From a virus (Duplodnaviria > Caudoviricetes), in IMG/VR virus record IMGVR_UViG_3300030376_007431, positions 21,625-85,624 of that record: a stretch of DNA of 64,000 bases; one strand, given 5' to 3'. How positions within the stretch are numbered: the stretch's first letter is position 1; every line of letters begins with the position of its first letter. This document shows, piece after piece, positions 1 through 64,000 of this stretch. Position numbers and translations under genes: made by a program. Under the pieces are notes generated by a model. That model was not told the DNA's origin and ran no database searches. It saw only the letters and a list, made by a program, of their open reading frames with translations.

Positions 1-1670
1 GAGTAAGAGCTACAGGCGGTTATATAAAGGGCACAAACGGCAAATCTACAGGGCTTGTGCCTTGGCTTAAGATATTCAATGACCTGCTTGTTGCAGTTAA
101 TCAAGGAGGGAAGAGAAAAGGTGCTGGGTGTGCATATATTGAACCTTGGCATCTAGACATTGAGGATTTCTTAGATCTCAGGAAAAACACTGGCGATGAT
201 CGTCGCAGATGTCACGATATGAACACAGCGCTATGGATTCCAGACGATTTTATGTTAGCTGTTTCAAAGAACCAAGATTGGTATTTATTTGATCCTTCTG
301 AATGCCCAGAGCTACATGATACATACGGTAAAGAATTTACTAAAATGTATAAGAAATACAAAAAGGCTGCTGACAATGGAGAATTAAAAAATTATACAAT
401 CATCAATTCTAAAGATTTGTGGAAAAAGATTCTCACAGCCCTATATGAAACTGGGCATCCTTGGATTACATTCAAAGACCCATCTAATATAAGATATTCT
501 AATAAGCATGAAGGGGTAGTGCATTCATCTAACCTATGTACAGAGATCTTATTACATACAAAACCCACCGAGTATGATGAAGGTGAGATTATCGAGGTTG
601 GAGAGACTGCGGTGTGTAATTTAGCGAGTGTCAACTTGTCTTCACACCTTAAAGTCCGCACCATAGATTGGAAAAAGCTACAAAAAACTGTAGAGGTTGC
701 CGTGAGAGGCTTGGATAATGTAATAAATTTAAATTTTTATCCAACTAAAGAGGCAAAGAAGGCAAACCTAAAACATAGACCTGTTGGTCTTGGAATTATG
801 GGCACTCATGATGTGCTACATAGACTAGGAATACCTTACAATTCTCAGGATGCAGTGGTATTGTGCGGGAAAATACAAGAGTTTATCTCCCTGCATGCAA
901 TCAAAACTTCAGCATTATTAGCTAAAGAAAAGGGAGAATACCCCTCTTTTGAGGGTTCTCTTTGGAGTCAGGACAAATTTCCAATAGATACTTATTGTGA
1001 TTTGATGAATCAGAGACATACTCATAAGCCAGAAAATGTGTATAAGAGAGTGGACTTTGAGAGCTTTGAAGAAGAGTGGGATGAGGTTAGGGAATTAGTA
1101 AGAAGACATGGTATGCGTAATAGTAATGTCATGGCGATTGCTCCTACCGCAACTATTTCATATATTCAAGGCTGTTCGCAGTCTATTGAACCAGATTACT
1201 CAATTCTTTATGTTTATTCAACACTCAGTGGTGAGTTCACAATGGTCAACGAGCATTTTGTCTCAATGGCAAAGAAGAAAGGTATTTGGTGTCAAGAGTT
1301 AGTGGACGCTCTTAAAACTGCTGACGGAGACGTTATGGCAGTTGATTTAGATGAGGATATTCAAAGAGAGTTTATGACGGCTTTTGATATTGAACCAGAA
1401 ATTTTAATTAAGGCTGCGGCTGAAAGGCAGAAGTGGATTGACATGGGACAGTCACTGAACCTTTATAACAAACACGACAGTCTTAAATTTTTAAATGACC
1501 TATATTTTTGTGCTTGGGAAAACGGTTTAAAAACTACATATTACCTAAGAGGCAAAGCCGCAACTCGGCTAGAAAAATCAACTGTTAGTTTTAAATCAAC
1601 CGAAGAACCGACAACAGAAGAAATTAAGGCCTGTTCTATTTTAGATCCCGGATGTGAGAGTTGTCAATGA
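1..1670 (+). CDS. nrdA: Ribonucleotide reductase class I alpha subunit (5'-truncated by window edge)
   Basis: Frame is open from base 3 (VRATGGYIKGTNGKSTGLVPW...). Motifs QGGKRKGA, SNLCTEI (active-site Cys), AIAPTATIS, GLKTTYYLR and C-terminal CxxC (GCESCQ). Confidence 0.97.
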   Translation, partial: VRATGGYIKGTNGKSTGLVPWLKIFNDLLVAVNQGGKRKGAGCAYIEPWHLDIEDFLDLRKNTGDDRRRCHDMNTALWIPDDFMLAVSKNQDWYLFDPSECPELHDTYGKEFTKMYKKYKKAADNGELKNYTIINSKDLWKKILTALYETGHPWITFKDPSNIRYSNKHEGVVHSSNLCTEILLHTKPTEYDEGEIIEVGETAVCNLASVNLSSHLKVRTIDWKKLQKTVEVAVRGLDNVINLNFYPTKEAKKANLKHRPVGLGIMGTHDVLHRLGIPYNSQDAVVLCGKIQEFISLHAIKTSALLAKEKGEYPSFEGSLWSQDKFPIDTYCDLMNQRHTHKPENVYKRVDFESFEEEWDEVRELVRRHGMRNSNVMAIAPTATISYIQGCSQSIEPDYSILYVYSTLSGEFTMVNEHFVSMAKKKGIWCQELVDALKTADGDVMAVDLDEDIQREFMTAFDIEPEILIKAAAERQKWIDMGQSLNLYNKHDSLKFLNDLYFCAWENGLKTTYYLRGKAATRLEKSTVSFKSTEEPTTEEIKACSILDPGCESCQ

Positions 1671-1804
1671 GATTTGTTGAGTTTAAACAGTCTGGAACAT
1701 CGCCAGTAAAATATAGACTAGAAATTAATTCAGAAGAAGCCGAAAAAGTTAAGGACTTATTGCAGGAAATTATTGAGAGATTAAGTAAAAATGAAAAAAA
1801 CTAA
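1667..1804 (+). CDS. Small hypothetical protein (45 aa, MRFVEFKQSG...) between nrdA and nrdB
   Basis: ATGA overlap with the nrdA stop, open to TAA at 1802-1804. Below the ORF-track length cutoff. Confidence 0.55.
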   Translation: MRFVEFKQSGTSPVKYRLEINSEEAEKVKDLLQEIIERLSKNEKN

Positions 1805-2798
1805 GCAGATTATATCAGATAAAGTAGCGAGTGTAAATCAAATTCTTCCTCATGTAAATAAATGGGCTTGGGATTTATTCATAGATGGTGCGGCTAATAA
1901 CTGGATGCCAACCGAAATTTCTATGGCTAAGGATATAGAGCAGTGGAAATCCAACTCATTATCCGAAGATGAGAGATTGGTAGTAAAGAGATGTCTAGGA
2001 TTCTTTGCTGGCTCAGAGTCTTTGGTCGCCAATAACTTACTGCTTAGCGTGTTTAAGTTTGTAACAGATCCAGAATGTCGCCAGTATATTCTACGTCAAG
2101 CATATGAAGAAAGCCTGCACAACTTAACGGTGGTATATATTTGCGACTCACTGAGTCTAGATATCGACGAAGTATATCAAGCATATAATTCAGTCCCTAG
2201 CATTAAAGCTAAAGACGAGTTCTTGATGAATATTACTAGTGATATAAATCGTCCTGACTTCAACATAAACACATTGGAAGGCAAGAGAGAGTTTCTTCGT
2301 AATATCATAACATATTATATTATATGCGAGGGGATATTCTTCTTCTCTGGTTTTGCTATGCTATTATCCTTTAATAGGCAGAACAAGCTTCCGGGAATTG
2401 GTGAACAAATCCAATACACTCTTCGTGATGAGAGTATACATATTGATTTTGGGACTACACTTATCAATAGATTAAGAGAAGATAACCCTAAAATTTGGAC
2501 AAAAGCTATGGAAAAAGAAACCATTGAGCATATTGATACAGCTATGGAGCTTGAATTAGCTTACGCTAGAGATGTGTTGCCGAATGGTATTCTAGGATTG
2601 AACGCAGATATGTTTATTGACTATGTTCAATTTATTGCGAACAGAAGGCTTACTAACTTAGGTCTGCCATCACCATATACGAATGCACAGAATCCATTCC
2701 CTTGGATGAGTGAAATAATAGATTTAGAGAAGTGTAAAAACTTTTTTGAGACGAGAGTTACAGAGTATTCAGTGGGTAATTTAGTGGACGATTTTTAA
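1791..2798 (+). CDS. nrdB: Ribonucleotide reductase beta subunit, class Ic (R2c)-like
   Basis: Ferritin-like ligand motifs EESLH, CEGIFF, RDESIH and C-terminal NFFETRVTEY. First ligand is Glu (GSESL) and the radical-Tyr position is Val (HNLTV). Confidence 0.95.
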   Translation: MKKTKQIISDKVASVNQILPHVNKWAWDLFIDGAANNWMPTEISMAKDIEQWKSNSLSEDERLVVKRCLGFFAGSESLVANNLLLSVFKFVTDPECRQYILRQAYEESLHNLTVVYICDSLSLDIDEVYQAYNSVPSIKAKDEFLMNITSDINRPDFNINTLEGKREFLRNIITYYIICEGIFFFSGFAMLLSFNRQNKLPGIGEQIQYTLRDESIHIDFGTTLINRLREDNPKIWTKAMEKETIEHIDTAMELELAYARDVLPNGILGLNADMFIDYVQFIANRRLTNLGLPSPYTNAQNPFPWMSEIIDLEKCKNFFETRVTEYSVGNLVDDF

Positions 2799-2812
2799 TA
2801 AGGTTTTAAAAA

Positions 2813-3928
2813 ATGGCTAACAGAATATTTTATGCGTGTCAGGGTGTCTTTGTAGATGGCTCTGAGTTGAAAAACGTGCAGAGCGTTGGTGTAAATTATT
2901 CTGCTGAAGCTGAAGGAGTGTCTGATCAAGGCAGACAACAACAGTTTAGAAGTCTTTACGCAAAGCCTGAAGTTGAGATAACTATAGAAAGAAATCTAAA
3001 TCATGGTTTCACTCCATTCTATGCCGCTACAACTCCTTCTACATATGTAGGCGGCTTTTTACTTGCCGATGGTAATTTGGGGATGTGCGGCTGGGACGGT
3101 AGCTCGAATTTAAAAGAATACAAAGTCGAGCTTGTGTATATGGACGATCAGAGCACAAGCACTAGGGTTGCTAATATCCAATACAAATATTGTTTAATTA
3201 CCAATATATCTTATTCTTTTCAGGTTGGCGGCCCAGCTACAGAGTCTATAACACTCAAAACAAATAATCTAATCAGAGAGGGAACCGCGACAGTTCCGGT
3301 TACTGGAGGTACTGACGGTGGCACAAATATAAAAAGACAAGCTTATATTAAACCGGAAGGCGCAGGTACTAATTCTACAGTTATTCCCACAGAGCTATCA
3401 AGTATAATCACTAAGGATACAGGTATTGGTAGCCATAACGGTCTTATTCAATCCATTGAGGCAAGCATGGATGTCTCTTATGAAGAGCTTTCAGATCAAG
3501 GAAACTGGAGAGGTGCTAATCAAACAACAAACCCCTCAGAGCAGAACAAATGGAAATATGTCACCGATGTGGATATAGAGACCTCAATAACTGCCAATTT
3601 GACAAAATCAATTCAACAAGATATTTTAATGAAAGACACAAACTTTATGGCTGCATTTCCAAAGCCAGATAGAGAGATTAAGCTGGCCTTTACCAATGGC
3701 GCCAGTAATTTCTTTGTATTAGATCTTGGTAAAAGAAACTATTTAACAAGCATAAGCTGGTCTGGAGGCGATACAGGAGGTGGCAACGTAACTGGTGCTT
3801 TTACATATAAGAATGATATGAAAGAATTTGTTCCATATGTCCACAGCGCTGTGTATAATATAGCGGCGCCAACAATAGCCGTCACTAACCCAGATGGCTC
3901 AGAAACAACATTTAATGTATATTATTAA
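2813..3928 (+). CDS. Putative virion structural protein, tail-tube-like, with two repeated domains
   Basis: Rich in beta-forming residues, Gly, Thr and Ser. Two related halves (VQSVGV..SDQG / IQSIEA..SDQG; ITNISYSF / LTSISWSG). Confidence 0.5.
   Translation: MANRIFYACQGVFVDGSELKNVQSVGVNYSAEAEGVSDQGRQQQFRSLYAKPEVEITIERNLNHGFTPFYAATTPSTYVGGFLLADGNLGMCGWDGSSNLKEYKVELVYMDDQSTSTRVANIQYKYCLITNISYSFQVGGPATESITLKTNNLIREGTATVPVTGGTDGGTNIKRQAYIKPEGAGTNSTVIPTELSSIITKDTGIGSHNGLIQSIEASMDVSYEELSDQGNWRGANQTTNPSEQNKWKYVTDVDIETSITANLTKSIQQDILMKDTNFMAAFPKPDREIKLAFTNGASNFFVLDLGKRNYLTSISWSGGDTGGGNVTGAFTYKNDMKEFVPYVHSAVYNIAAPTIAVTNPDGSETTFNVYY
3851..3862 (+). promoter_or_regulatory. Candidate promoter motif GTGTATAATATA upstream of DUF1501 gene 1
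   Basis: TG-TATAAT-like core about 80 nt before the AGGAG RBS and GTG start at 3943. A similar GTGTATTATAAT precedes the - strand gene at 50140. Confidence 0.3.
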
Positions 3929-3942
3929 TAAAGGAGAAAACC

Positions 3943-5196
3943 GTGTTAGACTTTATTTTTGATCGCAGGAACTTTTTAAGAGTAGGAAGTATTGGTGCTG
4001 GACTCAGTGCAGTAGGGTTATCTGACTATGCTTTGGCTCAGGAAACTCTGTCACACGAAGATAAAGCTGTTGTTTGGGTATGGCTTGGAGGAGGGCCAAC
4101 TCAATTTGAGACATTTCATGCTCCTAATGACACGGTTCCAACTGAATGGCAGCCAATCAATGGCGCGATTCATGATGCCAAAACTAATATTACGCTAGGA
4201 GCTGACTGGACTGAGTTAGCTAAACATACTAGCAAGATGAACGTAATCAATTCATTTAGCCATAGGGATTCTTCTCATCGCCAAGGTACTCACTTCATGA
4301 TGACTGGACACTATAATCCAGAGAGAACAACTACATCCATAACGAAGTACCCATCTTTTGGTTCTATAATCTCTGCCGTTTACGGGGCTAATCATCCTCA
4401 AAATGGAGTACCCACATATGTTAAACAAGGTAAAATCGAAGGTGATGAAGGTGCTTGGTTGGGCGGAGCATATAAACCTTTCGATCCATCCAATAAAGAC
4501 AACCTTACCCCAAGAGTTGAACTTAATAGATTCTCAACAAGAAAAGAATTGCTCAGAGGACTCGACGCCGCCAGAGTAGCTGGACAAAGCGCAGACTCTG
4601 TGGACTTTTATAAGGGTCAGGCATATGATGTAATTCTAGGCTCAGCCAAAGATGCTTTTTCTACAGATAAAGAAACAGAAGCAACAAAAAAACTATACGG
4701 ATCAGAGAAAGCCAACGATATCGGTGAACAATTAATGCTAGCTCGACGACTAGTAGAACATGGAACAAAATTTATAACTTTACATTACGGTGGCTGGGAT
4801 ATGCACTCTAATATTTCTAACGCTTTGAAAGGCAAGGTTCCACCTATTGACAAGGCTCTAGCTGGATTTATGCAAGATGTGTCTGATAAGGGTTTAAGTG
4901 ATAAAGTATTATTAGTGGTCACTGGTGAATTTGGCAGAACTAAGATCAACGCCAATGCTGGTCGTGACCATTGGCCATCAATCACACCAATGTTTATGTT
5001 TGGTGGGGATTACCAATCAGGCAGAACTATTGGAGAATCAGACAGATCATATAGTCCAATAGAGAACCCAGTTGGGCCATTGGATTTACAAGCAACACTA
5101 TTTAATCATTTCGGAATAGATAAAGGCATTCAGCGTGTAGATAACGGCGGAAGGCCTAGATATTTACTGGAAGGCGAAGCAAAGGTAATATTATAA
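3943..5196 (+). CDS. DUF1501 family protein 1 (alkaline-phosphatase/sulfatase-like fold) with Tat signal
   Basis: Tat motif DRRNFL, then WLGGGPTQFETF, SHRQG..MMTG, GGWDMH, GEFGRT and GRDHW. RBS AAGGAG precedes the GTG start. Confidence 0.9.
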   Translation: MLDFIFDRRNFLRVGSIGAGLSAVGLSDYALAQETLSHEDKAVVWVWLGGGPTQFETFHAPNDTVPTEWQPINGAIHDAKTNITLGADWTELAKHTSKMNVINSFSHRDSSHRQGTHFMMTGHYNPERTTTSITKYPSFGSIISAVYGANHPQNGVPTYVKQGKIEGDEGAWLGGAYKPFDPSNKDNLTPRVELNRFSTRKELLRGLDAARVAGQSADSVDFYKGQAYDVILGSAKDAFSTDKETEATKKLYGSEKANDIGEQLMLARRLVEHGTKFITLHYGGWDMHSNISNALKGKVPPIDKALAGFMQDVSDKGLSDKVLLVVTGEFGRTKINANAGRDHWPSITPMFMFGGDYQSGRTIGESDRSYSPIENPVGPLDLQATLFNHFGIDKGIQRVDNGGRPRYLLEGEAKVIL

Positions 5197-6107
5197 TGAA
5201 AAAAGAAAACTATGCAAGTGCATTTAATGAATATTTAAACGAAACAGGTTACACCGAAGAGCTTACAGAGGAGAATTTCTATGTGCCTGCGGAAGCGGAA
5301 TATGTAGACTTTGGTGAAGATACTGAAGACTGGGATATTGCAGAGGCAAAACCCGGACTTTGGGAAAATATCCGCAAGAAGAAGGAAAGAGAAGGTAAAA
5401 ATTATAGGCCTGCTCGCACTGAAAAAGAAGGTAGGCCGAGTCAAGAAGAATTAAAGAAAGCTAAGTCTGATAAGCCCTCCAAGGGCGATCCTCGAAGAAC
5501 TCCTGCCCCCAAGAAAGACCAGAAGAAAGGATCTAAAAAGAACAAGCCAGACAGCGCGAAGAACCCAAGCGGCAAGATTACTTTTAGCAAAGAGGTAACA
5601 AAGCAGTTATCAAATAAGGTTAAAGAACATAATGCTAAAGGCAAAGGTTCAAAGGCTAGTCTTGGGATGTTAAAAGCTGTATATAGAAGAGGTGCTGGCG
5701 CTTATTCTACAAGCCATGCACCAAAGATGAGTCGTCATGGTTGGGCTATTGCTAGAGTAAATGCTTTCCTGACATTGCTTAGAACTGGCAAGCCATCTAA
5801 TTCTGCATATAAGCAAGATAATGATCTATTGCCAAAAGGTCATCCTAGAAAATCTAAAGCGGCAGAATATCAAGGTAGAAAAGTCACTTTGAACAAACCA
5901 TTTAGAACTCCAGATGGGCCAAAGAAATTTGCGGTATATACTAAGAATGGATCTGGTAAGGTTGTCATTGTACGATTTGGCGATCCAAATATGGAGATCA
6001 AAAGAGATAATCCAAAAAGAAGAAAAAGTTTTAGAGCAAGACATAAATGTGATACAGCTCCGGGCCCAAAGTGGAAAGCTCGGTACTGGTCTTGCAGAAT
6101 GTGGTAA
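5196..6107 (+). CDS. Lys/Arg-rich mosaic phage protein made of short basic modules (putative DNA-binding or head-internal protein)
   Basis: Acidic N-terminus followed by modules GLWENIRKKK, TPAPKKDQKKGSKKN, LKAVYRRGAGAYSTSH..WAIARVNAFL and AEYQGRKVTLNKPFR..KARYWSCRMW, which I recognise from environmental phage proteins. Confidence 0.6.
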   Translation: MKKENYASAFNEYLNETGYTEELTEENFYVPAEAEYVDFGEDTEDWDIAEAKPGLWENIRKKKEREGKNYRPARTEKEGRPSQEELKKAKSDKPSKGDPRRTPAPKKDQKKGSKKNKPDSAKNPSGKITFSKEVTKQLSNKVKEHNAKGKGSKASLGMLKAVYRRGAGAYSTSHAPKMSRHGWAIARVNAFLTLLRTGKPSNSAYKQDNDLLPKGHPRKSKAAEYQGRKVTLNKPFRTPDGPKKFAVYTKNGSGKVVIVRFGDPNMEIKRDNPKRRKSFRARHKCDTAPGPKWKARYWSCRMW

Positions 6108-6117
6108 AGGAAATTTT

Positions 6118-7416
6118 ATGAATTGTAAAGGTAATCGCAGATCTTTTCTGCATGTTGGTTTTTTGGGTGGGCTAGGCTTAACTTTATCGGATTACTTCCG
6201 AATGGAGAAGCTTCAGGCTGACCAGAAATTTTATGAAAGTATTGAAGGCCCAGCAAAGTCTGTTATTTATATTTATTTGCCGGGAGGTTCAGCACATCAA
6301 GAGACATTTGATCCTAAACCTTTTGCTCCACTTGAGTACAGAGGGCCAATGTCTAGTATTGAAACAGTAGTTCCCGGAACTAGGCTTAACGAAATGATGG
6401 CTAAAACAGCCAAAGTCACAGACAAGATGACTATCATTCGCAGTATGACTCATGGAGAAGCAGCTCATGAACGAGGCACACATAATATGTTTACTGGTTA
6501 TAGACCTAGCCCAGCCCTTCAATACCCATCAATGGGTTCAGTGGTGGCGCACGAGTTTGGCCCTCGCCAAAACCTTCCTCCATATGTCTGTATCCCAAAC
6601 CAACCTAATGAATATGCAGGTACTGGATATTTAAGCAGCTCGTTTTCAGGCTTTAGTTTAGGCGCTGATCCAGCAAGTGATGGATTTCAGGTTCGAGATT
6701 TGAAACTACCTAACGGAGTCAATGATGGTAGATTTGGCAGTAGAAGAAAAATGCTTTCCGCAGTCAATGATTACTTTGCCACTAAAGAAAAGTCAGACTC
6801 TTTAGATGCTGTAGATAGTTTCTATGACAGAGCGTATAGTCTAATTAGCAGTGAAAAAGCTAGAGATGCTTTTGATATCAACAAAGAAAGCGATGCAATG
6901 CGAGATAAGTATGGTAGAAATACCGCTGGAGCCCGCATGCTTTTAGCTCGACGTTTAGTAGAAGCTGGAACACGTTTTGTCACGCTCACTTATGGTGGAT
7001 GGGACATGCACAATAATATAGAAAATGGTATTCGTGGACAAGTACCCGCACTAGATCAAGGGCTTGCGGCTCTTATTGAAGACCTTAGTGATAGAGGCAT
7101 GCTAGACTCAACATTAGTTTGCTTAGCTTCTGAATTCGGTCGCACGCCTAAGATTAATGCAACCGCTGGGCGTGACCACTGGCCAAAAGTGTTTAGTGTA
7201 GTTATGGCTGGAGGAGGAATACAAAGTGGAATGATTTACGGAAGCTCCAATGCTACAGCAAGTGAGCCAGAAGATAATCCAATGACAGTAGAAGACTGGG
7301 CAGCTACTATCTATAATAGAATTGGTATTGTTGCTGACAAAGAGCTTATGGCTCCCGGCGATAGACCTATAGAAATTGTAGACGGTGGCAAAGTTAGACA
7401 AGACTTAATTGTATAA
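6118..7416 (+). CDS. DUF1501 family protein 2 with Tat signal
   Basis: True start is most likely ATG 6118 (MNCKGNRRSFLHVG...), not 5914. Motifs YLPGGSAHQETFDPKP, AHERG..MFTG, GGWDMH, SEFGRTP and GRDHW. Confidence 0.92.
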   Translation: MNCKGNRRSFLHVGFLGGLGLTLSDYFRMEKLQADQKFYESIEGPAKSVIYIYLPGGSAHQETFDPKPFAPLEYRGPMSSIETVVPGTRLNEMMAKTAKVTDKMTIIRSMTHGEAAHERGTHNMFTGYRPSPALQYPSMGSVVAHEFGPRQNLPPYVCIPNQPNEYAGTGYLSSSFSGFSLGADPASDGFQVRDLKLPNGVNDGRFGSRRKMLSAVNDYFATKEKSDSLDAVDSFYDRAYSLISSEKARDAFDINKESDAMRDKYGRNTAGARMLLARRLVEAGTRFVTLTYGGWDMHNNIENGIRGQVPALDQGLAALIEDLSDRGMLDSTLVCLASEFGRTPKINATAGRDHWPKVFSVVMAGGGIQSGMIYGSSNATASEPEDNPMTVEDWAATIYNRIGIVADKELMAPGDRPIEIVDGGKVRQDLIV

Positions 7417-7426
7417 GGGAAACAAA

Positions 7427-7639
7427 ATGCCTTTACCTAAAAGAAATAAAGATGAGGATGCTAAAAACTTTGTTAATCGCTGCATGTCCAGTGATGTCAT
7501 GAAGGAAGAATATCCTAGTCAACAACAGCGAGTTGCTGTATGTATCAGTCAATCACGAGCCGCTTCTACAGTAGAGGGTTTAGCCGCTGCTAGTGAAGAG
7601 CTTATTTACGAAAATATTAAAAAGGAGACACAACAATGA
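7427..7639 (+). CDS. Small phage protein with an MPLPK..FVNRCMS..EYP..QRVAVC module
   Basis: ATG at 7427 after AAGGGA. The module resembles the N-termini of phage head-associated proteins (recalled, not verified). Confidence 0.55.
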   Translation: MPLPKRNKDEDAKNFVNRCMSSDVMKEEYPSQQQRVAVCISQSRAASTVEGLAAASEELIYENIKKETQQ

Positions 7640-7830
7640 AATTTAAAGTACCGCTGATAGCAATTATGATAGTTGCGGCAATATGTTTCATCAACAAAGA
7701 GGAGATAAAAAATATGTTTAGTGGCGATCAACCAGTTATTTGTGAAATATGTGAACCAGAATGTCCATGTCCAGAAGCAGGTTGCATTTGCGACGTTAAT
7801 ATATGCAAATGTGAAAAGTGCGTTAGTTAA
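7636..7830 (+). CDS. Small membrane-anchored or secreted Cys-rich, metallothionein-like protein
   Basis: N-terminal hydrophobic helix. Nine Cys in the last ~30 aa (CEICEPECPCPEAGCICDVNICKCEKC). RBS AAGGAG. Confidence 0.7.
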   Translation: MKFKVPLIAIMIVAAICFINKEEIKNMFSGDQPVICEICEPECPCPEAGCICDVNICKCEKCVS

Positions 7831-7915
7831 TTTCGATCTCGACCAAACGGCGAGAGCTAGCATCGAAATCAGTTTTGGGCGTTCGTTAAAAAGGAATTTA
7901 TCGGGCGCTCAAACT
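7830..7915 (+). ncRNA. Candidate two-hairpin structured RNA in an intergenic region
   Basis: ATTTCGAT..ATCGAAAT (7830-7869) followed by AGTTTTGGGCGTTCG..CGGGCGCTCAAACT (7871-7915), with G-U pairs that form only on the + strand. Confidence 0.45.
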
Positions 7916-7935
7916 TAACCAAAGGAGTTAATATA

Positions 7936-8373
7936 ATGAAATATTTAGTAACACTATTATGTTTATTGTTTGTGCCATTATCTGCAAACGCAGATCGACC
8001 AGAGCGTAAGGTAATCAAACCTCCCCAAGTTGTCAGAAGCCAACCCAGAGAGTTTACAAGACCTCCTGCGGCAAAACCCGTACAGAACAAACCTCTGCCA
8101 AAAGGATTCGGCGTACCGATTCAACGCCCACAAGGGTTTGGAAAACAGCAGTGGCAGAAACCACAGCCTCAACCTCAACAACCAAAAGTTCAGACTAAAC
8201 ATAGCTTTGGTTTTTATAATTACTATAGACCCGTGAACCCGCATTTTAGATATTATAGAGTTCCCTCTTATTATCCCCCTGTGATTATTCAGCCTCCTGT
8301 TGTTATTCAACCTCAGCCAATGCCGATTTATCCGGGCCCATTTCATGGTTTCTTTTTTCAATTTAGATTTTAA
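7936..8373 (+). CDS. Secreted Pro/Gln/Tyr-rich low-complexity protein
   Basis: Signal peptide MKYLVTLLCLLFVPLSANA, PQ/PV repeats and aromatic C-terminus GFFFQFRF. RBS AAGGAG. Confidence 0.7.
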   Translation: MKYLVTLLCLLFVPLSANADRPERKVIKPPQVVRSQPREFTRPPAAKPVQNKPLPKGFGVPIQRPQGFGKQQWQKPQPQPQQPKVQTKHSFGFYNYYRPVNPHFRYYRVPSYYPPVIIQPPVVIQPQPMPIYPGPFHGFFFQFRF

Positions 8374-8382
8374 GGTAATACT

Positions 8383-8955
8383 ATGACAACACAATACGCA
8401 AGACCTGATAGTGACATATCTGTTGACTCTTTTGGAGCGTATGGCTGGTTCGCAAGCACTGGCTCCGATCTGTATGCAATGATAGATGAAGAAGTTGCAG
8501 ACGATACCGACTATGCGAGATGCCGAGGAAGCAACGCTGAAAGTGGCTATAGATATTACAAGCTAGGTCTGAGCGACATTGACGAACCTAGTGACAAGTC
8601 TACTTTAAGTATTCGGGTAAGAGTTAGTAATGTAGATGACGCTGGGGATTTACGACTGTATCAAGGCTCTAGTCTGATTAAAAGGTTCAACGGTTCTGGC
8701 AATGGGTTTGGAACTGGCTCTAAAAGAAATCTTGACTTTGCAATTCCTGAAGCCGATGCAGAAAATATAACAGACTATACGGATTTGAATCTTTGGATTG
8801 GTATAGATAATGATTCGTATGGTACTGCTTACATCTATCAGGTGTACTTGGAAGCCGGTAGTGCCAGTGGTGGCTCAACTAGAAAGCAAAATTTGTCTAT
8901 TATATCTCCCTCTATGGGTATTCAGGGTTTAGGAAATGGTTTTACTTTAGCATAA
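8383..8955 (+). CDS. Hypothetical beta-sandwich protein, possibly virion-associated
   Basis: 190-aa ORF in operon context with beta-strand-like composition and no catalytic motif. Confidence 0.45.
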   Translation: MTTQYARPDSDISVDSFGAYGWFASTGSDLYAMIDEEVADDTDYARCRGSNAESGYRYYKLGLSDIDEPSDKSTLSIRVRVSNVDDAGDLRLYQGSSLIKRFNGSGNGFGTGSKRNLDFAIPEADAENITDYTDLNLWIGIDNDSYGTAYIYQVYLEAGSASGGSTRKQNLSIISPSMGIQGLGNGFTLA

Positions 8956-8968
8956 GGACACACGTAAT

Positions 8969-10183
8969 ATGAAGAGACGCAACTTTTTAGCTTCTGTAGC
9001 GAGCGTAATGTCGCTAGCAGAAACTGTCAAAGCGAATCAAGAAGAGTTGAAAAAAAATGGTAAATCCGCTATCCTGTTATGGATGGGCGGCGGCCCTTCA
9101 ACGATGGACATCTGGGACTTAAAATCCGGCGCTCCAACAGGAGGCCCTTTCAGGCCTATAGCTACTAGCGGAGATGTTCAGATTAGTGAGCATATGCCTT
9201 TAATGGCTAAACAAATGCATAACGCCGCCATTATTAGAAGTATGAGTACTCGTGAAGCTGACCATATGCGTGGTCGTTATTATATGCACACCGGCTACGT
9301 TCCTAATCCATCTATTGACCACCCAAGCTATGGGTCTGTCCTATCCCATCAACTCCGACGAAAAGATTTGTCGATCCCCCAATTCATCTCAGTGGGAGGA
9401 GGAAGTATGGGCGCAGGTTTTCTGGGAGCTAAATACAATCCGTTCATGGTAAATAGTGATGGTAGAATTAGAAATCTAGATATGAAAGTAGATGAAAGAT
9501 TTTATCAAAGAGCTTACGCTTTAGATGCAATTGAAAATAACTTTATAAACCAGAGAAGAGGATCATTAGCAAAAGAACATCAGGCGATCCTTAAAGAGAC
9601 ATTTAATGTTCTAACGAGCGCCCAAATGGATGCGCTTAAAGTAGCTGGTGAACCTGACAATATAAAAGAAAGATACGGAGACAATAACTTTGGTAAGGGG
9701 TGCTTGATGGCACGGCGTTTAGTCGAAGCAGGAGTACCATTTATTGAAGTTAATCTAGGTGGCTGGGATAATCACCAGAACATTTTCCCTACATTAAGAG
9801 ATACGAAACTGCCCATGTTAGATCAAGGCATGAGCGCGCTGTATGAAGATTTAGAGCAGCGTGGGTTATTACAAGACACAGCGATTATTTGGATGGGTGA
9901 GTTCAGTAGGACTCCTCGTATCAACGGTAATGCTGGTCGTGACCACTGGGCACGAAGCTGGAGTGTTGTCGTTGGCGGAGCCGGAATGAATGGCGGTATC
10001 GCTATTGGCGAAACAAACTCAGATGGTACTCGTGTGGAAACCGAACCATATACATCTCAGGATGTCATGGCTTCCGTTTGCAAAGCGCTTGGTATTTCTT
10101 TGGGTACTACGTTTACTAGCAACAGTGGTAGACCTATGAAAATCGCTAACTCTGGTAAGGTCATAACCGAACTGTTTGGTTAA
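8969..10183 (+). CDS. DUF1501 family protein 3 with Tat signal
   Basis: MKRRNFL Tat motif, WMGGGPSTMDIWD, DHMRG..MHTG, GGWDNH, GEFSRTP and GRDHW. Confidence 0.92.
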   Translation: MKRRNFLASVASVMSLAETVKANQEELKKNGKSAILLWMGGGPSTMDIWDLKSGAPTGGPFRPIATSGDVQISEHMPLMAKQMHNAAIIRSMSTREADHMRGRYYMHTGYVPNPSIDHPSYGSVLSHQLRRKDLSIPQFISVGGGSMGAGFLGAKYNPFMVNSDGRIRNLDMKVDERFYQRAYALDAIENNFINQRRGSLAKEHQAILKETFNVLTSAQMDALKVAGEPDNIKERYGDNNFGKGCLMARRLVEAGVPFIEVNLGGWDNHQNIFPTLRDTKLPMLDQGMSALYEDLEQRGLLQDTAIIWMGEFSRTPRINGNAGRDHWARSWSVVVGGAGMNGGIAIGETNSDGTRVETEPYTSQDVMASVCKALGISLGTTFTSNSGRPMKIANSGKVITELFG

Positions 10184-10484
10184 TCTTATGAAATTTTTTA
10201 GAAACGCAGTTTATGTGCTATTTTCTTTATCTTTACTGAATTTAGCGGGCTCTTTCTATATGTATAGACATATAATGAATAGGAGCAATATAATAGAGGT
10301 TAAAATTCCTATGTCGGAAGACCTCAAGGATCTACCTTTGCATACAAGACTCAGAGATTCACAGATTATGCAAGCGATCCTTATGACTCATCACCAACTC
10401 GGTATACATGAGCCCGGCTCTCAGCCGATGTGTCCAATGTGTCAAGATTCAGAAATTAAAACTATAACAGTAGAGAATAATTAA
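10176..10484 (+). CDS. Membrane-anchored protein with a His/Cys metal-binding motif
   Basis: N-terminal TM helix and C-terminal THHQLGIH..MCPMC. Confidence 0.55.
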   Translation: MVNLMKFFRNAVYVLFSLSLLNLAGSFYMYRHIMNRSNIIEVKIPMSEDLKDLPLHTRLRDSQIMQAILMTHHQLGIHEPGSQPMCPMCQDSEIKTITVENN

Positions 10485-11182
10485 TGGCAAGACAACCAAA
10501 GAAGAAGCCCGCAACTAGACAACGCCGTAAAATACTTCGACCAAAGACTAGAAATCAAGAAGACTATATGGGTCACATTCATAAGTCTGACGTGACATTC
10601 TGTTCAGGGCCAGCAGGCTCAGGAAAGACCAGCGTATCTGTAGGAATGGCCTGTGAATACTTGATCGAGAAAAAGGTAGATAAAATCATTATCACTAGAC
10701 CTGTCGTAGAATCCGGTAGAGGTTTAGGCCACCTTCCGGGAACACTAGTTGAAAAAATAAATCCGTATCTAATACCTATACTAGAAGAGATGAATCACTA
10801 TCTCACTAGAAATACCGTTGAGACTTACAGAAATAGAAATATTATTGAGTTATGTCCTTTGGAATATATGCGAGGTAGAAACTTTCATAATTGCTTTATG
10901 ATACTTGACGAGGCTCAGAATGCCACATTTGAGCAGATTAAAATGTTTATTACTAGAATTGGCAAGGATTCTAAAGCTGTAATAAATGGAGACTTAAGAC
11001 AGTCCGATCTAGGTAAACAACAAGGAGGTTTGCATACCTGTATGGAAAAATTAGTTGAGGTCTCCGGTGTAGGAGTCTGCGAACTTGACTATAGCGATAT
11101 TGTGCGAAGCGATATTGTCTCCAAGATTCTTATAAGACTAAACAAGAAAGAAGATGACGATGAACCAGTTAAATATTTTTAG
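10484..11182 (+). CDS. phoH: PhoH family ATPase
   Basis: SGPAGSGKT, ITRPVVE, GHLPG, YMRGRNF, ILDEAQN and GDLRQSD. Confidence 0.96.
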   Translation: MARQPKKKPATRQRRKILRPKTRNQEDYMGHIHKSDVTFCSGPAGSGKTSVSVGMACEYLIEKKVDKIIITRPVVESGRGLGHLPGTLVEKINPYLIPILEEMNHYLTRNTVETYRNRNIIELCPLEYMRGRNFHNCFMILDEAQNATFEQIKMFITRIGKDSKAVINGDLRQSDLGKQQGGLHTCMEKLVEVSGVGVCELDYSDIVRSDIVSKILIRLNKKEDDDEPVKYF

Positions 11183-11477
11183 AGGTGTATTCTTAGCAGC
11201 TATAGTAGTTATAGGGGTTAGATCCGAATATAATAATCAACAACTCAATCGAAGACTCGGCATCTTAGAAGAGGGTATTTTCTACAATCAGGCAGTGCAA
11301 AACGACACGTCTATGAAACTTGAAACATTCTTACAGGCCCTCTCTGATGAGCTACCTATAGAGGTTGAAGCTTACGCTACTGAGACCGCAAAGAAAGTAG
11401 CCAGAGAAACAACTATAAGTACATTGCAACAATTCTCTGAAAATTTGAAAAAAATAGATGTCAAACTCGATAAGTGA
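11154..11477 (+). CDS. Hypothetical membrane-anchored coiled-coil protein
   Basis: N-terminal hydrophobic segment followed by a helical, coiled-coil-like region. Confidence 0.55.
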   Translation: MTMNQLNIFRGVFLAAIVVIGVRSEYNNQQLNRRLGILEEGIFYNQAVQNDTSMKLETFLQALSDELPIEVEAYATETAKKVARETTISTLQQFSENLKKIDVKLDK

Positions 11478-11506
11478 TCCTATAATATCATAGACTATTT
11501 ATAGGA
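11478..11506 (+). promoter_or_regulatory. Inverted repeat TCCTATAA..TTATAGGA containing a TATAAT box and overlapping the RBS of the FmdB-like gene
   Basis: 8-bp arms at 11478-11485 and 11499-11506. TATAAT at 11481-11486. AGGAG RBS at 11503-11507. Confidence 0.45.
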
Positions 11507-11513
11507 GTTACAT

Positions 11514-11852
11514 ATGCCAACTTACGATTATGAATGTAGCCAATGCAGCTACTACGAAGAAGTGTTCCAGAAGTTTTCTGAAAAGCCTCTCGTAAGATGT
11601 CCTCAGTGTAAAAAGCATAAATTCAGAAGAGTTATTCTAAGTGCACCTCACATTTCAGTGAAGGGTGAGCCAGCTACAATACAGCACTTAGCAGATAGAA
11701 ATACCCAGAAAATGGGAAGATATGAGCTAGAATCTAAGATGCAGCAAGACAACATGGAGAAGGTCAAGAAAGACCGTGAGACTAATGTCTTGAGGAACAA
11801 AATTAATAAAATGACGCCAGCTCAGAAGAAAAAATATATAGAGAAAGGTTAA
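11514..11852 (+). CDS. FmdB family zinc-ribbon protein
   Basis: MPTYDYECSQC..CPQCK..RRVIL is the typical FmdB CxxC-CxxC pattern. Confidence 0.88.
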   Translation: MPTYDYECSQCSYYEEVFQKFSEKPLVRCPQCKKHKFRRVILSAPHISVKGEPATIQHLADRNTQKMGRYELESKMQQDNMEKVKKDRETNVLRNKINKMTPAQKKKYIEKG

Positions 11853-11854
11853 TA

Positions 11855-12079
11855 ATGCCTGAAGTTATAAGAGCAGAGCAGCCCCATAAGGCTAGGATTA
11901 GGTTTGCTATAGATGTATTCCCCATGAACCAAGATGGTTCATTGGCGCCGATTCCCGTCAACTCAGAAGAGCTAAGCAATTATGGTATAACCGACTTTGC
12001 GGAGATATTCATTGACGGAATTGATAGACATAATTGTATTAAAAATGTTATTTCTAAATTGGAGAGCTTAAATGGCTAG
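11855..12079 (+). CDS. Hypothetical protein
   Basis: ORF packed in the operon with no recognisable motif. Confidence 0.6.
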   Translation: MPEVIRAEQPHKARIRFAIDVFPMNQDGSLAPIPVNSEELSNYGITDFAEIFIDGIDRHNCIKNVISKLESLNG

Positions 12080-12407
12080 ATGGGAACATGAAGATGTTAG
12101 CAATCTAAATCTTCCAGAACCAGACAGCATAAGCCATACTTACTATGGTTCTGATGCATCTGAAACCCAAGAAGATTCGGCGTTTGCTAAATTGGCTAAC
12201 AACAAAGGTTTTAAAACATACTATGTTAAGTATGGAAGGGGCGACCTGCTTGACCCGTTAGGGGCAGATAAAGGTAAACATAACCGACCATATTTTACAT
12301 TTAGAAAAGTAGATGAGAAAGTTTTTGGATATTACATGCAATATCTTTCTACGTTGGATAGAATTTTTTTGACAAGAGCTCGCAGAGCATTAATGGAGAA
12401 TAGTTAA
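12072..12407 (+). CDS. Hypothetical phage protein
   Basis: ORF packed in the operon, preceded by a GGAG RBS. Confidence 0.65.
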   Translation: MARWEHEDVSNLNLPEPDSISHTYYGSDASETQEDSAFAKLANNKGFKTYYVKYGRGDLLDPLGADKGKHNRPYFTFRKVDEKVFGYYMQYLSTLDRIFLTRARRALMENS

Positions 12408-12746
12408 ATGACTAAAACAGGACCACTTTCTAAAGAAGAAAAGACTTACATCGAGGACAACAAAACGAAGAGCCCAGATTCTATCGCTAAAGATTTAGAT
12501 AGGTCTGAGAGTATTGTTAATAAGCACCTCACAAAAATCAAGCCTGAACAGGAAGATTCTGGACAGGCGGGAGAATGGTCTCCACCAAAGGCTGGCGATC
12601 AGTTTGCTCGCAATGAAAAATATGGATCTACGGCAATGACCGAAGGGGCATCTATGGCGGGAGATGAAAACAAGAAAAAGACTGTCAGAGCTATGCCAGA
12701 CAGAATGAAAGATTATATTTGTGAAATAAAGAGGGACGAAAAATGA
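12408..12746 (+). CDS. Hypothetical protein with a possible N-terminal HTH
   Basis: LSKEEKTYI..IAKDLDRSESIVNKHL looks HTH-like. Confidence 0.55.
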   Translation: MTKTGPLSKEEKTYIEDNKTKSPDSIAKDLDRSESIVNKHLTKIKPEQEDSGQAGEWSPPKAGDQFARNEKYGSTAMTEGASMAGDENKKKTVRAMPDRMKDYICEIKRDEK

Positions 12747-13252
12747 TATGTACTGTCAGAGATGACTATATCAGAAAGCTAATCATGGAGGACATTTCCA
12801 TGACTTGGAAATGCACACTAGACGATGATACTGTTGTCTGGGGTGATTATGAGAGGCCCGGACTAGCCCTAAGCCCTTGGGCTAGATTGCAGGAATATTG
12901 CGAAGAGTCTGGCAGGAATATAGTTAAGATTCAATCCATAGTGATTGGAGCGCCAGAAGAAGTGGTATATGAAGATGAAGACGGCCTTGATGGTGTGTTT
13001 ATTGCTAGAGGTTATTCAAAAGACATAGATATGACCACAGGAGATGGCCCTTCTTATCAGCACCTGACCTTTGGTCTATTGAATGAAAATTTAAAACAAG
13101 TTGACATTAAAAAATATAGCTGGCCTGAATGCGAATTTGTAGATTTTGTTCAGACTAGAAATATCACACAAGAAAATCTTTCTTTTATGATTTGGCGAAA
13201 TGGCGAAACAAAAAAGTCAAACGAGCAAATTCAAGTCACCCTCAACGGGTGA
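12743..13252 (+). CDS. Hypothetical phage protein
   Basis: ATGA overlap with the previous gene, 169 aa. Confidence 0.65.
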   Translation: MICTVRDDYIRKLIMEDISMTWKCTLDDDTVVWGDYERPGLALSPWARLQEYCEESGRNIVKIQSIVIGAPEEVVYEDEDGLDGVFIARGYSKDIDMTTGDGPSYQHLTFGLLNENLKQVDIKKYSWPECEFVDFVQTRNITQENLSFMIWRNGETKKSNEQIQVTLNG

Positions 13253-13652
13253 GTATTGTACTACAGCTCAATACATTGCAGAAATACTTATACAGCGCAA
13301 AGCAGAGTCCGAAAACAAGGGCTCTCTTGCGTATAAGTTTTGGAACAAAGCCCAAAAATCAGCTTATACAAGACAAGTACAGTCTGTTAGTAAGTTGATG
13401 TCTGAGTTTGGCGAGCGTGCAGTTTTTGATTATATAATAAACAAAAATAAAAAAGTTTACTCTGCAATGCCAAAATGGGTTAAAGAAGCAATCCAAAAGC
13501 ACGCATATTTTCTCAACAGAAAAAAAGAGGCTATAAAAGAGCCCAAGCAGATACGCAAGGAAAGCGTGAACTCTAAACCCAGAAAAACATACGGAAAGAA
13601 AACACTTTTTTCAAAATTAAGGAGCTCTAATGGCAAGAGTAAAGAAGAATGA
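13200..13652 (+). CDS. Hypothetical basic phage protein
   Basis: 150-aa ORF directly upstream of recA. Confidence 0.65.
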   Translation: MAKQKSQTSKFKSPSTGEYCTTAQYIAEILIQRKAESENKGSLAYKFWNKAQKSAYTRQVQSVSKLMSEFGERAVFDYIINKNKKVYSAMPKWVKEAIQKHAYFLNRKKEAIKEPKQIRKESVNSKPRKTYGKKTLFSKLRSSNGKSKEE

Positions 13653-14694
13653 TCCTGCGTTCGTTAAGGATATTATTAAGAAATACGGAAATGTTATATC
13701 TACCGGAAATCAGATATTAGAAAAGAGGAAGGATTACAAAGTTATAACCGTAAGCCCTTCTATAGACTTATCTCTTAGCGGAGGTATTAAGGAAGGATCT
13801 TGGGTTATCCTTACAGGAGACCCTAAATGCGGCAAGACCACAACCGCCTTACAGATAGCAGCGAACTGCCAGAAAGAGGGAAGGCCCATCATATATCTTG
13901 ATGCCGAAGGTAGACTCAAAGAAATGAACCTGCTTGGCGTTGATGGTCTCGACAAAGAAAAGATGCAGGTTATCCATTCTGAAGATGAGCCTTTGAGTGC
14001 AGAAACCTTTTTAGATATTGCGGTTAAATTAGTTAGCGCAAAAGAAAATGAAGGTTGTGTCTGTATTATCGACTCGACATCTGCTCTTATGCCAGCCAAA
14101 GAACTAGATGGAGATATGACTCCCGGACGGGCTGGACTACCAAAAATTTTGTCGGTGTTCTGTAAGAAGATGGGACAGATTGTGCCAAACCAGCGAGCAA
14201 CTATAATTATCATTACCCACTTCATCGCCAACACCTCTGGCTATGGAGCATCAAGGATGCCAGACTGTGGACGAAAGATTCAGTATCAAGCTGATACACG
14301 TATGGAAGTTAAATCAATTAGCCCTTGGGTTCAAGCTGACCGCCAAGTTGGACAGGCTGTTAATTGGAAGGTTGTTTGCTCATCTATGGGTTCGCCCGGA
14401 ACAGAGTGTCAAAGCTGGATCAAATATGGGCACGGCATAGATAAAATCCAAGAACTCATTATGCTCGGTCTAGACTTAGGTCTTATTGGCAAGGCTGGAG
14501 CTTGGTTCACATGCGAGTTTATGGTAGCCCATACAGACATTGTAAAAGAAATAAAACCAGAAATCAATATAGAAGACACTGAAGCCGTGCTTAAATCTGT
14601 TAAATTTCAAGGACAAGAAAAGCTATATAATTTCTTCTTGTCAAATGATAAAGTGGTTGACAAACTAGAGAAAGAAATTAGGTTAATGCTTTAA
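13630..14694 (+). CDS. recA: RecA/UvsX-like recombinase
   Basis: SPSIDLSLSGGI, Walker A GDPKCGKTT, YLDAEG and Walker B IIDSTSAL. Confidence 0.92.
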   Translation: MARVKKNDPAFVKDIIKKYGNVISTGNQILEKRKDYKVITVSPSIDLSLSGGIKEGSWVILTGDPKCGKTTTALQIAANCQKEGRPIIYLDAEGRLKEMNLLGVDGLDKEKMQVIHSEDEPLSAETFLDIAVKLVSAKENEGCVCIIDSTSALMPAKELDGDMTPGRAGLPKILSVFCKKMGQIVPNQRATIIIITHFIANTSGYGASRMPDCGRKIQYQADTRMEVKSISPWVQADRQVGQAVNWKVVCSSMGSPGTECQSWIKYGHGIDKIQELIMLGLDLGLIGKAGAWFTCEFMVAHTDIVKEIKPEINIEDTEAVLKSVKFQGQEKLYNFFLSNDKVVDKLEKEIRLML

Positions 14695-15659
14695 TGTATA
14701 TACAACAGCACTGTAATATTAATCAGCAAAATAAGATATACAGTCCTATAGATATTCTAGACGACAAGACAACTAGATGCTTCTTTGGTCTGCGTGGTGG
14801 GCATGTGGCTGGAGACGGCGATGTTTTTCGCACATGTCTTACGAGAGTCTTGGGTTTTAGCTTACGAGGCCTAGAGAACGCCTGTGAGGTAAACAATATT
14901 TCCTTTGCTGATCTTCCGAGAGAAAACTTGATAGTATTCTGCGATGATTTTTCAGCTCACTTTGATTACAGGGGATATAATAGAGCTTCTAAAAGTAGAA
15001 GAGGCACTAGACTAGAAAACCACTATTGGTTTGGTACTGATTTTGATAGATGGGCTCCTATTGACTTGGATTCGCTCTTCTCTCATTTTGGGAATATATT
15101 TATGACCAACCTAAAATCGCCAATAGTTTCTTCTTCTACAAATAAGCGCCTTTTCCCAATTCCTATTGGGCCATTTCCAGATAAAAGCTTTCACGATAAA
15201 TTAGTTTTTGGTGAGAGCAAACAGAATTTGGTGCTGTCAAGTTTTGATATTACGCACCATAGTAGAGAGTCTTTAAATGCAGTAATCAAAGAGCTCGATT
15301 ATGTCACACATTTTGCACCAGAAGCAATGCCTATAAGAGAAGAGTTCTATAGGATGTTATCCGAACATAGGTTTTGTATTTCTCCAGAAGGAAATGCGTG
15401 TGATACGTTTAGAACTTGGGAATCAATATTGTGCAACTGTATTCCGATAGTGCAGAGCAGCTTTTGTGTGGATATATTCTCCCGTATATGGCCAATGCTC
15501 AAAATGAATCCATATAAATTTGCTGAAAATCTTCCTGTGGAGATGTGCAAGTTTCTTCTTAAAAATCCTAACTACAAATATAAGGATGTAGAGCTTTTGA
15601 GACAAGAAAACATTGAGGGATTGTTAGAAAGGATAAAGTATGAATGTAGTAGGACTTGA
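14694..15659 (+). CDS. Exostosin/GT47-like glycosyltransferase (orphan copy outside the glycan cluster)
   Basis: C-terminal RFCISPEGNACDTFRTWESILCNCIPIV motif, as in exostosin-like GT-B proteins. Confidence 0.7.
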   Translation: MYIQQHCNINQQNKIYSPIDILDDKTTRCFFGLRGGHVAGDGDVFRTCLTRVLGFSLRGLENACEVNNISFADLPRENLIVFCDDFSAHFDYRGYNRASKSRRGTRLENHYWFGTDFDRWAPIDLDSLFSHFGNIFMTNLKSPIVSSSTNKRLFPIPIGPFPDKSFHDKLVFGESKQNLVLSSFDITHHSRESLNAVIKELDYVTHFAPEAMPIREEFYRMLSEHRFCISPEGNACDTFRTWESILCNCIPIVQSSFCVDIFSRIWPMLKMNPYKFAENLPVEMCKFLLKNPNYKYKDVELLRQENIEGLLERIKYECSRT

Positions 15660-16053
15660 TGGCAAGACTTGGATTTGGAATCCAACAAGAAGTCAGGCCT
15701 CAGTTGATGAAAAAAATAGGTCTTCTTTTCATAAAAAAGCCAAAACCCTCTTGAAAAAGGTTTACCCGTATGATAGAATTCTACAAGAAGTCACCCTTCC
15801 GGGAACAAAAACAGGATCAAGAAAGACACTTCTTTACGCAGACCTGTATATCCCCAATAGAGATTTGATAGTAGAGATTCATGGCCAACAGCATTATGAA
15901 TTTAACTCATTTTTTCACAAGGACAAAATGGCATTTTTCAAAGCCCAAGCTAGAGATAACGATAAGAAAGCTTGGTGTGAAATGAATGACATAACTCTTG
16001 TTGTGTTGTCATATAATGAATCTATAGAAGAATGGAGGAGCAAACTTGACTAA
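15640..16053 (+). CDS. PD-(D/E)XK endonuclease, DUF559/Vsr-like
   Basis: ILQEV..YADLYIP..IVEIHGQQHY..RDNDKKAWC. Confidence 0.75.
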   Translation: MNVVGLDGKTWIWNPTRSQASVDEKNRSSFHKKAKTLLKKVYPYDRILQEVTLPGTKTGSRKTLLYADLYIPNRDLIVEIHGQQHYEFNSFFHKDKMAFFKAQARDNDKKAWCEMNDITLVVLSYNESIEEWRSKLD

Positions 16054-16513
16054 CGAACAAAAACTTACAGAATTTTTGAAGAATGTAGATGATTGGATTG
16101 AAGATAGGCATGCGGAATTAGCCGATATAAATGAAGAGGTCGAGGGCATAATGCAGTTGACATCTGAGCAGGTGCAAGACTTAGACCCTCAGACAGCACT
16201 TTCTCATAGCTTTGTGCTTTTTGCCCATGCAGAATACATACAAACATTACATAATAAAGAGAGAACCGTTCTCGACTTCTGCTCCAATAGCATTTGGTTT
16301 ATTGTTGCAGACAAGATGGACAACTATGGCGGCCAGTACTCAAAATGGGAAGTTAGATATCACTCTGCTGTTAAAGAAAACCCTTTGGCGTCAGAGCTGT
16401 ATAGACTTAAATTATCTGCAGAAGCTAGATTAAACCGCCTGCAATCAAAGTCCGAAAATGTTAGAAGAATGGCGTCTGTTTTACAAGACATAGGCAAAAG
16501 AAGAGGATACTAA
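16046..16513 (+). CDS. Helical protein, possibly a UvsY-like recombination mediator
   Basis: All-helical, coiled-coil-like composition, similar in size to UvsY and close to recA. Family call is inference. Confidence 0.4.
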   Translation: MTNEQKLTEFLKNVDDWIEDRHAELADINEEVEGIMQLTSEQVQDLDPQTALSHSFVLFAHAEYIQTLHNKERTVLDFCSNSIWFIVADKMDNYGGQYSKWEVRYHSAVKENPLASELYRLKLSAEARLNRLQSKSENVRRMASVLQDIGKRRGY

Positions 16514-16953
16514 TGAGCATTATAGATACCGCAAAAAAGCTATTACAAAAAGCTATTGAGCTAAATGACGACGACTTGATTAGAATGGCTAATGCTCTAT
16601 TGGAAGATGAGGTTGATGCTATAGTCAAAGACGTTTCATTGCCAGAACCTGAACCACAAGTTGAGGTTTCAGATACTCGCATTGACACTTCTCAGTTTAC
16701 TGTAGAAAAAAGAGCTTCCAAGAAAAAGTCTCAAGCAGTAAATGAAGTATCTCGCGGAGAGAACCTTTTTGTTGACGACGGGACAGAGCATAGCGATATA
16801 GAAACTCCAGACTTTATCCCAACACAAAGGAGAGGCGCGTCTAGAGACGTAACGCAAACATGCGAGGAGTGTGGGAAAAAATTTAAAGTACCCAAGGTTC
16901 ACAGTAGAGAGTTTTTTGTGTGTGATACCTGCTTAAATAATAGGATTAGATAA
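16513..16953 (+). CDS. Hypothetical protein with a C-terminal zinc ribbon
   Basis: CEECGK..VCDTC. Confidence 0.65.
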   Translation: MSIIDTAKKLLQKAIELNDDDLIRMANALLEDEVDAIVKDVSLPEPEPQVEVSDTRIDTSQFTVEKRASKKKSQAVNEVSRGENLFVDDGTEHSDIETPDFIPTQRRGASRDVTQTCEECGKKFKVPKVHSREFFVCDTCLNNRIR

Positions 16954-16954
16954 T

Positions 16955-17377
16955 ATGATTAAAGTTAAGCTGTTAAGCGAAGAGGCTAAAGTGCCAACCA
17001 AATCACATAAGTCTGATGCTGGCTGGGATCTGTACGCTTCCGGCACATCGCAACCAGTTTATCCGCATAAAAGAAGACTGGTTTCTACAGATATATGTAT
17101 AGCTATTCCTGATGGCTATTGTGGGTTAATTTGGCCAAGATCTGGTTTATCGGTTAACAATGGAATTGATGTTCTTGCTGGGGTGATTGACTCCGGATAC
17201 AGGGGAGAAATAAAAGTGTGCCTGTTCAATACATCAGATACACTAGTACATATTCATCCGGGTGATAGAATCGCTCAATTAATTGTACAGAAAGTTGAAG
17301 ATATTAATTTTTTAGAGGTTGACAGTCTTGACGATAGTGATCGTGGAGATGGCGGCTTCGGAAGCACGGGGAAGTAA
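16955..17377 (+). CDS. dut: Trimeric dUTPase
   Basis: AGWDL, WPRSGL, GVIDSGYRGE, GDRIAQ and RGDGGFGSTG. Confidence 0.97.
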   Translation: MIKVKLLSEEAKVPTKSHKSDAGWDLYASGTSQPVYPHKRRLVSTDICIAIPDGYCGLIWPRSGLSVNNGIDVLAGVIDSGYRGEIKVCLFNTSDTLVHIHPGDRIAQLIVQKVEDINFLEVDSLDDSDRGDGGFGSTGK

Positions 17378-17767
17378 ATGCCTTTATTTAACAAAAAAGA
17401 ATATAGTATTTTAGAAAAAAACGGACTGTTCGTCGTCTACGAAAAAATAGAGAGTGAAGATGGTAGCTATACTAACAAAGAGGTGGCTAGCTACAATACA
17501 GAGGAGGATGCTGAAGACTCTATTAAATCAAAAAAGGAACTTAAAAAAGAAGACAGGAAGGAACGTAGAGAAGAAAAGGTCGGAGAAAGACGAGAATACC
17601 GATTAGAGAAGCTGAACGCACTAAAAGAAAAGTTTTATGCGGTTGCATCTAAAAGAAAATGGTTGTTTTTTATCATTGCAGGTGCTATAGTAGCATACCT
17701 AGTTATCTTCAAAGGCGGTTTTGGAGGCGGTGATATTCTAACTAAGATCAAAGGATTTTTTGGATAA
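17378..17767 (+). CDS. Hypothetical protein with a C-terminal TM helix
   Basis: Charged coiled region followed by WLFFIIAGAIVAYLVIF. Confidence 0.65.
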   Translation: MPLFNKKEYSILEKNGLFVVYEKIESEDGSYTNKEVASYNTEEDAEDSIKSKKELKKEDRKERREEKVGERREYRLEKLNALKEKFYAVASKRKWLFFIIAGAIVAYLVIFKGGFGGGDILTKIKGFFG

Positions 17768-17865
17768 TGAAAAAAGCAATTACTTTAGAGTGGAAAGATT
17801 TTTTACTTGGTGTTTTTTTGAGTGCTACTATTTGTATGGGATTCTATATTTTTAGAGGTATGTAA
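17767..17865 (+). CDS. Small single-TM protein (32 aa, MKKAITLEWKDFLLGVFLSATICMGFYIFRGM)
   Basis: TAATG coupling with the previous stop. Fills the gap exactly. Confidence 0.55.
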   Translation: MKKAITLEWKDFLLGVFLSATICMGFYIFRGM

Positions 17866-18033
17866 ATGACTTTTGGTATGACGGCTATCGCTGTCTCTGC
17901 AGTGATGTATGTTATTGTTGGGTTTTCTTGTATTAGGCAAAAAGATCAACCACATGCGCTTATGTGGTTTTCTTATGCTATGGCTAACATTGGATTATTA
18001 TGGTACGAAATAAAGAAAATAAGCGGAGGCTAG
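17866..18033 (+). CDS. Small two-TM membrane protein (55 aa, MTFGMTAIAVSAVMYVIVG...)
   Basis: ATG immediately after the previous TAA, two hydrophobic segments, ends at TAG 18031-18033. Confidence 0.65.
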   Translation: MTFGMTAIAVSAVMYVIVGFSCIRQKDQPHALMWFSYAMANIGLLWYEIKKISGG

Positions 18034-19475
18034 AAGACGTAGCTGCAGAAAGAGCTGTGCTTGCAGGCCTTTGTCAATATGGGATAGATGTCCTTCTTGA
18101 TATTGATTACATTGACACTGATTACTTTGTAGATGACAAGAATCAGATTATATTTAATTGTGTTAAGAAGGCTTTAAAGGATACGCAGAGAGCTGAGTTA
18201 GCTTCAATCCTATCTGCAGCGAATCAACTCGACTTATACGCTAATATCAGCAATCAGGAAGAGATAGGCTTTTTGCGGTCTTTGTTCAATTTTCCAATAC
18301 ATCAAGAAAATGTCAGAGTTCACGCCGAGAAGCTAGCTAAACTTAAAGTGGCTAGGGATGTCAAGCAGACGCTTAGTATCTGCTCTTCTAGAATTGAAAA
18401 GATAACTGGAGATGAAGATATAAACGACATCATCTCAATCGTAGAGACTCCCGTTCTTGATGCCACGGCTAAAATATATCAAACATCTGATAACAAACCG
18501 GAAATTATCGGAGGAGAACTGGAAGAGTATATCGAGTTCTTGAAAGACAACCAGAGCGAAATGATGGGAATTAGTACTGGCTTCCCTACCTATGATGAGG
18601 CAATCGGTGGTGGCCTAAGAAGAAAGTGCGTGGATCTTGTCGCTGCTCGCCCAAAGGTTGGTAAGTCTATGTTTGGTGACGCCGTAGCTATGCATGTCGC
18701 TAAGAACCTAAATATCCCTGTGTTAATGCTAGATACAGAAATGTCAAAGGAAGACCACCTCAATCGTATGCTGGCAAACATTAGCGGTGTTGAAATAAAT
18801 AATATCGCCAGCGGAAATTTTGCAAGCAACAATCTTAATACTGAAAAAATTGAGTGTGCTGCGGATGAACTTTCTGAAATACCTTATCATTATGTGAGTA
18901 TTGCGGGACAACCTTTCGAGAATATATTGAGTATAATGCGTAAATGGATTTACCAAGAGGTTGGTTTTGATGAGAACGGCAGAACAAAAGATTGTTTAAT
19001 TATTTATGACTACCTGAAACTAATGAACTCTTCCAGTATTTCTAACTCTATGCAGGAGTTCCAAGTGTTGGGGTTTCAAATAACACAACTTCATAACTTC
19101 TGTGTTAAGTATGATGTCCCCTGCCTAAGCTTTGTGCAGTTAAACAGAGATGGAATTACAAAAGAGTCAACAGACGTTGTTTCAGGATCTGACAGGCTTA
19201 TATGGCTATGTACGAGCTTTACTATCTTTAAGATGAAGTCCGACGAAGAAATTGCTGATGACGATGAAGACAATGGTAATAGAAAACTTGTTCCGATTGT
19301 TGCTAGACATGGAGCAGGACTTGATGACGGTGATTACATAAATATGAATATGTTTGGAAAGTTTGGCAAGCTAGTAGAAGGCCAGACAAGAAATCAATTG
19401 AAAACTAAATCTAGGATTAGGGATAATGGATTCGACTCAGCAGGTGAACAACCAGCAGATATTGAAGCTGTCTAA
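18000..19475 (+). CDS. dnaB: Replicative DNA helicase DnaB
   Basis: AERAVLAG, GISTGF, AARPKVGKS, LDTEM, IYDYLKLM and QLNR. Confidence 0.95.
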   Translation: MVRNKENKRRLEDVAAERAVLAGLCQYGIDVLLDIDYIDTDYFVDDKNQIIFNCVKKALKDTQRAELASILSAANQLDLYANISNQEEIGFLRSLFNFPIHQENVRVHAEKLAKLKVARDVKQTLSICSSRIEKITGDEDINDIISIVETPVLDATAKIYQTSDNKPEIIGGELEEYIEFLKDNQSEMMGISTGFPTYDEAIGGGLRRKCVDLVAARPKVGKSMFGDAVAMHVAKNLNIPVLMLDTEMSKEDHLNRMLANISGVEINNIASGNFASNNLNTEKIECAADELSEIPYHYVSIAGQPFENILSIMRKWIYQEVGFDENGRTKDCLIIYDYLKLMNSSSISNSMQEFQVLGFQITQLHNFCVKYDVPCLSFVQLNRDGITKESTDVVSGSDRLIWLCTSFTIFKMKSDEEIADDDEDNGNRKLVPIVARHGAGLDDGDYINMNMFGKFGKLVEGQTRNQLKTKSRIRDNGFDSAGEQPADIEAV

Positions 19476-20478
19476 CCAGCTATTTACAAAATTGGATGCA
19501 CTGTTAAAATACTTTGATATAGACTATATTGAGTACCCAAATAGGTATGCGTTTGCATGTCCTATACATGGTGGAGATAACCCAGAGGGGTGCAGTATCT
19601 TTACTGACGGGAATACAGCTAAAGGAAACTGGAATTGTTGGACTAACAACTGTCAAGAAGATTTCGGCAGGAATCTATTTGGTTTTGTGCGAGGTGTGCT
19701 TTCTAATGACAGGGCCACAACAGTCAGTATTCAAGAGACGGTAAAATTCTGTTTGAAATTTCTTGGGCTAAGTAGTGATGACTTACAATTTGTCAAAGAC
19801 ATAGAAACCAACAATGACATTAAACTCTTGGATATTTTTGATAGAAGCCCACAAAGAACAGAATCCTCTATAGATAGAGCAACTGTAATAGAGAGCATTG
19901 ACATTCCTGCAAAATATTATATTAACCGAGGTTACACGCAAGAGATCCTCAAGACATTTGATATAGGAACCTGCAACAAAAAAAGCAGACCAATGTCCGG
20001 AAGAGTTGTTGTCCCAATCTATGATGAAGGATATAATTACATTGGCTGCATAGGAAGAGCGAAGTATGATAACATGAAACCAAAGTGGTTGCATAGCAAA
20101 GGCTTTAAGAAAAGCTCATATCTATATGGCCTCAATGTGGCGAAAGACAAGATACTTTCTACATCAACAGCAGTTTTAGTTGAAGGTCAAGGTGATGTAT
20201 GGCGTATGCACGAGGCTGGAATTACAAATACAGTCGGTATATTCGGAGCTAACCTGAGTGATGATCAACTAGTACTTTTGGAGAGAAGTGGAGCACTTAA
20301 TCTAGTTATATTAACTGATTACGACGATGCCGGCTGTAGAGCTGCTGAACAGATAATTGCTAAATGCGGAAGAAGATTCAATTACTACCGTCCTGAAATC
20401 ACAGAAAAAGATGTTGGAGACATGACGGTAGAACAAATACAAACACAAATTATAGATGAATTGGACGGAGTAATATAA
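19426..20478 (+). CDS. dnaG: DNA primase (zinc finger + Toprim)
   Basis: CPIH..WNCWTNNC zinc-binding domain, GRVVVPIYD, VLVEGQGD and LTDYDDAG. Confidence 0.92.
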   Translation: MDSTQQVNNQQILKLSNQLFTKLDALLKYFDIDYIEYPNRYAFACPIHGGDNPEGCSIFTDGNTAKGNWNCWTNNCQEDFGRNLFGFVRGVLSNDRATTVSIQETVKFCLKFLGLSSDDLQFVKDIETNNDIKLLDIFDRSPQRTESSIDRATVIESIDIPAKYYINRGYTQEILKTFDIGTCNKKSRPMSGRVVVPIYDEGYNYIGCIGRAKYDNMKPKWLHSKGFKKSSYLYGLNVAKDKILSTSTAVLVEGQGDVWRMHEAGITNTVGIFGANLSDDQLVLLERSGALNLVILTDYDDAGCRAAEQIIAKCGRRFNYYRPEITEKDVGDMTVEQIQTQIIDELDGVI

Positions 20479-21299
20479 TGACAAAAATCATTGCCTTTGC
20501 CGGCAAGAAACAATCTGGCAAGAATACATGCTGCTCGTTTTTACATGGGTATCAGTTGAGGTCATACCATTTGGTCGAAGATTTCGGTCTGGATGAGGAA
20601 GGTTGCTTAGTTGTAGACACTATGATGCTCGACGCATCTGGACAAGCTCAAAAAACAATGGGCGCCCTAGATGTCACTAGAACAGACCACGATTTTAGTT
20701 TGTGGGCAGCGTCAAACATGTGGCCCTTTGTTAAGCATTACTCTTTCGCATCGGCGCTTAAAGAAATATGCGTTGGTTTATTTGGTCTCAGTAAAGACCA
20801 GTGTTATGGCTCTGATATAGACAAGAATCAGCTTACTTGGTTTAGGTGGTCAGACATGCCCGGATATAAAGGCAAGAAAAAAGATAAGATGACAGCTAGA
20901 GAGTTTATGCAGTATGTTGGAACAGATGTATTTAGATACATACATCCAAGCATATGGACTGATAGAACATTATCTAGCATTAGCAATGAGTCTCCTGCCT
21001 TGGCGCTCATCTCAGATTGTCGATTCCAAAATGAGGTGGAGGCCGTACAGAGAGCGGGAGGAAAAATAATTAAACTTACTAGAGGTTTAGATTCCGATGG
21101 CCACTCTAGTGAAACCTCTGTGGATAAACTTAAGGGGTGTGATGCGATCATCGACAATTCTAAATTAACCATCGAAGAGACAAACGGTGAGATTGTAGAA
21201 CTTATGAACTCTTGGGGTTGGCTCGGTAGTGTAATCGAGAAGCCTAAAGAAAAAGACCCAGACAATTTAGTCGGCGGCATACAAAAGATTAAGGAATAA
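20478..21299 (+). CDS. Deoxynucleoside monophosphate kinase (T4 gp1/T5-like)
   Basis: AFAGKKQSGKNT, SFASALK, AREFMQYVGTD, ISDCRFQNE and HSSE. Confidence 0.88.
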   Translation: MTKIIAFAGKKQSGKNTCCSFLHGYQLRSYHLVEDFGLDEEGCLVVDTMMLDASGQAQKTMGALDVTRTDHDFSLWAASNMWPFVKHYSFASALKEICVGLFGLSKDQCYGSDIDKNQLTWFRWSDMPGYKGKKKDKMTAREFMQYVGTDVFRYIHPSIWTDRTLSSISNESPALALISDCRFQNEVEAVQRAGGKIIKLTRGLDSDGHSSETSVDKLKGCDAIIDNSKLTIEETNGEIVELMNSWGWLGSVIEKPKEKDPDNLVGGIQKIKE

Positions 21300-21300
21300 A

Positions 21301-22314
21301 ATGTTAGTAACATATATACGTAGCTCTAGCTACAACAATTTTGAGTACTGTGAGATGCAGTATTTTATGACTTATGTTTTGGGCCACCAGACAGTATCTG
21401 GCAAGAAAGCCCAGCTAGGTACAGTTGTTCATAAGGTTATGGAAGTCCTTGCTGGATGCAAAAAGATTTTACAGGATAAAGGCGAGCTATTGCTTAAGGA
21501 TGACGCTATCGGAGAGGTCGAGTTTACAAAACGTAGACTCGGAACAAAGAAATTTGTAAACGAAATCCTTAAGCGTAGCTACGACCACTATACCGGAAGT
21601 TGTAGCCATCACTACACAAATGCTGACTACAAGTTTTGTGATAAGACAACTTGGGAAGGCTTGACTTATGACGATGGCAATTTTGATCCCCGTAAAAGAA
21701 ATATAGTAGCCGCAGAGCCGCAGTTCGACATCCTTATTGAGGAAGACTGGGCTAAGTATGAATACAAAATGCCTGACGGACAAGTCATAGAAGGGCAACT
21801 AGCAATAAAGGGCACTATTGACCTTGTAACCGAAGTCGATGACGGCGTTATAGAGGTTATTGACTGGAAGACTGGAAGACGATTAAATTGGGCTACAGGT
21901 GAAGAGAAGACATATGAGAAGCTATGCAAAGACCCGCAATTAATGCTCTATCATTATGCTATTTCTAAGCTTTTTCCTGAATATCAAGATGCAATCATGT
22001 CGATATATTTTATTAGAGACGGCGGTCCATTTAGCATTTGTTTTGAGGAAAGTGACAGACAAAAGTTTTTAGGTATGCTTAAAGATAGGTTTGAACAAAT
22101 TAAGAAAACAACACGACCAAAAATGTTATCTAGGAATCAGGCGCATTGGAAGTGTCAGAAGCTTTGTGATTTCTGCAAAAAAGATTGGCCCGGAACTAAT
22201 GAGAGTATGTGTAAACATGTTAGTGACCACCTAGATCAATTTGGAATGTTAGATACAGTACAAAATTGCACAAGAGAAGGATTTGATGTTGGATACTACG
22301 AAGCGCCCGGATAA
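21301..22314 (+). CDS. PD-(D/E)XK exonuclease, Cas4/AddB/RecB-like, probable Fe-S cluster
   Basis: SSS..YC, GTVVHKVME, KGTIDLV, IDWKTG, QLMLY and C-terminal Cys cluster CQKLCDFC. Confidence 0.88.
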   Translation: MLVTYIRSSSYNNFEYCEMQYFMTYVLGHQTVSGKKAQLGTVVHKVMEVLAGCKKILQDKGELLLKDDAIGEVEFTKRRLGTKKFVNEILKRSYDHYTGSCSHHYTNADYKFCDKTTWEGLTYDDGNFDPRKRNIVAAEPQFDILIEEDWAKYEYKMPDGQVIEGQLAIKGTIDLVTEVDDGVIEVIDWKTGRRLNWATGEEKTYEKLCKDPQLMLYHYAISKLFPEYQDAIMSIYFIRDGGPFSICFEESDRQKFLGMLKDRFEQIKKTTRPKMLSRNQAHWKCQKLCDFCKKDWPGTNESMCKHVSDHLDQFGMLDTVQNCTREGFDVGYYEAPG

Positions 22315-22327
22315 AGGAAGAAAAAAG

Positions 22328-22951
22328 ATGGAACACTATTATCAAGATGTAGAGGGATGGTGGGGAGAACCTGATGTCTCTAAATATAAAGAAATGGTAA
22401 GAAAATTTGATAGCGGCTCTCATTTTGTAGAGATAGGCTCTTTTAAGGGCAAAAGCACTGCGTGTATGGGTGTTGAAATTATAAATAGTGGTAAAGAGAT
22501 AAAGTATGACCAAGTAGACACTTGGCTTGGTTCTACTGAGCATAGAGGTGACCCAAGTATAATCGGTGGAACTTTATTTGATGAGTTCAATAAAAACACT
22601 GAAAAGGTTTCACATGTGATCAATCCTATTAGACTTGCGTCAGTGGAAGCATCTAAGCTTTACGAAGATGAATCTTTAGATTTTGTCTTCATTGACGCAG
22701 CACATGACCTTGTTAATGTTTTGAAGGATATAACTTCTTGGATTCCAAAAGTTAAGAAGGGCGGCGTGATTGCTGGGCATGATTATGGCGGAGGCTTTTT
22801 TGGCGTGAACGGAGCGGTTGATAATTACTTTGCGCAAATTCCAGAAGCTAAGGTAGAGTCTACGCCTGACTGCTCTTGGTGGCTCGTAAATAAGAATTTT
22901 CAAATTCCAGAATATTTAGATTTTCAGTATGTGTGGAACAAGATACAATGA
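22328..22951 (+). CDS. Class I SAM-dependent methyltransferase (Methyltransf_24-like, probably acting on a small molecule or glycan)
   Basis: VEIGSFKGKS, VDTW, DFVFIDAAH and GGVIAGHDY. Likely start is ATG 22328. Confidence 0.88.
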   Translation: MEHYYQDVEGWWGEPDVSKYKEMVRKFDSGSHFVEIGSFKGKSTACMGVEIINSGKEIKYDQVDTWLGSTEHRGDPSIIGGTLFDEFNKNTEKVSHVINPIRLASVEASKLYEDESLDFVFIDAAHDLVNVLKDITSWIPKVKKGGVIAGHDYGGGFFGVNGAVDNYFAQIPEAKVESTPDCSWWLVNKNFQIPEYLDFQYVWNKIQ

Positions 22952-23430
22952 TAGAAGTACAAATTACAGACGACATGAAGAAAAGAGCTTGGGCAAAATC
23001 CAGAGAGATGGGAGTGATTAAGAACTCCATCATGAAGGGCGATGGAAATATCGCAGGCTTTTTAGGTGAAGAGGTTGCAAATGTTGTTATCAATGGTACA
23101 ATAAACAACACATATGATTACGACTTGGTTGCACAAGATGGGACTAAGTATGATGTAAAAACAAAGAGATGTACCTCAGCACCTAAACCGTTTTACGATT
23201 GCTCAGTAGCAAACTTTAACACTAAACAAAAGTGTGACCGTTATGTATTTGTCCGAATCGAGAACAAAAATAAGAGATGGGGCAGAGCTTGGGTTTTAGG
23301 CTGGATGGGACACGACGAGTATTTTGAAAAGGCTCGCAAATTGACTAAGGGACAAACAGATCCGTCAAACGGCTTTGTTGTTAGAGCAGACTGCCATAAT
23401 GTGGCTATCTCAGAATTGAATGAATTTTAA
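22948..23430 (+). CDS. Restriction-endonuclease-fold (PD-(D/E)XK) protein
   Basis: GEEV..YDYDLV..YDVKTK. Likely start is ATG 22948. Confidence 0.6.
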   Translation: MIEVQITDDMKKRAWAKSREMGVIKNSIMKGDGNIAGFLGEEVANVVINGTINNTYDYDLVAQDGTKYDVKTKRCTSAPKPFYDCSVANFNTKQKCDRYVFVRIENKNKRWGRAWVLGWMGHDEYFEKARKLTKGQTDPSNGFVVRADCHNVAISELNEF

Positions 23431-23447
23431 CATTAGGACATATTGAC

Positions 23448-25019
23448 ATGAATTGGGTTCCATTAAATGTGAAGACGCATTTTAGTCTTCAGAGAGGATT
23501 CTCTAAACCTGACAAGCTAGCTAAAAAGTGCAAAGAATTTGGGTACACAGCTTGTGCTATTACAGACATTAATACTATTTCTGGAGCTGTTACATTCTAC
23601 AAAGAGTGCAAAAAGAATGGCATAAAACCTATAATTGGTTGCACTTTAGAGTTTGATAACGGCAAGAAGAAGACTCTCATTTCTAAGAACAAAAAAGGGT
23701 GGTATGCGTTAATTGACTTGGTGTCAAAAAAGAATATGTATGAAGACGATGTGGTATATAAACTTATACAGTCTTCGCTTGACGAGAATCTAATATGCGT
23801 TGATGGACTTAAGCAATATTCTACATACTATGTTGAGCCTTCCGAAGCGGAGGTACACAGAATATTATTGTGTTCAGGCATGAAGACAACAATGTCTAAA
23901 GCCAAATCCAAACTAGACTCGTTCAAACATCTAAAACCGTTCTTTTCCTCAGACGGTTTTTATTTGCCAAACATGCAAGAAGTTGAAGAAAAATATACAA
24001 GTGAGCAGATTGTTCTTAGTGTAGAGATAGCGGATCAATGTGAAGAGTATAACATCTTAGGCGCTCCAATGTTGCCAGAATTTGACTGTCCCGATGATTA
24101 CACAGAAGACGAATATCTAAAGCAGTTATGTAGGGACGGCTGGCGTAAATTGCTTACTGAGACTGGTAAGATTGACGACGAAACTAGAAAGCAACAGTAT
24201 CTCGACAGAATCAAAAATGAGATGGATGTTATATTTGAAGCTAAGCTTTCTGGATACTTTCTGATTGTTCAGGATATTGTCAACCATGTAAGGTCTCAGA
24301 ATTGGCTTCCGGGCCCCGGAAGAGGCTCCGCTGCAGGATGTCTGATTTCTTATCTGATTGGTATTACTGAAATTGACCCGATTGAGTATGATTTAATTTT
24401 TGAGCGGTTCTACAACGCTGGACGTAATACCGAAGATCACGTATCGCTCCCTGATATTGACTTAGACGTACCTGCAGAAAACAGGGATGAGGTAATAACA
24501 TACATCAAATCAAAGTATGGGCAAGACAACGTATCACAAATGATTACATTTAATAAGCTGCAGGGTAGAGCTGCACTTAAAGAAATCATGCGTATAAACA
24601 GCACTGTCTCTTTCGGAGAGATGAACGATGTAACCAAAAACATTCCTAATGAAGCCGATGTTTCTGACCTGATTGAGCAAAGCGGAGAGAAATCCTTGAT
24701 AAAGTGGACACTAAAATATCAGCCTGAAGTTTTGGATAGATGGTGTAAGTTGAACAGCGAAGACGATCTTGTGGGTCCTTTGTCGTTGGTTTTTGAGCAG
24801 GCTATGGACATAGAGGGAACGATCAAGTCGCAGGGTAAACACGCGGCTGGAGTAATCATATCATCGAATAAACTAACTCAAGTTTGCCCGATGGTGCAAG
24901 ATAAAAACAACAACCTTGTTGCTGGTTTTGAAATGGGAGACCTTGAAGAACAGGGACATGTTAAATTTGATATATTGGGCATTGACCTACTTAGTAAAAT
25001 AATGGAGATAAAAGAATAA
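23448..25019 (+). CDS. dnaE: DNA polymerase III alpha, N-terminal part (degenerate PHP + palm)
   Basis: AITD, GPGRGSAAG, LIFERFYN, SLPDIDLD, GKHAAGV and VKFDILG, then a stop codon. Confidence 0.93.
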   Translation: MNWVPLNVKTHFSLQRGFSKPDKLAKKCKEFGYTACAITDINTISGAVTFYKECKKNGIKPIIGCTLEFDNGKKKTLISKNKKGWYALIDLVSKKNMYEDDVVYKLIQSSLDENLICVDGLKQYSTYYVEPSEAEVHRILLCSGMKTTMSKAKSKLDSFKHLKPFFSSDGFYLPNMQEVEEKYTSEQIVLSVEIADQCEEYNILGAPMLPEFDCPDDYTEDEYLKQLCRDGWRKLLTETGKIDDETRKQQYLDRIKNEMDVIFEAKLSGYFLIVQDIVNHVRSQNWLPGPGRGSAAGCLISYLIGITEIDPIEYDLIFERFYNAGRNTEDHVSLPDIDLDVPAENRDEVITYIKSKYGQDNVSQMITFNKLQGRAALKEIMRINSTVSFGEMNDVTKNIPNEADVSDLIEQSGEKSLIKWTLKYQPEVLDRWCKLNSEDDLVGPLSLVFEQAMDIEGTIKSQGKHAAGVIISSNKLTQVCPMVQDKNNNLVAGFEMGDLEEQGHVKFDILGIDLLSKIMEIKE

Positions 25020-25234
25020 TGGATGTTACAGCTGACTATAAGTCTGTCCTGTTTTCAGGATGCGCTATTGAATACAAAGATATTAGCCTATGCAATTTAG
25101 GCTCATATTTACCTTCAAGACTTGGTATGTCTCGAACATATCAGGTTCACTCAAAGAAACATAAGTTCAGTAAAATATACAAAAATGTTGATGATGCTGT
25201 CTGCATGTTTCTAGAACTAAAGAGGAGATCTTAA
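25019..25234 (+). CDS. Hypothetical protein between the dnaE halves
   Basis: TAATG-coupled 71-aa ORF. Confidence 0.6.
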   Translation: MDVTADYKSVLFSGCAIEYKDISLCNLGSYLPSRLGMSRTYQVHSKKHKFSKIYKNVDDAVCMFLELKRRS

Positions 25235-25923
25235 TGAATTACAGAGATATAATTGTTTTTGACTTTGAAACCGGATCTAGAAATCCACACAAGACACAGC
25301 CAACGCAAATCGCAGCTATCGCCCTTCATGGTCGTAAGCTGACGGTTCAACCCGGAGGAGTCTTTAACAGCGAAATCCGCCCCATTCTAGATGACAAAAA
25401 AGCGATTGAGGCAGGCTTTGATCCTATAGAAGACGAAGCTCTTGACATCACAGGCAAGACACGTAAAGCATTAGCCAAGGCGCCCCTACCTAAAACGGTA
25501 TGGCAGAAGTTTGAAGACTTTTGTAATAAGTTTAATTTTAGAGGCACATCTTATACTGCTCCTATTGCTGCCGGTTACAATATCATTGGTTTTGACCTGC
25601 CAATCGTTCAGCGTATGTGTGACATGCACGGGACTACTGACTCAAGAGGTCGCCAAACTGTGTTCAATCCGATCTTTAAGTTAGACTTGATGGATATGGT
25701 ATTCTCTTGGACTGAGAACAATAAGGACTTCAAGAGCCTCAGCATGGACTTTCTAAGAGACTATATGGGCTTCCCTGAAGAAAGCAAGGAGAACGCTCAC
25801 GACGCGCTACAGGACGTTAAAGACACAGCTAATATACTTATTAAGTTTTTAAAGTTCCAGAGAAACATTTCGGAAAAAACCAAATTTGAGAAAGCATTTG
25901 CAAATGGCGAATTCTACGTTTAA
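25234..25923 (+). CDS. DEDDh 3'-5' exonuclease (DnaQ/epsilon-like proofreader)
   Basis: ExoI VFDFETG, ExoII AGYN..FD and ExoIII AHDALQD. Confidence 0.88.
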   Translation: MNYRDIIVFDFETGSRNPHKTQPTQIAAIALHGRKLTVQPGGVFNSEIRPILDDKKAIEAGFDPIEDEALDITGKTRKALAKAPLPKTVWQKFEDFCNKFNFRGTSYTAPIAAGYNIIGFDLPIVQRMCDMHGTTDSRGRQTVFNPIFKLDLMDMVFSWTENNKDFKSLSMDFLRDYMGFPEESKENAHDALQDVKDTANILIKFLKFQRNISEKTKFEKAFANGEFYV

Positions 25924-27466
25924 TATTGATGACTATAATGACTCTGGTGTTTGGGATTTAATTTGTGAGGGACAAACAAAAGGTGTCTTTCAGTTAGAGT
26001 CACAGCTTGGCAGATCGTGGGCTAAAAGGGTGCGTCCTCGCAACATTGAAGAATTAGCAGCGTTAATATCTTTGATTAGGCCCGGATGTCTGAAGGCTTT
26101 TACCGAAGGTAAATCAATGACACAGCATTATGTTGACCGTAAAGCTGGTATTGATGAAGTCAAATATTTACATGAAAGTCTTAAGCCAATCCTTGAAGAG
26201 ACTTATGGGGTTCTTGTGTATCAAGAGCAATCCATGAAGATTGCACAGCAGCTTGCGGGATTTGATTTAAAGGAAGCGGATAGTCTTCGTAAGGCCATCG
26301 GTAAGAAAAAGGCAGACTTAATGAACCAGATCAAAGGGTCTTTCCTTGAGGGGGCCGTTTCTGTTGGAGGATTAGAAAAAGAAACTGCGGAAGAAATCTT
26401 TAGCTGGATCGAAAAGTCAAATAGATATGCGTTTAACAAGTCTCACGCTGTATCTTATGCTGTTAACGCCTACAGGAGCGCATACTGCAAACATTACAGA
26501 AAGGTAAAGTTTTTTGAGGTTTATCTAAATCACTCTGAAAGAAAACCAGATAGTCAACTAGAAATTAAAGAGCTGGTTTCTGATTCTAAGATGTACGATA
26601 TAGAAAATTTGCCACCCAGACTGGGCCATTTTTATGAAGATTTTACAGCCAAAGACAACACAATATATTTTGGGATTACTAGCGTTAAGGGCGTTGGTGG
26701 GTCAGAGGCAAATAAAATGCTGTCGCTTATACCTGATCTTGAGGAAAGGTTAGACAAGCAGTTTTCAGAGTTTACATGGGCTGATACGTTATTCAATTTT
26801 GGCCTCAAGATAAATAAGACATGTATGGAGTCTCTTATAAATGTTGGAGCCTTTAATGGTTCAAACAATAGAAAGCACCGAAATGCAATGCTTTATGAAT
26901 ACAAGAGCTATAGAAATCTTTCTTCTAGGGAAAGAGAATGGCTGTCGGAAAACTATCTAGACACAGCATCTTTGGTTCAAAACATTGATAATATGATAAA
27001 CAATCTAAAAATAAACTCAAATAGACTAATCAAGGTATTTGATGTTCGTAATGTTGTTGAGTCTCCTCCTTTTGATATATCCGATCATCCAGACTGGATA
27101 GCTGATACAGAAAAAAAGTATATGGGTACATCTCTAACATTTTCAAAAACCGATTCTATCCAAAGCTCAATAGTTGACTCTACATGTAAAGAAATATTAA
27201 CAGGTAAAACGGGTAAGGTAACGCTTGTCCTGCATGTGAACTCTCTTAGGGAATACACAACTAAGAATGGGAAAAATCCGGGACAGATCATGGCGTTCCT
27301 ATCAGTAGAAGATAGCACAGCTACGCTAGACTCGGCTATAGTATTCCCAGATGCGTATGAAGAATTCAAGGGTATATTGTACGAAGGTAATACTGTAATA
27401 GCATTCGGACAAGTTTCTAAGAAAAAAGATACAAGTTTGATCATTAACAAAGTGTCTCAAGCATAA
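25904..27466 (+). CDS. dnaE: DNA polymerase III alpha, C-terminal part (fingers, HhH, OB)
   Basis: GVFQLES, LIRPG, ETYGVLVYQEQ, LRKAIGKKK, YAFNKSHAVSY and OB-fold MAFLSVED..VFP. Likely start is ATG 25904. Confidence 0.93.
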   Translation: MANSTFNIDDYNDSGVWDLICEGQTKGVFQLESQLGRSWAKRVRPRNIEELAALISLIRPGCLKAFTEGKSMTQHYVDRKAGIDEVKYLHESLKPILEETYGVLVYQEQSMKIAQQLAGFDLKEADSLRKAIGKKKADLMNQIKGSFLEGAVSVGGLEKETAEEIFSWIEKSNRYAFNKSHAVSYAVNAYRSAYCKHYRKVKFFEVYLNHSERKPDSQLEIKELVSDSKMYDIENLPPRLGHFYEDFTAKDNTIYFGITSVKGVGGSEANKMLSLIPDLEERLDKQFSEFTWADTLFNFGLKINKTCMESLINVGAFNGSNNRKHRNAMLYEYKSYRNLSSREREWLSENYLDTASLVQNIDNMINNLKINSNRLIKVFDVRNVVESPPFDISDHPDWIADTEKKYMGTSLTFSKTDSIQSSIVDSTCKEILTGKTGKVTLVLHVNSLREYTTKNGKNPGQIMAFLSVEDSTATLDSAIVFPDAYEEFKGILYEGNTVIAFGQVSKKKDTSLIINKVSQA

Positions 27467-27471
27467 AAGTT

Positions 27472-27505
27472 TGCTATAATCTTTTATACATACTTTGGAT
27501 AGGAG
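27472..27505 (+). promoter_or_regulatory. Extended -10 promoter (TGCTATAAT) and RBS upstream of ssb
   Basis: TGnTATAAT at 27472-27480 in the intergenic gap. AGGAG at 27501-27505. Confidence 0.6.
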
Positions 27506-27510
27506 ACACA

Positions 27511-27849
27511 ATGAATAACTGTAACTTTGTAGGTAGACTAGCATCTGATGTAGAATTAAAAGATGTTGGATCTACGAAATTGGCAACATTTTCAATAGCT
27601 GTGGAAGAGCATAGAAAAGACAAAGAGGGAAACAAGAAGAAAAGAGTTGACTTTTTTGAGTTCGAGGCTTGGGACACGGGAGCTATAACAATACAGAAAA
27701 TGTGTAAAAAGGGCGATATGGTAGCTGTTCAATGCTGTGCCAGACAACAAAAATGGACAGACTCGACTGGAAATTCAAAACAAAAAGTAAACTTTAGAAT
27801 GCAAAGCTTTAAGGTGTTTCATGGAAAAGAACCTAGTAATGAACAATGA
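27511..27849 (+). CDS. ssb: Single-stranded DNA-binding protein (OB fold, no acidic tail)
   Basis: NFVGRLASD, FSIAV, FFEFEAW and KKGDMV. Confidence 0.92.
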   Translation: MNNCNFVGRLASDVELKDVGSTKLATFSIAVEEHRKDKEGNKKKRVDFFEFEAWDTGAITIQKMCKKGDMVAVQCCARQQKWTDSTGNSKQKVNFRMQSFKVFHGKEPSNEQ

Positions 27850-28300
27850 TGAATTGAGCTTGGAGGCCAACTTAGATATAATTATTTGTCTGGTCACTGA
27901 GTTTAGTAACTCCGTAGATTCGTATGAGTTTGAAGATCTTCTACAGGTAGCGTATTTAGGCGCACTTAAGGCAATAAAAAATTATGACGAGGAAGTAGGC
28001 CCTCTAAAACCCTATGTTTTTTCTTGTGTTAGAAATCATCTACTAAGATTCCTAAAGAGCGAAAAAAGATGGTCTGAGTCCGTAGAATTGATTTCAAATA
28101 TTTCACCTAAATATAATGATGACCATACTTTTATGGAATTCAAAAACGTGATAGACAATACAAAAAAGCTATTGCCTCTCGAAAGAAACTTATTGCATAT
28201 GAAGGTGTTAGGGCTTTCAAGAAAAGAGATTTGCGATAATCTTAGCCTGACCAAAAATGAATATTATAATTTTATGTACTCAGGATTAAACAAGATCTAA
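27839..28300 (+). CDS. Sigma-70/ECF-like RNA polymerase sigma factor
   Basis: Region 2 EDLLQVAYLG..AIKNYD and region 4 HTH LGLSRKEICDNL. Likely start is ATG 27839. Confidence 0.85.
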   Translation: MNNDELSLEANLDIIICLVTEFSNSVDSYEFEDLLQVAYLGALKAIKNYDEEVGPLKPYVFSCVRNHLLRFLKSEKRWSESVELISNISPKYNDDHTFMEFKNVIDNTKKLLPLERNLLHMKVLGLSRKEICDNLSLTKNEYYNFMYSGLNKI

Positions 28301-28303
28301 AGA

Positions 28304-29971
28304 ATGAGAAGAAAAAAAATACTAATCTGCACCGAAGCCCACTGGCTACCCACCGGCTACTCCGTGTATACCAAAGAAGTTTTAGGTAGACTTAGCAGAA
28401 ACCCTAATTTTGAAATAGCTGAGTTAGCCTGCTATGTCACACAAGAAGAGGCTGATGGCCAAAACGTACCTTGGAAAATTATAGCTAATCAACCACTAAA
28501 AAATGGTCCGGAGTGGGAAGTATATAAATCAAGTCCTTCTAGTGAATTCGGGGAGTTCAAGTTTAACGAAACTTTGATTGACTTTATGCCAGATTTTGTT
28601 ATGGATATAAGAGACTGGTGGATGTTGGAGTTCGTTGGTCGTACGCTTTTCCGAGATTTCTTTCAATGGGCAATAATGCCGGCTGTTGACGCTCGCCCTC
28701 AAAACAAACAATGGGTAGATACGTACTCATCCGCAGATGCAGTATTTGCATATTCTGAGTTTGGTAGGGATGTATTGCTAGGGCAGTCGGATGGAATGAA
28801 TTTTATAGATGTCGCATCACCTTGCGCAAGTCCTGTTTTTCATCCACCGGAAAGCAAAAGTGAACACAAGAAGCTTGGAGGTATAGATCCAGATTCTTTC
28901 GTTATAGGTACGGTAATGAGAAACCAAAGGAGAAAGCTCTACCCAGACTTATTTGAAGTATTCGCAAACTTCTTAGATGCAACCAAAGCAAACAACGCCT
29001 ACTTATATTGCCACACCGCTTATCCAGATTTAGGCTGGGAAATACCGCAACTTCTTCATGAATACGGTATCGGAGACAGGGTATTATTTACATACAGATG
29101 TAAAAAATGTGGCACAATTACTCCAAAGCTATTCAGTGACGTAATATCTCACTGTTCTCACTGCGGAAGTTACGAATCTCAGATGATTGGAATAAATAAC
29201 AAAGCAACTGAAGAGGATCTAGCGGAAGTCTATAGGCTATTCGATGTCTATATTCAGTATGCTAATAGCGAAGGTTTTGGGATGCCTCAACTAGAGGCGA
29301 CCAGTACTGGATTACCCTTGATAACGGTTGATTATTCAGCAATGGAGTCGGTGGGAAATAAGATTGGTGCATTCAAAGTTCCTGTCATGAAACTACACAC
29401 CGAGTGTGAAACTGGATGCTTACGAGCTATACCAGACAATGATGCAGCAATGTTGTATCTCATGAAACTTTATTCGCTTGGGAATGAGGCTGTGGTTGAT
29501 TCCGGCGAAAGAATGAGACAGGCAACGTTAGAAAACTATAGCTGGGATACGACGGCACAGAAGTGGGGTGACTATTTTGACAGAACTCCCGTGCTTGACC
29601 TGAAGAAAACATGGCTTTCTCCGCCAAGAATGTTTAACCCAGCTAAGGAAATACCTGCGAATTTAACAACAATCAAAGATCAAGTTGACTTTTTGTTTGC
29701 TAATGTTCTTGGGCGCCCAGAGTGGATAGGAAATTATTTTTGGAAGAGAACAGTTAGAGACCTCACATACAAGAGTACAATGGCCAGCACTGCTGTTGAC
29801 TTTCATTTTAGTGAATCTCATACTGGCTCTCATGATGTAAGAGCTTGGAGTCGCTTTACTTTGCAAGATGCACATGAGAGTTTTATTAAGGCGGCAGAAG
29901 TAAACAATCAATGGGAACGCTATCGCCTAGAAAAAGTTGAAGCTATAATGTCTGGAGGAGTCAGCAGATAA
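28304..29971 (+). CDS. GT4 family glycosyltransferase with an inserted zinc ribbon
   Basis: TGYSVY, VMRNQRRK, YANSEGFGMPQLEA. CKKC..CSHC insertion. Confidence 0.88.
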   Translation: MRRKKILICTEAHWLPTGYSVYTKEVLGRLSRNPNFEIAELACYVTQEEADGQNVPWKIIANQPLKNGPEWEVYKSSPSSEFGEFKFNETLIDFMPDFVMDIRDWWMLEFVGRTLFRDFFQWAIMPAVDARPQNKQWVDTYSSADAVFAYSEFGRDVLLGQSDGMNFIDVASPCASPVFHPPESKSEHKKLGGIDPDSFVIGTVMRNQRRKLYPDLFEVFANFLDATKANNAYLYCHTAYPDLGWEIPQLLHEYGIGDRVLFTYRCKKCGTITPKLFSDVISHCSHCGSYESQMIGINNKATEEDLAEVYRLFDVYIQYANSEGFGMPQLEATSTGLPLITVDYSAMESVGNKIGAFKVPVMKLHTECETGCLRAIPDNDAAMLYLMKLYSLGNEAVVDSGERMRQATLENYSWDTTAQKWGDYFDRTPVLDLKKTWLSPPRMFNPAKEIPANLTTIKDQVDFLFANVLGRPEWIGNYFWKRTVRDLTYKSTMASTAVDFHFSESHTGSHDVRAWSRFTLQDAHESFIKAAEVNNQWERYRLEKVEAIMSGGVSR

Positions 29972-31083
29972 TGAAGGTATTATATATAGGAAATTACAAT
30001 GACCAGACCGGCTGGGGTGATGCAGCATTAAATAATATATTAGCCCTAGATTCCGCAGGCGTAGATGTTGTACCTAGATCTATTTCTTTTAATAATTCTC
30101 ATATTGCGAATGAACTAAGAATCAAACAGCTAGAACTTAATAGCACAAAAGGGTGCGATATATGTATTCAGCATACACTACCTAACCTTTATTCTTATCA
30201 TGAGGGTTTAAAAAATATAGGCGTATTCTATACCGAAACTCTAACTTTCACTGAGAGTATGTGGCACAAACATATAAACCTATTAGATGAAGTGTGGGTA
30301 GCTAATAGCCAAATGGCGGAGGCGTGTCAAAAAAGTTTGGTCAACATTCCAGTGAGTATTGCTCCACTATCTTTAGATATCGCAGATTACGGAGATAGAT
30401 ATAAAGATTGCGCGACTATGGATAACATCGAGTCCACATTTAATTTTTGCTTTGTTGGAGAGATGATACACAGAAAAAACATTGAAGGCTTGCTCAGAGC
30501 ATTCCATACAGAGTTTCACCCGTCTGAACCTGTTAATCTCTTCCTAAAAGTAACAAAGTCAGGATACAATTCACAAGACACACTATCTTATTTTGAAGCA
30601 ATGGCGGCCAACGTAAAAAGAAACTTAAAGATAAGAGACAATTATAAAGAGGAAGTAGTTGTTTCCGGACATTTAGAAAAAAGACACCTAAAGTCGCTTA
30701 TGGCAAAATGCAACTGTTTTGTTATGCCTAGTTTTGGAGAAGCTTGGTGCATACCTGCCTTAGAAGCCATGGCTTTGGCTATGCCTGTCATATACACTAA
30801 GGGGACTGGCATGGATGATTTTTGTTACGGTTGGAGCGTTGACTCTAGACCTTCACCATGCTATGGAGCTACTGACTCTCTTGGTGGCCTCTACACATCA
30901 AAGACTAAATGGGTAGAGCCTGATATTGAGTCGCTAGCTTCGTGCATGAGGGTCGCATTTGAGACGTATAAAAATTCACCTCAGAAATATAGCGAGATGC
31001 AGCAGAACGCAAGAAGCCGCGCTGTGAAATACGACCGCCTATCTATAGGTAGAAAATTAAAGGAGTTACTGCAAAATGGCTAA
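29971..31083 (+). CDS. GT4 family glycosyltransferase
   Basis: RKNIEGLLRAF and PSFGEAWCIPALEAMA. Confidence 0.9.
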   Translation: MKVLYIGNYNDQTGWGDAALNNILALDSAGVDVVPRSISFNNSHIANELRIKQLELNSTKGCDICIQHTLPNLYSYHEGLKNIGVFYTETLTFTESMWHKHINLLDEVWVANSQMAEACQKSLVNIPVSIAPLSLDIADYGDRYKDCATMDNIESTFNFCFVGEMIHRKNIEGLLRAFHTEFHPSEPVNLFLKVTKSGYNSQDTLSYFEAMAANVKRNLKIRDNYKEEVVVSGHLEKRHLKSLMAKCNCFVMPSFGEAWCIPALEAMALAMPVIYTKGTGMDDFCYGWSVDSRPSPCYGATDSLGGLYTSKTKWVEPDIESLASCMRVAFETYKNSPQKYSEMQQNARSRAVKYDRLSIGRKLKELLQNG

Positions 31084-32107
31084 TGCTACACAGCAATCCA
31101 TAAGGTCTATAATTAGAAGATCTCAACTGACACCTCAGCAAAAGTTAAACATCTTGACGTTTTGCACACATGAAAGATACGAGCAGAACCTATGCAAGAC
31201 AGGTCATAATTTCTATGCTATCAACCAAGGCAAGACTTGGAATAAAGATTTTGGAGTCATACCAGACAATTACCATGAAATAGATGTATTACCTTGGCAC
31301 GTTGGGTTTGACTTAGTATTATGCCACACTAGCTGTGATAGGTTAATAACAGCCAAAAAAATCCAGAACATGTATAATATACCTATAATCCGGCATACTC
31401 ATGTGCTGCCAGATGTAAGGCTTGATGTACAGAACCAAATACATTCATTCAATAGCATTGAGGTTGATCACAATAGTTTTATATCCAATTACAATAGATC
31501 TGCGTGGGGATATGGCCACGAAAATACGTCCTTCATAGAGCATGGGATTGACTATAAGTTTTGGTCTGATAATTCCAATGACGAAAAAGAAAGGGAGAAT
31601 GTCTGTATCTCGGTCGTTAACCAGTGGCCAAATAGAGATTGGTGCTGCGGGTGGAATTTATGGAAAGAAACAGTAGGATTTTCGGAAGAGACCATGCAGG
31701 CATCGCTGCCAATAAAGGTTCTTGGCGATAGTCCCGGACTATCCGAAGCCGCCCCTAGTATAGAATCCCTGAGAGGCTCATATAGGGCTTCTTCTGTTTT
31801 CCTTAATACTTCTCTCCATTCACCAGTACCTACCGTCCTGATGGAAGCTATGGCTTCTGGATGCGCTATAGTAAGCACTAACAACTGCATGATTCCAGAA
31901 ATAATCCAGCATGGTGAGAACGGTCTGCTTGCGGATACCGCAGATGAGCTACGCGCATCTTGCCAGTATCTGCTTAACAATCCAGACGAATCGAGAAGAC
32001 TGGGCCAAAATGCACAAGACACAATAAAAGAAAAATACAATCTAGAAAGATTCGTACATAACTGGAATGAGTTATTTTTCGGAACAATAGATAATTATAG
32101 GAAATAA
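31076..32107 (+). CDS. GT4 family glycosyltransferase
   Basis: NTSLHSPVPTVLMEAMASGC and IIQHGENG. Confidence 0.9.
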   Translation: MANATQQSIRSIIRRSQLTPQQKLNILTFCTHERYEQNLCKTGHNFYAINQGKTWNKDFGVIPDNYHEIDVLPWHVGFDLVLCHTSCDRLITAKKIQNMYNIPIIRHTHVLPDVRLDVQNQIHSFNSIEVDHNSFISNYNRSAWGYGHENTSFIEHGIDYKFWSDNSNDEKERENVCISVVNQWPNRDWCCGWNLWKETVGFSEETMQASLPIKVLGDSPGLSEAAPSIESLRGSYRASSVFLNTSLHSPVPTVLMEAMASGCAIVSTNNCMIPEIIQHGENGLLADTADELRASCQYLLNNPDESRRLGQNAQDTIKEKYNLERFVHNWNELFFGTIDNYRK

Positions 32108-32109
32108 TA

Positions 32110-32532
32110 ATGAGAATCATACTATCCAACACAGAGCCAAGTTTAAAAAACTATACTTGGATTAAAGACATTTCTTCTTTAGATGAAGTTGTTGATGACG
32201 CTGAAGCCACTGAGATTATAGTTGATAATTTTTTATCTTCTTTTAACTTCTCATTTGCTGGTGAGGCTCTCAAGAAAATACTATCTAAACTAAGAACTAG
32301 AGGGACTATTACAGTTTACGTTAAAGATATTTCTTTAATCTGCCATAATGTGGCGTCAGTTGCTTTAGATATATCTGATATAAACACACTATTCTTTGAG
32401 GATAGTCAGGCTATAGCTTCTGTTCTTAATTTGTCTAATGTAGACGATATTCTAACTCAGTGTGGATTAACAGTTAAAGAAAAACATCTAAATATTGAAA
32501 CATGCCAAGGCATTATTGTAGCAGCGAGGTAA
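32110..32532 (+). CDS. Degenerate methyltransferase-fold protein
   Basis: EIIVDNFL..LKKILSKLRTRGTITVYVKD resembles the C-terminal half of type-11 MTases, but the GxG SAM motif is missing. Confidence 0.4.
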   Translation: MRIILSNTEPSLKNYTWIKDISSLDEVVDDAEATEIIVDNFLSSFNFSFAGEALKKILSKLRTRGTITVYVKDISLICHNVASVALDISDINTLFFEDSQAIASVLNLSNVDDILTQCGLTVKEKHLNIETCQGIIVAAR

Positions 32533-32536
32533 AACT

Positions 32537-33385
32537 ATGGAAGATCTAAAAGAGCAAGCATGCAACCAAATCGAGATGAGATGCAAAGGCTGTGTGTTCA
32601 TCACCAATATAGAACAAGAGGCGTCAACCAAACAAATCGGATGTCGGCTAGGAAGATCGGACGTGTTGTGTCCAGACTCGACTGGGGAAACAGACGAAGA
32701 TGGAAATTTTAGCTTTGTATTTGATAGATTCTGCAACTGCTATAGACCAAAGGCTTGGGCAGATAGACTAAGCGCAGATGTTATACAGGAAGAGGAAGTA
32801 CTAGAAGAGGTTGTCCCACGAGTTGGTCTGTTCCTAATCTTTGACAAATCATTTAAGGAGCAAGGAATCGCCAAACTGTTAGAGACCATCGGAGACGTAA
32901 AATCACAAACATTATCTAAATTTAGATATGTTGTTGTGCTTAATCCTGACGTGGCATACAATCAAGAAATACAGGAAATTTTAGCTGATAGTTTTGACTT
33001 TGAACAAACTGAGTACCACTTAATCCAAGTATTGTCAGATGATGTTGAGCCGTATCATCTGGATGACGCTATTGGGTTTGCGAAAAATGGCTGGGTCTTA
33101 GTTACTACTATAGGTCAGAATATTCCTCATGATTTCATTGAGAAAATGAATAATAGAATAAATAGAGATCTTCTCCGTACAGCAATTATTAAGCCGTATG
33201 ACGGACTAAATGGTCTGGTATTCCAGTCCAGCCTGTATAAATTTTTAGATGGCAATAAAAGAGTGATCCACTCAGAAACAGGAGAAGAAATTCCGTTCAG
33301 TTTTCTTGATCGTGTTAATGGCATGGAACAGAGTGACGACAATATCGTATCCAAATGGGAGGACTTTGTAAATGACCCTTCCTAA
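32537..33385 (+). CDS. Hypothetical protein with an N-terminal Cys cluster and a possible GT-A-like domain
   Basis: CKGC..GC..FCNC followed by alpha/beta segments. Lies inside the GT cluster. Confidence 0.45.
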   Translation: MEDLKEQACNQIEMRCKGCVFITNIEQEASTKQIGCRLGRSDVLCPDSTGETDEDGNFSFVFDRFCNCYRPKAWADRLSADVIQEEEVLEEVVPRVGLFLIFDKSFKEQGIAKLLETIGDVKSQTLSKFRYVVVLNPDVAYNQEIQEILADSFDFEQTEYHLIQVLSDDVEPYHLDDAIGFAKNGWVLVTTIGQNIPHDFIEKMNNRINRDLLRTAIIKPYDGLNGLVFQSSLYKFLDGNKRVIHSETGEEIPFSFLDRVNGMEQSDDNIVSKWEDFVNDPS

Positions 33386-34187
33386 TGTGGCAATTATAAT
33401 TAGTAACTATAACTACGGAGACTATGTTTTAGATGCTATATCAAGCGCTTTGAAGCAAGACTATGAAGGTCAGATGCGAATTTATGTAGTAGACGATGGC
33501 TCTTCTGATGGATCTTACCAGAAGCTATTAGACTACGCAGGGGAAGACATATCCTGCATAACGGACGCTTATCAGAAGACAGAACCATATTATAATGGCG
33601 AGATGAGGTCATTTCAGTGCAGCGACCTGAACCTGTGGTGTTACCATATAGAAAATTCAGGCGCGAGTACAGCCAGAAATGTTGGCATATGGGAAGCTTG
33701 GGAATGGGCAGACATCTTTGCTATTCTTGACGCGGATGACACTTATCGAAGTGACAAGGTTCGTAAACAAGTTGCGAAACTCACAAAGCATAAAGAGGTG
33801 GGAGTAACGTATTCAGACTATATAATCCATAAAACCTATAACGGCAATGACTACTCTAAATACGAGTACAAGTATCCTTACTCTAGAAAAGAGCTTGACA
33901 ACCAATGTATAGTTCATAGCGCAGGGCTTATTAAGAAAGAGTATTTGGAGATGATAATGTTGTCAAATCAAGAGTTTTATGACAGTAGACTGCACGGGCC
34001 GGGAAGCAAAGCATTCATAGGATGTACCGAAGATTACGACCTATGGTTAAGATTAGCCAAACACTGTATTATAACACACATACCCGAGCCTCTTTCCTTT
34101 GTTCGTGAGACTGGCCAAAACCAATCTATGAAAATGACAGCCGATATATTTCAAGAAAACGCTAAAATTTTGAGGCAAAATGTCTAG
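33372..34187 (+). CDS. GT2 family glycosyltransferase
   Basis: IISNYNY, VVDDGSSD, ARNVG, LDADD and EDYDLWLR. Confidence 0.92.
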   Translation: MTLPNVAIIISNYNYGDYVLDAISSALKQDYEGQMRIYVVDDGSSDGSYQKLLDYAGEDISCITDAYQKTEPYYNGEMRSFQCSDLNLWCYHIENSGASTARNVGIWEAWEWADIFAILDADDTYRSDKVRKQVAKLTKHKEVGVTYSDYIIHKTYNGNDYSKYEYKYPYSRKELDNQCIVHSAGLIKKEYLEMIMLSNQEFYDSRLHGPGSKAFIGCTEDYDLWLRLAKHCIITHIPEPLSFVRETGQNQSMKMTADIFQENAKILRQNV

Positions 34188-34890
34188 ATTTATTCATAAA
34201 ATAAAAGGCACTCCGAGATCATCTCCGGTGGCTATACTTTCCGCAGGGATAGGTTCAAGAATAAAATCTCACGAACCTAGAGCCTTACTTAAGGTTGGAA
34301 ATAAATTACTTTTAGAGCACCAAATAGAGGTAATCAACAAGGCATTTCCTCAACCGGATGTAATTGTGGGTGTAGGATACGAGCCTTGGAAGATAATGAA
34401 AAGAGTATCGGAGTCTGCGAGATTTGTCGAGAATCAATTATATGAGACATCTGGTAGTTTTGAAACCCTTAGACTTATAGTCAACAATACCAAAGAAGAC
34501 AACATTATCTTTTTTCACGGGGATCTATACTTCAAACAGCAATTTTTTCAAAGCTTTGACTATTCAAAATCATTTGTTGTATGTGATAATACAAACAATA
34601 TGTCGGACAAAGAAGTTGGAGTTACTGAGAATAGACAAAAAGCTACAATATTTTCTTATGGACTTGAGAATAAATGGTGCCAAATTGCCTTTTTAAAAAA
34701 CAAGGAGATGACCATACTTCGTCAAATATGCCAGAAACCAAGTCAAGAAATGAAGTCGCTATTGACTTTTGAGATTCTTAATGCTATAATTAACAAAGGA
34801 GGCGTTTTCAATATACACTACGCTCCGGAAAACTCAATATTGGAAATTGATTCCATGAAGGATTTGAATAATGAAAATTTTAATTTCTAG
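34180..34890 (+). CDS. Nucleotidyltransferase (LicC/choline-phosphate cytidylyltransferase-like)
   Basis: ILSAGIGSR..PRALL, HGDL and EIDSMKD. Confidence 0.8.
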   Translation: MSRFIHKIKGTPRSSPVAILSAGIGSRIKSHEPRALLKVGNKLLLEHQIEVINKAFPQPDVIVGVGYEPWKIMKRVSESARFVENQLYETSGSFETLRLIVNNTKEDNIIFFHGDLYFKQQFFQSFDYSKSFVVCDNTNNMSDKEVGVTENRQKATIFSYGLENKWCQIAFLKNKEMTILRQICQKPSQEMKSLLTFEILNAIINKGGVFNIHYAPENSILEIDSMKDLNNENFNF

Positions 34891-35914
34891 CGACGGTATG
34901 CATGCCCATTATTTTCAAAGGGCTGCATGGCTAAAAGGTTTTAACGAAGCCGGTATACAAACGCTACTATGGGACTGCAAGACGACGCCAGCTTTTGATG
35001 TGTTTGATACCTTTGAACCAGATGTGTTTTTGGGGCAAACCTATAACCTAAATAAACCTCTACTTAAATGCATCTATGAAAGGCCACATTTAAAGATAGG
35101 TCTTAGATCGGGAGATTGGGGAGACTTCGCACCTGACCCAAGATTCAATGTCCTCCATGCATCAGAGCAAGATATAAGAATACTTGAAAAGCTTAAGCAA
35201 GAGACGGGCAAGCCTGATTTTGTACATATTCATTATGCTCAAGATGCTGTAGACCAAACGCACTCTTCATACAAAAACATTGGAATAGAAGCCAAATCTA
35301 TTATAATGTGTGCAGATGTTCATGAGTATTCTGGATCATCTTATGATGAATCATTAGCCTGCGACATAGGTTTTGTTGGTGGATATTGGCCCCATAAGGG
35401 TATCATAATTGACAAGTATCTCACCCCGATGTGTCACCCTGTAGGTAAATATAACATTAAGATTTTTGGCAACCAACCTTGGCATGTCAACCAATACTGT
35501 GGATTCATAAAGGACAACAAAGTAAAAGATCTTTTCAAGTCCGCAAAGGTGTCTCCTAATCTGAGCGAGCCCCATGCACATGAATACGGTTTTGATATTA
35601 ATGAGAGATGTTTTAAAATATTGTGTGCGGGTGGATTCTGTGTGGCTGATAATGTAACAGCAATAAAGAAAATCTTTAATGGAAATGGTGTTGTTTTTGC
35701 AGAGTCACCCGATGACTTTACCAGCAAGATAGATCATTATATAAATAATCCCGAAGAAAGAAACGAGCTCGCTTCTCAAGGTCAGAAATTTGTTCTGTCA
35801 AATCATACAAACTTTCACAGGGTTTCGGAGATACTGAAGCTCTTTGGTTTTGAAGTAGAGGCTGCGAAAATTTTGAACAGATGGGACGATATTAGGAAGA
35901 CAGCTAATGTATAA
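34871..35914 (+). CDS. GT-B glycosyltransferase (CgeB/Glyco_trans_1_2-like)
   Basis: DIGFVGG, SPNL..DINERCFKIL..GGFCVAD and HTNFHRV. Confidence 0.8.
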   Translation: MKILISSDGMHAHYFQRAAWLKGFNEAGIQTLLWDCKTTPAFDVFDTFEPDVFLGQTYNLNKPLLKCIYERPHLKIGLRSGDWGDFAPDPRFNVLHASEQDIRILEKLKQETGKPDFVHIHYAQDAVDQTHSSYKNIGIEAKSIIMCADVHEYSGSSYDESLACDIGFVGGYWPHKGIIIDKYLTPMCHPVGKYNIKIFGNQPWHVNQYCGFIKDNKVKDLFKSAKVSPNLSEPHAHEYGFDINERCFKILCAGGFCVADNVTAIKKIFNGNGVVFAESPDDFTSKIDHYINNPEERNELASQGQKFVLSNHTNFHRVSEILKLFGFEVEAAKILNRWDDIRKTANV

Positions 35915-36866
35915 AGACGACAAAATTTTAATAACCGGAGGAACAGGCTTTTTAGGGAAGGCTGTTGTGAACACGCTTAGTTCGCAAGGCTACAACAATT
36001 TGCTACCCATAGGTAGGTCTGTGGATCTGACGTGTTGCGAGGAAACGTTTGATTTTTTTGAAAAGCAAAACCCTGATGTGGTAATTCATCTTGCTGCTAC
36101 TGTTGGCGGCATAGGTGCAAATAAAGAAAATCCCGGACTGTTCATGTACAACAATTTGGTCATGGGAACCAATACTATTGAAGCTTCTAGACTTAACAAA
36201 GTTAAGAAATTTGTAATGGTTGGAACTGTTTGCGCTTATCCTAAATTCACACCTGTGCCATTTAAAGAGGACGATATCTGGAATGGATACCCCGAAGAAA
36301 CAAACGCGCCTTATGGTATTGCCAAGAAATCGCTTATGCGTTTGGTGCAATCGTATCATGAGCAATACAACTTTAACGGCGTTAACCTCATTCCTGTTAA
36401 TATGTATGGTCCTCACGATAACTTTGATCCTGCCATAAGCCATGTTATTCCAGCACTCATCCTTAAGTTCTATAAGGCTTTAAAATTTGATCTAGAAGCG
36501 GTGGAGGTTTGGGGTACTGGTGAAGCTAGTAGAGAGTTTTTATATGTAGAAGACTGTGCTCACGCTGTGCATTTAGCTCTTGAAAAGGATATTTCCCCAG
36601 AACCAATTAATATAGGGACTGGTGGTGAGATAAAAATAAAGTATCTAGCCCACACAATCGCAGAAGTTATGGGTTATAAAGGTAGTATATATTTTAACTC
36701 CAGCTATCCAGATGGACAGCCCCGAAGACAGTTAGACATAAGCAGAGCTAAAGAAAGACTATATTATGAACCAAAGGTAGATCTCCTAGATGGGCTTGAG
36801 GCTACGGTAGACTGGTTTATGGAAAACAAGGAGGACTTTGATGTTTACCTTAACCGTATTCAGTAA
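35907..36866 (+). CDS. fcl: GDP-L-fucose synthase (GDP-4-keto-6-deoxymannose epimerase/reductase)
   Basis: ITGGTGFLG, HLAATVGGIG, YGIAK, PVNMYGPHDNF, WGTGEASREFLYV and DGQPRR. Confidence 0.94.
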   Translation: MYKDDKILITGGTGFLGKAVVNTLSSQGYNNLLPIGRSVDLTCCEETFDFFEKQNPDVVIHLAATVGGIGANKENPGLFMYNNLVMGTNTIEASRLNKVKKFVMVGTVCAYPKFTPVPFKEDDIWNGYPEETNAPYGIAKKSLMRLVQSYHEQYNFNGVNLIPVNMYGPHDNFDPAISHVIPALILKFYKALKFDLEAVEVWGTGEASREFLYVEDCAHAVHLALEKDISPEPINIGTGGEIKIKYLAHTIAEVMGYKGSIYFNSSYPDGQPRRQLDISRAKERLYYEPKVDLLDGLEATVDWFMENKEDFDVYLNRIQ

Positions 36867-37749
36867 AGATAGAGCTTTACAGCTTGATCTCACACTAAAT
36901 AGTGTTAAAGAGAATTTAGCATTTTTTGATAATATAATTGTTTTATATAATATTTCATCACCCTCATTTCATAAAGGTTATGAGATACTGATGAAGCAAC
37001 ATCCTGACGTAAAGTTTATCCGTCAAAAGGGTAGCATATTTAGAAATATATCCTCTATAATTGATGACTGCGAAAACGAATACTTTTGCATGTGTACAGA
37101 TGATATGATAGCCTACACCTCTTATAGGAGCAGCGTAAGCATACATAAAGCATTTCAAACGCCTCTGCCTCATGAGGCTGGCCACGCTATAAATATATCT
37201 ATGTTCTCGTTGAGGAATGGACGAAATATAACGAAAAGAAATGCTGCGGGGAGAACGATACCTGATCATATGCCTCTATTCCTATCAGACGGAGACACGG
37301 ACTGCATCTACTGGAGCTGGACAAGTATTCCATATGGAGGGTATTGGGGATATCCACTTTCTACTGACGGACATATATATAAGACTAAAACAATAGCTAA
37401 TGTATTTGAGGAACTTGTAGTCTTAGACAAATACTACTCAACAAAGGGAATTCCAAGATCAAAGAATGCTTGGCCCCAAACACCAAATGTAATAGAAAGC
37501 AAGATGCAGAGGGCTATCTATGACCTTGAAACAGTATGTGCGTGTCCGCCCCGTAGCTGTTTTGTAAACAGTCCCAATAATAGAGTTCAAGATGTGGCTG
37601 CGAACTCTCACGGCGACAAGTATTCTTATAGCCAACAGGATTTAAATGATAAATTTTTAGATGGCGCTAGGATAGACTTAAATAAACTTCATTTTGGTTT
37701 TATCGAGTGTCCACATACAGAGATAGACATATTAGAGGGTTTAGTATGA
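36838..37749 (+). CDS. Putative GT-A glycosyltransferase
   Basis: VFSKDRALQL, CTDD and GYPLSTDGHI. Lies inside the GT cluster. Confidence 0.55.
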   Translation: MMFTLTVFSKDRALQLDLTLNSVKENLAFFDNIIVLYNISSPSFHKGYEILMKQHPDVKFIRQKGSIFRNISSIIDDCENEYFCMCTDDMIAYTSYRSSVSIHKAFQTPLPHEAGHAINISMFSLRNGRNITKRNAAGRTIPDHMPLFLSDGDTDCIYWSWTSIPYGGYWGYPLSTDGHIYKTKTIANVFEELVVLDKYYSTKGIPRSKNAWPQTPNVIESKMQRAIYDLETVCACPPRSCFVNSPNNRVQDVAANSHGDKYSYSQQDLNDKFLDGARIDLNKLHFGFIECPHTEIDILEGLV

Positions 37750-38552
37750 GTTTTTTTGAAATGTGCCAAGTAGAAAGTTCTCCATTTGATATCCAGTTTG
37801 CGAAGCAAGATCCTGACTGGAATATGGTGAGGGACGCTTATGATAACAATCTTTCTAGGGACGATCAAGACTGTGAAATACCCAAGATAATTCATTTTAT
37901 ATGGGTGGGAAGTAAGCTTCCAGAAAAGTATGTTGAAATTATTGAGGGGTGGAAACATTACAATCCAGACTTCGAGATTTGGCTTTGGGATGACGAGAAG
38001 GTAGAAACTTTTTTGCCGCAGATGTTTAACAAAGACTTGTATTTACAGGCGCCAAGCTTTGGCAATAAATCCGACATCTTAAGGTATGAGATACTTAAGC
38101 GATACGGAGGCGTATATGCAGACACTGATTTTGTCTGCCTTTCTAGTTTTGCTCATGCTCATCGTAAGTATTGCTTTTACGCTGGCATATTATATGAAAA
38201 GCCAGTTCAGCTAGGCAACGGAATTATAGCTGCTGTGCCCAACCATCCTATCGTAGATATATGTATACGTCAAATGAGATTAGATAACCCTTGGGGAATA
38301 CAGTGTCCGCAGACGCTTGTGCTTTATCAGACTGGGCCTTGGGCTTTGACTAAGAGTGTCTTGCATTATATGAAACATGTGGGCGATGAAGGAATAATGA
38401 TATATCCAACAACGAGTTTCCACGCTTTCCCAGCTGTTCTCAGGCATGAAGCTACCGACGAACTAATTGAGTCTTACTATAGACCTTGGAGTATGGCGTG
38501 TCATCTCTGGCACTCAAGCTGGCAACCATCATCAGAACATTATAACGGATAA
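37746..38552 (+). CDS. GT32 (OCH1-like, DXD) glycosyltransferase
   Basis: IPKIIHFIW, SDILRYEIL..GGVYADTD. Likely start is ATG 37746. Confidence 0.9.
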   Translation: MSFFEMCQVESSPFDIQFAKQDPDWNMVRDAYDNNLSRDDQDCEIPKIIHFIWVGSKLPEKYVEIIEGWKHYNPDFEIWLWDDEKVETFLPQMFNKDLYLQAPSFGNKSDILRYEILKRYGGVYADTDFVCLSSFAHAHRKYCFYAGILYEKPVQLGNGIIAAVPNHPIVDICIRQMRLDNPWGIQCPQTLVLYQTGPWALTKSVLHYMKHVGDEGIMIYPTTSFHAFPAVLRHEATDELIESYYRPWSMACHLWHSSWQPSSEHYNG

Positions 38553-38558
38553 ATTAAA

Positions 38559-39377
38559 ATGTCAGAAATAATAAACTTAGCTAAAGACAAGCCAGACACT
38601 TATGTATACCAGCAAGCCGCTGAAATATTATGTGACACACTTGAAAAAGATTACTCTTTCGTTATACAGTTGTGGGATCACGAGAAACCAAAAGATACAA
38701 AATATCCTAAAGTTTTGATCTCAACTTCTGACGAAAAGCATGGTGTGCCTGTCGAAGCTCAAGATGACTCCTATGCGCACATTTTCAAACAGTACGCCCC
38801 AATGCTTGATATGAAAAATCCTACTTCAGTCAGAAGAGAATGGGATGGGAAAGTTAGTCCGCTTCCACTCTGTTCTCTACAGGGCTTTAAGCCAAACCCA
38901 ATAAACATACATGAGCGAAAGTATGATTGGTCTTGGATGGGTCAGTTCGATCCATATACTAGAGTGGCGTTCAGAAATTCTGTCAGTGATTTGCAAACAA
39001 AAGAACATACATGCAAAATCCTTTGGTATGAAGGATGGAATAATGGAAGTTCGATAGAAGAATATGCCGATGTTATGAGCAATACCAAAATAGCCTTAGT
39101 GCCTAATGGCTCAGCCAGCTTTGAAAGTTTTAGATTTTTTGAGGCTGCAATGGCGGGATGTGTAATAGTTAGCCAGCAAATGCCGATTGTTCCAATGTAC
39201 AATGTGGCACCGACCATAACTGTGGATAATAATTGGAGTAATCTCCCAGATGTTATAGACATGATCTTGGACAACAAAGAAGAGATGGAGTATTATTCGC
39301 ACGCAAGCAAAGCGTGGTATGATTACTTCTGCTCTCCAGAAGGACTGGCTTACTACATGAAGAAAAGGTTGGTTTGA
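38559..39377 (+). CDS. Exostosin/GT47-like glycosyltransferase
   Basis: KIALVPNGSASFESFRFFEAAMAGC. Confidence 0.7.
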   Translation: MSEIINLAKDKPDTYVYQQAAEILCDTLEKDYSFVIQLWDHEKPKDTKYPKVLISTSDEKHGVPVEAQDDSYAHIFKQYAPMLDMKNPTSVRREWDGKVSPLPLCSLQGFKPNPINIHERKYDWSWMGQFDPYTRVAFRNSVSDLQTKEHTCKILWYEGWNNGSSIEEYADVMSNTKIALVPNGSASFESFRFFEAAMAGCVIVSQQMPIVPMYNVAPTITVDNNWSNLPDVIDMILDNKEEMEYYSHASKAWYDYFCSPEGLAYYMKKRLV

Positions 39378-39381
39378 CTAT

Positions 39382-40146
39382 ATGGATTTTGTTGACGGAG
39401 AAAAGTTCCAGTCAGCTTGTGACTTTGAGCTTGGTCAAGAAATGCCCGAAAGACCAGAGTTGGTGATGTATGCGCCTTCAGAAAGCTACCTCGAAGCGCT
39501 GGTGTTTATTAAACAGAACACATCTACACGATTCAAGCTTGTCACTCATAATGGTGACATCGAGATTCATTTAGATGATAGAGTTCTGCCGGACAATCTT
39601 ATACACTGGTACGCGCAAAACCTGTGCGTCAAATCGAATAGAATATCGCCACTTCCTATAGCAATGGAGAACACTCACTGGCATCCGACAAAGCGGTCAG
39701 CAATACTTAGCGTAGAACAGCAGTCAGAAAGGTTTCTTAAGCCGTTCACTCAATTTAATCCCCGCACACATCCATCTAGGTTGGATCTAGTAAGATTGAT
39801 ACAGCAAGGAGAAATTGATGTTGATTTTGCTCCTTCAATTAACGGGACGGGGTTTGATCAATATGTATACAATCTATCTAAATACGCATTTTGTATTTGC
39901 CCGAGGGGTAACGGCATTGATACTCATAGGATATGGGAAGCCTTGCATATGGGCTGTGTGCCAATAGTAAAGAGGCATGTTACGCACGAATGTTTGTTAG
40001 ATTTGCCGGTCTTGTTCGTAGATGACTGGAGAGAAATAACTCATGAAAAGCTTGTGCAATTTATTCAACAAATACCCAACAATATATATAACATGCAGAA
40101 ACTTTCTTTTTCCTACTGGGAGAATCTGATAAAAAATGACATCTAA
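39382..40146 (+). CDS. Exostosin/GT47-like glycosyltransferase
   Basis: FCICPRGNGIDTHRIWEALHMGCVPIV. Confidence 0.8.
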   Translation: MDFVDGEKFQSACDFELGQEMPERPELVMYAPSESYLEALVFIKQNTSTRFKLVTHNGDIEIHLDDRVLPDNLIHWYAQNLCVKSNRISPLPIAMENTHWHPTKRSAILSVEQQSERFLKPFTQFNPRTHPSRLDLVRLIQQGEIDVDFAPSINGTGFDQYVYNLSKYAFCICPRGNGIDTHRIWEALHMGCVPIVKRHVTHECLLDLPVLFVDDWREITHEKLVQFIQQIPNNIYNMQKLSFSYWENLIKNDI

Positions 40147-41026
40147 GTTGAGAATTAAATTTGATAACTTTTGGGGTGGGTTTCCCCTGTATGACAATAT
40201 AATAACAGTAGCTCTAAGTCTAAAACACGATGTAGAGATTGTTCAGCATGACCCAGATATTTTAGTGCATCAAGGCCAAACTTCCCACAAGCATGATGGC
40301 GCAATTACAATAGCTTGGTTTATAGAGTCTATGAATAGAATAGGGGAACCTGACTATAGTAAATGTGACTATTCTTTTAACAGTTGTAATCTTGATGATG
40401 AGAGAAACTATAGGATTCCCTTTTGGTCTACACAAATAAACTGGAATGGGGCTCCTGCGCATGACCTTAATCGAGGACCAACATACTATATATCAATAGA
40501 CGAGTTATCTAATAGGCAGATAGCTAATAGAGACAGGTTGTGTTGCTCAGTAGCGTCTGGAACGCTTGGTAGGAGAGCAGAGTTTTATCCTTACATATCC
40601 TCAAGAATGGATGTAGCACATGGAGGAGACTTCCTAAGAAATACAACAGAGATGATTGAAAAGCCGGGAAACAGTGACTACTTAGAGAAGATAGAGTTTA
40701 TTTCTAAATTTAAATCGAACCTATGTTTTGAGAACGATGACAGACAAGGATACGTATGTGAGAAGATACTACATGCTTTTTATGCTGGTTGTCTGCCCAT
40801 ATACTGGGGACCAGCAAATGTAGGTGAAGACTTCAACAAGAAAGCGTTTATTGATGTTAGTGATTTTGAGTCTAGCGAAGAGGCTGTTAATTATATACAC
40901 GATGTGCTTTTAAACGATACAAAATTATTAGAATATCTAGAGCAACCAGTATTTGAAAATGGACAGGTGCCATATCACTCAACACCGGAGTCACTATTAG
41001 AGTTCTTAGAGAAAAAGGGTATATAA
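40136..41026 (+). CDS. GT10 alpha-1,3/4-fucosyltransferase
   Basis: KFKSNLCFENDDRQGYVCEKILHAFYAGCLPIYWG is the GT10 signature. Confidence 0.93.
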   Translation: MTSKLRIKFDNFWGGFPLYDNIITVALSLKHDVEIVQHDPDILVHQGQTSHKHDGAITIAWFIESMNRIGEPDYSKCDYSFNSCNLDDERNYRIPFWSTQINWNGAPAHDLNRGPTYYISIDELSNRQIANRDRLCCSVASGTLGRRAEFYPYISSRMDVAHGGDFLRNTTEMIEKPGNSDYLEKIEFISKFKSNLCFENDDRQGYVCEKILHAFYAGCLPIYWGPANVGEDFNKKAFIDVSDFESSEEAVNYIHDVLLNDTKLLEYLEQPVFENGQVPYHSTPESLLEFLEKKGI

Positions 41027-41601
41027 TGGCTGGAGAATTTTCTTACAACCGCAAAAAGTATTTCTTTCTTCATATCCCGAAGACTGGCGGTAAGATGTGG
41101 GAGCATGTATTTAGCGGTATTGGGCTGACTTCTGGACATGGTTTCGTAGAATCTAAACCAGAAGGATATTCATTTACTGTAATAAGAAACCCATTTGATA
41201 GATTGGTCAGCTGTTTCTATTACCTCAAGGCTGGCGGGTGCTGGTCGGGTGACGCAAATGATGCGTTAAAGTATGATATTACAAACAATACTTTTGAAGA
41301 CTGGCTCAAGCTAGCTAGCAAAAACCCTCAGCACTATCTAGAACAGCAACACGTTATGCCTATGATGCGTAGAATTGGCAAAAAAGAAAACTTCGACCAT
41401 ATTGGATTATTTGAAGATTTAGAACAGGAAACCAGAGATCTATACTCTATTATATATGGCCATAAAATTGATGAAGTGCCTGTGATTAACAAAAGCGCCC
41501 ATCGCCACTTTGAAGATTGTTACACCGAAGAAACAAAAGCTATAGTTTCAGAACTATACAAGGATGATATAAAACTATATGAGGAGCTATTAAATGCATA
41601 A
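41026..41601 (+). CDS. Carbohydrate sulfotransferase (Sulfotransfer_2-like)
   Basis: 5'-PSB FLHIPKTGG and 3'-PB IRNPFDRLVS. Confidence 0.88.
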   Translation: MAGEFSYNRKKYFFLHIPKTGGKMWEHVFSGIGLTSGHGFVESKPEGYSFTVIRNPFDRLVSCFYYLKAGGCWSGDANDALKYDITNNTFEDWLKLASKNPQHYLEQQHVMPMMRRIGKKENFDHIGLFEDLEQETRDLYSIIYGHKIDEVPVINKSAHRHFEDCYTEETKAIVSELYKDDIKLYEELLNA

Positions 41602-42001
41602 GATATATAAAGACGAGAAGCTTTACCACTGCTACTTCAACGCTGACGAGTACCAAGAGGGTAGGTTTGATGCTACCGACGCTGGAGAATATTTGCAGTG
41701 CGCTATTATAAATATGGATGACGGCAAGAAGTTTGATCCGCATGTCCATATCCCTTGTGAAAGAACAACTGACACAACTCAAGAGGCTTGGGTTGTGCTT
41801 AAGGGCAAGATAAAAATAACATATTATGACGAAGATAAAAATCAAATGGACGAGCCGGCTATAGTTTCTGCCGGAGGGTGTACTATAAGTTTTTGGGGTG
41901 GTCATAAATATGAATGTCTAGAAGACGGAACTGTAGTCTATGAATTTAAGACTGGCCCGTACTTTGGCAAAGATGCTGATAAGGTAGTGTTTGATGCGTA
42001 A
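41594..42001 (+). CDS. WbuC-like cupin-fold protein
   Basis: PHVH..TQEAWVVLKG..GGHKYECLE..YEFKTGPY. Confidence 0.75.
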   Translation: MHKIYKDEKLYHCYFNADEYQEGRFDATDAGEYLQCAIINMDDGKKFDPHVHIPCERTTDTTQEAWVVLKGKIKITYYDEDKNQMDEPAIVSAGGCTISFWGGHKYECLEDGTVVYEFKTGPYFGKDADKVVFDA

Positions 42002-42617
42002 TATTGTGCAATATAGTCTGCCTCGAACAGGTTCTACACTTATCCGTAGAGTGTTATATAGTCTGTTCCCTGAAAGCGAAGCCCCTTCACAGCATCCTCC
42101 GCTCCATTATAACTCCCGTGACGCTTTGATTGTGAGCTCATGCAGGTATCCACTGGATGTTTTGGTATCGTATGCTAGAGTACACCACTGTGAACAAGGT
42201 TATGAACTCGGTGGGATTGATGAGGATTTACTTGCACATCATGCAAAAAGGATAAAAACACTATATCAATGGTATTTTAAAGACTTAGACCATTGTAGGG
42301 GCGGCATTCTACAAATCAAATATGAAAAATTTTGGAACAACTATGATTATATTTTCGATAATCTTGAGACCTTTCTTTCAATAGAGATTGATGATAATAA
42401 AAGACATGATATAGCACAAGAATGTGGAATAGAAAACTCCAGAAAGATACAAGCAGAATTGGAGGACTTTGGCTGTGTTGATGAAAAGACATCCCTGCAC
42501 GGCAACCATATAGTTGCGCCAGAGCCATTTGGCTACAAAAAAGTTTTAACACGCACACAAACAGCTTCTATGAAAATGTTTTTAAAGGACGCTATTAAAG
42601 AATGGGAAAAAATATGA
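41991..42617 (+). CDS. Sulfotransferase (P-loop, Sulfotransfer_1/3-like)
   Basis: YSLPRTGSTL, RYPLDVLVS and IKYEKF. Confidence 0.78.
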   Translation: MMRNIVQYSLPRTGSTLIRRVLYSLFPESEAPSQHPPLHYNSRDALIVSSCRYPLDVLVSYARVHHCEQGYELGGIDEDLLAHHAKRIKTLYQWYFKDLDHCRGGILQIKYEKFWNNYDYIFDNLETFLSIEIDDNKRHDIAQECGIENSRKIQAELEDFGCVDEKTSLHGNHIVAPEPFGYKKVLTRTQTASMKMFLKDAIKEWEKI

Positions 42618-43165
42618 AGCTTCACTTAGGATGTGGATGGAGAAATTTTGGAGATGATTGGATTCATATTGATGGTGGTGATTATGAACACTTAGACCAC
42701 AATGATATTACGAAGCTCCCCTATGAAGATGAAACAGTCGATTTAATATATGCCTCTCATGTGTTGGAGTACTTCGACAGAGAAGAAGCTATTAATGTTC
42801 TTACCGAATGGGCGAGAGTATTGAAAAAAGGTGGAGTCTTAAGAATAGCTGTGCCAGATTTTGAGTGCATGGCTATTATGTATGTAATGGGAAAGAATAC
42901 TCTTAATAAGACAAAATTAAGCAGTTTTCTCGGCCCACTTTACGGTAAGATGCAGATGAGCGATAAGATCATTTATCATAAAACAGCGTATGATTTTCAA
43001 GAGTTGTCAGAGCTTTTATCATCTGTAGGTATACAAAACATTGCTAGATATGACTGGAGAGATACGGAGCATCGTGACTTCGATGACCACTCTCAAGCCT
43101 ATATCCCGCATATGGATAAAGACAATGGAACACTAATTAGTTTGAATATAGAGGGAACAAAATGA
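42614..43165 (+). CDS. Class I SAM-dependent methyltransferase (type 11)
   Basis: MKLHLGCG, DLIYASHVLEY and LKKGGVLRIAVPD. Confidence 0.88.
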   Translation: MKLHLGCGWRNFGDDWIHIDGGDYEHLDHNDITKLPYEDETVDLIYASHVLEYFDREEAINVLTEWARVLKKGGVLRIAVPDFECMAIMYVMGKNTLNKTKLSSFLGPLYGKMQMSDKIIYHKTAYDFQELSELLSSVGIQNIARYDWRDTEHRDFDDHSQAYIPHMDKDNGTLISLNIEGTK

Positions 43166-43746
43166 GATTAGAGAAATGGGAAGGCGTACATATAGATACG
43201 GTTTATAATGATGTAGTTACTAAGATAGCGCCTAAAGGCAAGGTTCTAGGCGTTGGAGATAGTGCATTTCCTCATGCTGTTCTAAACATGCAATATTTTC
43301 ATGACAATCCAGTAGAAGAAGGCGTTGCGGTTAATACTAACGAAAAGGATTTAGGACATCTAAATGGGTTTGATGTTATACTATGTAACGGCAATGATAT
43401 CTGCTATGAAGACAATTACTTTGACTTTGTATATACTGTGATGATGCTTGAGCATGATCCTAAGTTCTGGCTGTCAGTACAAGAGATGCATAGAGTTTTG
43501 AAGCCCGGATGCCCTTTAATGATAGCTATTCCCGGATTTGTAGGAGAGCCAGAGTACGCTGTTGTAGACAATAGAGACCATTGGGGACATGGCACTAGTT
43601 GTTATGAGAACCATACCGACTGTGACTGCTATAGATTTAGCCCCGATTTCTTTAAGTTTTTCGCGCTCAAAGACTTCGATGATGCTGTCGTGTATCACAG
43701 CATGTTTCCTCCAAGACTTATAGGAGTCGGATACAAGCCAAAATGA
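43162..43746 (+). CDS. Class I SAM-dependent methyltransferase (type 11)
   Basis: FDFVYTVMMLEHD..MHRVLKPG. Confidence 0.82.
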   Translation: MRLEKWEGVHIDTVYNDVVTKIAPKGKVLGVGDSAFPHAVLNMQYFHDNPVEEGVAVNTNEKDLGHLNGFDVILCNGNDICYEDNYFDFVYTVMMLEHDPKFWLSVQEMHRVLKPGCPLMIAIPGFVGEPEYAVVDNRDHWGHGTSCYENHTDCDCYRFSPDFFKFFALKDFDDAVVYHSMFPPRLIGVGYKPK

Positions 43747-45101
43747 ACATACCACTAAATATTAGTCTAAAAAATTTGCAACCTCCCCGTTACTACGGAC
43801 AGGGTGGGACTGATTCAATCGTAAGTCAGTTTTTTGAACGTAAAAATGTAAAAAATGGGACCTTCTTAGATGTTGGTTCTTTAGATGGAAAGCGTTTTAG
43901 TAATACGTATCTTCTTGAAAAGGCAGGCTGGAAAGGTGTTTGTGTAGAGATGCATCCATCATATGCTTTCCTACTCAGACACAATAGACCAAACTCAATC
44001 TGTTATTCATGTGGAGTCTCTGACGAAGATAAAGTAGAAAAAACTGTTTCTCTTAACTGGAGGGGTTCCCTTAGTACTACTGACCTTGAGCTAGAAAGTC
44101 ATTTTGAGGAAGACTACGAACTTTGGTACGGAGATAGGTCGAAAAGTCAAATCAATGGGTTTTTGAATGGTTTACATAAAGTAAAGCTGCGTACTCTTAA
44201 TAGTATTATAGATGATAATATTGAAAGTTTTCCGCATTTTGATTTTGTTTCTATCGACATTGATGGATCTGAAAAGAAGGCACTTCAGCATTGTAATCTC
44301 GATAAGATTAATCCAACGTTGTTATCTTTGGAATGGTCGGTAGTAGGAGAAGAATACATTATTGAATATGCAAAACAATACAATATGATACCGGCGCGTA
44401 AAGTCGGAGCCGACATGTTATTCACAAGATCTCAAGAAGATGCTGATATTATTAATTCCTTAGAGTTTATTGGTCGCCAGACTAAGTATGCACACCCATG
44501 TACTCATAATATTAATAACTACATGGTTCCTATGCTCGAAGAGTCGGTAGCGAGATTTTTTGGATCTAAACATGCTGTTGCTGTTGACTGCTGTACTCAT
44601 GGTTTGGAATTGTGTCTACGACATCAAAATATAGAAAAAATAACAATACCGGCTAGAACATATCTTTCAGTGCCTTTTCTTGCTACCAAGCTAGGACTAG
44701 AATGGGAGTGGAGGGAAGAAAACTGGAAGGATTATTATCAGTTAGGAGACACTAACATCTATGACTCTGCCGTACTATGGAAAAAAGACAGCTATATGCC
44801 CGGAACATTTATGTGCTTAAGCTTTCAGTTTCAAAAACATTTGAGTTTGGGTCGCGGTGGAATGATCTTGACCGACGACACAGAGGCTGCATATAAACTG
44901 AAAAAGATGTCGCACGACGGAAGAGAGCCAAGAGTGCCTTGGAGAGAACAAGACATTGACACGATTGGGTATCATTATTACATGACGCCAGAAACTGCAG
45001 CTTTAGGTTTAGAAAAACTACCTAAAGCAATTGACACACCACCTAGACAGTGGGTTATTGAAGACTGGCCTGACCTGAGAAACATGGAGATTTTTAAATG
45101 A
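43743..45101 (+). CDS. Fusion of an FkbM-family methyltransferase and a truncated DegT/DnrJ PLP aminotransferase
   Basis: N-terminal half FLDVGSLDG..SNT..VEMHP..SIDIDGSE. C-terminal half AVAVDCCTHGL..SFQFQKHL..GRGGMI. Confidence 0.85.
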   Translation: MNIPLNISLKNLQPPRYYGQGGTDSIVSQFFERKNVKNGTFLDVGSLDGKRFSNTYLLEKAGWKGVCVEMHPSYAFLLRHNRPNSICYSCGVSDEDKVEKTVSLNWRGSLSTTDLELESHFEEDYELWYGDRSKSQINGFLNGLHKVKLRTLNSIIDDNIESFPHFDFVSIDIDGSEKKALQHCNLDKINPTLLSLEWSVVGEEYIIEYAKQYNMIPARKVGADMLFTRSQEDADIINSLEFIGRQTKYAHPCTHNINNYMVPMLEESVARFFGSKHAVAVDCCTHGLELCLRHQNIEKITIPARTYLSVPFLATKLGLEWEWREENWKDYYQLGDTNIYDSAVLWKKDSYMPGTFMCLSFQFQKHLSLGRGGMILTDDTEAAYKLKKMSHDGREPRVPWREQDIDTIGYHYYMTPETAALGLEKLPKAIDTPPRQWVIEDWPDLRNMEIFK

Positions 45102-46072
45102 GAAAAGTAGCACTAATAACTGGTATTTCTGGTCAAGACGGAAGTTATCTTGCAGAACACCTCTTAAAGCAAGATTACAAAGTTTATGGAATCATCCGTA
45201 GGCAATCTGTTGCGGAGAACCAAGAGTCAAGAATAGATCATATTATAGATCACGTCGAAACTCGTTATGGAGATCTAATGGACTGGTGTTCGCTAGAGCG
45301 CGTTGTTAAAGAGTCTAATCCTACGCATATCTTTAATCTAGGAGCGATGAGCCACGTTAGAGTTAGTTCTGACGTACCATCCTTTACTATTAAAACTAAT
45401 GCAGAGGGTGTCCTCAATCTATTAGAAGTCTATAAAAACTATTGCCCCACAGCTAAATTTTATCAGGCAAGCTCGTCCGAGATGTTTGGGAACAGCGTTG
45501 ATGACGACGGGTTCCAAAGAGAGACAACTCCAATGACTCCTGTTAGCCCTTATGGGTGCTCGAAGCTTATGGGATACTCTTTGGTTAGGCATTATAGACA
45601 CGCTTACAAACTACATGCTTCCAATGGTATATTATTTAATCATGAATCCCCGCGAAGAGGATCTAACTTTGTAACAAATAAAGTTGTTAAAACCGCTGTG
45701 GAAATCTCTTTAGGTATGAGAGACAAGTTGTTTTTAGGCAACATGGACTCCTATAGAGACTGGGGACACTCCAAGGACTACACAAGAGCAATGATTGACA
45801 TTATTAACCATGACACTCCTGATGACTTTGTTGTTGCTACTGGAGAAACTCATTCAGTCAGACAGTTATGTGAAGTAGTATTCGGTTGTTTGAACATGGA
45901 TTATAAGGACTATGTAGAACAAGACCCTAGATTCATGCGTCCAGAAGAATTAAAATACTTGAAAGGCGATCCAACGAAAACAAGAGAGACTTTTGGATGG
46001 GAGCCAGAGTACACCTTCCAGTCTATGATGGAAGAGATGGTCAGGCATTGGCAAAATTTCTATAGTAAATAA
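45098..46072 (+). CDS. gmd: GDP-mannose 4,6-dehydratase
   Basis: ALITGISGQDGSYL, FYQASSSEMFG, SPYGCSK, NHESPRRG and RDWGH. Confidence 0.97.
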   Translation: MRKVALITGISGQDGSYLAEHLLKQDYKVYGIIRRQSVAENQESRIDHIIDHVETRYGDLMDWCSLERVVKESNPTHIFNLGAMSHVRVSSDVPSFTIKTNAEGVLNLLEVYKNYCPTAKFYQASSSEMFGNSVDDDGFQRETTPMTPVSPYGCSKLMGYSLVRHYRHAYKLHASNGILFNHESPRRGSNFVTNKVVKTAVEISLGMRDKLFLGNMDSYRDWGHSKDYTRAMIDIINHDTPDDFVVATGETHSVRQLCEVVFGCLNMDYKDYVEQDPRFMRPEELKYLKGDPTKTRETFGWEPEYTFQSMMEEMVRHWQNFYSK

Positions 46073-46073
46073 A

Positions 46074-46769
46074 ATGTATAAAACCTATGTAATGCACTAT
46101 AGCCCTCTCTGTGAAAGGAGAGGGTTTATTCTCGATCAACTATCTTCTGCAGGAATTAGTCAATTTGAACTAGTCACAGAATTCGATAGAGAAGATTTGA
46201 CACATGAAGATCTTTCTAGATATAATGATGACCCAGACTTTCATCGTCAGGTGTGTGAAATATCAAGACAGCCACACGGCTTTGCTGGACTGACACCATA
46301 CACATATCAGAAGATGACATTAGCGTCAATATCTTTAAATCTAAAACACTTAGAGTCTTTCAATAGGTTCACTAATCAAGAAGTAGAATTTGCATTATTT
46401 TTAGAAGATGACTGTAATTTTTGTGGGCATCCTTTCGATATAAATACTATAATTAATAGCGCGCCGGATGATTGGGATGTTATATTATTAGGCGGAGCTT
46501 TTGATCATGGGATCATAACTCCTCTAGCAGTATATGGTGACATGGATAAAGGTTATATATTAAGCTCACACCCTGCCACTAATACTACGTCGTCAATAAT
46601 CTACAATAAGCAAAGTGCTAAAAAGATAATTCCGTATCTGGAAACCTTTTGCGTGCCTATTGATTGGCAGTTAAACTACGCTTTTCACAAAACCGAATTA
46701 AAAGTATATCATATATATCCTTATATATGTGGTCAGGGTACATTTAGGAGTACAGCAAAAGATGAATAA
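46074..46769 (+). CDS. GT25-like glycosyltransferase
   Basis: YVMHY..ERR, HL..F..ALFLEDD and PIDWQL. Confidence 0.75.
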   Translation: MYKTYVMHYSPLCERRGFILDQLSSAGISQFELVTEFDREDLTHEDLSRYNDDPDFHRQVCEISRQPHGFAGLTPYTYQKMTLASISLNLKHLESFNRFTNQEVEFALFLEDDCNFCGHPFDINTIINSAPDDWDVILLGGAFDHGIITPLAVYGDMDKGYILSSHPATNTTSSIIYNKQSAKKIIPYLETFCVPIDWQLNYAFHKTELKVYHIYPYICGQGTFRSTAKDE

Positions 46770-47232
46770 ACAAAAAAAACTGGCAGTTCTGACAGAGGAC
46801 TTGGGTCTCTCGCAAAGGTCTTTTTATCTTATAGATAGTCTCAATAACTTTTCTAGAAACAGAACAGCTGCAGTTACTTGCTATACAACATCAGTGATCC
46901 CGCCGGTCATGAAGGCTCTTTTTCCTTTTATGAATCAATACTACTTCTCCTCTTTTAATGGAACAGCTATAGCCACTAGTATAGACACAGCTAAGGCGCT
47001 GATTAAAACAAAGAACAACACTAAAAGATTTCTTTACTTGTGGGATTTAGAATGGATTAGAAACCCGGTCGATTTTGATGACACCTGTTCGGTATTGAGG
47101 AATCCAGATATTAATATAATTACTAGAAGTGAATCTCACAAAAAGATGGTTGAAAACTACGCAAACACCGAGGTATGCGGAATAGTTGATGACTGGAACA
47201 CAACACAATTGGAGGAACTGATATGGATTTAG
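46762..47232 (+). CDS. Hypothetical protein resembling the N-terminal half of a GT-B enzyme
   Basis: IATSIDTA..FLYLWDLEW. Likely start is ATG 46762. Confidence 0.45.
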   Translation: MNKQKKLAVLTEDLGLSQRSFYLIDSLNNFSRNRTAAVTCYTTSVIPPVMKALFPFMNQYYFSSFNGTAIATSIDTAKALIKTKNNTKRFLYLWDLEWIRNPVDFDDTCSVLRNPDINIITRSESHKKMVENYANTEVCGIVDDWNTTQLEELIWI

Positions 47233-47993
47233 AAAAGATCATTAAAATGTATGTTGAAGAGACTATGAGCACAAAGGCCATAGCTGAAGAGTTTAATACC
47301 TACCCAAATAAAATTAGGCGAGCTCTTGTGTCTTCTGGAATTGAACTGAGAAGCAAAAGTGATGCGCAGAAAAAAGCGCTAGAAAACGGCAGAGCTCAGC
47401 ACCCAACAAAGGGCAAAAAAAGAAGCGAGGAGGAGAAAGATAAGATAAGCGCCTCCCTAGAAAGAAGATGGTCAAGCGTTACCAAGAAGGAAAGAAAGCG
47501 CAGATCACAGATGGCTAAAGACCAATGGGAAAACATGTCTGAGGCAGATAAGATAGCCTTAAGGAAGAAAGCTGCAGAAGCTCTACTGATGACTGTAAAG
47601 CACGGCTCTAATCCAGAGAAGTTGCTTTATGAAAAATTAACTGAGGCTGGATACGAAGTCGAGTTGCATAAAAAAGATATGATAGAAGGCAGAAAATATG
47701 AGATGGATCTATACCTGCCTGAGCTATCTACAGTTATAGAGGTAGATGGACCTCAGCACTTTAAGCCACTTTTTGGTGAAAAGGGGTTGCGAGAATATGT
47801 TAAACATGATATAATTAAGAACGGGATACTCCTTAAAAGGGGGTATTGTGTAATTAGAGTAAAGTATTTGTGCAGCAACTATAGTCGTGCTGTCGGAAGA
47901 AGATTGTGGGAGCTTGTGGAGCCTGTTGTTAACAGGGTCAGTAAAAAGTTTCCCACTAAGGACAACAGGTTAATTGAATTGGAGATAAACTAA
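47223..47993 (+). CDS. HTH + basic NUMOD-like repeats + DUF559/Vsr-like endonuclease (homing-endonuclease-like)
   Basis: STKAIAEEFNTYPNKIRR HTH, GKKRSEEEKDKIS and MDLYLP..VIEVDGPQHF. Confidence 0.75.
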   Translation: MDLEKIIKMYVEETMSTKAIAEEFNTYPNKIRRALVSSGIELRSKSDAQKKALENGRAQHPTKGKKRSEEEKDKISASLERRWSSVTKKERKRRSQMAKDQWENMSEADKIALRKKAAEALLMTVKHGSNPEKLLYEKLTEAGYEVELHKKDMIEGRKYEMDLYLPELSTVIEVDGPQHFKPLFGEKGLREYVKHDIIKNGILLKRGYCVIRVKYLCSNYSRAVGRRLWELVEPVVNRVSKKFPTKDNRLIELEIN

Positions 47994-48766
47994 TGCCAGA
48001 AGTTGAATTAGACATTTTTGATGTTGAAAGTATTGATGAAGAAAACGTAATTGAAGAGAACTCAGAGGAGTCTCAAGTGCCCCCATATGGCACTAAAGAG
48101 TGGAATGAATATGTTATGGGACATTTTCGCAAGGATGAGCTCATTGATAAAAACCCTATCTGTGCTGGCCTTAGACGTGTAGCAAACCTGTTATTGGGTG
48201 ACATTCTAGAGTCTGGTCCGGATCAAGTTTTTCCAGCAACTGACGGAAATGGTCCCGGCAGAGCCACTGTTGTTTACCAAGTTGTTATTAACTGGTTCAA
48301 TAGCGGTCAAGCTAGAATATTTAAAGAAGTTGCAGACGTGTGGCATGGGAACACAGATGATTTGTTTTGTGCTCACCCTGTCGCTACAGCGAGCACTAGA
48401 GCAGAAGGACGCGCTTTACGTAAAGCTTTAGGGCTACGATGTCTAGCCGCTGAGGAATTAGCAAGAAAAGATATCGTATCCATTGTACAACAAAGCGTAA
48501 AAAAGGACAACCCCACAGATGGAGCGTGGGATGAGGAAGCTATGATTAGTTCCTCACAAATCAATTTTATTGATAATAAGTGTAGACAGTTAGATATTAA
48601 TGTTTTAGCCTTTGTCAACTCTGGAGAAGGTGTTTACGAGTCCATTGAGGATGTAGAAAAGAGTAAGGCCTCGGCAATGCTTGGCGTGCTAAACAAATAT
48701 CAAACTAAACAGAACGAGGTGCCAGAAGGCATCGTGGGTTATAACAAGAATTGGAGAAATGCATAA
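47993..48766 (+). CDS. Putative Rad52/Sak-like single-strand annealing protein
   Basis: GLRRVA, ATVVYQV and ATASTRAEGRALRKALG, with a small C-terminal helical domain (ISSSQINFI). Confidence 0.55.
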   Translation: MPEVELDIFDVESIDEENVIEENSEESQVPPYGTKEWNEYVMGHFRKDELIDKNPICAGLRRVANLLLGDILESGPDQVFPATDGNGPGRATVVYQVVINWFNSGQARIFKEVADVWHGNTDDLFCAHPVATASTRAEGRALRKALGLRCLAAEELARKDIVSIVQQSVKKDNPTDGAWDEEAMISSSQINFIDNKCRQLDINVLAFVNSGEGVYESIEDVEKSKASAMLGVLNKYQTKQNEVPEGIVGYNKNWRNA

Positions 48767-49095
48767 TGAAAGTTAACTATAATGCAGGCAAACTAAACGT
48801 CGCCTTTGAAGGCGAAACTGTTCGTGAACTATGGAAGCAGATCGCTATCTTCCAAGAAGTATTTGGTGAAACCAAATGTGGGAAGTGTGGCTCAGAAAAC
48901 CTCAGATTCGTTGTAAGAGAAAACGACGGAAATGAATACTACGAGCTTCGCTGCATGGACTGTGGAGCTAAGCTGTCGTTTGGAGCCAATAAGAAGGGTG
49001 GCGGATTGTTCCCTAGACGTAAGGATGCTGATGGAAATTGGCTACCTGACGGCGGGTGGCAGAAGTGGAACCCAAAAACGAAAACCCTTGAATAA
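48766..49095 (+). CDS. Zinc-ribbon hypothetical protein
   Basis: CGKC..CMDC. Likely start is ATG 48766. Confidence 0.7.
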   Translation: MKVNYNAGKLNVAFEGETVRELWKQIAIFQEVFGETKCGKCGSENLRFVVRENDGNEYYELRCMDCGAKLSFGANKKGGGLFPRRKDADGNWLPDGGWQKWNPKTKTLE

Positions 49096-49114
49096 GGGTG
49101 CTCCGGTTAAGGCG

Positions 49115-49148
49115 ACCTCGCTCAGGGAAACTTGGGCGAGGTTTCTTT
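49115..49148 (+). terminator. 12-bp GNRA-capped hairpin followed by a U-rich tract
   Basis: ACCTCGCTCAGG-GAAA-CTTGGGCGAGGT then TTCTTT. Two G-U pairs are + strand specific. Confidence 0.7.
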
Positions 49149-49155
49149 ATGGCAT

Positions 49156-49188
49156 AAATAAAGCCCCGCACGAAGGCAGGGCTTTTTA
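49156..49188. terminator. Bidirectional intrinsic terminator between the convergent gene blocks
   Basis: AAATAAAGCCC-CGCACGAAGGCA-GGGCTTTTTA, with A- and T-tracts on both sides. Confidence 0.75.
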
Positions 49189-49210
49189 ATGGACTTAAAG
49201 GCTCAAGTCT

Positions 49211-50140
49211 TTATAGGTACTCTAGAGATACATACAGTCCATATGATGTTTTTGATCCAATACTTAATGGAGAAGCTGAGATTCCAACATACCAACTATG
49301 TCGTTTTGCTATACCAGTACCACCGAAAGTATTAGTCGTTGTCTTAGTTCCAAGGTTAGGGCAGTCATCAGGACGGTTACTATTATCGTAATATTGTAAC
49401 CACTTAGGTTGCACAGCCGCAACAGTTGAATTAATAGAATTGAGGAAGAATCCTCCACTTCCGGGTGAATTAAACAGAGGCACAATAACTCCAGTACCGC
49501 CAACAGTTTCTGTATCACCAGTGACGCTACCAAGTCTAGAGTCTCCATTACCTTGTCCAGCAGTAGCTTCTGTCTGGGTAAAGTTTGTAAATTTGACACC
49601 AGAAGAGTTCGTATAGAAGTCCTGACCAGCTCTAACTGGCCCAGAATCTGGCCAAGGAGATCCCCACCAAAACATGTCGCCAGAACCATAGAAGTTACTG
49701 TTCATAGCTACATTGTCTTGCCCATTCGCGGACAACCAAGCGCTTGTTGTTTTGCCGTCAAAGTTTACTAGTTCACAGACTTTAGTGACAACACCAGAAG
49801 CTGGATTGCTAATATTAACTCTATCATATATTCTCAACTGACAATTCTGAACATTAACATCAGATGTATGATCAAAATTAATATGGAAGGTTCTATTACC
49901 AGAATTTATCTTGCTTAAAGGAATACCAGATCCTACAGCTTGTGAGTTACCTGTAGCTGGAACTTCGTATTTAATGTTGTTTGCTGCTGGACCTTGAGAG
50001 GTTCCCGCAGAGTTAGTTACAAATGTTCTGTCTTGGAAAGACCCAATTTGAACCGAGGAGCCAAACGTTGACCCATAGAAGCCCAGTCCTGAGCCGACAA
50101 TATTCTCTTGATTGTCTATACCAAATGTTATTTCTGCCAT
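49211..50140 (-). CDS. Putative virion structural protein
   Basis: Rich in Gly, Ser, Thr, Asn and beta-forming residues. GGAG RBS and own promoter-like motif. Sits at the end of the - strand structural block. Confidence 0.55.
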   Translation of the reverse strand: MAEITFGIDNQENIVGSGLGFYGSTFGSSVQIGSFQDRTFVTNSAGTSQGPAANNIKYEVPATGNSQAVGSGIPLSKINSGNRTFHINFDHTSDVNVQNCQLRIYDRVNISNPASGVVTKVCELVNFDGKTTSAWLSANGQDNVAMNSNFYGSGDMFWWGSPWPDSGPVRAGQDFYTNSSGVKFTNFTQTEATAGQGNGDSRLGSVTGDTETVGGTGVIVPLFNSPGSGGFFLNSINSTVAAVQPKWLQYYDNSNRPDDCPNLGTKTTTNTFGGTGIAKRHSWYVGISASPLSIGSKTSYGLYVSLEYL

Positions 50141-50172
50141 TATATTCTCCTTATGATATCTAAAAGCACCTA

Positions 50173-50186
50173 TGTATTATAATACA
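50173..50186 (-). promoter_or_regulatory. Perfect 14-bp palindrome TGTATTATAATACA containing TATAAT, upstream of the 50140 gene
   Basis: Self-complementary and intergenic, about 33 nt before the - strand ATG. Confidence 0.5.
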
Positions 50187-50216
50187 CAATATGCTTGTCT
50201 TAACTCCATTTTTTTT

Positions 50217-50633
50217 CTATTTTCGACCGCAATTACACCCTCCTTCGGTGCGACTGTATGGGCCCCATTTAGCAAGAGGACATGCCTCAGATGCCCAGCC
50301 CGCCTTCATTTCAACAAAACATCCACATTCAGAGCACCTAGATCCCTGAAGTTTATCGCAAGTATTACAGATTTCTAGCCTACTACGCTTGACATGCGGA
50401 GGAGTGCTTTGCGCCCCACTAGCTACATGTTTGGTCATAGATGTAGCAAAATTCTTGGCTTGCTTCATCAAAGACGGCATCTTTTTCTTTTTACCTGACT
50501 GGCTCACCTGCTCCGGTTTCTTTGTCTTTTTTGTTCCAGATGCGCCTGACGACACAACAAAACCACAGTTCTCGCACTTGCAAGACTGACCAACCTGACA
50601 TGAATTCCTATAGTTACAACGTTTGCATCTCAT
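50217..50633 (-). CDS. Cys-rich small protein with a C-terminal RLEIC..C..RCSECGC..CPLAKW module (DUF6171-like)
   Basis: Multiple CxxC motifs. The module is common in environmental phages (recalled, not verified). Confidence 0.65.
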   Translation of the reverse strand: MRCKRCNYRNSCQVGQSCKCENCGFVVSSGASGTKKTKKPEQVSQSGKKKKMPSLMKQAKNFATSMTKHVASGAQSTPPHVKRSRLEICNTCDKLQGSRCSECGCFVEMKAGWASEACPLAKWGPYSRTEGGCNCGRK

Positions 50634-50947
50634 TCCTGATATTCTCCAAATATGTCTGGGTTAAATGCGTCTGTATCCGAAAAGTCGGGAGTCACTATAA
50701 ATTCATTGTTTTCATCTAATATATAACCTCTAAGAAGCATACCTCGAACCTCCGACAAACTTATAGTATATCTATCTGCACCGGCTACCTTGAAGTTTAT
50801 TACATCTCTACCATAGGATTGTACTGTGCATTCTCTAAGTTGATTTGCCTGTCCGCTAGCAAGATTAGTGTCCATTATTTTGACTTCCTTTCCTATTGGA
50901 AGCTTTGAGTAAATATAACCTTGATAAAAGTTTATTTCTTCTGCCAT
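50630..50947 (-). CDS. Hypothetical protein
   Basis: Operon-packed ORF with a GGAG RBS. Confidence 0.65.
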   Translation of the reverse strand: MAEEINFYQGYIYSKLPIGKEVKIMDTNLASGQANQLRECTVQSYGRDVINFKVAGADRYTISLSEVRGMLLRGYILDENNEFIVTPDFSDTDAFNPDIFGEYQE

Positions 50948-50955
50948 TGCATCTC

Positions 50956-53900
50956 CTAATGAAGTTTTATCTCTAAAGGTATGGAAGCGATAGGCTTTAC
51001 CGTCTTATCTATCTCCACTTTACTTAAGCTTCCCACATCAACAGGAATTATATTACACTTAACATTTAAAGCACAGCAAGCGTCAATTGTTCTTCCGCCT
51101 CCTGTAGTGTTTCCGAAACACTCCCCCATACACTCATTACCAAACTCATCAAAAGCGTCATTTCCTGATGTGGTTTGACGTTGTAATCCTCTATACCAAA
51201 CATATCCATCTTTATGAGGAGATGATTCTTCTCCACACACATAGTAGGTAACAAGACATGTATCTAGTTGATTGTCAGGAGGATCGTCCGTATCCATACA
51301 GACATCGCAGCAGGTTCCGGGCATATCAGGGCCACCAAATTGCTGTAGCCATGGCGCTGCTATATCGAACTGCTCTGACCCAGCGCACTTCATCTTACAT
51401 AGAGCGACCTCGTCAGTATCGTTCCCATCCGCATCCTTTTTATAAACACACTCGGCCTCATAGTCAGGCGCACATCTACTACAATGATATAAGTTCAAAT
51501 CAAAATCATCAACAGTCCTGAGTGTTGCTAGTGGGTAGGTTTCTGTACACCAGTTGCCACCTATAGGTATGTATTGGTCAGGGTCGCTAACAGTGTCTTT
51601 TAAATTGCCGGCTTCGTCAAAAGCATCCTCATCAAACTTATGACTAAAATACATTTTTGTTCCACAGGCATATACATATTTATCTTCTGGCTCTGGAAAT
51701 TGCTCCCAACACCTTTTGCCATTAGCACCTATTTTACCTAAGTCTTCCGCATTGTTGCCGAACCCTACAATTGGGGGCTTCATAGGAGCAGGGAATATTT
51801 GTTGTATGTTTTCTCGATGTATCACATAGATATAATTGTCTTTGGCACATATCTCTTTTACCTCTTCTCCTTCCTCATCCTCTTTTATACAAACCATCTC
51901 CTCTGGAACGCTATCTTTGACTTTATCGTCTTCGTCATAAATACATCTTTTAATGATGTTACTATTTGGGTTTAGTCCTCCGAATCCGTCTGTTGGAAAA
52001 CTAAAGACATCATCTACAATTATATCGCAATCAAAGATTCTCTGTCCTGTGTCAAAATAGGGCGGAGCGGGCGTGTAGAAAGATGAGGTAGCGCCAATAA
52101 TATCATCAGGGCGATTGTACTGTCCTACGAAGAACTCTAATGATCCCTCATTGCATGTCTCTACCTTGTCCATTGGCCAACAAGAACCCTCAACTCTCAA
52201 TTCATAAGGTGCGCACACAGCGCTATCAAAGACACCCGCGCCACAATTCTCCCAGTTTCTGCTAACATATGGCCAATGTCCGCAATGACCAAATATACTC
52301 ATATCATTCACATCATAACAGCCCTGTTCCTCCTCCTCGCCAGTCCAAGGATTTTTGCGCATTACTTTCCCGCAAAGGGATCGCCCCGACAGATAGGCAA
52401 AATCTGTATCGGCTCCGAGTCCAGCACCAATCGTGTTTCCATAATGATCATAATATGTTGTATCATCACCGACTAGAAAAGGGTCATTGGCATATAAATA
52501 TGTGCCAGCTTTATGAGCTTTATATATGTACTCTACAGCGCTGAAACCGTGGACAAGGTTGACGGCATCGCCTGCTCCTGAGCCTGCTCCGAAATACCAG
52601 TCTTTGACTAGCTCCTCAACGGTTGTGCTGTCAAAACCGCCTTTGCCTACATCTTCAGGTATTTGGTTAAGTGACTGAGTAAAAACCTTTTGATAAATTT
52701 CCTTTAATGGTACGTTCGTGGTGCCTGTTTGTGTTTGCATAGAATCTACATCAACCGTATAGAAAGTTATACCTATAAGCTGGTCTATGCCTTTGCCTGA
52801 AATAACCCCTGAGTTGGAGTTGCTGCTTTCAGTTAAATTTCCGTACCAATCACAAACTGTATGCGTACCGCATCTACCCCCATAAAATCCTTGCGAGCTA
52901 AATTCTTGGGAACTGGAACCAGTATTAAAATTAACTAAAATATCATTGTTTATAAGGTAGTCTAGTTTGGTTAATTCAAAAGCGTCTCCGTCACCGCCTT
53001 TTATTCTATGGCCGACCGTAGCAAAGTCTGTTGGATTATTTCTGGGTGTGCCGCTGTCATTTTGCGCATGTAGGTGAATTCTTAATTCGTCGTCTTGCGA
53101 AAAATTAGTAATTGAAGGTCTTGGTCTTTCCTTATCAGTCATAGCTATATTGCCATGAATAACAGGTTTGCAAACTCCAACAATCTTATCTATAATCTCT
53201 CTGTTTTGTTCGGAACAGTTCTCATGAATTGCATCTACAGGAAAATCATGCACATACGCCTCACCCCAATTGCCATATTCCCCTGTGGGTTCATCGGTCT
53301 CTGGATCTATAACTTCATTCCTAGAAAATGGCAGTAAAATACCTGTCCCGCAAGCTATATTACCTGTTCCAGTTCCGCATGAGCCGCCAAATCCATCAGC
53401 ATCGTTGCCGAAACTATCTGTTACGCTACCGTCATGGCCTGCTATATTGGATTGTTGACCACACCCCGGTATAAACTCTTTCTCTTTGTAGTCTTCCAAA
53501 AAGCCTTCAATCGCAGCCGCTGCACTTTCAAAATGATACTGCTTTTGCTGCTCACAAAAATCGCTCGCTCTTTTAACAAAAGGAGAGCCAAAAGAAGAAA
53601 TTTGCTTGCATTCGCCTTCAAAGCCTGTGGAGCACGGGACTAGATTGTAATAATGTTCTTCAGGTAACTTGGGAAATTCCAGCACGCCACAAGCTATGCC
53701 GTTGGCGTTTTCATTGGGTTCTTCGTCTTCGTCTTCTTCATTTACAGCAAGCTCTTCTTTGCAAAACTTACAGCAGTCCTTAGCCTCAGCCAATGAGCCT
53801 TCGTCTTCATCTTCGTCGCAATTTTTAGGATACGACCTCGACGCTTGAAAATCCATCGGATCTATAGTTGTCCAATATTCTTTACCTCCATCTCCGGGCT

Positions 53901-55173
53901 GATTAACCATAGCCTCACCCCAGCCCGCTTCGTGGATAACCGTGTGGTAGATTTCCCCTATCTTAGTAAATCTAGTTTGTCTTTGAACGCCAAGTTCTTT
54001 TTTGTATTGCGTGTTATGGAAGTATCTGCCTTGACTATTCTGGTCATGCCCAGCACGTCTAGTAGGATGAGACCCTATAATATGCGGATGTTTTGAAGTG
54101 CCAGATATTTCAAATTCTTGTGAGCCATCTATGGATTCACATTTACTGCGAACAAACAAGAAAAACCCTTCACCCTTATATCTATTATAGCTCTTCTCGT
54201 CTTCACTGTCTTCATCCTCTTCATCGTCAGGATCGTCCTCGGTAGTATCTCCATTGTCGTCTGGATTGTCTGGATCTCCACCAACATCTCCAGCATCGCC
54301 ATCACCTTCGCCTCCAAGCTCGGCACCGCCGCCGCCCAGATCTTCCTCGCCATCACCTTCGCCGTCACCATCTTCTGTTTCTCCGGGACTATCGTCGCCA
54401 GACGAATCTTTAATCTCTTCAAGATGATCAAAATCAAACGTATGACTTTCCTCTACAACCAGCTCTCCACAAACAGGAAAAAAACTAAATATATCAACTG
54501 GAGCGAAAATACTTATTGTTTCTACAGTGGTCGCAGTATTTATCATATTTTGATAGATAGTGCCCGTAATAGTATCGACATCGACGAGCTTCATCTCGTT
54601 ACCTTCGTCAGAAGCTATACAGTCTTGACAGCCGCCCAAAGTAATATCTTGCTCGTTAGACACCCTCTTATTATATGTCTTAAGCCATGTACAATAGCAC
54701 TGTATCTCGTCTTCCGTTGGAGGATTGCTGAATTCTCCAAATAGATGTTGATAAATAATAGAAAAATTATACTTCGCAAACTCTCTGCCTCTCGACCAAA
54801 GCCCAAACTGCTCAGCAGATGAAGAATCATCACAACCTTTAATCTGTTCAGCCGCAGATAGTGACCCGCTCAGCTCTCCGCCGTCTTCAAATTGTATACG
54901 TATATCACCAAAATAAGTGCGCACTTGGTTTTTAACTGCAACAACATCCCCTGCTGTATATCCTCCACCAACAGTAAACTGGGGCGAACTTGTCGAGGCC
55001 ATCGGTGTCTTTTCGCCTATTTCACCAGTGTCGAAAGACCAAAAGTTAAACTTATTGAAAATATCGGTTATCTCACCGAAACACTCTGTTGTGCATTGGG
55101 GGCACGGACCAGTAAAGTCTTCTGGTCTAATGCCTGTTTGTCCATATCTAAAATATTTGTCGCCTGTTTTCAT
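50956..55173 (-). CDS. Very large Cys-rich, acidic putative tail or receptor-binding protein (~1405 aa)
   Basis: Likely start is ATG 55173 (MKTGDKYF), just after the upstream stop. About 50 Cys by hand count and a long D/E/G linker. Confidence 0.6.
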   Translation of the reverse strand: MKTGDKYFRYGQTGIRPEDFTGPCPQCTTECFGEITDIFNKFNFWSFDTGEIGEKTPMASTSSPQFTVGGGYTAGDVVAVKNQVRTYFGDIRIQFEDGGELSGSLSAAEQIKGCDDSSSAEQFGLWSRGREFAKYNFSIIYQHLFGEFSNPPTEDEIQCYCTWLKTYNKRVSNEQDITLGGCQDCIASDEGNEMKLVDVDTITGTIYQNMINTATTVETISIFAPVDIFSFFPVCGELVVEESHTFDFDHLEEIKDSSGDDSPGETEDGDGEGDGEEDLGGGGAELGGEGDGDAGDVGGDPDNPDDNGDTTEDDPDDEEDEDSEDEKSYNRYKGEGFFLFVRSKCESIDGSQEFEISGTSKHPHIIGSHPTRRAGHDQNSQGRYFHNTQYKKELGVQRQTRFTKIGEIYHTVIHEAGWGEAMVNQPGDGGKEYWTTIDPMDFQASRSYPKNCDEDEDEGSLAEAKDCCKFCKEELAVNEEDEDEEPNENANGIACGVLEFPKLPEEHYYNLVPCSTGFEGECKQISSFGSPFVKRASDFCEQQKQYHFESAAAAIEGFLEDYKEKEFIPGCGQQSNIAGHDGSVTDSFGNDADGFGGSCGTGTGNIACGTGILLPFSRNEVIDPETDEPTGEYGNWGEAYVHDFPVDAIHENCSEQNREIIDKIVGVCKPVIHGNIAMTDKERPRPSITNFSQDDELRIHLHAQNDSGTPRNNPTDFATVGHRIKGGDGDAFELTKLDYLINNDILVNFNTGSSSQEFSSQGFYGGRCGTHTVCDWYGNLTESSNSNSGVISGKGIDQLIGITFYTVDVDSMQTQTGTTNVPLKEIYQKVFTQSLNQIPEDVGKGGFDSTTVEELVKDWYFGAGSGAGDAVNLVHGFSAVEYIYKAHKAGTYLYANDPFLVGDDTTYYDHYGNTIGAGLGADTDFAYLSGRSLCGKVMRKNPWTGEEEEQGCYDVNDMSIFGHCGHWPYVSRNWENCGAGVFDSAVCAPYELRVEGSCWPMDKVETCNEGSLEFFVGQYNRPDDIIGATSSFYTPAPPYFDTGQRIFDCDIIVDDVFSFPTDGFGGLNPNSNIIKRCIYDEDDKVKDSVPEEMVCIKEDEEGEEVKEICAKDNYIYVIHRENIQQIFPAPMKPPIVGFGNNAEDLGKIGANGKRCWEQFPEPEDKYVYACGTKMYFSHKFDEDAFDEAGNLKDTVSDPDQYIPIGGNWCTETYPLATLRTVDDFDLNLYHCSRCAPDYEAECVYKKDADGNDTDEVALCKMKCAGSEQFDIAAPWLQQFGGPDMPGTCCDVCMDTDDPPDNQLDTCLVTYYVCGEESSPHKDGYVWYRGLQRQTTSGNDAFDEFGNECMGECFGNTTGGGRTIDACCALNVKCNIIPVDVGSLSKVEIDKTVKPIASIPLEIKLH

Positions 55174-55174
55174 T

Positions 55175-58100
55175 TTATTCCTCTTCTTCCACTCCCCAAT
55201 CCAAAGCGGGTGATAGTTGCTCAAGCTCAAACTCTAGTGTCAAATAAGTTCCAAATAAATACCCAAAGTTTGGTTTCTGCGAACCCTTAAAGTTTACTCT
55301 GGATTGAAATTCAGGCTTGCCTTCTCCATCAAATGTCATATTGTGACCTAAATTAAATTGTCTAAGAACATTCATTATACTAACAGCACCAGTCTGGTAT
55401 ACTATATTATCAGCATAAAACTTCTCTAATGCAAACTGACCGGGGCTATTTGTGTCAGCAGCGGGGCAAGGAGGAATTTTAGGGTTTCCGAGTGCATCTT
55501 TTTGCTCTCTCTGCTCGTCTGTAGCAAACATAAAATCGCAACACGCATGCGTTACAGACTTATTAACATGTTTAAAAGATATACGTGGAGTTACAATTGC
55601 GCTGTTGTCGGATAATACGCATAACTTTCCAAAGCCATCATTGCTTTCTTTATTAAAAAGACCATGCAGAGGGAAAGGCTCTAGCACAAATGAATGAGGT
55701 ACTTCTTGGTAGTCGTCTGCGTCTGTGACAGCAAAGTCATCGAAACACTCTCTACCTCCAGCAAGAATAGTATCTCCATCCTGCCTAGCTAGTACCTTTG
55801 CGTACTCTAAATCTTCAGGCTCAGGTGGGTCTTCTGGGCAGCGTGTTTCTTCTGGTATCTTATTCCAAGATAGGGAAGAAGTTAGTTTTATTCGAGTTGG
55901 ATTTAAGTGTTCTTTTCCATCATGTGTTATGACAACAGAACCTCTTTGCATGTCTTCCTCAACATAAGCTATATCGTCTAAATGCACATGCTGTCTCCTA
56001 CCCCCACCATTATAGTATAAGTCCTTTTCTGGATTAATAAGACTAATAGATCTCACTCTATAATAAAATGGGTTCCTAAACATTCCATGTAAATAAGTTG
56101 TTTGCAGTTGGTATGTACTATCCCCCATAGCATATGAAAATACATCGCTTGCAGATTCAACCTCGGACACATCAACAGGCTCATTTTCACCGCTAAGGTT
56201 TAGTTTTTGAGGAAGTCCCGAAGGTCCAAACTCCTCAACGCTCTCTATCTCTGCTGTTTCACATCCACCAATAGGATACCAGACTAATCCGTGCTCCATC
56301 ATGTCCTCTATCTTTTCAGTGGGAACCTTCCTCATACTGCGACTCTTTACTACTATTATGTCTCTAAGTCTGTCATCCCCATGGGCCTTATTCATATCGG
56401 GGTTTGAAAAGCCGCTTGGAAAACTTAAACCCGTCTTCATGCTAGTACCATTCACAAGTAGTGAGAGCAAAGACTGAGGCAAGTAGAACGCCTCATCTCC
56501 ATTGCGCCACAACGGTGGCTCTACGCCACTATTCTTCTCGGCTATTGTTCTCTGCTTAGTCATGACCCTATCATTTCTATCAACAAGGCGTTGCTGACGA
56601 GGAAACAAAACATCAACAGTAGTATCTCCAGCACCACCGATAGGGGTATCTATTGTCCCTGATTGTGCCTTTTCTGGGTCATTTAGTTCGGGCTCGTTAG
56701 GACTCGTCGCATTGTCATTCCACAATCCTAAAGGAGCATAAGAAGTGATCATCCTTTGTGGTATGTCTTTTTCGAGGTTTATTTTAATATCTGTGTAAGT
56801 AAATGGTCTGCCTCCAAGCCAAGGCTGTTTAATTATATTATAGTTATTAACGAGGTCTTTCACATATTGCTCGTATTTTTCTCTTTTTTCTGTCCAGTCT
56901 TCAAGAGCCTCGGCAAAATCCTCATCTCCTCTTTCATCAATCCGAGAACCTTCGGGTCCCTGTGGGAAGTCTTCTCTCTCAGGTTTGTCTCCCGGATCTG
57001 GTTCTGGCCTCAAAACTCTATCTGGTTTTTGAAGAACTTTTCTATTGGGAATTATTCCATCTCTTAATCTGCCGGAGCTATCGCTTTTTTCTCCATCATT
57101 GTAAGTTAGCGTCGAATGTCTTGGATAACGATACCCATAATGTTCAAAATCTGTCGAGGGAATCTGAGCCATTGTAGTGACATAAGGGTTAAATACGCGG
57201 AAGTCCTCACTTATAATTTCAACGCATTTAAAAGCATGTTCATCGAAATGTCTGGCTAACACATCATCCTTTCTAGGTACATTAGTTATAGAGATGCCTC
57301 GACGGTTTTGTCCAGACAAAACTTTAACATAATCTTCCGGGTCTGAATTGTTAGGCATAGTTTGACTCATCTGAAGTCTATTAGATGTTGTTTTGGGTCC
57401 ACTCTGTCTTGGATAATCACTATAAGTAGGTCCCCAAGATGTGCCATCAGTGTGCTTCATAAAGGGATAAGTTAGACACCAATCAAAAGCATCATAACCT
57501 AAGTTGGACATCGCGCTTCCTCCAGCGACACCAAAATCCGCCATAGCATTTTTGGCTGGGCCATTAATCTGCCAGCTACTGTCAGAATCTTTTCCACCAG
57601 TAAATCTCCAGCAGAAAAGCTCGATTTTATTATCTCTCATCTCTCCCTGATAGCCGAAATTTTCATCGTCACTTAAAAGCACGTCCTCTATGTCCATCTC
57701 CTCTACGTCGCCACCATCAATCCGCTCTAGCTTAAGCTCGTATTGTATTCTACAAGGGATCATCCTTTTGGAAGTACTAAGGATTCTCCCAACAGGCTCA
57801 AGTTGCGTTATGGTTCTTGTAGCACTTCTAAAGGTAACTTTTTTAATAACCTGTATTCGGGTTTTTACGTCATCTTCATCGTCAGGATTTATCGCATCAA
57901 GGTATGCGTCTTTCCATAACTTCAAAAGAGGCTCAGGAATTTCATTCTTTCTTGAATCAGTTCTGCTTAGACATGTTCTTTCGCCTTGTAGATCTTTAAA
58001 ACCAAACTGCTCGCCATGAAACCTAAATTCCATTACCTGTGGCTGTGGATTATAAGCATTGCTTACAATTATCCCTCTTTCTTCACCATTGTTATCATCT

Positions 58101-58642
58101 TCAAGTATCAATCTTACTTTCCACCTTAGAGGCATATGCTTGCCAGTACGGGCTGGGCGGTTACTGGTGTCAATAGTATAATAGGGAAAATATTCTTCTT
58201 CAAATATACTCCAAGGAGGGTTTAGCCCTTGGGGAGCAAAAGTAATTTCTGGATGGAGCCAAGGACCGCCTTGGGATTGGTATTCTGCAAAGTCTTTTTT
58301 ACATTCCGAATATTTAACTTTGCTTCTATGGTTAAACCGAAAACCTCCATGGTCAAACTGTTTCTCTATGAGGCTCTCTATATACTTTCCATAGTTCGGA
58401 AGTTTTCTGGGTAGCTCTTCTTGATTGTTGTCATCGTCAGCAGCTTGAGCGGCTTCTGCATCTTTTTCAGGATCTACATTTTCGCACAGATACCCAGCAG
58501 ATTCGATCTCCCATCTGGCAGCCGGCTCGCCCTGATCTCTAACTCGTGTAGCTACACGGCGATCATAACATACATCGTATGTATCAATAACACATCCTAC
58601 TTCTGATTCGTCGCAGCAAGAACTACATCCGGGCCTTCCCAT
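55175..58642 (-). CDS. Large putative virion/tail protein (1155 aa) with N-terminal GCSSCC
   Basis: Long ORF in the structural block with a GGAG RBS and no enzyme motif. Confidence 0.55.
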   Translation of the reverse strand: MGRPGCSSCCDESEVGCVIDTYDVCYDRRVATRVRDQGEPAARWEIESAGYLCENVDPEKDAEAAQAADDDNNQEELPRKLPNYGKYIESLIEKQFDHGGFRFNHRSKVKYSECKKDFAEYQSQGGPWLHPEITFAPQGLNPPWSIFEEEYFPYYTIDTSNRPARTGKHMPLRWKVRLILEDDNNGEERGIIVSNAYNPQPQVMEFRFHGEQFGFKDLQGERTCLSRTDSRKNEIPEPLLKLWKDAYLDAINPDDEDDVKTRIQVIKKVTFRSATRTITQLEPVGRILSTSKRMIPCRIQYELKLERIDGGDVEEMDIEDVLLSDDENFGYQGEMRDNKIELFCWRFTGGKDSDSSWQINGPAKNAMADFGVAGGSAMSNLGYDAFDWCLTYPFMKHTDGTSWGPTYSDYPRQSGPKTTSNRLQMSQTMPNNSDPEDYVKVLSGQNRRGISITNVPRKDDVLARHFDEHAFKCVEIISEDFRVFNPYVTTMAQIPSTDFEHYGYRYPRHSTLTYNDGEKSDSSGRLRDGIIPNRKVLQKPDRVLRPEPDPGDKPEREDFPQGPEGSRIDERGDEDFAEALEDWTEKREKYEQYVKDLVNNYNIIKQPWLGGRPFTYTDIKINLEKDIPQRMITSYAPLGLWNDNATSPNEPELNDPEKAQSGTIDTPIGGAGDTTVDVLFPRQQRLVDRNDRVMTKQRTIAEKNSGVEPPLWRNGDEAFYLPQSLLSLLVNGTSMKTGLSFPSGFSNPDMNKAHGDDRLRDIIVVKSRSMRKVPTEKIEDMMEHGLVWYPIGGCETAEIESVEEFGPSGLPQKLNLSGENEPVDVSEVESASDVFSYAMGDSTYQLQTTYLHGMFRNPFYYRVRSISLINPEKDLYYNGGGRRQHVHLDDIAYVEEDMQRGSVVITHDGKEHLNPTRIKLTSSLSWNKIPEETRCPEDPPEPEDLEYAKVLARQDGDTILAGGRECFDDFAVTDADDYQEVPHSFVLEPFPLHGLFNKESNDGFGKLCVLSDNSAIVTPRISFKHVNKSVTHACCDFMFATDEQREQKDALGNPKIPPCPAADTNSPGQFALEKFYADNIVYQTGAVSIMNVLRQFNLGHNMTFDGEGKPEFQSRVNFKGSQKPNFGYLFGTYLTLEFELEQLSPALDWGVEEEE

Positions 58643-58654
58643 ATCATTCTCCTA

Positions 58655-61600
58655 TTAGGCATTGTCGCAGCTTATGTAAACAATTCGCCACTCATAGTTG
58701 ATTCTAGCAGCCATGACATAAATATCATAAGTTGCATTTCCGGGGTCTACTGACAGCGAAGGATCTCTATTTGTTAGTGTTATTTCATCAGGCGCTCCGT
58801 GCTCCCATTTTGTATCATATTCAGTTGGCCTGCCCTTTTCATCAAATTGAGTCGCTTTACGGTTTCTTCTATATACTTCCATTGTAGCTGTGGTAGGCTC
58901 GTCAGGTGTATCTGGGGGCTCTACGGCGGTAGTAAGTTTGCCCTCTAAGAATTGAAGGCCTCCTGCCCAAACCTGTCTTTCATCATCCCACATAACATGA
59001 AGTGGGCCAGTCTTCCAAAGAGATCTATTCTTTGCGGCATTCTCAACAAGGTTATTGGGGAATGGATCACTATTTTCAGATGGCGCATGATTACCACATA
59101 TATCGTATCCCCATCCAGACAGAAGCATAGGAGTTCTCATACCATATGTTCTCACTTCTGCATCAACTGGAGTTGGAATCTTGCCCTCATTATTTTGCAG
59201 ATGTATGTTGTTTTCGTCGCCTGCAAACCATTCATAATCATTCATGACAACAGCGCCGTAATCAAGCACACCACCCTGTCTTTGCGGGTAGAAATATGGA
59301 TCTAACTCGTGAGATGTAGGAAGGACGTTGCCTTCATCAAAATCTCCTTTGGAGTCCTCTTCCCCGTCTATGTTTGTGGTCTTTTTGTTTTTTAAGACAT
59401 ATGGCAATAGCTCATATCCTAATTTTGTGTCGCCTCTTTTCCCGTCATTAGGCGTGTTCTTTATACCAACAGGTGTGAATATTTGCTCAGGAGTGCAGCC
59501 AAACATTCTATTGTATGTCTGGTAATATTCAGGGATAGCATCGGGATTAACAGCGTTGGCTCTGAGTGTGGGGAGATAGTTTCCTTCTTCATCATAGTAA
59601 TCTCTGTTCACAAAGTCTGGATGCGCGGCACCACCAAAAATCATACTCATATCCCAAGAGGTTCTTCTCTTATGAAACGGGTTGGCATTTGCTCCGCCAG
59701 CGTTTAGTTTAGGCTCTTCGGCAAAAGAAAATCCAGTGAAGAAGTTGCTGCCATTCCTATTTCTTACAAGATCCTGATTATTCGTTTGATTAGTTCTAGC
59801 TGAACCTGCGGCACCATGTCCAGAAAGACCTAAAGATCCAGCTCCGCCCTCTCTAAATCGCTTGATTCTGGCCTTGTTAATATCAGCGATTCTTTCTATA
59901 TTGTATTTGGCAATTTTCCCAAAATTTCTTGTCCAAGTAGAGAATGTATAATTAGTTGTCATTCCCGCCGTTCCAACAGAAACATCCATCTTGGTTATGT
60001 ATGGACCGTTTACATCAAATCTCTCTGCCATATTGTATTGAGGAAAAGCAGCAAGAGATAAACTACCACTTTCGGATGCATACATATCTGCTGTAGCAGC
60101 ATTTACGAGACTAAATGCGGCCTTATCTAAAGTCTCAACATCTCCGAAAACTTCTGGTCTAAGGTTTTCATCTTGTTCTACTGCAGCCTTTCCATATTTT
60201 GTTTTGCCATAAGCATACCAAGGTCCCCAAGTATACATGTTACTTTCTTGGGGTATACAGACAAAACTGGGATATACTAATTTCGGAGCCTGTCTAATTC
60301 TTGTCAAACCACTATCAATTTGATCGTTCTGCCACTGCAGTGTTGTAAGGCTATTCGGATCTACTATTAGATCTTGAACCTGATTGGCCAAGTTTCCAAT
60401 GTAATTCCAGAGATATGTATTCCTGTCATTCTCATGGACTTGAGGGCACGTAACATGAACATATGCCTCTAAAAATCTTTCATCGCAAGGGTCATAATTG
60501 TTAAGAACTCTGTTGTTGACATTCACTAGTAGTCGCTGTGGTGTCGGCAAATAGTGAATTTGCTTATCTATCTGAATATCTGTGGTTCCAACAGTAGGCT
60601 CGCCCGGATCAACCCGAAAGCAACCTTGCTGGCTTACTAGAGGAAACGTTGAGCCTAACGTTGAATAGTCTGTTGATACTGATGGATTACCCTGAGTCTT
60701 CCATCCTGCAGACGCTTTAAGTTTTCCTTCATCGGTATATGCAGCGTTAAAGTTTCCTTTTGCTCTGAAGCTAGGGTCCCAACCACTTTCAGAAATTTCC
60801 CAAGCTGATTCAAAATTGTGCTTGGCATCATCTTTGAATCTTATATTGTTGGATTGTCCGCCGGGCTCTACAGGAAGTCTTGCAAAAAAGGTTTTACCGT
60901 AATAGTTTTGAGCATAGTGAAGAATTGTGTCCCATCTGGATTCATATCCTGTTATTTGAGTGATATCCTCTGTGTCCGTAAGGTCGTCAGGATTAAAGTA
61001 AGCATCAGTCAACGAAGTGACTTTTCCGCTATAACCAGATAGTGCGGCACCCATACTACTGAATCCCTTTTTTACTTTATTAAATAGGTCTAGACCGGCA
61101 AGAGAAAATCTGCTGTGAATACCCATATTTTGTACTGCAGATAGTCCATAGTTTACCCTGAGCCCGTTATAAAGAACCCAAGTATCTTCGCCTGCTAAGG
61201 CGCACCTTAATTCAAGCATAGTGACATCCGGAAACACAAGACCGGCGCCGGCATCGTAAGCTGTTAAGGTGTCGCTATCACTAAAGCCCGTCCCAACATT
61301 CCAATCGCCATTAGGTTTTTTACCAAAAGCAGGAATATAATTCAATGCGCAAGCTTCAAATATTCGGCTAGCCTTCCCGCCTAAAAGGAGCTTCTGAGTT
61401 ACAACATCAGAAAGTTCGGCCCCATGACTAGAACTCATATAGAAATTCTCATCATTATCCTTGCCCTTATAATCACTTATAAGTTGCTCAATAACACCAG
61501 ATTCTGGCGGTGTTGATTTATCTAACATTTTAAATGATATAGCGGGGCCAATGACAGGTTTCTTTGGATCATTTTCCTCGTAAAGTTGTGGTATCACACC

Positions 61601-62944
61601 ATTAACGACATCTCCCTCACTTGCAAACGCTATGTTTCCAGTTCCGCTACCCGCAAGATTGGGGGTAACTAAATCAGTCGGAGCAGGAACAAGATCTAGC
61701 ACACAAACATAATCATGAACTATCATCTCGCACGCCTCTTTGACAACAGCGTTGATTGTTTGGATTGGGCCCTTCATCCTTAAGAAGTCATCATCAGTAA
61801 TTACCTTTCTTATAGCCTCTTTTAACTCTGTGAAATCTATAGTCATTAGAGATTCGCCATAGTGAACAGGACCGCCAATAACTTCAGAGTCATCATATTC
61901 AGGGACCACATATGCATCGGTGCTAGGGAATGTGTCAGGAAAATCTCTAGTGTTGACGTTTGTCATCTTGGTTGGCGAAGATGTACTACTATTTAAAGTG
62001 TATGGTGTATATCTATATCCAGACTTAGATATGTTTTCTATTAAACTAAGCAGTCCTAATCCCCGAAGAGTTGTGCTAGTATCCATCAATCGCATACCGT
62101 ACTTATTTACGTCAGGCTGACTGAAAAATCCTCTTCCTGTAGTTATACTGTCGTCATCAAAAAGGAACCTATAGTTAGACAAAACGCCGTATGGGTTGTA
62201 TACATTTCTTATCTGGCTAGTAAACAAAGGAGAACCATAAACATCTTTACATTCATAGCCACAAAGTGTTCCATCTGGCATTTTAACTTGATTACAATTA
62301 GCTGCATCATCCCATTTGGTTACAGTAAAACCCGCAGGGTCAAGCATGTTATTTTGCTGAAATGATGAGCCATTAAAATCACCCATAATAACCTGTACTC
62401 CGTCAAGAGCTTTGGAAGGCGATTCAAATACAATATCATACGTTCTGCCGCCAGTGCTTTCACTGTAGCTGTGTCTCTGGAAAATACCAGCAAACTCAAA
62501 CCCTTGAAACTTGAATTGACAGGCTGTTCCGACCTCGGGAAAACCATCAACCTTTTCCATAATGAACTCACCCGACCCAGTTTTTTGTGGCACGCCATCA
62601 GAATCTTTTTTATAAACATAGTGATGTATTAATACAGGAGCAGACTCCATGACCTTAGTATTCTTCGCGCTCGTAGCTTCATCTGTCGCCGCTGTAGTAG
62701 TTTGAGTAGTATCGTCAGTGCCGTCTGCTTTTTTAGGAAAATATAGAAGCTCGCCGTCTGCGTTTCTTGACTGAACTTTATTATTGGGGTCCTCAGCTAT
62801 CTTCATTTGCAGAGTGCTTGATTCCGCTCCGTAGCCTACAGAAGAAGTAAAGTCTAGAACATAAGCCCCAAACATACGTATAGGCTCGGTCAGTGCTTGA
62901 CCTGCCTCCGGTTGCCATTTAGATACTTGATTCGGATCTACCAT
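58655..62944 (-). CDS. Large putative tail/baseplate hub-like protein (1429 aa)
   Basis: N-terminal FGAYVLDFTSSVG..STLQMKI and late ITKMDVSVG..TNYTF segments resemble hub-type beta architecture. This is inference. Confidence 0.55.
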   Translation of the reverse strand: MVDPNQVSKWQPEAGQALTEPIRMFGAYVLDFTSSVGYGAESSTLQMKIAEDPNNKVQSRNADGELLYFPKKADGTDDTTQTTTAATDEATSAKNTKVMESAPVLIHHYVYKKDSDGVPQKTGSGEFIMEKVDGFPEVGTACQFKFQGFEFAGIFQRHSYSESTGGRTYDIVFESPSKALDGVQVIMGDFNGSSFQQNNMLDPAGFTVTKWDDAANCNQVKMPDGTLCGYECKDVYGSPLFTSQIRNVYNPYGVLSNYRFLFDDDSITTGRGFFSQPDVNKYGMRLMDTSTTLRGLGLLSLIENISKSGYRYTPYTLNSSTSSPTKMTNVNTRDFPDTFPSTDAYVVPEYDDSEVIGGPVHYGESLMTIDFTELKEAIRKVITDDDFLRMKGPIQTINAVVKEACEMIVHDYVCVLDLVPAPTDLVTPNLAGSGTGNIAFASEGDVVNGVIPQLYEENDPKKPVIGPAISFKMLDKSTPPESGVIEQLISDYKGKDNDENFYMSSSHGAELSDVVTQKLLLGGKASRIFEACALNYIPAFGKKPNGDWNVGTGFSDSDTLTAYDAGAGLVFPDVTMLELRCALAGEDTWVLYNGLRVNYGLSAVQNMGIHSRFSLAGLDLFNKVKKGFSSMGAALSGYSGKVTSLTDAYFNPDDLTDTEDITQITGYESRWDTILHYAQNYYGKTFFARLPVEPGGQSNNIRFKDDAKHNFESAWEISESGWDPSFRAKGNFNAAYTDEGKLKASAGWKTQGNPSVSTDYSTLGSTFPLVSQQGCFRVDPGEPTVGTTDIQIDKQIHYLPTPQRLLVNVNNRVLNNYDPCDERFLEAYVHVTCPQVHENDRNTYLWNYIGNLANQVQDLIVDPNSLTTLQWQNDQIDSGLTRIRQAPKLVYPSFVCIPQESNMYTWGPWYAYGKTKYGKAAVEQDENLRPEVFGDVETLDKAAFSLVNAATADMYASESGSLSLAAFPQYNMAERFDVNGPYITKMDVSVGTAGMTTNYTFSTWTRNFGKIAKYNIERIADINKARIKRFREGGAGSLGLSGHGAAGSARTNQTNNQDLVRNRNGSNFFTGFSFAEEPKLNAGGANANPFHKRRTSWDMSMIFGGAAHPDFVNRDYYDEEGNYLPTLRANAVNPDAIPEYYQTYNRMFGCTPEQIFTPVGIKNTPNDGKRGDTKLGYELLPYVLKNKKTTNIDGEEDSKGDFDEGNVLPTSHELDPYFYPQRQGGVLDYGAVVMNDYEWFAGDENNIHLQNNEGKIPTPVDAEVRTYGMRTPMLLSGWGYDICGNHAPSENSDPFPNNLVENAAKNRSLWKTGPLHVMWDDERQVWAGGLQFLEGKLTTAVEPPDTPDEPTTATMEVYRRNRKATQFDEKGRPTEYDTKWEHGAPDEITLTNRDPSLSVDPGNATYDIYVMAARINYEWRIVYISCDNA

Positions 62945-62945
62945 A

Positions 62946-64000
62946 TTAATATGCCCACTCCACGTTAATTCCTAATGCCCCTGTTGATTCATTCCAACTT
63001 TGGCTGTAACTTTGCTGCCAGTAATTTGTATTCTGAGTTCCTGCAGGTCTATATGAATTGACGGCACTCTCTGCTGATTCAACTTTTGTTTTTCCTAAAG
63101 AGATATTACTGCCGCTATTTTTAATATAGTTAGTAATTGCTTCTCTTATGTTTACAGTCGCTCCTTCGTGCTCAATTTCTTTTTTAAATGTCCAGCTCAA
63201 GGCTACGCTTCTCCTTTGGTCTCCAGAAGTTCCCATGTCTTGAATAACCGGGCCATTGTCTTTCCCTATAACAGCAAGCAAAGCTATGACTCTGTTTGTG
63301 TGCCCTTTATTGTTGTCTGTGACCTCTATACTCTCTTCAATAGTATCATCATTCTCCTGCGGCTTATCATTATAGGTCATTGAGACAGTAATTACACCGC
63401 TAATTCTGTTCTTACTAATACTGATTGCCTGCTCCACTGTGGCTAATGTATCAGCTCCCTCTGCGCTAGGGTTAATAGATTTTCTTTCTTGATAAAAAGT
63501 ATTAGAAAGAGAATACGAGTCATTCAAAACGCCAGCTAGTGCGGTCTCTGCATTAGTAATCTTGTTCTGCTCTCTAACGTCAGGAGAATTGCTTAGTCCT
63601 GTAATAGTGCAGTTAAAGTTAACAGTAGATACACCCTCTTCATCTGTGTCAAATGACATATCAAAATCTACAGTATGATTCTGTTTTGACAAAATCCAAG
63701 TTTCTGTTATAGCGTAAGTTCCGCCTGTGGTGTCAGGACTAAACTCTTTCTTGTAATCATACGCAGTATATGTAGACAGATCTATCATGGAAATATTATC
63801 TGCGGACTCATCTGCTTCCGTGGCTTCATTATCTGCCACATCTACAAGCATACCCATCCTATCCACCTTAAAAGATGTGGCTGTATTGCCTGCCTCGTCA
63901 GTGGTAATAGTTTTGGCTATTGGGTCTGTTACCAGTCTTGAGCTAACCCACTTCTGAGCCTCTGCCCACCCAGAAACACCCCATGTTCCAGAGGTATACT
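62946..64000 (-). CDS. Putative tail structural protein (5'-truncated by window edge)
   Basis: Frame stays open upstream of 63866 to the window end (YTSGTWGVSGWAEAQKWV...). Repeated beta-rich segments (YAITETW, SISKNRISGVI, YSQSWNESTG). Confidence 0.6.
   Translation of the reverse strand, partial: YTSGTWGVSGWAEAQKWVSSRLVTDPIAKTITTDEAGNTATSFKVDRMGMLVDVADNEATEADESADNISMIDLSTYTAYDYKKEFSPDTTGGTYAITETWILSKQNHTVDFDMSFDTDEEGVSTVNFNCTITGLSNSPDVREQNKITNAETALAGVLNDSYSLSNTFYQERKSINPSAEGADTLATVEQAISISKNRISGVITVSMTYNDKPQENDDTIEESIEVTDNNKGHTNRVIALLAVIGKDNGPVIQDMGTSGDQRRSVALSWTFKKEIEHEGATVNIREAITNYIKNSGSNISLGKTKVESAESAVNSYRPAGTQNTNYWQQSYSQSWNESTGALGINVEWAY

Follow-up and report, generated by a model that had tools for sequence, protein, structure and literature searches.

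A marine phage ribonucleotide reductase beta subunit with class Ic-type ligands and valine at the radical-tyrosine position

The gene nrdB of a marine phage (positions 1791..2798, + strand) encodes a class Ic-type R2, i.e., a beta subunit of class I ribonucleotide reductase (RNR) which features Glu as first metal ligand and Val in place of the radical tyrosine. A tyrosyl-radical-less R2 of this type had been put forward for the gene in the original prediction, and all eight of the first- and second-sphere residues examined here agree with it. The protein is probably a member of a viral lineage, designated 'subclass Ic-like', that is sister to the cellular NrdBz proteins, and there is a good chance that it functions as beta subunit in the phage's own aerobic class I RNR, with the oxidant stored on a Mn/Fe centre like that in the R2c of Chlamydia trachomatis (Ct R2c). 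The DNA analyzed, referred to as the window, comprises 64,000 nucleotides, i.e., bases 21625-85624 of the 85.6-kb IMG/VR virus record IMGVR_UViG_3300030376_007431. All coordinates refer to the window unless a locus is named, and the features of both RNR genes are located on the + strand.

The nrdB gene has an ATG start and an intact open reading frame of 335 aa, which matches PF00268 (Ribonuc_red_sm) with E 2.5e-79. Directly upstream lies nrdA, of which the window contains the 3' part encoding RNR alpha (3..1670; PF02867, E 1.2e-167 for the window portion), while the 5' end is cut by the window. The complete nrdA (L002:4848-7295, 815 aa) starts 778 bases ahead of it. Its product shows an ATP-cone (5-91; one found by Pfam), the all-alpha domain and the barrel, with P. 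aeruginosa NrdA (5IM3, E 3.3e-250) as the closest solved relative, and the translation includes the active-site motif NLCTE, the tyrosine pair (YY, in TTYYLR) and a C-terminal cysteine pair (CESC). Neither a second PF02867 match nor a second PF00268 match was found in the 85.6-kb record, the completeness of which is 55% (CheckV). Genes in the window are tightly packed, most of them on one strand, and include those for a UvsX-like recombinase, a DnaB-like helicase, a primase, a split DNA polymerase and glycosyltransferases, so that the phage assignment is sound. The two polymerase ORFs (23448-25019 and 25886-27466) are separated by other ORFs and correspond to successive segments of PHROG 405 (245-610 and 623-1055 of the profile). 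In addition, one island of the phage carries three DUF1501 (PF07394) paralogues (3943-5196, 5914-7416 and 8969-10183; E 2.3e-65, 4e-114 and 1.1e-101, respectively) with a DUF5824 protein (5196-6107) between them and a PhoH gene thereafter (10484-11182).

Comparison of NrdB with all PDB chains by phmmer returned Ct R2c as the top match (1SYY, 2ANI, 4D8F; E 5e-128), with about 57% identity over 324 residues as counted from the phmmer alignment, and the fold of the phage protein is fixed by this identity to a solved structure. The R2 of S. erythraea ranked second (6Y2N, E 2.5e-114); E. coli NrdB matched with E about 1e-15, class Id structures with E about 1e-12 and the R2lox 7QBK with E 1.3e-11. 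The alignment to Ct R2c is gapless from residue 4 to about residue 295, the radical site included. Therein, GSESLV stands over TAESLV of the chlamydial protein, by which Glu76 (codon GAG, 2016..2018) equals Ct E89, the first metal ligand, which is Asp in class Ia. Further downstream, EESLHNLTVVYIC stands over EEAVHTHTFLYIC of 1SYY. Accordingly, Val114 (GTG, 2130..2132) equals Ct F127 and E. coli Y122, the radical-tyrosine position at H+4, i.e., four residues after the ligand His110 (codon 2118-2120), and Tyr116 at H+6 (2136..2138) equals Ct Y129. The Glu, the Val and the Tyr at H+6 are thus located exactly where the original prediction had placed them.

The remaining functional positions were likewise assigned by the chlamydial alignment. 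First-sphere ligands are E76, E107, H110, E180, E214, and H217, and the second sphere is represented by E106 and D213. The stretch 2106..2123 comprises E106, the ligands E107 and H110, and Asn111, whereas 2325..2330 encodes Cys179 followed by the ligand Glu180 (Ct E193), and 2427..2441 spans D213, E214, and H217 (Ct D226, E227, and H230), the latter being also confirmed by the homologue alignment. All eight residues (8/8) match the NrdBzc pattern, E E H E E H for the ligands and E, D for the second sphere (PMC6370689, Tables 3, 4). Trp38 (1902..1904), which corresponds to the electron relay residue Ct W51, is invariant in the homologue alignment. Tyr209 (Ct Y222) and Thr210, the latter at the pocket position of Ct I223 and E. 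coli I234, are encoded at 2415..2420, and Tyr326, the equivalent of the radical-transfer residue Ct Y338, is found together with the C-terminal tail, which ends in DDF at residue 335, at 2766..2795. The first-sphere ligands alone do not separate class Ic from class Id or the Cyano SP clade (PMC6370689). Class Ic is further marked by Glu instead of Asp as first ligand, a redox-inert residue at the radical-tyrosine position, and the radical-transfer Tyr with the R1-binding tail, which separates R2c from R2lox; the phage protein exhibits Glu76, Val114, and Tyr326 with its tail at these places.

Conservation among close relatives is strict. The best 120 homologues (85-97% identity) originate from marine metagenomes, Tara among them, with contigs reaching 144 kb, and share the identical motif EESLHNLTVVY without exception (120/120). 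A scan of IMG/VR yielded 102 related viral stretches, 80 of which were fetched, and every one of these 80 features Glu76, Val114, and Thr210. Taking both sets together, Glu76 is kept in 200 of 200 relatives. The codons for Val114 in the 80 IMG/VR loci nevertheless vary (GTT 28, GTA 26, GTG 19, GTC 7), and all four ACN codons are in use for Thr210. As the residues at 76, 114, and 210 are kept despite this full synonymous spread, they are held by selection and not by chance. Judged from these sequences, nrdB is under strong purifying selection across about 200 viral relatives.

Relatives with Val or Ile at position 114 also differ from the canonical proteins in residues next to the ligands. In the following, proteins are denoted by their residues at positions 76, 114, and 210. 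Set against 57 relatives of the E-F-I type and 53 of the D-Y-I type, the Val/Ile clade shows Asn111 instead of Thr, Val or Ile instead of Phe or Tyr at 114, Cys179 instead of Phe or Met, and Thr210 instead of Ile, the latter being Ile in 57/57 and 53/53 of the relatives (110/110). Position 210 is equivalent to the Ile in the Phe-Phe-Ile pocket which surrounds the tyrosyl radical (PMC3824934). Proteins of the Leu type likewise feature Thr at this position. The link between Thr210 and an aliphatic residue at the site is suggestive, as it is based on two to three independent events on the tree, too few for significance in a sign test. Helix spacing implies that the four signature side chains probably cluster in space, and the changes at N111, V114, C179, and T210 beside the ligands might affect metal selection or the tuning of redox properties.

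Within the wider family, representatives of clusters at 50% identity combine first ligand and site residue as D+Y (46), E+F (25), E+V (10), E+Y (6), E+L (5), and E+I (4). A scan of species genomes with a 5-sequence alignment as query gave, among the matches listed, 80 loci, which were classified as E-F-I (50), D-Y-I (28), E-V-T (1), and E-I-T (1), with no Chlamydia locus among the matches listed. Phylogeny was derived from a quick IQ-TREE analysis of 72 rows, aligned by hmmalign to a query-derived profile, from which the trait columns 76, 114, and 210 were removed. Intein-bearing representatives were left out since hmmalign mis-aligned their C-terminal half. The tree was built from sequences other than C. 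trachomatis and the RNRdb references, and the relation to Ct R2c rests on the pairwise phmmer alignment. All eight Val/Ile rows form one clade with SH-aLRT 100, which is placed, with a weak support of 61, beside and not within the cellular NrdBz-like group. Proteins of the Ia type (D-Y-I) are interleaved with those of the Ic type (E-F-I) in the cellular group, and at least six switches between Tyr and non-Tyr are required on the tree. As one instance, a D-Y-I sequence from Planctomycetia branches within E-F-I sequences of Planctomycetales (L086-L088, L132, and other cellular loci). Planctomycetota sequences fall into the cellular group, apart from the phage clade, and the designation 'PVC type' in the original prediction is therefore appropriate only insofar as Chlamydia provides the archetype.

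The Val/Ile clade is viral in every member with readable context. A single E-V-T locus binned as Pseudomonadales (L083) might be taken as cellular; this was rejected, as its contig carries the same module of UvsX, DnaB helicase, and primase as the phage, which points to a misbinned phage. On that 44-kb contig (CAZYHH010000001.1, a MAG named 'uncultured Pseudomonadales'; L083, L171, L172), nrdA and a Val-type nrdB are followed by genes for a UvsX-like protein, a DnaB-like helicase, and a primase in the same order as in the phage. The Ile-type representative P0122 has phage-like neighbors, namely an nrdA with an intein and genes for RNA ligase, DHFR, and thymidylate synthase. The contigs of L084, P0126, and P0130 are too short for judging viral versus cellular context. 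Inteins recur in this family (P0121, P0123, P0127-P0134, and others; L166:1-2983): the P0122 contig encodes a NrdA of 1140 aa which contains an intein, besides a Hint/intein protein of 930 aa, and many related NrdB representatives are about 650 aa long with two separate query matches, which suggests inteins there as well.

How exceptional such a protein is for a phage depends on the collection considered. Among 50,697 GenBank phage records, 4,432 have a NrdB match, none of which exceeds 48% identity to the phage protein. The nearest records checked are class Ia proteins of the D-Y-I type, i.e., P. putida phages belonging to the Lauda group and a record labelled 'Acinetobacter phage'. The latter (L163; CAKLQH020000007.1, 'Acinetobacter phage MD-2021a', 134 kb) encodes PhzF and a LysR regulator, has its class Ia D/Y nrdB adjacent to nrdA, and looks like a bacterial chromosome. 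The sole E/F type among the GenBank phage records checked is a canonical E-F-I R2 with 33% identity in the hot spring virus Aquificae Joseph's Coat Spring virus (L165; BK013346.1). The predicted rarity in phages accordingly holds for GenBank and cultured phages. It does not extend to ocean viromes, where more than 100 IMG/VR contigs and, according to a 2026 preprint, 269 GOV 2.0 populations carry such genes (PMC12918982).

The substitution as such is not without precedent. Subclass Ic has been taken to include NrdBz proteins whose site residue is Phe, Leu, or Val (PMC6370689, citing Lundin 2009), and for R2c, substitutions by Leu, Ile, and Val are on record (PMC3824934, citing Hogbom 2010). 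The preprint describes an RNR clade of ocean viruses which is absent from RNRdb and was named 'subclass Ic-like', with an alpha closest to NrdAz and a beta featuring Ile or Val instead of Tyr; the 269 sequences account for 1.44% of the RNR alpha/class II sequences from GOV 2.0 (PMC12918982). It reports an anti-correlation of the clade with predicted iron, finds no trace-metal pattern, leaves the cofactor open, states that no Val/Ile member is characterized, keeps 'Ic-like' apart from Ic, and treats Ile/Val as atypical (PMC12918982). From this description we infer that the phage nrdB belongs to the clade, since it fits in every respect testable, membership being by description and not by sequence match. 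With the site substitution already documented for R2c in papers of 2013 and 2019 and the viral clade already named, the discovery value is limited.

The absence of Tyr at the radical site requires that the oxidizing equivalent sits on the dinuclear metal centre. The residues, their conservation, the clade and its viral setting are established by the sequences; metal identity and electron path are in the following inferred from Ct R2c. The beta subunit would pair with the NrdA encoded just upstream, and its Mn(II)/Fe(II) site would react with O2 as in the chlamydial enzyme. A subsequent one-electron reduction via Trp38 and Tyr209 would yield Mn(IV)/Fe(III), and during turnover Mn(IV) would take up an electron via Tyr326 and the Tyr-Tyr pair of alpha, resulting in the cysteinyl radical. 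In the viral lineage, this presumed chemistry would take place in a remodeled pocket, with Val/Ile for Phe, Thr for Ile, Asn for Thr after the His ligand, and Cys for Phe/Met before the fourth ligand.

An active Tyr-less beta could also operate with a cofactor, or by an activation chemistry, other than that of Ct R2c, the cofactor being, e.g., dimanganese as in class Id or high-valent diiron, in which case the viral Val/Ile clade would constitute a biochemically distinct class I subclass. The clade is fully supported as a separate unit and has its own near-ligand signature (N111, V/I114, C179, and T210), the preprint offers no trace-metal pattern for it and leaves its cofactor open (PMC12918982), and the first-sphere ligands of Ic and Id are identical (PMC6370689). 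Against this stand the close identity to Ct R2c compared with the distant class Id structures, the retention of all chlamydial activation and relay residues, and the second-sphere position 7, which is Glu106 as in Ic and not Cys or Ser as in class Id (NrdBi), where the site residue would moreover be Tyr and not Val and a close kinship to the beta of F. johnsoniae or L. blandensis would be expected. A different cofactor is hence regarded as rather unlikely, albeit as the most serious competitor of the Mn/Fe reading.

Considerably less probable is a NrdB without catalytic RNR function, which would lack a radical and assist another subunit, as yeast Y4 does, or act as an R2lox-like oxidase. Loss of the radical tyrosine is indeed known from R2lox and from R2 homologues without catalytic activity (PMC3824934), yet all six ligands are intact here, the C-terminal Tyr and tail, which are absent from R2lox, are present, nrdA is adjacent, the 55% complete record yielded no second nrdB that could be assisted, and the viral relatives are under the strong purifying selection described above. 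We consider this reading very improbable. The chance is slimmer still that the protein is an ordinary class Ia subunit with its radical on Tyr116, the loss of the tyrosine being an artefact of the alignment. A Tyr does follow two residues past the expected position, and an alignment placing it at the radical site had been named beforehand as the outcome that would speak against class Ic. This is not what was observed: there is no gap at this place in the alignment to Ct R2c or to D/Y relatives, the same Tyr occurs in the chlamydial protein and also in D/Y proteins which carry a Tyr at H+4, the first ligand is Glu and not Asp, and the helix position H+6 presumably points away from the ligand face.

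Among the known systems, the phage protein is closest to Ct R2c (1SYY, 4D8F). Both share the six ligands, the second-sphere Glu and Asp, the missing radical Tyr, the equivalents of W51, Y222, and Y338, and the Tyr at H+6. The phage NrdB differs by Val for F127, Thr for I223, Asn for T124, and Cys for M192, by the unlike C-terminal tail with its end DDF, by its carriage on a marine phage, by a partner alpha of 815 aa with one Pfam ATP-cone, and by not being nested with cellular R2c in the tree. The 'Ic-like' clade from GOV 2.0 has in common with it the origin from ocean viruses, the NrdAz-nearest alpha, and a Tyr-less beta with Ile/Val (PMC12918982), and close relatives of the phage protein stem from Tara and other marine metagenomes. 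The signature of Thr210, Asn111, and Cys179 finds no mention in the passages of that preprint consulted here (PMC12918982). S. erythraea R2 (6Y2N) and the cellular E/F NrdBz proteins, among them Saccharopolyspora loci of the E-F-I type, show the same ligand set and a Phe-type Ic architecture but are cellular, have a pocket of Phe and Ile, and belong to a group which mixes Ia and Ic. The Cyano SP cyanophage beta (P-SSP7; PMC6370689) is another phage-borne class I beta lacking the radical Tyr with Glu as first ligand; its second-sphere position 7 is Asp, and it branches apart from Ic, whereas the phage NrdB features Glu there and is close to Ct R2c.

As for the benefit to the phage, the tolerance to NO or oxidative stress suggested in the original prediction is speculative, being transferred from Chlamydia. 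Iron saving is at least as plausible for a phage of the sea. The anti-correlation with iron reported in the preprint is weak at best as support for a lower iron demand (PMC12918982).

Among the class I RNRs, the subclasses Id and Ie each brought new radical-initiation chemistry. A radical-Tyr-less clade which is so far viral-only and distributed ocean-wide is a ready candidate for the bench. The Val/Ile clade bears on the question whether a small aliphatic residue together with a Thr in the pocket still supports a Mn/Fe centre, and on whether phages of this kind lower their iron demand when replicating in iron-poor water.

Follow-up and report, generated by a model that had tools for sequence, protein, structure and literature searches.

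The DNA analysed here (hereafter, the window) is a 64,000-nucleotide part of an 85.6-kb IMG/VR virus contig (IMGVR_UViG_3300030376_007431), and the genes described below all lie on its + strand. Three intact, full-length open reading frames of the DUF1501 family (PF07394), designated D1, D2 and D3, are located between nrdAB and phoH. The upstream flank, which is kept in synteny in this subclade, comprises nrdA (positions 3–1670; phrog_84, E 2.3e-161) and nrdB (1791–2798; PF00268, E 2.5e-79). Between nrdB and D1 lies X0 (2813–3928), coding for a 371-aa protein that has no signal peptide, yields only a marginal match to phrog_238 (E 5.5e-4) and is variable across relatives (32–49% or 93% identity). 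D1 (3943–5196; 417 aa, Pfam E 2.3e-65) begins with GTG and is followed by X1 (5196–6107), encoding a very basic protein of 303 aa with no signal peptide, which matches DUF5824 (E 1.5e-7) and phrog_7595 (E 4.4e-14); X1 adjoins D1 or D2 in most relatives and probably does not belong to the enzyme system. For D2 (6118–7416; 432 aa, Pfam E 2.5e-114), the ATG at 6118 was preferred over the mechanical ORF start at 5914, since it provides the family-typical N-terminus and avoids an overlap with the preceding gene.

Downstream of D2, X2 (7936–8373; 145 aa) encodes a protein whose body is rich in Pro, Gln and Tyr and whose hydrophobic N-terminus, ending in SANA, is a Sec-type signal. In L004, L005, L011 and other relatives, this gene is found directly 3' of a fourth paralog, D4, which is present in some of them. 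The product of X3 (8383–8955; 190 aa) is poorly conserved in relatives, with a partial match in L006 only, and neither X2 nor X3 matched any family in Pfam and PHROGs profile searches. D3 (8969–10183; 404 aa, Pfam E 1.1e-101) is followed by X4 (10176–10484; 102 aa), which overlaps the D3 stop codon, abuts the start codon of phoH and is kept after D3 in most relatives; its product carries a CPMC motif and has a single membrane helix at the N-terminus, and no family match was obtained for it in the profile search. The phoH gene (10484–11182; PF02562, E 6.8e-69) is tightly packed with D3 and X4. The first-pass annotation of this DNA described the DUF1501 genes as interleaved with phage-type ORFs; this applies to X1, with its matches to viral families, but the other interleaved ORFs have no such matches, which leaves the claim weak.

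The same annotation had read D1, D2 and D3 as intact but divergent DUF1501 genes, each with a twin-arginine signal and a common set of motifs, and this reading was borne out. The PF07394 scores of D1, D2 and D3 (221.7, 382.9 and 341.2 bits, respectively) all exceed the gathering score of 27 bits, the matches run nearly end to end (positions 2–386, 1–389 and 2–390 of the 390 in the profile), and the pairwise identity of the three proteins is 31–39%. The GG(P/S), H..G, WDxH, EF(G/S)RT and GRDHW motifs are present in all three copies. Conserved residues were checked against 127 diverse homologs, using alignment columns conserved in at least 85% of them; in D2 numbering, the set includes an acidic residue at position 62, D65/K67, R108, H117, W295-D296-x-H298, D313, D322, E339-F-G-R342-T and G351-R-D-H354. 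D2 and D3 retain all of these residues and nearly all of the columns at or above 85%; D3 has Ser in place of Gly in EFGRT, and its remaining departures fall outside the listed residues. D1 retains the WDxH, EFGRT and GRDHW blocks and carries the changes D65H, K67N and R108N, at positions that are variable throughout the D1 clade.

An RR-x-F-L motif occurs at residues 3–9 of D1 (DRRNFL), D2 (NRRSFL) and D3 (KRRNFL), followed by a mildly hydrophobic stretch rich in Gly, Ser and Ala (mean hydropathy 1.4–2.0 in a 12-residue window). The motif is retained in 135 of 138 full-length viral homologs, and its two arginines, R7 and R8, are conserved at 96–98% across the DUF1501 family. From this motif and the family-wide pattern, it can be inferred that D1, D2 and D3 are exported by the Tat system of the host.

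An AlphaFold2 model of D2 (pLDDT 93.6, pTM 0.90) gave S1 sulfatases, LtaS-type enzymes and LtaP, phosphonate monoester hydrolase and YejM as its top PDB matches (Foldseek, E 2e-6 to 1e-4), and a weak profile match to enzymes of the alkaline phosphatase superfamily was found in the region after WDxH. As modelled on D2, the DUF1501 copies are predicted to have an alkaline-phosphatase/sulfatase-like fold. With S1 sulfatases, enzymes of the LtaS/PEtN-transferase type and phosphonate monoester hydrolases they would share the core fold and D/H-rich conserved motifs at strand ends, whereas the structural likeness to the solved enzymes is distant (TM 0.3–0.43) and the formylglycine motif is not at the expected place in D1–D4. 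The pattern C/S-x-P/A-x-R is absent from D1, D3 and D4 and occurs once in D2, as a chance match at residue 258 within a helical insert. Together with a best PDB sequence E-value of 0.058, this led us to reject membership in the S1 (formylglycine) sulfatases.

In Planctomycetes, Verrucomicrobia and Lentisphaerae, DUF1501 genes form modules with genes encoding PSCyt1, PSCyt2 and PSD1 domains (Kamneva et al. 2012, PMC3542564). The four-gene form comprises DUF1501, a PPC-domain protein, a PSCyt1/Big_2/PSCyt2/PSD1 protein and a PSCyt1/WD40 protein. Over its full length, D2 is 68–86% identical to the products of 80 genome loci, nearly all of them titled Planctomycetota, in which the genes for DUF1501, the PPC protein, the PSCyt2/PSD1 protein and the PSCyt1 protein follow each other in this order; the PPC gene was found in 80 of the 80 loci, PSCyt2/PSD1 in 69 and PSCyt1 in 57, each being present wherever the locus extends far enough. 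Nineteen viral D2 copies cluster with those of five marine MAGs (100% SH-aLRT), the candidate host genomes. D2 is thus the phage-borne version of the DUF1501 gene found in a conserved four-gene operon of planctomycetes. D3 has one ortholog at 77–79% identity in each of four out of these five genomes, the next best match being at about 40%, and viral and host D3 sequences form one clade (99% SH-aLRT). The host gene, as read in genome G006, is located directly behind a gene encoding a 580-aa PSCyt2/PSD1 protein, and D3 is the phage-borne version of the DUF1501 gene in this two-gene module, PSCyt2/PSD1 then DUF1501. For D4, the best host match (59%) adjoins a PSCyt1/PSCyt2/NPCBM/PSD1 gene. The best matches of D1 in the five candidate host genomes, which contain 65–157 DUF1501 copies each, reach only 38–41%, and no close module-borne ortholog was found there; its nearest 50%-cluster representatives (P0131, P0198 and P0248) are all within phage-like contigs, and D1 belongs to an older, phage-borne DUF1501 lineage. 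With no close host ortholog and three family-conserved residues changed, D1 may act differently from the other copies.

Whether the paralogs were captured independently or duplicated within the phage had been posed as a question for phylogeny, and the copies were found to come from separate DUF1501 subfamilies. A single clade for all viral copies was rejected (lnL difference 1706, AU p = 1.4e-7), and this AU result rules out in-phage duplication as the source of the paralogs. At least two of them, D2 and D3, were taken from different host gene modules without the partner genes. The first reading of the window had noted that no PSD1/PSCyt partner was present, and this extends further: tblastn, Pfam and an HMM search, the last of which recovered its positive controls, detected no PSD1/PSCyt2 homolog in the window, in the whole 85.6-kb record (G000) or in G003, a relative estimated to be 100% complete. 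The phage therefore carries subunits of modules rather than modules. The phage copies resemble the described modules in that D2 is an ortholog of the DUF1501 of the four-gene form and D3 of that of the two-gene form, and in their twin-arginine N-terminus and conserved residues; they differ in being phage-borne, in that the DUF1501 gene alone was taken, and in the presence of three to four subunits of different modules in one cassette. The close relatedness of D2 and D3 to planctomycete genes suggests that the phage most likely infects planctomycete bacteria.

The similarity of D2 and D3 to planctomycete genes is also what would be expected if an assembly or binning error had placed host DNA in a viral contig, or if the contig were cellular, and two other DUF1501-bearing IMG/VR contigs (L055 and L056), which also carry PSCyt2/PSD1-like genes, may indeed be cellular. 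However, dozens of assemblies, made independently from many samples, contain the cassette and its flanks, and the order D1-D2-(D4)-D3 is kept in dozens of related viral contigs; this synteny contradicts the possibility, which the first-pass annotation named as one that would refute its reading, that the contig is a host/phage chimera. The GC content of the cassette genes (41–44%) is near that of the phage (40%) and well below that of the host genes (50–52%), no composition break was detected at 3.9 or 10.2 kb, and synonymous sites are saturated between phage and host copies. The record itself carries nrdAB, phoH, a UvsX-like recombinase, a DnaB helicase and a split polymerase. Its relatives, from Tara, JGI and ENA assemblies, include genomes that are 94% and 100% complete (145 and 167 kb), the latter being G003 (166,833 bp; CheckV estimate), which encodes a large terminase (phrog_2, E 6.7e-23) and proteins with virion-protein matches; G001, G002, G003 and G005 contain three to four DUF1501 copies each. 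An artefact is thus highly improbable, and the cassette is a real part of a phage genome, with no chimera.

Where dS is unsaturated, dN/dS is 0.02–0.11 for D1–D4, with 0.04–0.07 for D1. The D1–D4 cassette combines several properties expected of auxiliary genes, namely location in a genuine viral genome, conservation among relatives and purifying selection. Parts of D1, X1 and D2 are matched at 90–99% identity by contigs of oligo-dT marine RNA-seq libraries, one of them a 1.9-kb contig across D2; these contigs may stem from DNA carry-over instead of transcription.

Residues 40–432 of D2 were co-folded with the PSCyt2/PSD1 region (345–842) of the host L060 protein, using our own alignments. The ipSAE, which is a measure of model confidence, was 0.88 in three runs sharing at least 96% of contacts, with a partner pLDDT of at least 92, while the best of three controls scored 0.00; solved complexes attained the mark of 0.88 in 58 of 80 cases, and mismatched pairs in 2 of 110. 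D2 is predicted to dock on the C-terminal PSD1 domain of the host protein. The core of the predicted interface (R205, R209, L212/L213 and A239) is conserved across the family and is kept or conservatively substituted in D1, D3 and D4, the substitutions including M212 in D2 and A212 and T239 in D3; peripheral interface residues differ between the paralogs.

Taken together, these data allow us to propose, with a probability of about 0.55, that the DUF1501 proteins are auxiliary catalytic subunits, which are exported by the host Tat system, join the PSCyt/PSD1 partners of the host and sustain the activity of those modules. The cassette would consist of auxiliary genes belonging to a widespread group of related marine tailed phages with genomes of about 145–167 kb that infect Planctomycetota (Pirellulales/Planctomycetales), and each gene would represent the DUF1501 component of a different periplasmic module of the host, minus its large PSCyt/PSD1 partner. 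During infection, the DUF1501 proteins, presumably metal-dependent enzymes of the alkaline phosphatase/sulfatase superfamily, would be synthesised in the cytoplasm and leave it via Tat in the folded state, and the helical insert (residues ~154–243 of D2) would dock onto the PSD1 domain of partners already residing in the host envelope. Module activity could in this way be maintained or raised while the phage replicates, as with cyanophage psbA or pstS/phoA. The enzymes would probably hydrolyse a phosphate or sulfate ester of a substrate that the partner holds, and the inferred benefit to the phage would be nutrient supply, probably of phosphorus, given that nrdAB and phoH lie beside the cassette. 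To our knowledge, no function has been assigned to any DUF1501 or PSD1 protein, including in the years since the modules were described in 2012, and for this reason we do not tie the sustained host function to a particular pathway.

Two other modes of action were considered. The exported proteins could be free-standing periplasmic hydrolases that act without host PSD1 to modify glycans or lipids of the envelope, for instance to block superinfection, to aid lysis or to process a sulfated and fucosylated glycan that could be made by the phage's own glycosyltransferase island. The phage indeed has large glycan-building islands and encodes no partner, D1 has no host ortholog and its lineage is present in several phage types, and small putative exported proteins, X2 and X4, accompany D4 and D3. 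On the other hand, D2 and D3 are still 77–86% identical to host subunits whose genes always adjoin those of partners, all four paralogs conserve the residues predicted to contact PSD1, and the co-fold passes its controls, so that independent action seems rather unlikely. Envelope or glycan remodelling and P/S scavenging, the functions put forward in the first-pass annotation, are conjectures at this stage. The predicted docking would also serve a takeover in which phage subunits displace host DUF1501 on PSD1 scaffolds and, being dominant-negative or of altered specificity, shut down or redirect the modules; the variation of peripheral interface residues between paralogs and the changed conserved residues of D1 point in the same direction. 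Nevertheless, D2, D3 and D4 retain essentially all family-conserved residues, with dN/dS of 0.02–0.1, and a pure blocker would need none of them. Strong purifying selection on the family-conserved residues makes functional docking a better fit than interference with host DUF1501–PSD1 complexes, although the latter may occur, and we consider competitive displacement even less probable than free-standing hydrolysis.

Sustaining host modules with phage-encoded subunits has a parallel in cyanophages, in which psbA, encoding the D1 protein of photosystem II, and the phosphorus-stress genes pstS, phoA and phoH are auxiliary metabolic genes. As in that case, the genes are host-derived, are under purifying selection in the phage clade and encode one component that needs host partners, and the cassette adjoins phoH and nucleotide-metabolism genes. 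Unlike the cyanophage genes, the cassette includes several paralogs from different modules, their products are predicted to be Tat-exported to the periplasm, and the hosts would be Planctomycetota. DUF1501 is absent from PHROGs and practically absent from deposited phage genomes, and our literature search found no published description of such a phage cassette. A similar case is the UniProt entry A0A6J5M742, a DUF1501 domain-containing protein of an uncultured Caudovirales phage, likewise encoded on an uncultured tailed phage, which is the top viral structural match (BFVD, E 5e-10).

DUF1501 and its PSCyt/PSD1 partners are among the largest orphan gene families of Planctomycetota and Verrucomicrobiota, and three or four subunits under strong selection in a phage point to a small number of modules as being important in infection. 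The phage set is also tractable, consisting of small single genes as opposed to about 100 paralogs, and the co-fold adds a concrete predicted interface that can be mutated. Very few planctomycete phages are known to us, and the present data link by sequence an abundant group of large, uncultured marine phages to planctomycete hosts. More generally, and tentatively, at somewhat less than even odds, one could hypothesise that Planctomycetota phages gather exchangeable catalytic subunits of several DUF1501–PSD1 systems and insert them via Tat into partners residing in the envelope. If true, such subunit insertion would define a new auxiliary gene class and provide the first evidence for a physical DUF1501–PSD1 enzyme–scaffold complex, and the phage would have selected, among the 65–157 copies per host genome, the few modules that matter most during infection.

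The DUF1501 assignment is based on the Pfam profile PF07394, which matches each of three plus-strand ORFs from end to end: D1 (3943–5196, 417 aa, E 2.3e-65), D2 (6118–7416, 432 aa, E 2.5e-114), and D3 (8969–10183, 404 aa, E 1.1e-101). The three paralogs share 31–39% pairwise identity, and all of them begin with an RR-x-F-L motif followed by a mildly hydrophobic Gly/Ser/Ala-rich stretch, so that the three full-length DUF1501 genes with RR motifs described in the first-pass annotation were borne out. The cassette is flanked by nrdA and nrdB upstream and by phoH downstream, all on the plus strand. Four other ORFs lie among the DUF1501 genes, including X1 (5196–6107, plus strand), encoding a strongly basic DUF5824 protein, X2 (7936–8373, plus strand), encoding a Sec-type signal peptide and a Pro/Gln/Tyr-rich low-complexity body, and two without any match. 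X2 matched no family; its signal peptide suggests that the cassette yields another exported product besides the DUF1501 proteins. The 102-aa product of X4 (10176–10484, plus strand) has a single N-terminal membrane helix and a CPMC motif; the gene overlaps the D3 stop codon, abuts the start of the closely packed phoH gene, and is conserved in this position behind D3 in most relatives. The protein may serve D3 as a membrane anchor or redox helper. NCBIfam, including its Tat-signal models, gave no useful match for any cassette protein, and a promoter and terminator scan of positions 1600–12200 revealed nothing informative. RNA-library data, consisting of contigs only, cover small shares, and the uncovered parts carry no meaning.

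The source record is 85,624 bp long (the window being bases 21625–85624) and about 55% complete according to CheckV. It encodes a UvsX-like recombinase, a DnaB helicase, and a split replicative polymerase, the latter found at 23448–27466 as two ORFs of 523 and 526 aa that are separated by other genes; in the related locus L140 Pfam assigns the pieces to PHP/DNA_pol3_alpha and DNA_pol3_finger, and an RNase T-type exonuclease gene separates them. Plus-strand genes are densely packed up to about 49 kb of the window, and at about 50 kb the coding strand changes and the GC skew switches sign. Three very large minus-strand ORFs (1424, 1155, and 1429 aa) at 50956–62944 had no Pfam or PHROG match. Large glycan-building islands at 28304–47232 of the window and in a further locus (L058:7535–16168) contain many GT1/GT4-type glycosyltransferases, an NAD-dependent epimerase/dehydratase, a PAP2 phosphatase, and an 841-aa radical-SAM/SPASM protein.

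Scans of IMG/VR with D2 and with an alignment of the D1 clade returned 54 loci and 249 stretches, respectively. In dozens of viral contigs the genes follow the order nrdA, nrdB, X0, D1, X1, D2, (D4), X2, D3, X4, phoH, or a permutation thereof, X0 being an ORF between nrdB and D1 and D4 a fourth DUF1501 paralog. The related viral genomes G001 (144,965 bp, 94% complete) and G003 (166,833 bp, 100% complete) carry four and three DUF1501 copies, respectively. A large terminase was recognised in G003 by PHROGs (phrog_2, E 6.7e-23), along with virion-structural and tail-fibre-like matches; the terminase model PF17289 was not found in close relatives, which also contained no homolog of the G004 terminase. 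The GC content of the phage DUF1501 genes is 41–44% versus 50–52% for the host genes. The first-pass annotation had considered a host/phage chimera, to be revealed by a coverage break near 3.9 or 10.2 kb; the GC content of the window is 38–43%, with no composition break around either position. Since the cassette recurs syntenically in relatives, including near-complete ones, G003 has terminase and virion matches, and the genes have a phage-like GC content, a chimera is excluded.

In Tara, JGI, ENA, and Logan assemblies, a word-based search with D3 revealed more than 120 distinct variants sharing 83% identity or more, the contigs reaching 172 kb. Since it returned only viral orthologs at this level of identity, this search is uninformative about cellular relatives, which were obtained by searching whole genomes of candidate hosts.

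For D2, one genome per prokaryote species was scanned with D2 orthologs as queries and the best 80 loci were kept. The orthologs in these loci are full length and 68–86% identical to D2; almost all bear a Planctomycetota title (Pirellulaceae, Planctomycetaceae, Fuerstiella, Mariniblastus), while three have another or no phylum name. Operons of the Pirellulales/Planctomycetales type (71–76% identity) were also seen in MAGs titled 'Candidatus Kuenenia' or 'Chitinophaga' (L072, L077, L079, L084, L091, L100, L102, L108, and L127), bins whose taxonomic labels seem doubtful. In all 80 cellular loci the D2 ortholog is solitary, being accompanied by neither D1, D3, nrd, nor phoH, and is followed at its 3' side by a gene for a PPC-domain protein of about 840 aa. 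Next come a Big_2/PSCyt2/PSD1 protein of about 840 aa (69 of 80 loci) and a PSCyt1 protein (57 of 80), both counts being limited by how far each locus reaches. This operon is the module of four genes described by Kamneva et al. 2012 (PMC3542564). On the D2 tree, 19 viral copies and genes of five marine MAGs (L060–L064) form one clade with an SH-aLRT support of 100%. A quick tree, in which L040 and L048 fell outside the main viral clade, had suggested two or more independent captures of D2; this claim was withdrawn, since a single viral clade is not rejected by the AU test (p = 0.64) and the constrained tree was even better.

The other paralogs were searched for in the genomes of the same five MAGs as candidate hosts (2.4–4.5 Mb, 65–157 DUF1501 genes each). 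D3 has a single ortholog with 77–79% identity in four of the five, the next best match being about 40%; in the candidate host genome G006 it is located directly 3' of a 580-aa PSCyt2/PSD1 gene. In this genome (L246:9593–12262) the D3-type pair of PSCyt2/PSD1 and DUF1501 genes is followed by genes for an ECF-type sigma factor and a second PSCyt2/PSD1-like protein, which hints at envelope-signal regulation of the D3-type host module. The best host match of D4 (59%) adjoins a PSCyt1/PSCyt2/NPCBM/PSD1 gene. For D1 the best match in the five genomes reached only 38–41%, and its nearest cluster representatives (42–64%) lie in phage-like contigs of several kinds. In a tree of 94 sequences, D1, D2, D3, and D4 form four separate, well-supported groups, and forcing all viral copies into one clade changed the log-likelihood by −1706 units (AU p = 1.4e-7). 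The choice between captures and duplication, for which the first-pass annotation had proposed a phylogeny, is thereby settled against in-phage duplication as the source of the paralogs. D2 and D3 were each taken from a different host module, as D4 probably was as well; D1 represents an older lineage carried by phages.

D4 (427 aa, about 35% identical to D2) is found in many relatives between D2 and X2, for example at L004:10499–11782, and the X2 start usually lies directly at its stop codon. It is also present in L005, L006, L011–L013, L018, L021, L023, L026, L028, L030, L036, L037, and L052, and is missing from L007–L010 and from the window, where no remnant was detected in the 520-bp gap at 7417–7935. 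Two D1-like genes about 23 kb apart (L217 and L222), both 64% identical to D1, were observed on the 103-kb contig IMGVR_UViG_3300025264_002028.

The dN/dS values across viral contigs, taken only where dS was not saturated, were 0.02–0.11 for D1, D2, D3, and D4, and the RR motif is present in 135 of 138 full-length viral copies. A comparison with 127 diverse homologs showed that D2, D3, and D4 agree with the family at almost every column conserved at 85% or more, including WDxH, EF(G/S)RT, and GRDHW, with few and minor departures. D1 retains these three blocks and deviates at H65, N67, and N108, positions that are also variable in its relatives. The AlphaFold2 model of D2 (pLDDT 93.6, pTM 0.90) best matched S1 sulfatases, LtaS-type enzymes, phosphonate monoester hydrolase, and YejM in the PDB, with E-values of 2e-6 to 1e-4 and TM scores of only 0.3–0.43. 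Solved structures included no sequence-level relative (best E-value 0.058), and the sulfatase formylglycine motif is absent. These results place DUF1501 in a distinct branch of the alkaline-phosphatase superfamily, in which the nucleophile is presumably Ser/Thr or water and the metal site would be built from His/Asp.

Homologs of PSD1, PSCyt2, PPC-type, and PSCyt1 proteins were sought using tblastn, Pfam models, and an HMM built from 60 host partners, which recovered its positive controls. None were found in the record, the related loci of the clade, or the complete relative G003, which extends to a complete genome the earlier observation that the window lacks a PSD1/PSCyt partner. The IMG/VR contigs 3300021964_010058 (L055) and 3300025890_003315 (L056) contain DUF1501 genes together with PSCyt2/PSD1-like genes, and are either cellular fragments or phages with the whole pair. 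Residues 40–432 of D2 (131-row alignment) were co-folded with the PSCyt2/PSD1 part (345–842) of the L060 partner (60-row alignment), yielding an ipSAE of 0.88 in three of three runs, compared to 0.00 for the best of three controls. Of 80 solved complexes, 58 attained this ipSAE mark, as did 2 of 110 mismatched pairs, a calibration that is only rough, our own alignments having been used. The runs had at least 96% of contacts in common, with a partner pLDDT of at least 92. Co-folding thus favours binding of D2 to a host PSD1 protein. In the predicted interface, the DUF1501 helical insert (approximately 154–243) would pack against the conserved PSD1 C-terminus (671–842). Its predicted core (R205, R209, L212/L213, A239) is conserved in the family and kept or conservatively substituted in D1, D3, and D4 (Met or Ala at 212, Thr at 239), while peripheral residues differ between the paralogs, which would fit with every subunit having a cognate partner of its own.

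Most likely, the phage produces DUF1501 subunits that would be exported by the host Tat system and dock on PSCyt/PSD1 partners encoded by the host, so that selected periplasmic modules would be kept running, or boosted, during infection. Alternatively, the phage proteins could be free-standing enzymes remodelling the envelope, or could serve a competitive takeover of host scaffolds; the retention of conserved residues and the low dN/dS values count against a mere blocker. The reaction might be hydrolysis of phosphate esters (or sulfate esters) for nutrient supply, as suggested by the position between nrdAB and phoH and by the superfamily chemistry. The nearest analogy is provided by phages supplying a single component of a host complex (psbA), or by the P-stress auxiliary genes pstS, phoA, and phoH.

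None of the three proteins matched a PHROGs v4 family, and a partial match (31–35%) turned up in just one of 50,697 deposited phage records, an uncultured fragment of 6.9 kb. BFVD contains a single entry with the automatically assigned name 'DUF1501 domain-containing protein', which comes from an uncultured Caudovirales phage. The 12 papers found to mention DUF1501 include no description of it in phages, the only phage paper among them reporting a weak CDD match in a 61-aa ORF. The cassette is best regarded as a set of auxiliary genes supplying partner-less subunits of an orphan host system.

What the first reader, a model, noticed from the sequence alone, without database searches (positions are those of the whole stretch)
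28304..47232. 19-kb phage cluster that could build a fucosylated, sulfated, methylated glycan, with no export machinery
Seen: three GT4s, GT2, GT10, GT25-like, GT32, two GT47-like, a CgeB-like GT, Gmd + Fcl, a nucleotidyltransferase, a cupin, two sulfotransferases, three or more MTases and a DegT domain. I saw no multi-TM flippase, polymerase or undecaprenyl-phosphate priming transferase. Established: Gmd + Fcl convert GDP-mannose to GDP-L-fucose, the donor for GT10. PAPS-dependent sulfotransferases add sulfate. Inference: soluble enzymes without export fit cytoplasmic glycosylation of virion proteins, as in chloroviruses. Planctomycetes specialise in taking up sulfated fucose polysaccharides, so a fucoidan-like virion coat could act as bait or camouflage for adsorption. 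The alternative is remodelling of the host surface.
Basis: partly seen in the sequence, partly recalled or inferred. Interest (0 to 1): 0.82.

Follow-up and report, generated by a model that had tools for sequence, protein, structure and literature searches.

The report
Marine phage sugar-coat gene island
An abundant uncultured ocean phage spends about an eighth of its genome on 23 soluble enzymes that could build a fucose-containing, methylated and sulfated sugar chain inside the infected cell, most likely to coat its own particle, but no measurement yet shows what the chain is attached to.

Summary
Window 28304-47232 is one run of 23 abutting + strand genes. I count at least 12 glycosyltransferases, two of them newly assigned from predicted folds. 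The run also holds Gmd, Fcl, a nucleotidyltransferase, a WbuC cupin, two sulfotransferases with intact PAPS motifs, three methyltransferases and a short DegT-like domain. No cluster protein has a transmembrane helix. Two (near-)complete relatives of about 150 kb have no flippase, polymerase or priming transferase.

New here:
- The inner ten genes follow DnaE-SSB-sigma in 53 of 53 relatives.
- The outer arm (GT32, GT47-like, GT10, sulfo- and methyltransferases, Gmd) is swapped between phages and is missing from a complete relative.
- All cluster genes are under strong purifying selection.
- A second Gmd sits in the head operon, next to the protease, terminase, portal and capsid genes.

This favours glycosylation of phage particle proteins in the cytoplasm (about 0.5). 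Remodelling of the host surface through host carriers and exporters is not excluded (about 0.3). The fucoidan bait idea has no support.

This scan found the same island before on related DNA (e1-6062649, e1-6008348). Comparable clusters are published for cyanophages and pelagiphages. I rate it a new variant of a known kind.

The parts
27821..28300 (+). Sigma-70 region 2 factor directly upstream (context; precedes the island in relatives)
   Evidence: Pfam Sigma70_r2 E 6e-11. Found in 36 related loci.
28304..29971 (+). GT4a: 555-aa GT-B glycosyltransferase with an inserted CxxC..CxxC zinc ribbon and a conserved C-terminal extension. First gene of the inner core.
   Evidence: Glycos_transf_1 E 3.6e-8. 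Invariant C266/C269/C284/C287. PDB profile hits to BshA, Gtf1 and chlorovirus B736L. Present in 53/53 relatives. 1789 metagenome homologues on contigs of at most 155 kb.
29971..31083 (+). GT4b glycosyltransferase (inner core)
   Evidence: Glycos_transf_1 E 9e-14. dN/dS 0.02.
31076..32107 (+). GT4c glycosyltransferase (inner core)
   Evidence: Glycos_transf_1 E 5e-16.
32110..32532 (+). 140-aa conserved protein, function unassigned (inner core)
   Evidence: No Pfam, NCBIfam or PHROG match. Orthologues in 44 loci. dN/dS 0.03.
32537..33385 (+). GT-A fold glycosyltransferase with a Cys-rich N-terminal 90 aa (inner core)
   Evidence: In the AF2 model residues 92-282 are confident. Foldseek top hit is SpsA, E 1e-6, prob 1.0. 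Invariant C16/C19/C36/C66.
33372..34187 (+). GT2 glycosyltransferase (inner core)
   Evidence: Glycos_transf_2 E 6e-18.
34180..34890 (+). Sugar-1-phosphate nucleotidyltransferase, donor not identified (inner core)
   Evidence: NTP_transf_3 E 9e-9. GlmU N-domain-like matches, E 3e-9.
34871..35914 (+). CgeB-like GT-B glycosyltransferase (inner core)
   Evidence: Glyco_trans_1_2 E 3e-24.
35907..36866 (+). Fcl, GDP-L-fucose synthase (inner core)
   Evidence: phmmer to E. coli GDP-fucose synthetase 1bsv, E 3e-67, full length.
36838..37749 (+). GT-A fold glycosyltransferase of a virus-wide family (last inner-core gene)
   Evidence: AF2 pLDDT 85. Foldseek hits B4GALNT1, GnT-I, SpsA and TarP, prob 1.0. 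Invariant D88-D89. Its Atlas cluster has 1278 members, mostly viral.
37707..38552 (+). GT32-type DXD glycosyltransferase (outer arm; variable)
   Evidence: Gly_transf_sug E 1e-14. Absent from G002 and G003.
38559..39377 (+). GT47/RXYLT1-like GT-B protein a (outer arm)
   Evidence: RXYLT1_C E 3e-5, below cut-off.
39382..40146 (+). GT47/RXYLT1-like GT-B protein b (outer arm)
   Evidence: RXYLT1_C E 4.6e-8, 33.1 bits against a cut-off of 27.
40136..41026 (+). GT10 alpha-1,3-fucosyltransferase-like (outer arm)
   Evidence: Glyco_transf_10 E 1.5e-13 plus FucT_N. H. pylori FucT 2nzw E 7e-21. 99.9% nt identity to relative G001.
41026..41601 (+). Sulfotransferase (Sulfotransfer_2)
   Evidence: E 2e-13. 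HIPKTGG and RNPFDRLVS PAPS motifs read.
41594..42001 (+). WbuC-family cupin
   Evidence: TIGR04366 E 7.5e-11, 42 bits, equal to the cut-off.
41991..42617 (+). Sulfotransferase (Sulfotransfer_3/1-like)
   Evidence: E 1.6e-6. LPRTGST and RYPLDVLVS motifs. Absent from G002.
42602..43165 (+). Class I SAM methyltransferase a
   Evidence: Methyltransf_11 E 5e-11.
43162..43746 (+). Class I SAM methyltransferase b
   Evidence: Methyltransf_11 E 2.5e-8.
43743..45101 (+). FkbM methyltransferase fused to a short (~200 aa) DegT/perosamine-synthase-like domain
   Evidence: Methyltransf_21 E 2e-11 and DegT E 1.5e-18. Nearest solved structure is 3bn1, with the Lys aligned. The same short DegT stands alone in G002.
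45098..46072 (+). Gmd, GDP-mannose 4,6-dehydratase (copy 1)
   Evidence: GDP_Man_Dehyd E 5e-109. Best cellular relative is only 52% identical.
46074..46769 (+). GT25-like glycosyltransferase
   Evidence: phrog_2835 glucosyltransferase E 2.6e-9. Pfam GT25 only E 0.0077.
46729..47232 (+). 167-aa conserved protein, unassigned; last gene of the island
   Evidence: No family match. Orthologues in G001-G003.
47223..47993 (+). Homing-endonuclease-like ORF marking the end of the glycan genes
   Evidence: phrog_559/9084 HNH or homing endonuclease, E 3e-14.
49114..49143 (+). 13-bp-stem hairpin where the + strand unit meets the - strand structural genes
   Evidence: Terminator-like scan.

Best explanation
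The island is a phage-autonomous glycan factory that works in the cytoplasm. Its product most likely ends up covalently attached to proteins of the phage particle (head, decoration or fibre proteins) and leaves the cell with the virion at lysis.

Proposed steps:
1. Donors. Host GDP-mannose is converted by Gmd and then Fcl to GDP-L-fucose. The family assignments are shown; the activity is inferred. The nucleotidyltransferase activates a second sugar that I could not identify. The WbuC cupin and the short perosamine-synthase-like domain may tailor a 6-deoxy sugar (weak).
2. Inner core. Seven GTs that every relative keeps build a conserved core that includes fucose or a related 6-deoxyhexose. They are GT4a, GT4b, GT4c, the Cys-rich GT-A, GT2, the CgeB-like GT and the second GT-A.
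3. Outer arm. GT32, two GT47-like proteins, the GT10 alpha-1,3-fucosyltransferase and the GT25-like protein extend the core.
4. Decoration. Two PAPS-dependent sulfotransferases and three SAM methyltransferases modify the chain. They would use host PAPS, because no phage APS kinase was found.
5. Variation. The outer arm is exchanged between related phages, giving strain-specific glycan types.

The acceptor and the biological role (shielding, stability, adhesion) are inferred, not shown.
For: Enzyme assignments.

All proteins are soluble.

No priming GT, flippase, polymerase or WecA in G000-G003, including the 94%-complete G002 and the complete G003.

The inner core behaves like a core phage function, not an accessory island:
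- GT4a sits behind DnaE-C/SSB/sigma in 53/53 relatives.
- At least 8 of 9 further core genes are present in 33/38 relatives, down to 42-50% DnaE identity.
- Its divergence tracks that of DnaE.

Strong purifying selection acts on every gene: dN/dS 0.02-0.27, against 0.03 for DnaE.

A second full-length Gmd (E 3e-120) lies in the head operon, in the order sigma2, unk271, Gmd2, ERCC4, ClpP, TerL, portal, MCP. This order is syntenic in G001, G002 and G003, which ties 6-deoxyhexose supply to particle morphogenesis.

The island converges on the tail-fibre and structural module.

The genes are old phage-lineage genes, not recent host copies. The best cellular Gmd is 52% identical. GT10 is at most 38% identical in 10/301 Planctomycetota genomes. 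GT4a homologues occur only on virus-sized contigs.

Precedents from established knowledge and papers: giant-virus fibril glycosylation clusters of 6-33 genes (PMC10117803), and mycobacteriophage capsid and tail glycosylation (Freeman 2023, as cited in PMC12619734).
Against: - No acceptor has been identified.
- The MCP has no Ser/Thr-rich C-terminal tail like the glycosylated mycobacteriophage capsids.
- The Ser/Thr-rich ORFs next to the MCP in G001 and G003 are missing from G002, which keeps the island.
- The main island is co-oriented with the replication genes, not inside the structural operon.
- Soluble GTs without an exporter are also normal for lipid-linked O-antigen assembly when the host supplies the membrane steps.
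- The transmembrane prediction was a crude hydropathy scan.
- Our own contig is only about 55% complete.
Confidence: 0.5

Rival explanations
1. Remodelling of the host surface. The soluble phage GTs build a new glycan on a host-primed undecaprenyl-phosphate carrier. A host ABC transporter or Wzx, with the host ligase, puts it on LPS or capsule. The new surface would block superinfection or stop progeny being lost on debris. Methyl or sulfate caps could act as chain terminators, as in ABC-dependent O-antigen pathways.
For: - The gene families (GT4, GT2, GT25, GT10, Gmd/Fcl, WbuC cupin, DegT-like, FkbM) are typical of O-antigen clusters.
- Published marine myophage clusters with up to 13 GTs and no exporter are read this way (PMC12801897; PMC7029224).
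- The outer arm is mosaic like a serotype locus.
- The island is transcribed with early/middle-type replication genes.
Against: - The phage family has no priming or membrane component at all. Known seroconverting phages use membrane proteins.
- The inner core is universal and co-diverges with the replisome, unlike the variable accessory islands of cyanophages.
- Gmd2 sits in the head operon.
- The genes are not host-like.
- No experiment supports the host-surface reading for any lytic phage cluster in the papers I read.
Confidence: 0.3
2. Another cytoplasmic product. This could be a free or lipid-anchored oligosaccharide, glycosylation of a host or non-structural phage protein (takeover or anti-defence), or a glycosylated small molecule.
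For: - All enzymes are soluble and no acceptor is known.
- GT32 shares the DXD region with TcdA/TcdB-type protein glucosyltransferases (E 2.6e-10).
- GT4b gives a weak match to the conflict-system GT4 family (E 0.001).
Against: Twelve GTs plus sulfation and methylation is far more than any known takeover modification needs. The matches cited in favour are weak or generic. The link to the head operon is left unexplained.
Confidence: 0.12
3. Hypermodification of phage DNA with glycans, to escape restriction.
For: The island lies directly after replisome genes, and a dNMP kinase is nearby. Multi-GT DNA glycosylation is known in phages (Pyle 2024, as cited in PMC12619734).
Against: - G000-G003 have no ThyA-family hydroxymethylase and no C5 DNA methylase.
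- No TET/JBP was found, but the control for that search was silent, so this is inconclusive.
- As far as I know, fucosyl-, sulfo- and O-methyl-transferases and 12 GTs have no precedent on DNA.
Confidence: 0.03

Closest known systems
Megavirinae and chlorovirus autonomous glycosylation clusters (Notaro et al. 2022, PMC10117803; PBCV-1/NY-2A)
   Same: Both are virus-encoded nucleotide-sugar pathways plus many GTs, clustered in 6-33 genes. Their content is clade-specific. They act without the host's secretory or export route and coat the particle. GT4a gives a weak profile match to the chlorovirus GT B736L.
   Different: Those are eukaryotic giant viruses and their virion glycans have been measured. 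This is a 150-kb tailed phage with no chemistry. This island has a universal inner core plus a swappable arm, and it includes sulfotransferases.
Mycobacteriophage virion glycosylation (Che8, Corndog, Myrna; Freeman et al. 2023, known to me through citations in PMC12619734 and PMC12801897; the paper itself is not held)
   Same: In both, soluble phage GTs and methyltransferases would modify capsid or tail proteins in the cytoplasm.
   Different: The mycobacteriophages use 2-6 genes inside the structural operon, with acceptor tails at the C-termini of the capsid and tail tube. This island has 23 genes after the replisome, the MCP has no such tail, and only Gmd2 lies in the head operon.
Cyanomyovirus and pelagimyophage 'LPS / cell-wall synthesis and modification' clusters (S-SCSM2R, S-SCSM1, P-SSM2: PMC12801897; pelagimyophage host recognition cluster: PMC7029224)
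   Same: These are also marine tailed phages with up to 13 GTs (including GT10, GT25, GT2) plus NDP-sugar enzymes and no exporter. Their targets are likewise unknown.
   Different: Those clusters are hypervariable accessory islands in T4-like phages. They are read, without a test, as host O-chain modification, and no sulfotransferases are reported for them. Here the inner half is a universal, vertically inherited core of an unrelated DnaE-type phage family.
Bacillus subtilis spore-crust polysaccharide machinery (SpsA, CgeB and others)
   Same: Soluble GTs decorate a particle inside a mother cell that later lyses. The top fold hit of ORF 32537 is SpsA, and ORF 34871 belongs to the CgeB-type family.
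   Different: This is an analogy of logic only. SpsA is the generic GT-A archetype, so no specific kinship has been shown.

Membership tests
Wzx/Wzy- or ABC-transporter-dependent O-antigen/capsule locus | Initiating phosphoglycosyl transferase (WbaP/Bac_transf or WecA/MraY type) | tested here: not met
   PF02397 and PF00953 are absent from G000-G003, and the controls were positive.
Wzx/Wzy- or ABC-transporter-dependent O-antigen/capsule locus | Flippase or ABC exporter, and polymerase or ligase (multi-TM proteins) | tested here: not met
   PF01943 and PF04932 are absent. No ORF has 4 or more hydrophobic segments apart from the tape-measure-like giant. ABC2_membrane was not searched by HMM.
Seroconverting temperate-phage gtrABC/Oac systems | Membrane-embedded GtrA/GtrB/Gtr(type) or an acyltransferase | tested here: not met
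   The island and its relatives have no multi-TM protein.
Mycobacteriophage-type virion glycosylation | GT genes embedded in the structural operon | tested here: inconclusive
   The main island follows the replisome and converges on the structural module. Only Gmd2 is inside the head operon.
Mycobacteriophage-type virion glycosylation | Glycan on C-terminal extensions of the capsid and tail tube subunits | tested here: not met
   The MCP C-terminus of the near-identical relative has no Ser/Thr-rich extension. Glycan attachment itself cannot be tested with these tools.
Giant-virus-type autonomous glycosylation cluster | Virus-encoded nucleotide-sugar synthesis plus multiple GTs in one cluster, with clade-specific content | tested here: met
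   Gmd, Fcl and the NTase plus at least 12 GTs. The arm differs between G000/G001, G002 and G003.
Giant-virus-type autonomous glycosylation cluster | The product is found on the virion | not testable with these tools
   This needs purified particles.
Cyanophage/pelagiphage LPS-like accessory islands | Hypervariable, non-syntenic between relatives | tested here: inconclusive
   This is true of the outer arm: dS 0.006-0.35 against more than 1 for the backbone, with gene gain and loss. It is false for the inner core, which is present in 53/53 relatives.
Phage DNA glycosylation systems | An enzyme that makes a hydroxymethylated or otherwise activated base | tested here: not met
   No PF00303 and no PF00145. 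The PF12851 search had a silent control and is inconclusive.
GDP-L-fucose de novo pathway | Gmd and Fcl both present and full length | tested here: met
   Gmd E 5e-109. Fcl E 3e-67 over residues 5-311.
PAPS-dependent sulfotransferases | 5'-PSB and 3'-PB PAPS-binding motifs | tested here: met
   HIPKTGG / RNPFDRLVS and LPRTGST / RYPLDVLVS are present. The motif definitions come from my own knowledge.

The most novel reading that the evidence does not exclude
An abundant, globally distributed family of roughly 150-kb marine phages coats its virions with a heteroglycan. The glycan would have a conserved inner core made by genes as old as the phage's replisome, and a horizontally swapped outer arm that, in this subclade, adds alpha-1,3-fucose, O-methyl and sulfate groups. 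That would amount to a phage 'serotype' system, and the first sulfated glycoprotein coat known on a bacterial virus.
Probability: 0.35. Interest if true: 0.8.

Novelty: new variant of a known kind. Interest (0 to 1): 0.58.

Why it matters
Glycosylation of phage particles has so far been shown only in mycobacteriophages, which use a handful of genes. Large GT clusters in marine phages are routinely annotated as 'LPS modification', and that reading has never been tested.

This family offers a sharper case:
- The inner module is universal, strongly constrained and linked to the head operon.
- The outer module behaves like a serotype cassette and carries sulfotransferases.

If the product is on the virion, three things follow:
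- Phage surface glycans become a general and variable trait in the ocean, with effects on adsorption, aggregation to sulfated algal polysaccharide gels, grazing and decay.
- Marine virus particles become a source of sulfated, fucosylated organic matter.
- The GT and sulfotransferase set is soluble and compact, which would be useful for glyco-engineering.

Tried and rejected
- Cultured relatives: none. tblastn of DnaE-N, GT4a and ORF 36838 against 50,697 phage records gave only hits of at most 35% identity.
- PDB profile searches for ORFs 32537 and 36838 found nothing by sequence. The folds were needed.
- The PDB phmmer search for the cupin ORF returned only designed beta-propeller 'Cake' proteins, which I take to be spurious.
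- Sigma-70 promoter and terminator scans inside the island were at chance level.
- Expression: no RNA holder was listed among the public runs. I therefore did not use read laying, and I draw no conclusion on expression.
- Phage PAPS supply: the APS-kinase search gave only a sub-threshold P-loop hit in the UvsX-like gene.
- Host mimicry: GT10 is rare and distant in 301 Planctomycetota genomes, and Gmd is at most 52% identical to any cellular Gmd. I rejected recent host capture.
- Ser/Thr-rich ORFs next to the MCP as the universal acceptor: rejected, because G002 lacks them.
- Freeman 2023 (PMC10527164) is not held, so I know it only through citing papers.
- Literature searches for a description of this phage family, or for phage sulfotransferase plus fucosyltransferase clusters, found none. 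One search failed on term syntax.
- One incidental GT10 hit fell in an unpublished genome, G008. No claim in this report rests on it.

Full report
WHAT IS THERE

The window is the last 64 kb of a single 85.6-kb linear viral contig. The contig is not circular, and CheckV rates it about 55% complete.

Upstream of the finding lie RNR, a UvsX-like recombinase, DnaB, a primase, a dNMP kinase, an exonuclease, a split DnaE with a proofreading subunit, SSB and a sigma factor.

From 28304 to 47232 run 23 + strand ORFs that abut or overlap, with no gap above 6 nt. The + strand unit continues through a homing-endonuclease-like ORF and two small ORFs to a 13-bp-stem hairpin at 49114-49143. There it meets a - strand block that opens with three ORFs of 1424, 1155 and 1429 aa.

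ENZYME ASSIGNMENTS

The E-values are listed under the observation check.
- Fcl matches E. coli GDP-fucose synthetase over its full length (3e-67).
- Gmd scores 5e-109.
- GT10 matches the H. pylori alpha-1,3-fucosyltransferase (7e-21).
- Both sulfotransferases keep the two PAPS-binding motifs.
- The cupin is of the WbuC type, exactly at the curated cut-off.

Two ORFs with no sequence match (32537 and 36838) were folded from alignments of phage orthologues. Both have the GT-A glycosyltransferase fold with Foldseek probability 1.0; the top hits are SpsA, B4GALNT1, GnT-I and TarP. ORF 36838 keeps an invariant DD motif. ORF 32537 carries four invariant cysteines in an N-terminal extension. The island therefore encodes at least 12 GTs.

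The DegT part is a short form of about 200 aa, nearest to perosamine synthetase, with the PLP lysine aligned. It stands alone in relative G002, and in this phage it is fused to an FkbM methyltransferase.

ORFs 32110 and 46729 remain unassigned.

NO EXPORT MACHINERY

No island protein reaches the hydropathy threshold for a membrane helix (maximum 1.48 against 1.6).

I assembled three relatives from IMG/VR:
- G001: 93.8 kb, 82-87% nt identity. It overlaps our contig and runs 39 kb beyond its end.
- G002: 145 kb, 94% complete.
- G003: 153.7 kb with a roughly 1.1-kb terminal repeat, so complete.

None of the three, nor our contig, has a Bac_transf, WecA/MraY, Wzx or Wzy match, and the controls were positive. 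None has an ORF with four or more hydrophobic segments apart from the 2400-2800-aa tape-measure-like protein.

IT IS A TAILED PHAGE

Beyond our contig's end, G001 continues with more giant ORFs, a 2404-aa tape-measure-like protein, tail and head genes, the MCP, the portal and TerL. The island therefore sits between the replication module and the converging structural module.

WHAT IS NEW

(a) A universal inner core. GT4a follows DnaE-C, SSB and sigma in 53 of 53 related loci that have enough sequence. In 33 of 38 loci with 10 kb downstream, at least 8 of the 9 inner genes from GT4a to Fcl are found, down to 42-50% DnaE identity. The divergence of these genes tracks that of DnaE.

(b) A swappable outer arm, running from GT32 to the GT25-like gene.
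- The complete genome G003 lacks it at this locus.
- G002 lacks GT32, the second sulfotransferase and one methyltransferase. It carries a DUF6492 protein and a Methyltransf_24 instead.
- Sulfotransferase families are found in G000-G002 but not in G003 or G004.
- Between G000 and G001 the backbone has dS above 1, but the block from GT47b to MT11b has dS 0.006-0.35 and GT10 is 99.9% identical. This indicates recent recombination.

(c) Selection. All genes are under strong purifying selection, with dN/dS 0.02-0.27 against 0.03 for DnaE.

(d) A second Gmd in the head operon. A full-length Gmd (E 3e-120) lies in the order sigma2, unk271, Gmd2, ERCC4, ClpP, TerL, portal, MCP, syntenic in G001, G002 and G003. 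The family-wide set is therefore the inner core with Fcl, plus a Gmd that is co-located with the particle-assembly genes.

(e) Phage-lineage genes. The best cellular Gmd is 52% identical. GT10 has homologues of at most 38% identity in 10 of 301 Planctomycetota genomes. GT4a has 1789 metagenome homologues, all on contigs of at most 155 kb.

(f) Distribution. The arm is near-identical in marine metagenomes of at least 12 studies from 2014 to 2025.

HOW IT MOST LIKELY WORKS

Shown: the enzyme families, their solubility, the conservation pattern and the gene context.

Inferred: host GDP-mannose is turned into GDP-fucose. A conserved core oligosaccharide is assembled in the cytoplasm. The variable arm extends it and adds alpha-1,3-fucose, sulfate (from host PAPS; no APS kinase was found) and methyl groups. 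The acceptor is a phage particle protein.

I put this at about 0.5. A universal, replisome-old, strongly constrained module linked to the head operon looks like part of the virion programme, and the only measured precedents for virus-encoded clusters of this size are virion glycans (PMC10117803).

The main rival, at about 0.3, is assembly on a host-primed lipid carrier followed by host-mediated export to remodel the cell surface. Comparable cyanophage and pelagiphage clusters are read this way in print, without a test (PMC12801897, PMC7029224). The absence of exporters does not exclude this rival.

DNA hypermodification is unlikely. There is no ThyA-type hydroxymethylase and no C5 methylase.

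The fucoidan-like bait proposal has no support. There is one fucosyltransferase among 12 GTs. The sulfation and GT10 genes are a subclade cassette. The host was not tested here. Earlier notes of this scan argue for a planctomycete host from DUF1501 genes and the tmRNA tag. I confirmed only that the tmRNA, with tag VEENFALAA, is present in G000 and G002.

EARLIER WORK

This scan has already reported the same island on related DNA, with the same conclusion on a fixed inner half, a swapped outer half and an unknown acceptor (e1-6062649, e1-6008348, and several first-reader notes). I reached these points independently with my own calls.

This report adds the Gmd2 head-operon link, the dS mosaic, the two new GT-A assignments, and the family-wide negative tests for export and DNA-modification genes.

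I found no paper that describes this phage family or a phage cluster combining sulfotransferases, GT10 and Gmd/Fcl.

VERDICT

The island is real, well supported and biologically interesting. It is not categorically new. I rate it a new variant of the virus-encoded glycan clusters, and the key question, the acceptor, cannot be answered from sequence.

Noticed in passing
L100:8781-9851 (- strand; relative G001 88781-89851), outside our contig: A second full-length GDP-mannose 4,6-dehydratase sits in the head operon, between a second sigma factor and the ERCC4-ClpP-TerL-portal-MCP genes. The order is syntenic in G001, G002 and G003.
   Followed up: yes
window 40136-43746: The GT10-to-methyltransferase block is 92-99.9% nt identical to relative G001, while the backbone is 82-85% identical (dS 0.006-0.35 against more than 1). 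This is a recently exchanged cassette. GT4a (28304-29971) is also unusually similar (95%).
   Followed up: yes
window 50956-62944 (- strand): Three ORFs of 1424, 1155 and 1429 aa have no Pfam or PHROG match. They open the structural module and are probably fibre or baseplate proteins. They are 84-88% identical to G001 but barely recognisable in G002 and G003.
   Followed up: partly
L099:17919-19974 (G001) and G003 99218-112332: Non-homologous Ser/Thr-rich ORFs (S+T 0.19-0.33 against a genome mean of 0.13) are inserted right after the MCP gene in G001 and G003 but not in G002. They could be head fibres or decoration proteins and candidate glycan acceptors.
   Followed up: partly
window 47223-47993: A homing-endonuclease-like ORF (phrog_559, E 3e-14) sits at the distal edge of the glycan island. 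G003 has an HNH ORF at the equivalent edge (L101:896-1357). Both could promote cassette exchange.
   Followed up: partly
window 49114-49143: A strong 13-bp-stem hairpin lies at the convergence of the + strand replication/glycan unit and the - strand structural unit. It is probably a bidirectional terminator.
   Followed up: no
G000:C1:9591-10292 and 10285-10627 (before the window): A PAP2-family protein has no hydrophobic segment at all (maximum hydropathy 0.53). Its stop codon is overlapped by a tmRNA gene with tag VEENFALAA. The same tmRNA is present in G002.
   Followed up: partly
G002 122105-122698 (- strand): Relative G002 has a further Sulfotransfer_2 gene far from the island (E 7e-7).
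   Followed up: no
G003 60277-61921 and 85499-86413: The complete relative G003 lacks the outer arm. It carries a GT47-like plus methyltransferase pair, and another GT47-like gene just upstream of sigma2/Gmd2, so its glycan genes are scattered.
   Followed up: partly
window 50217-50633 (- strand): A small ORF carries a DUF6171 domain (E 9e-9) between the island and the giant ORFs.
   Followed up: no
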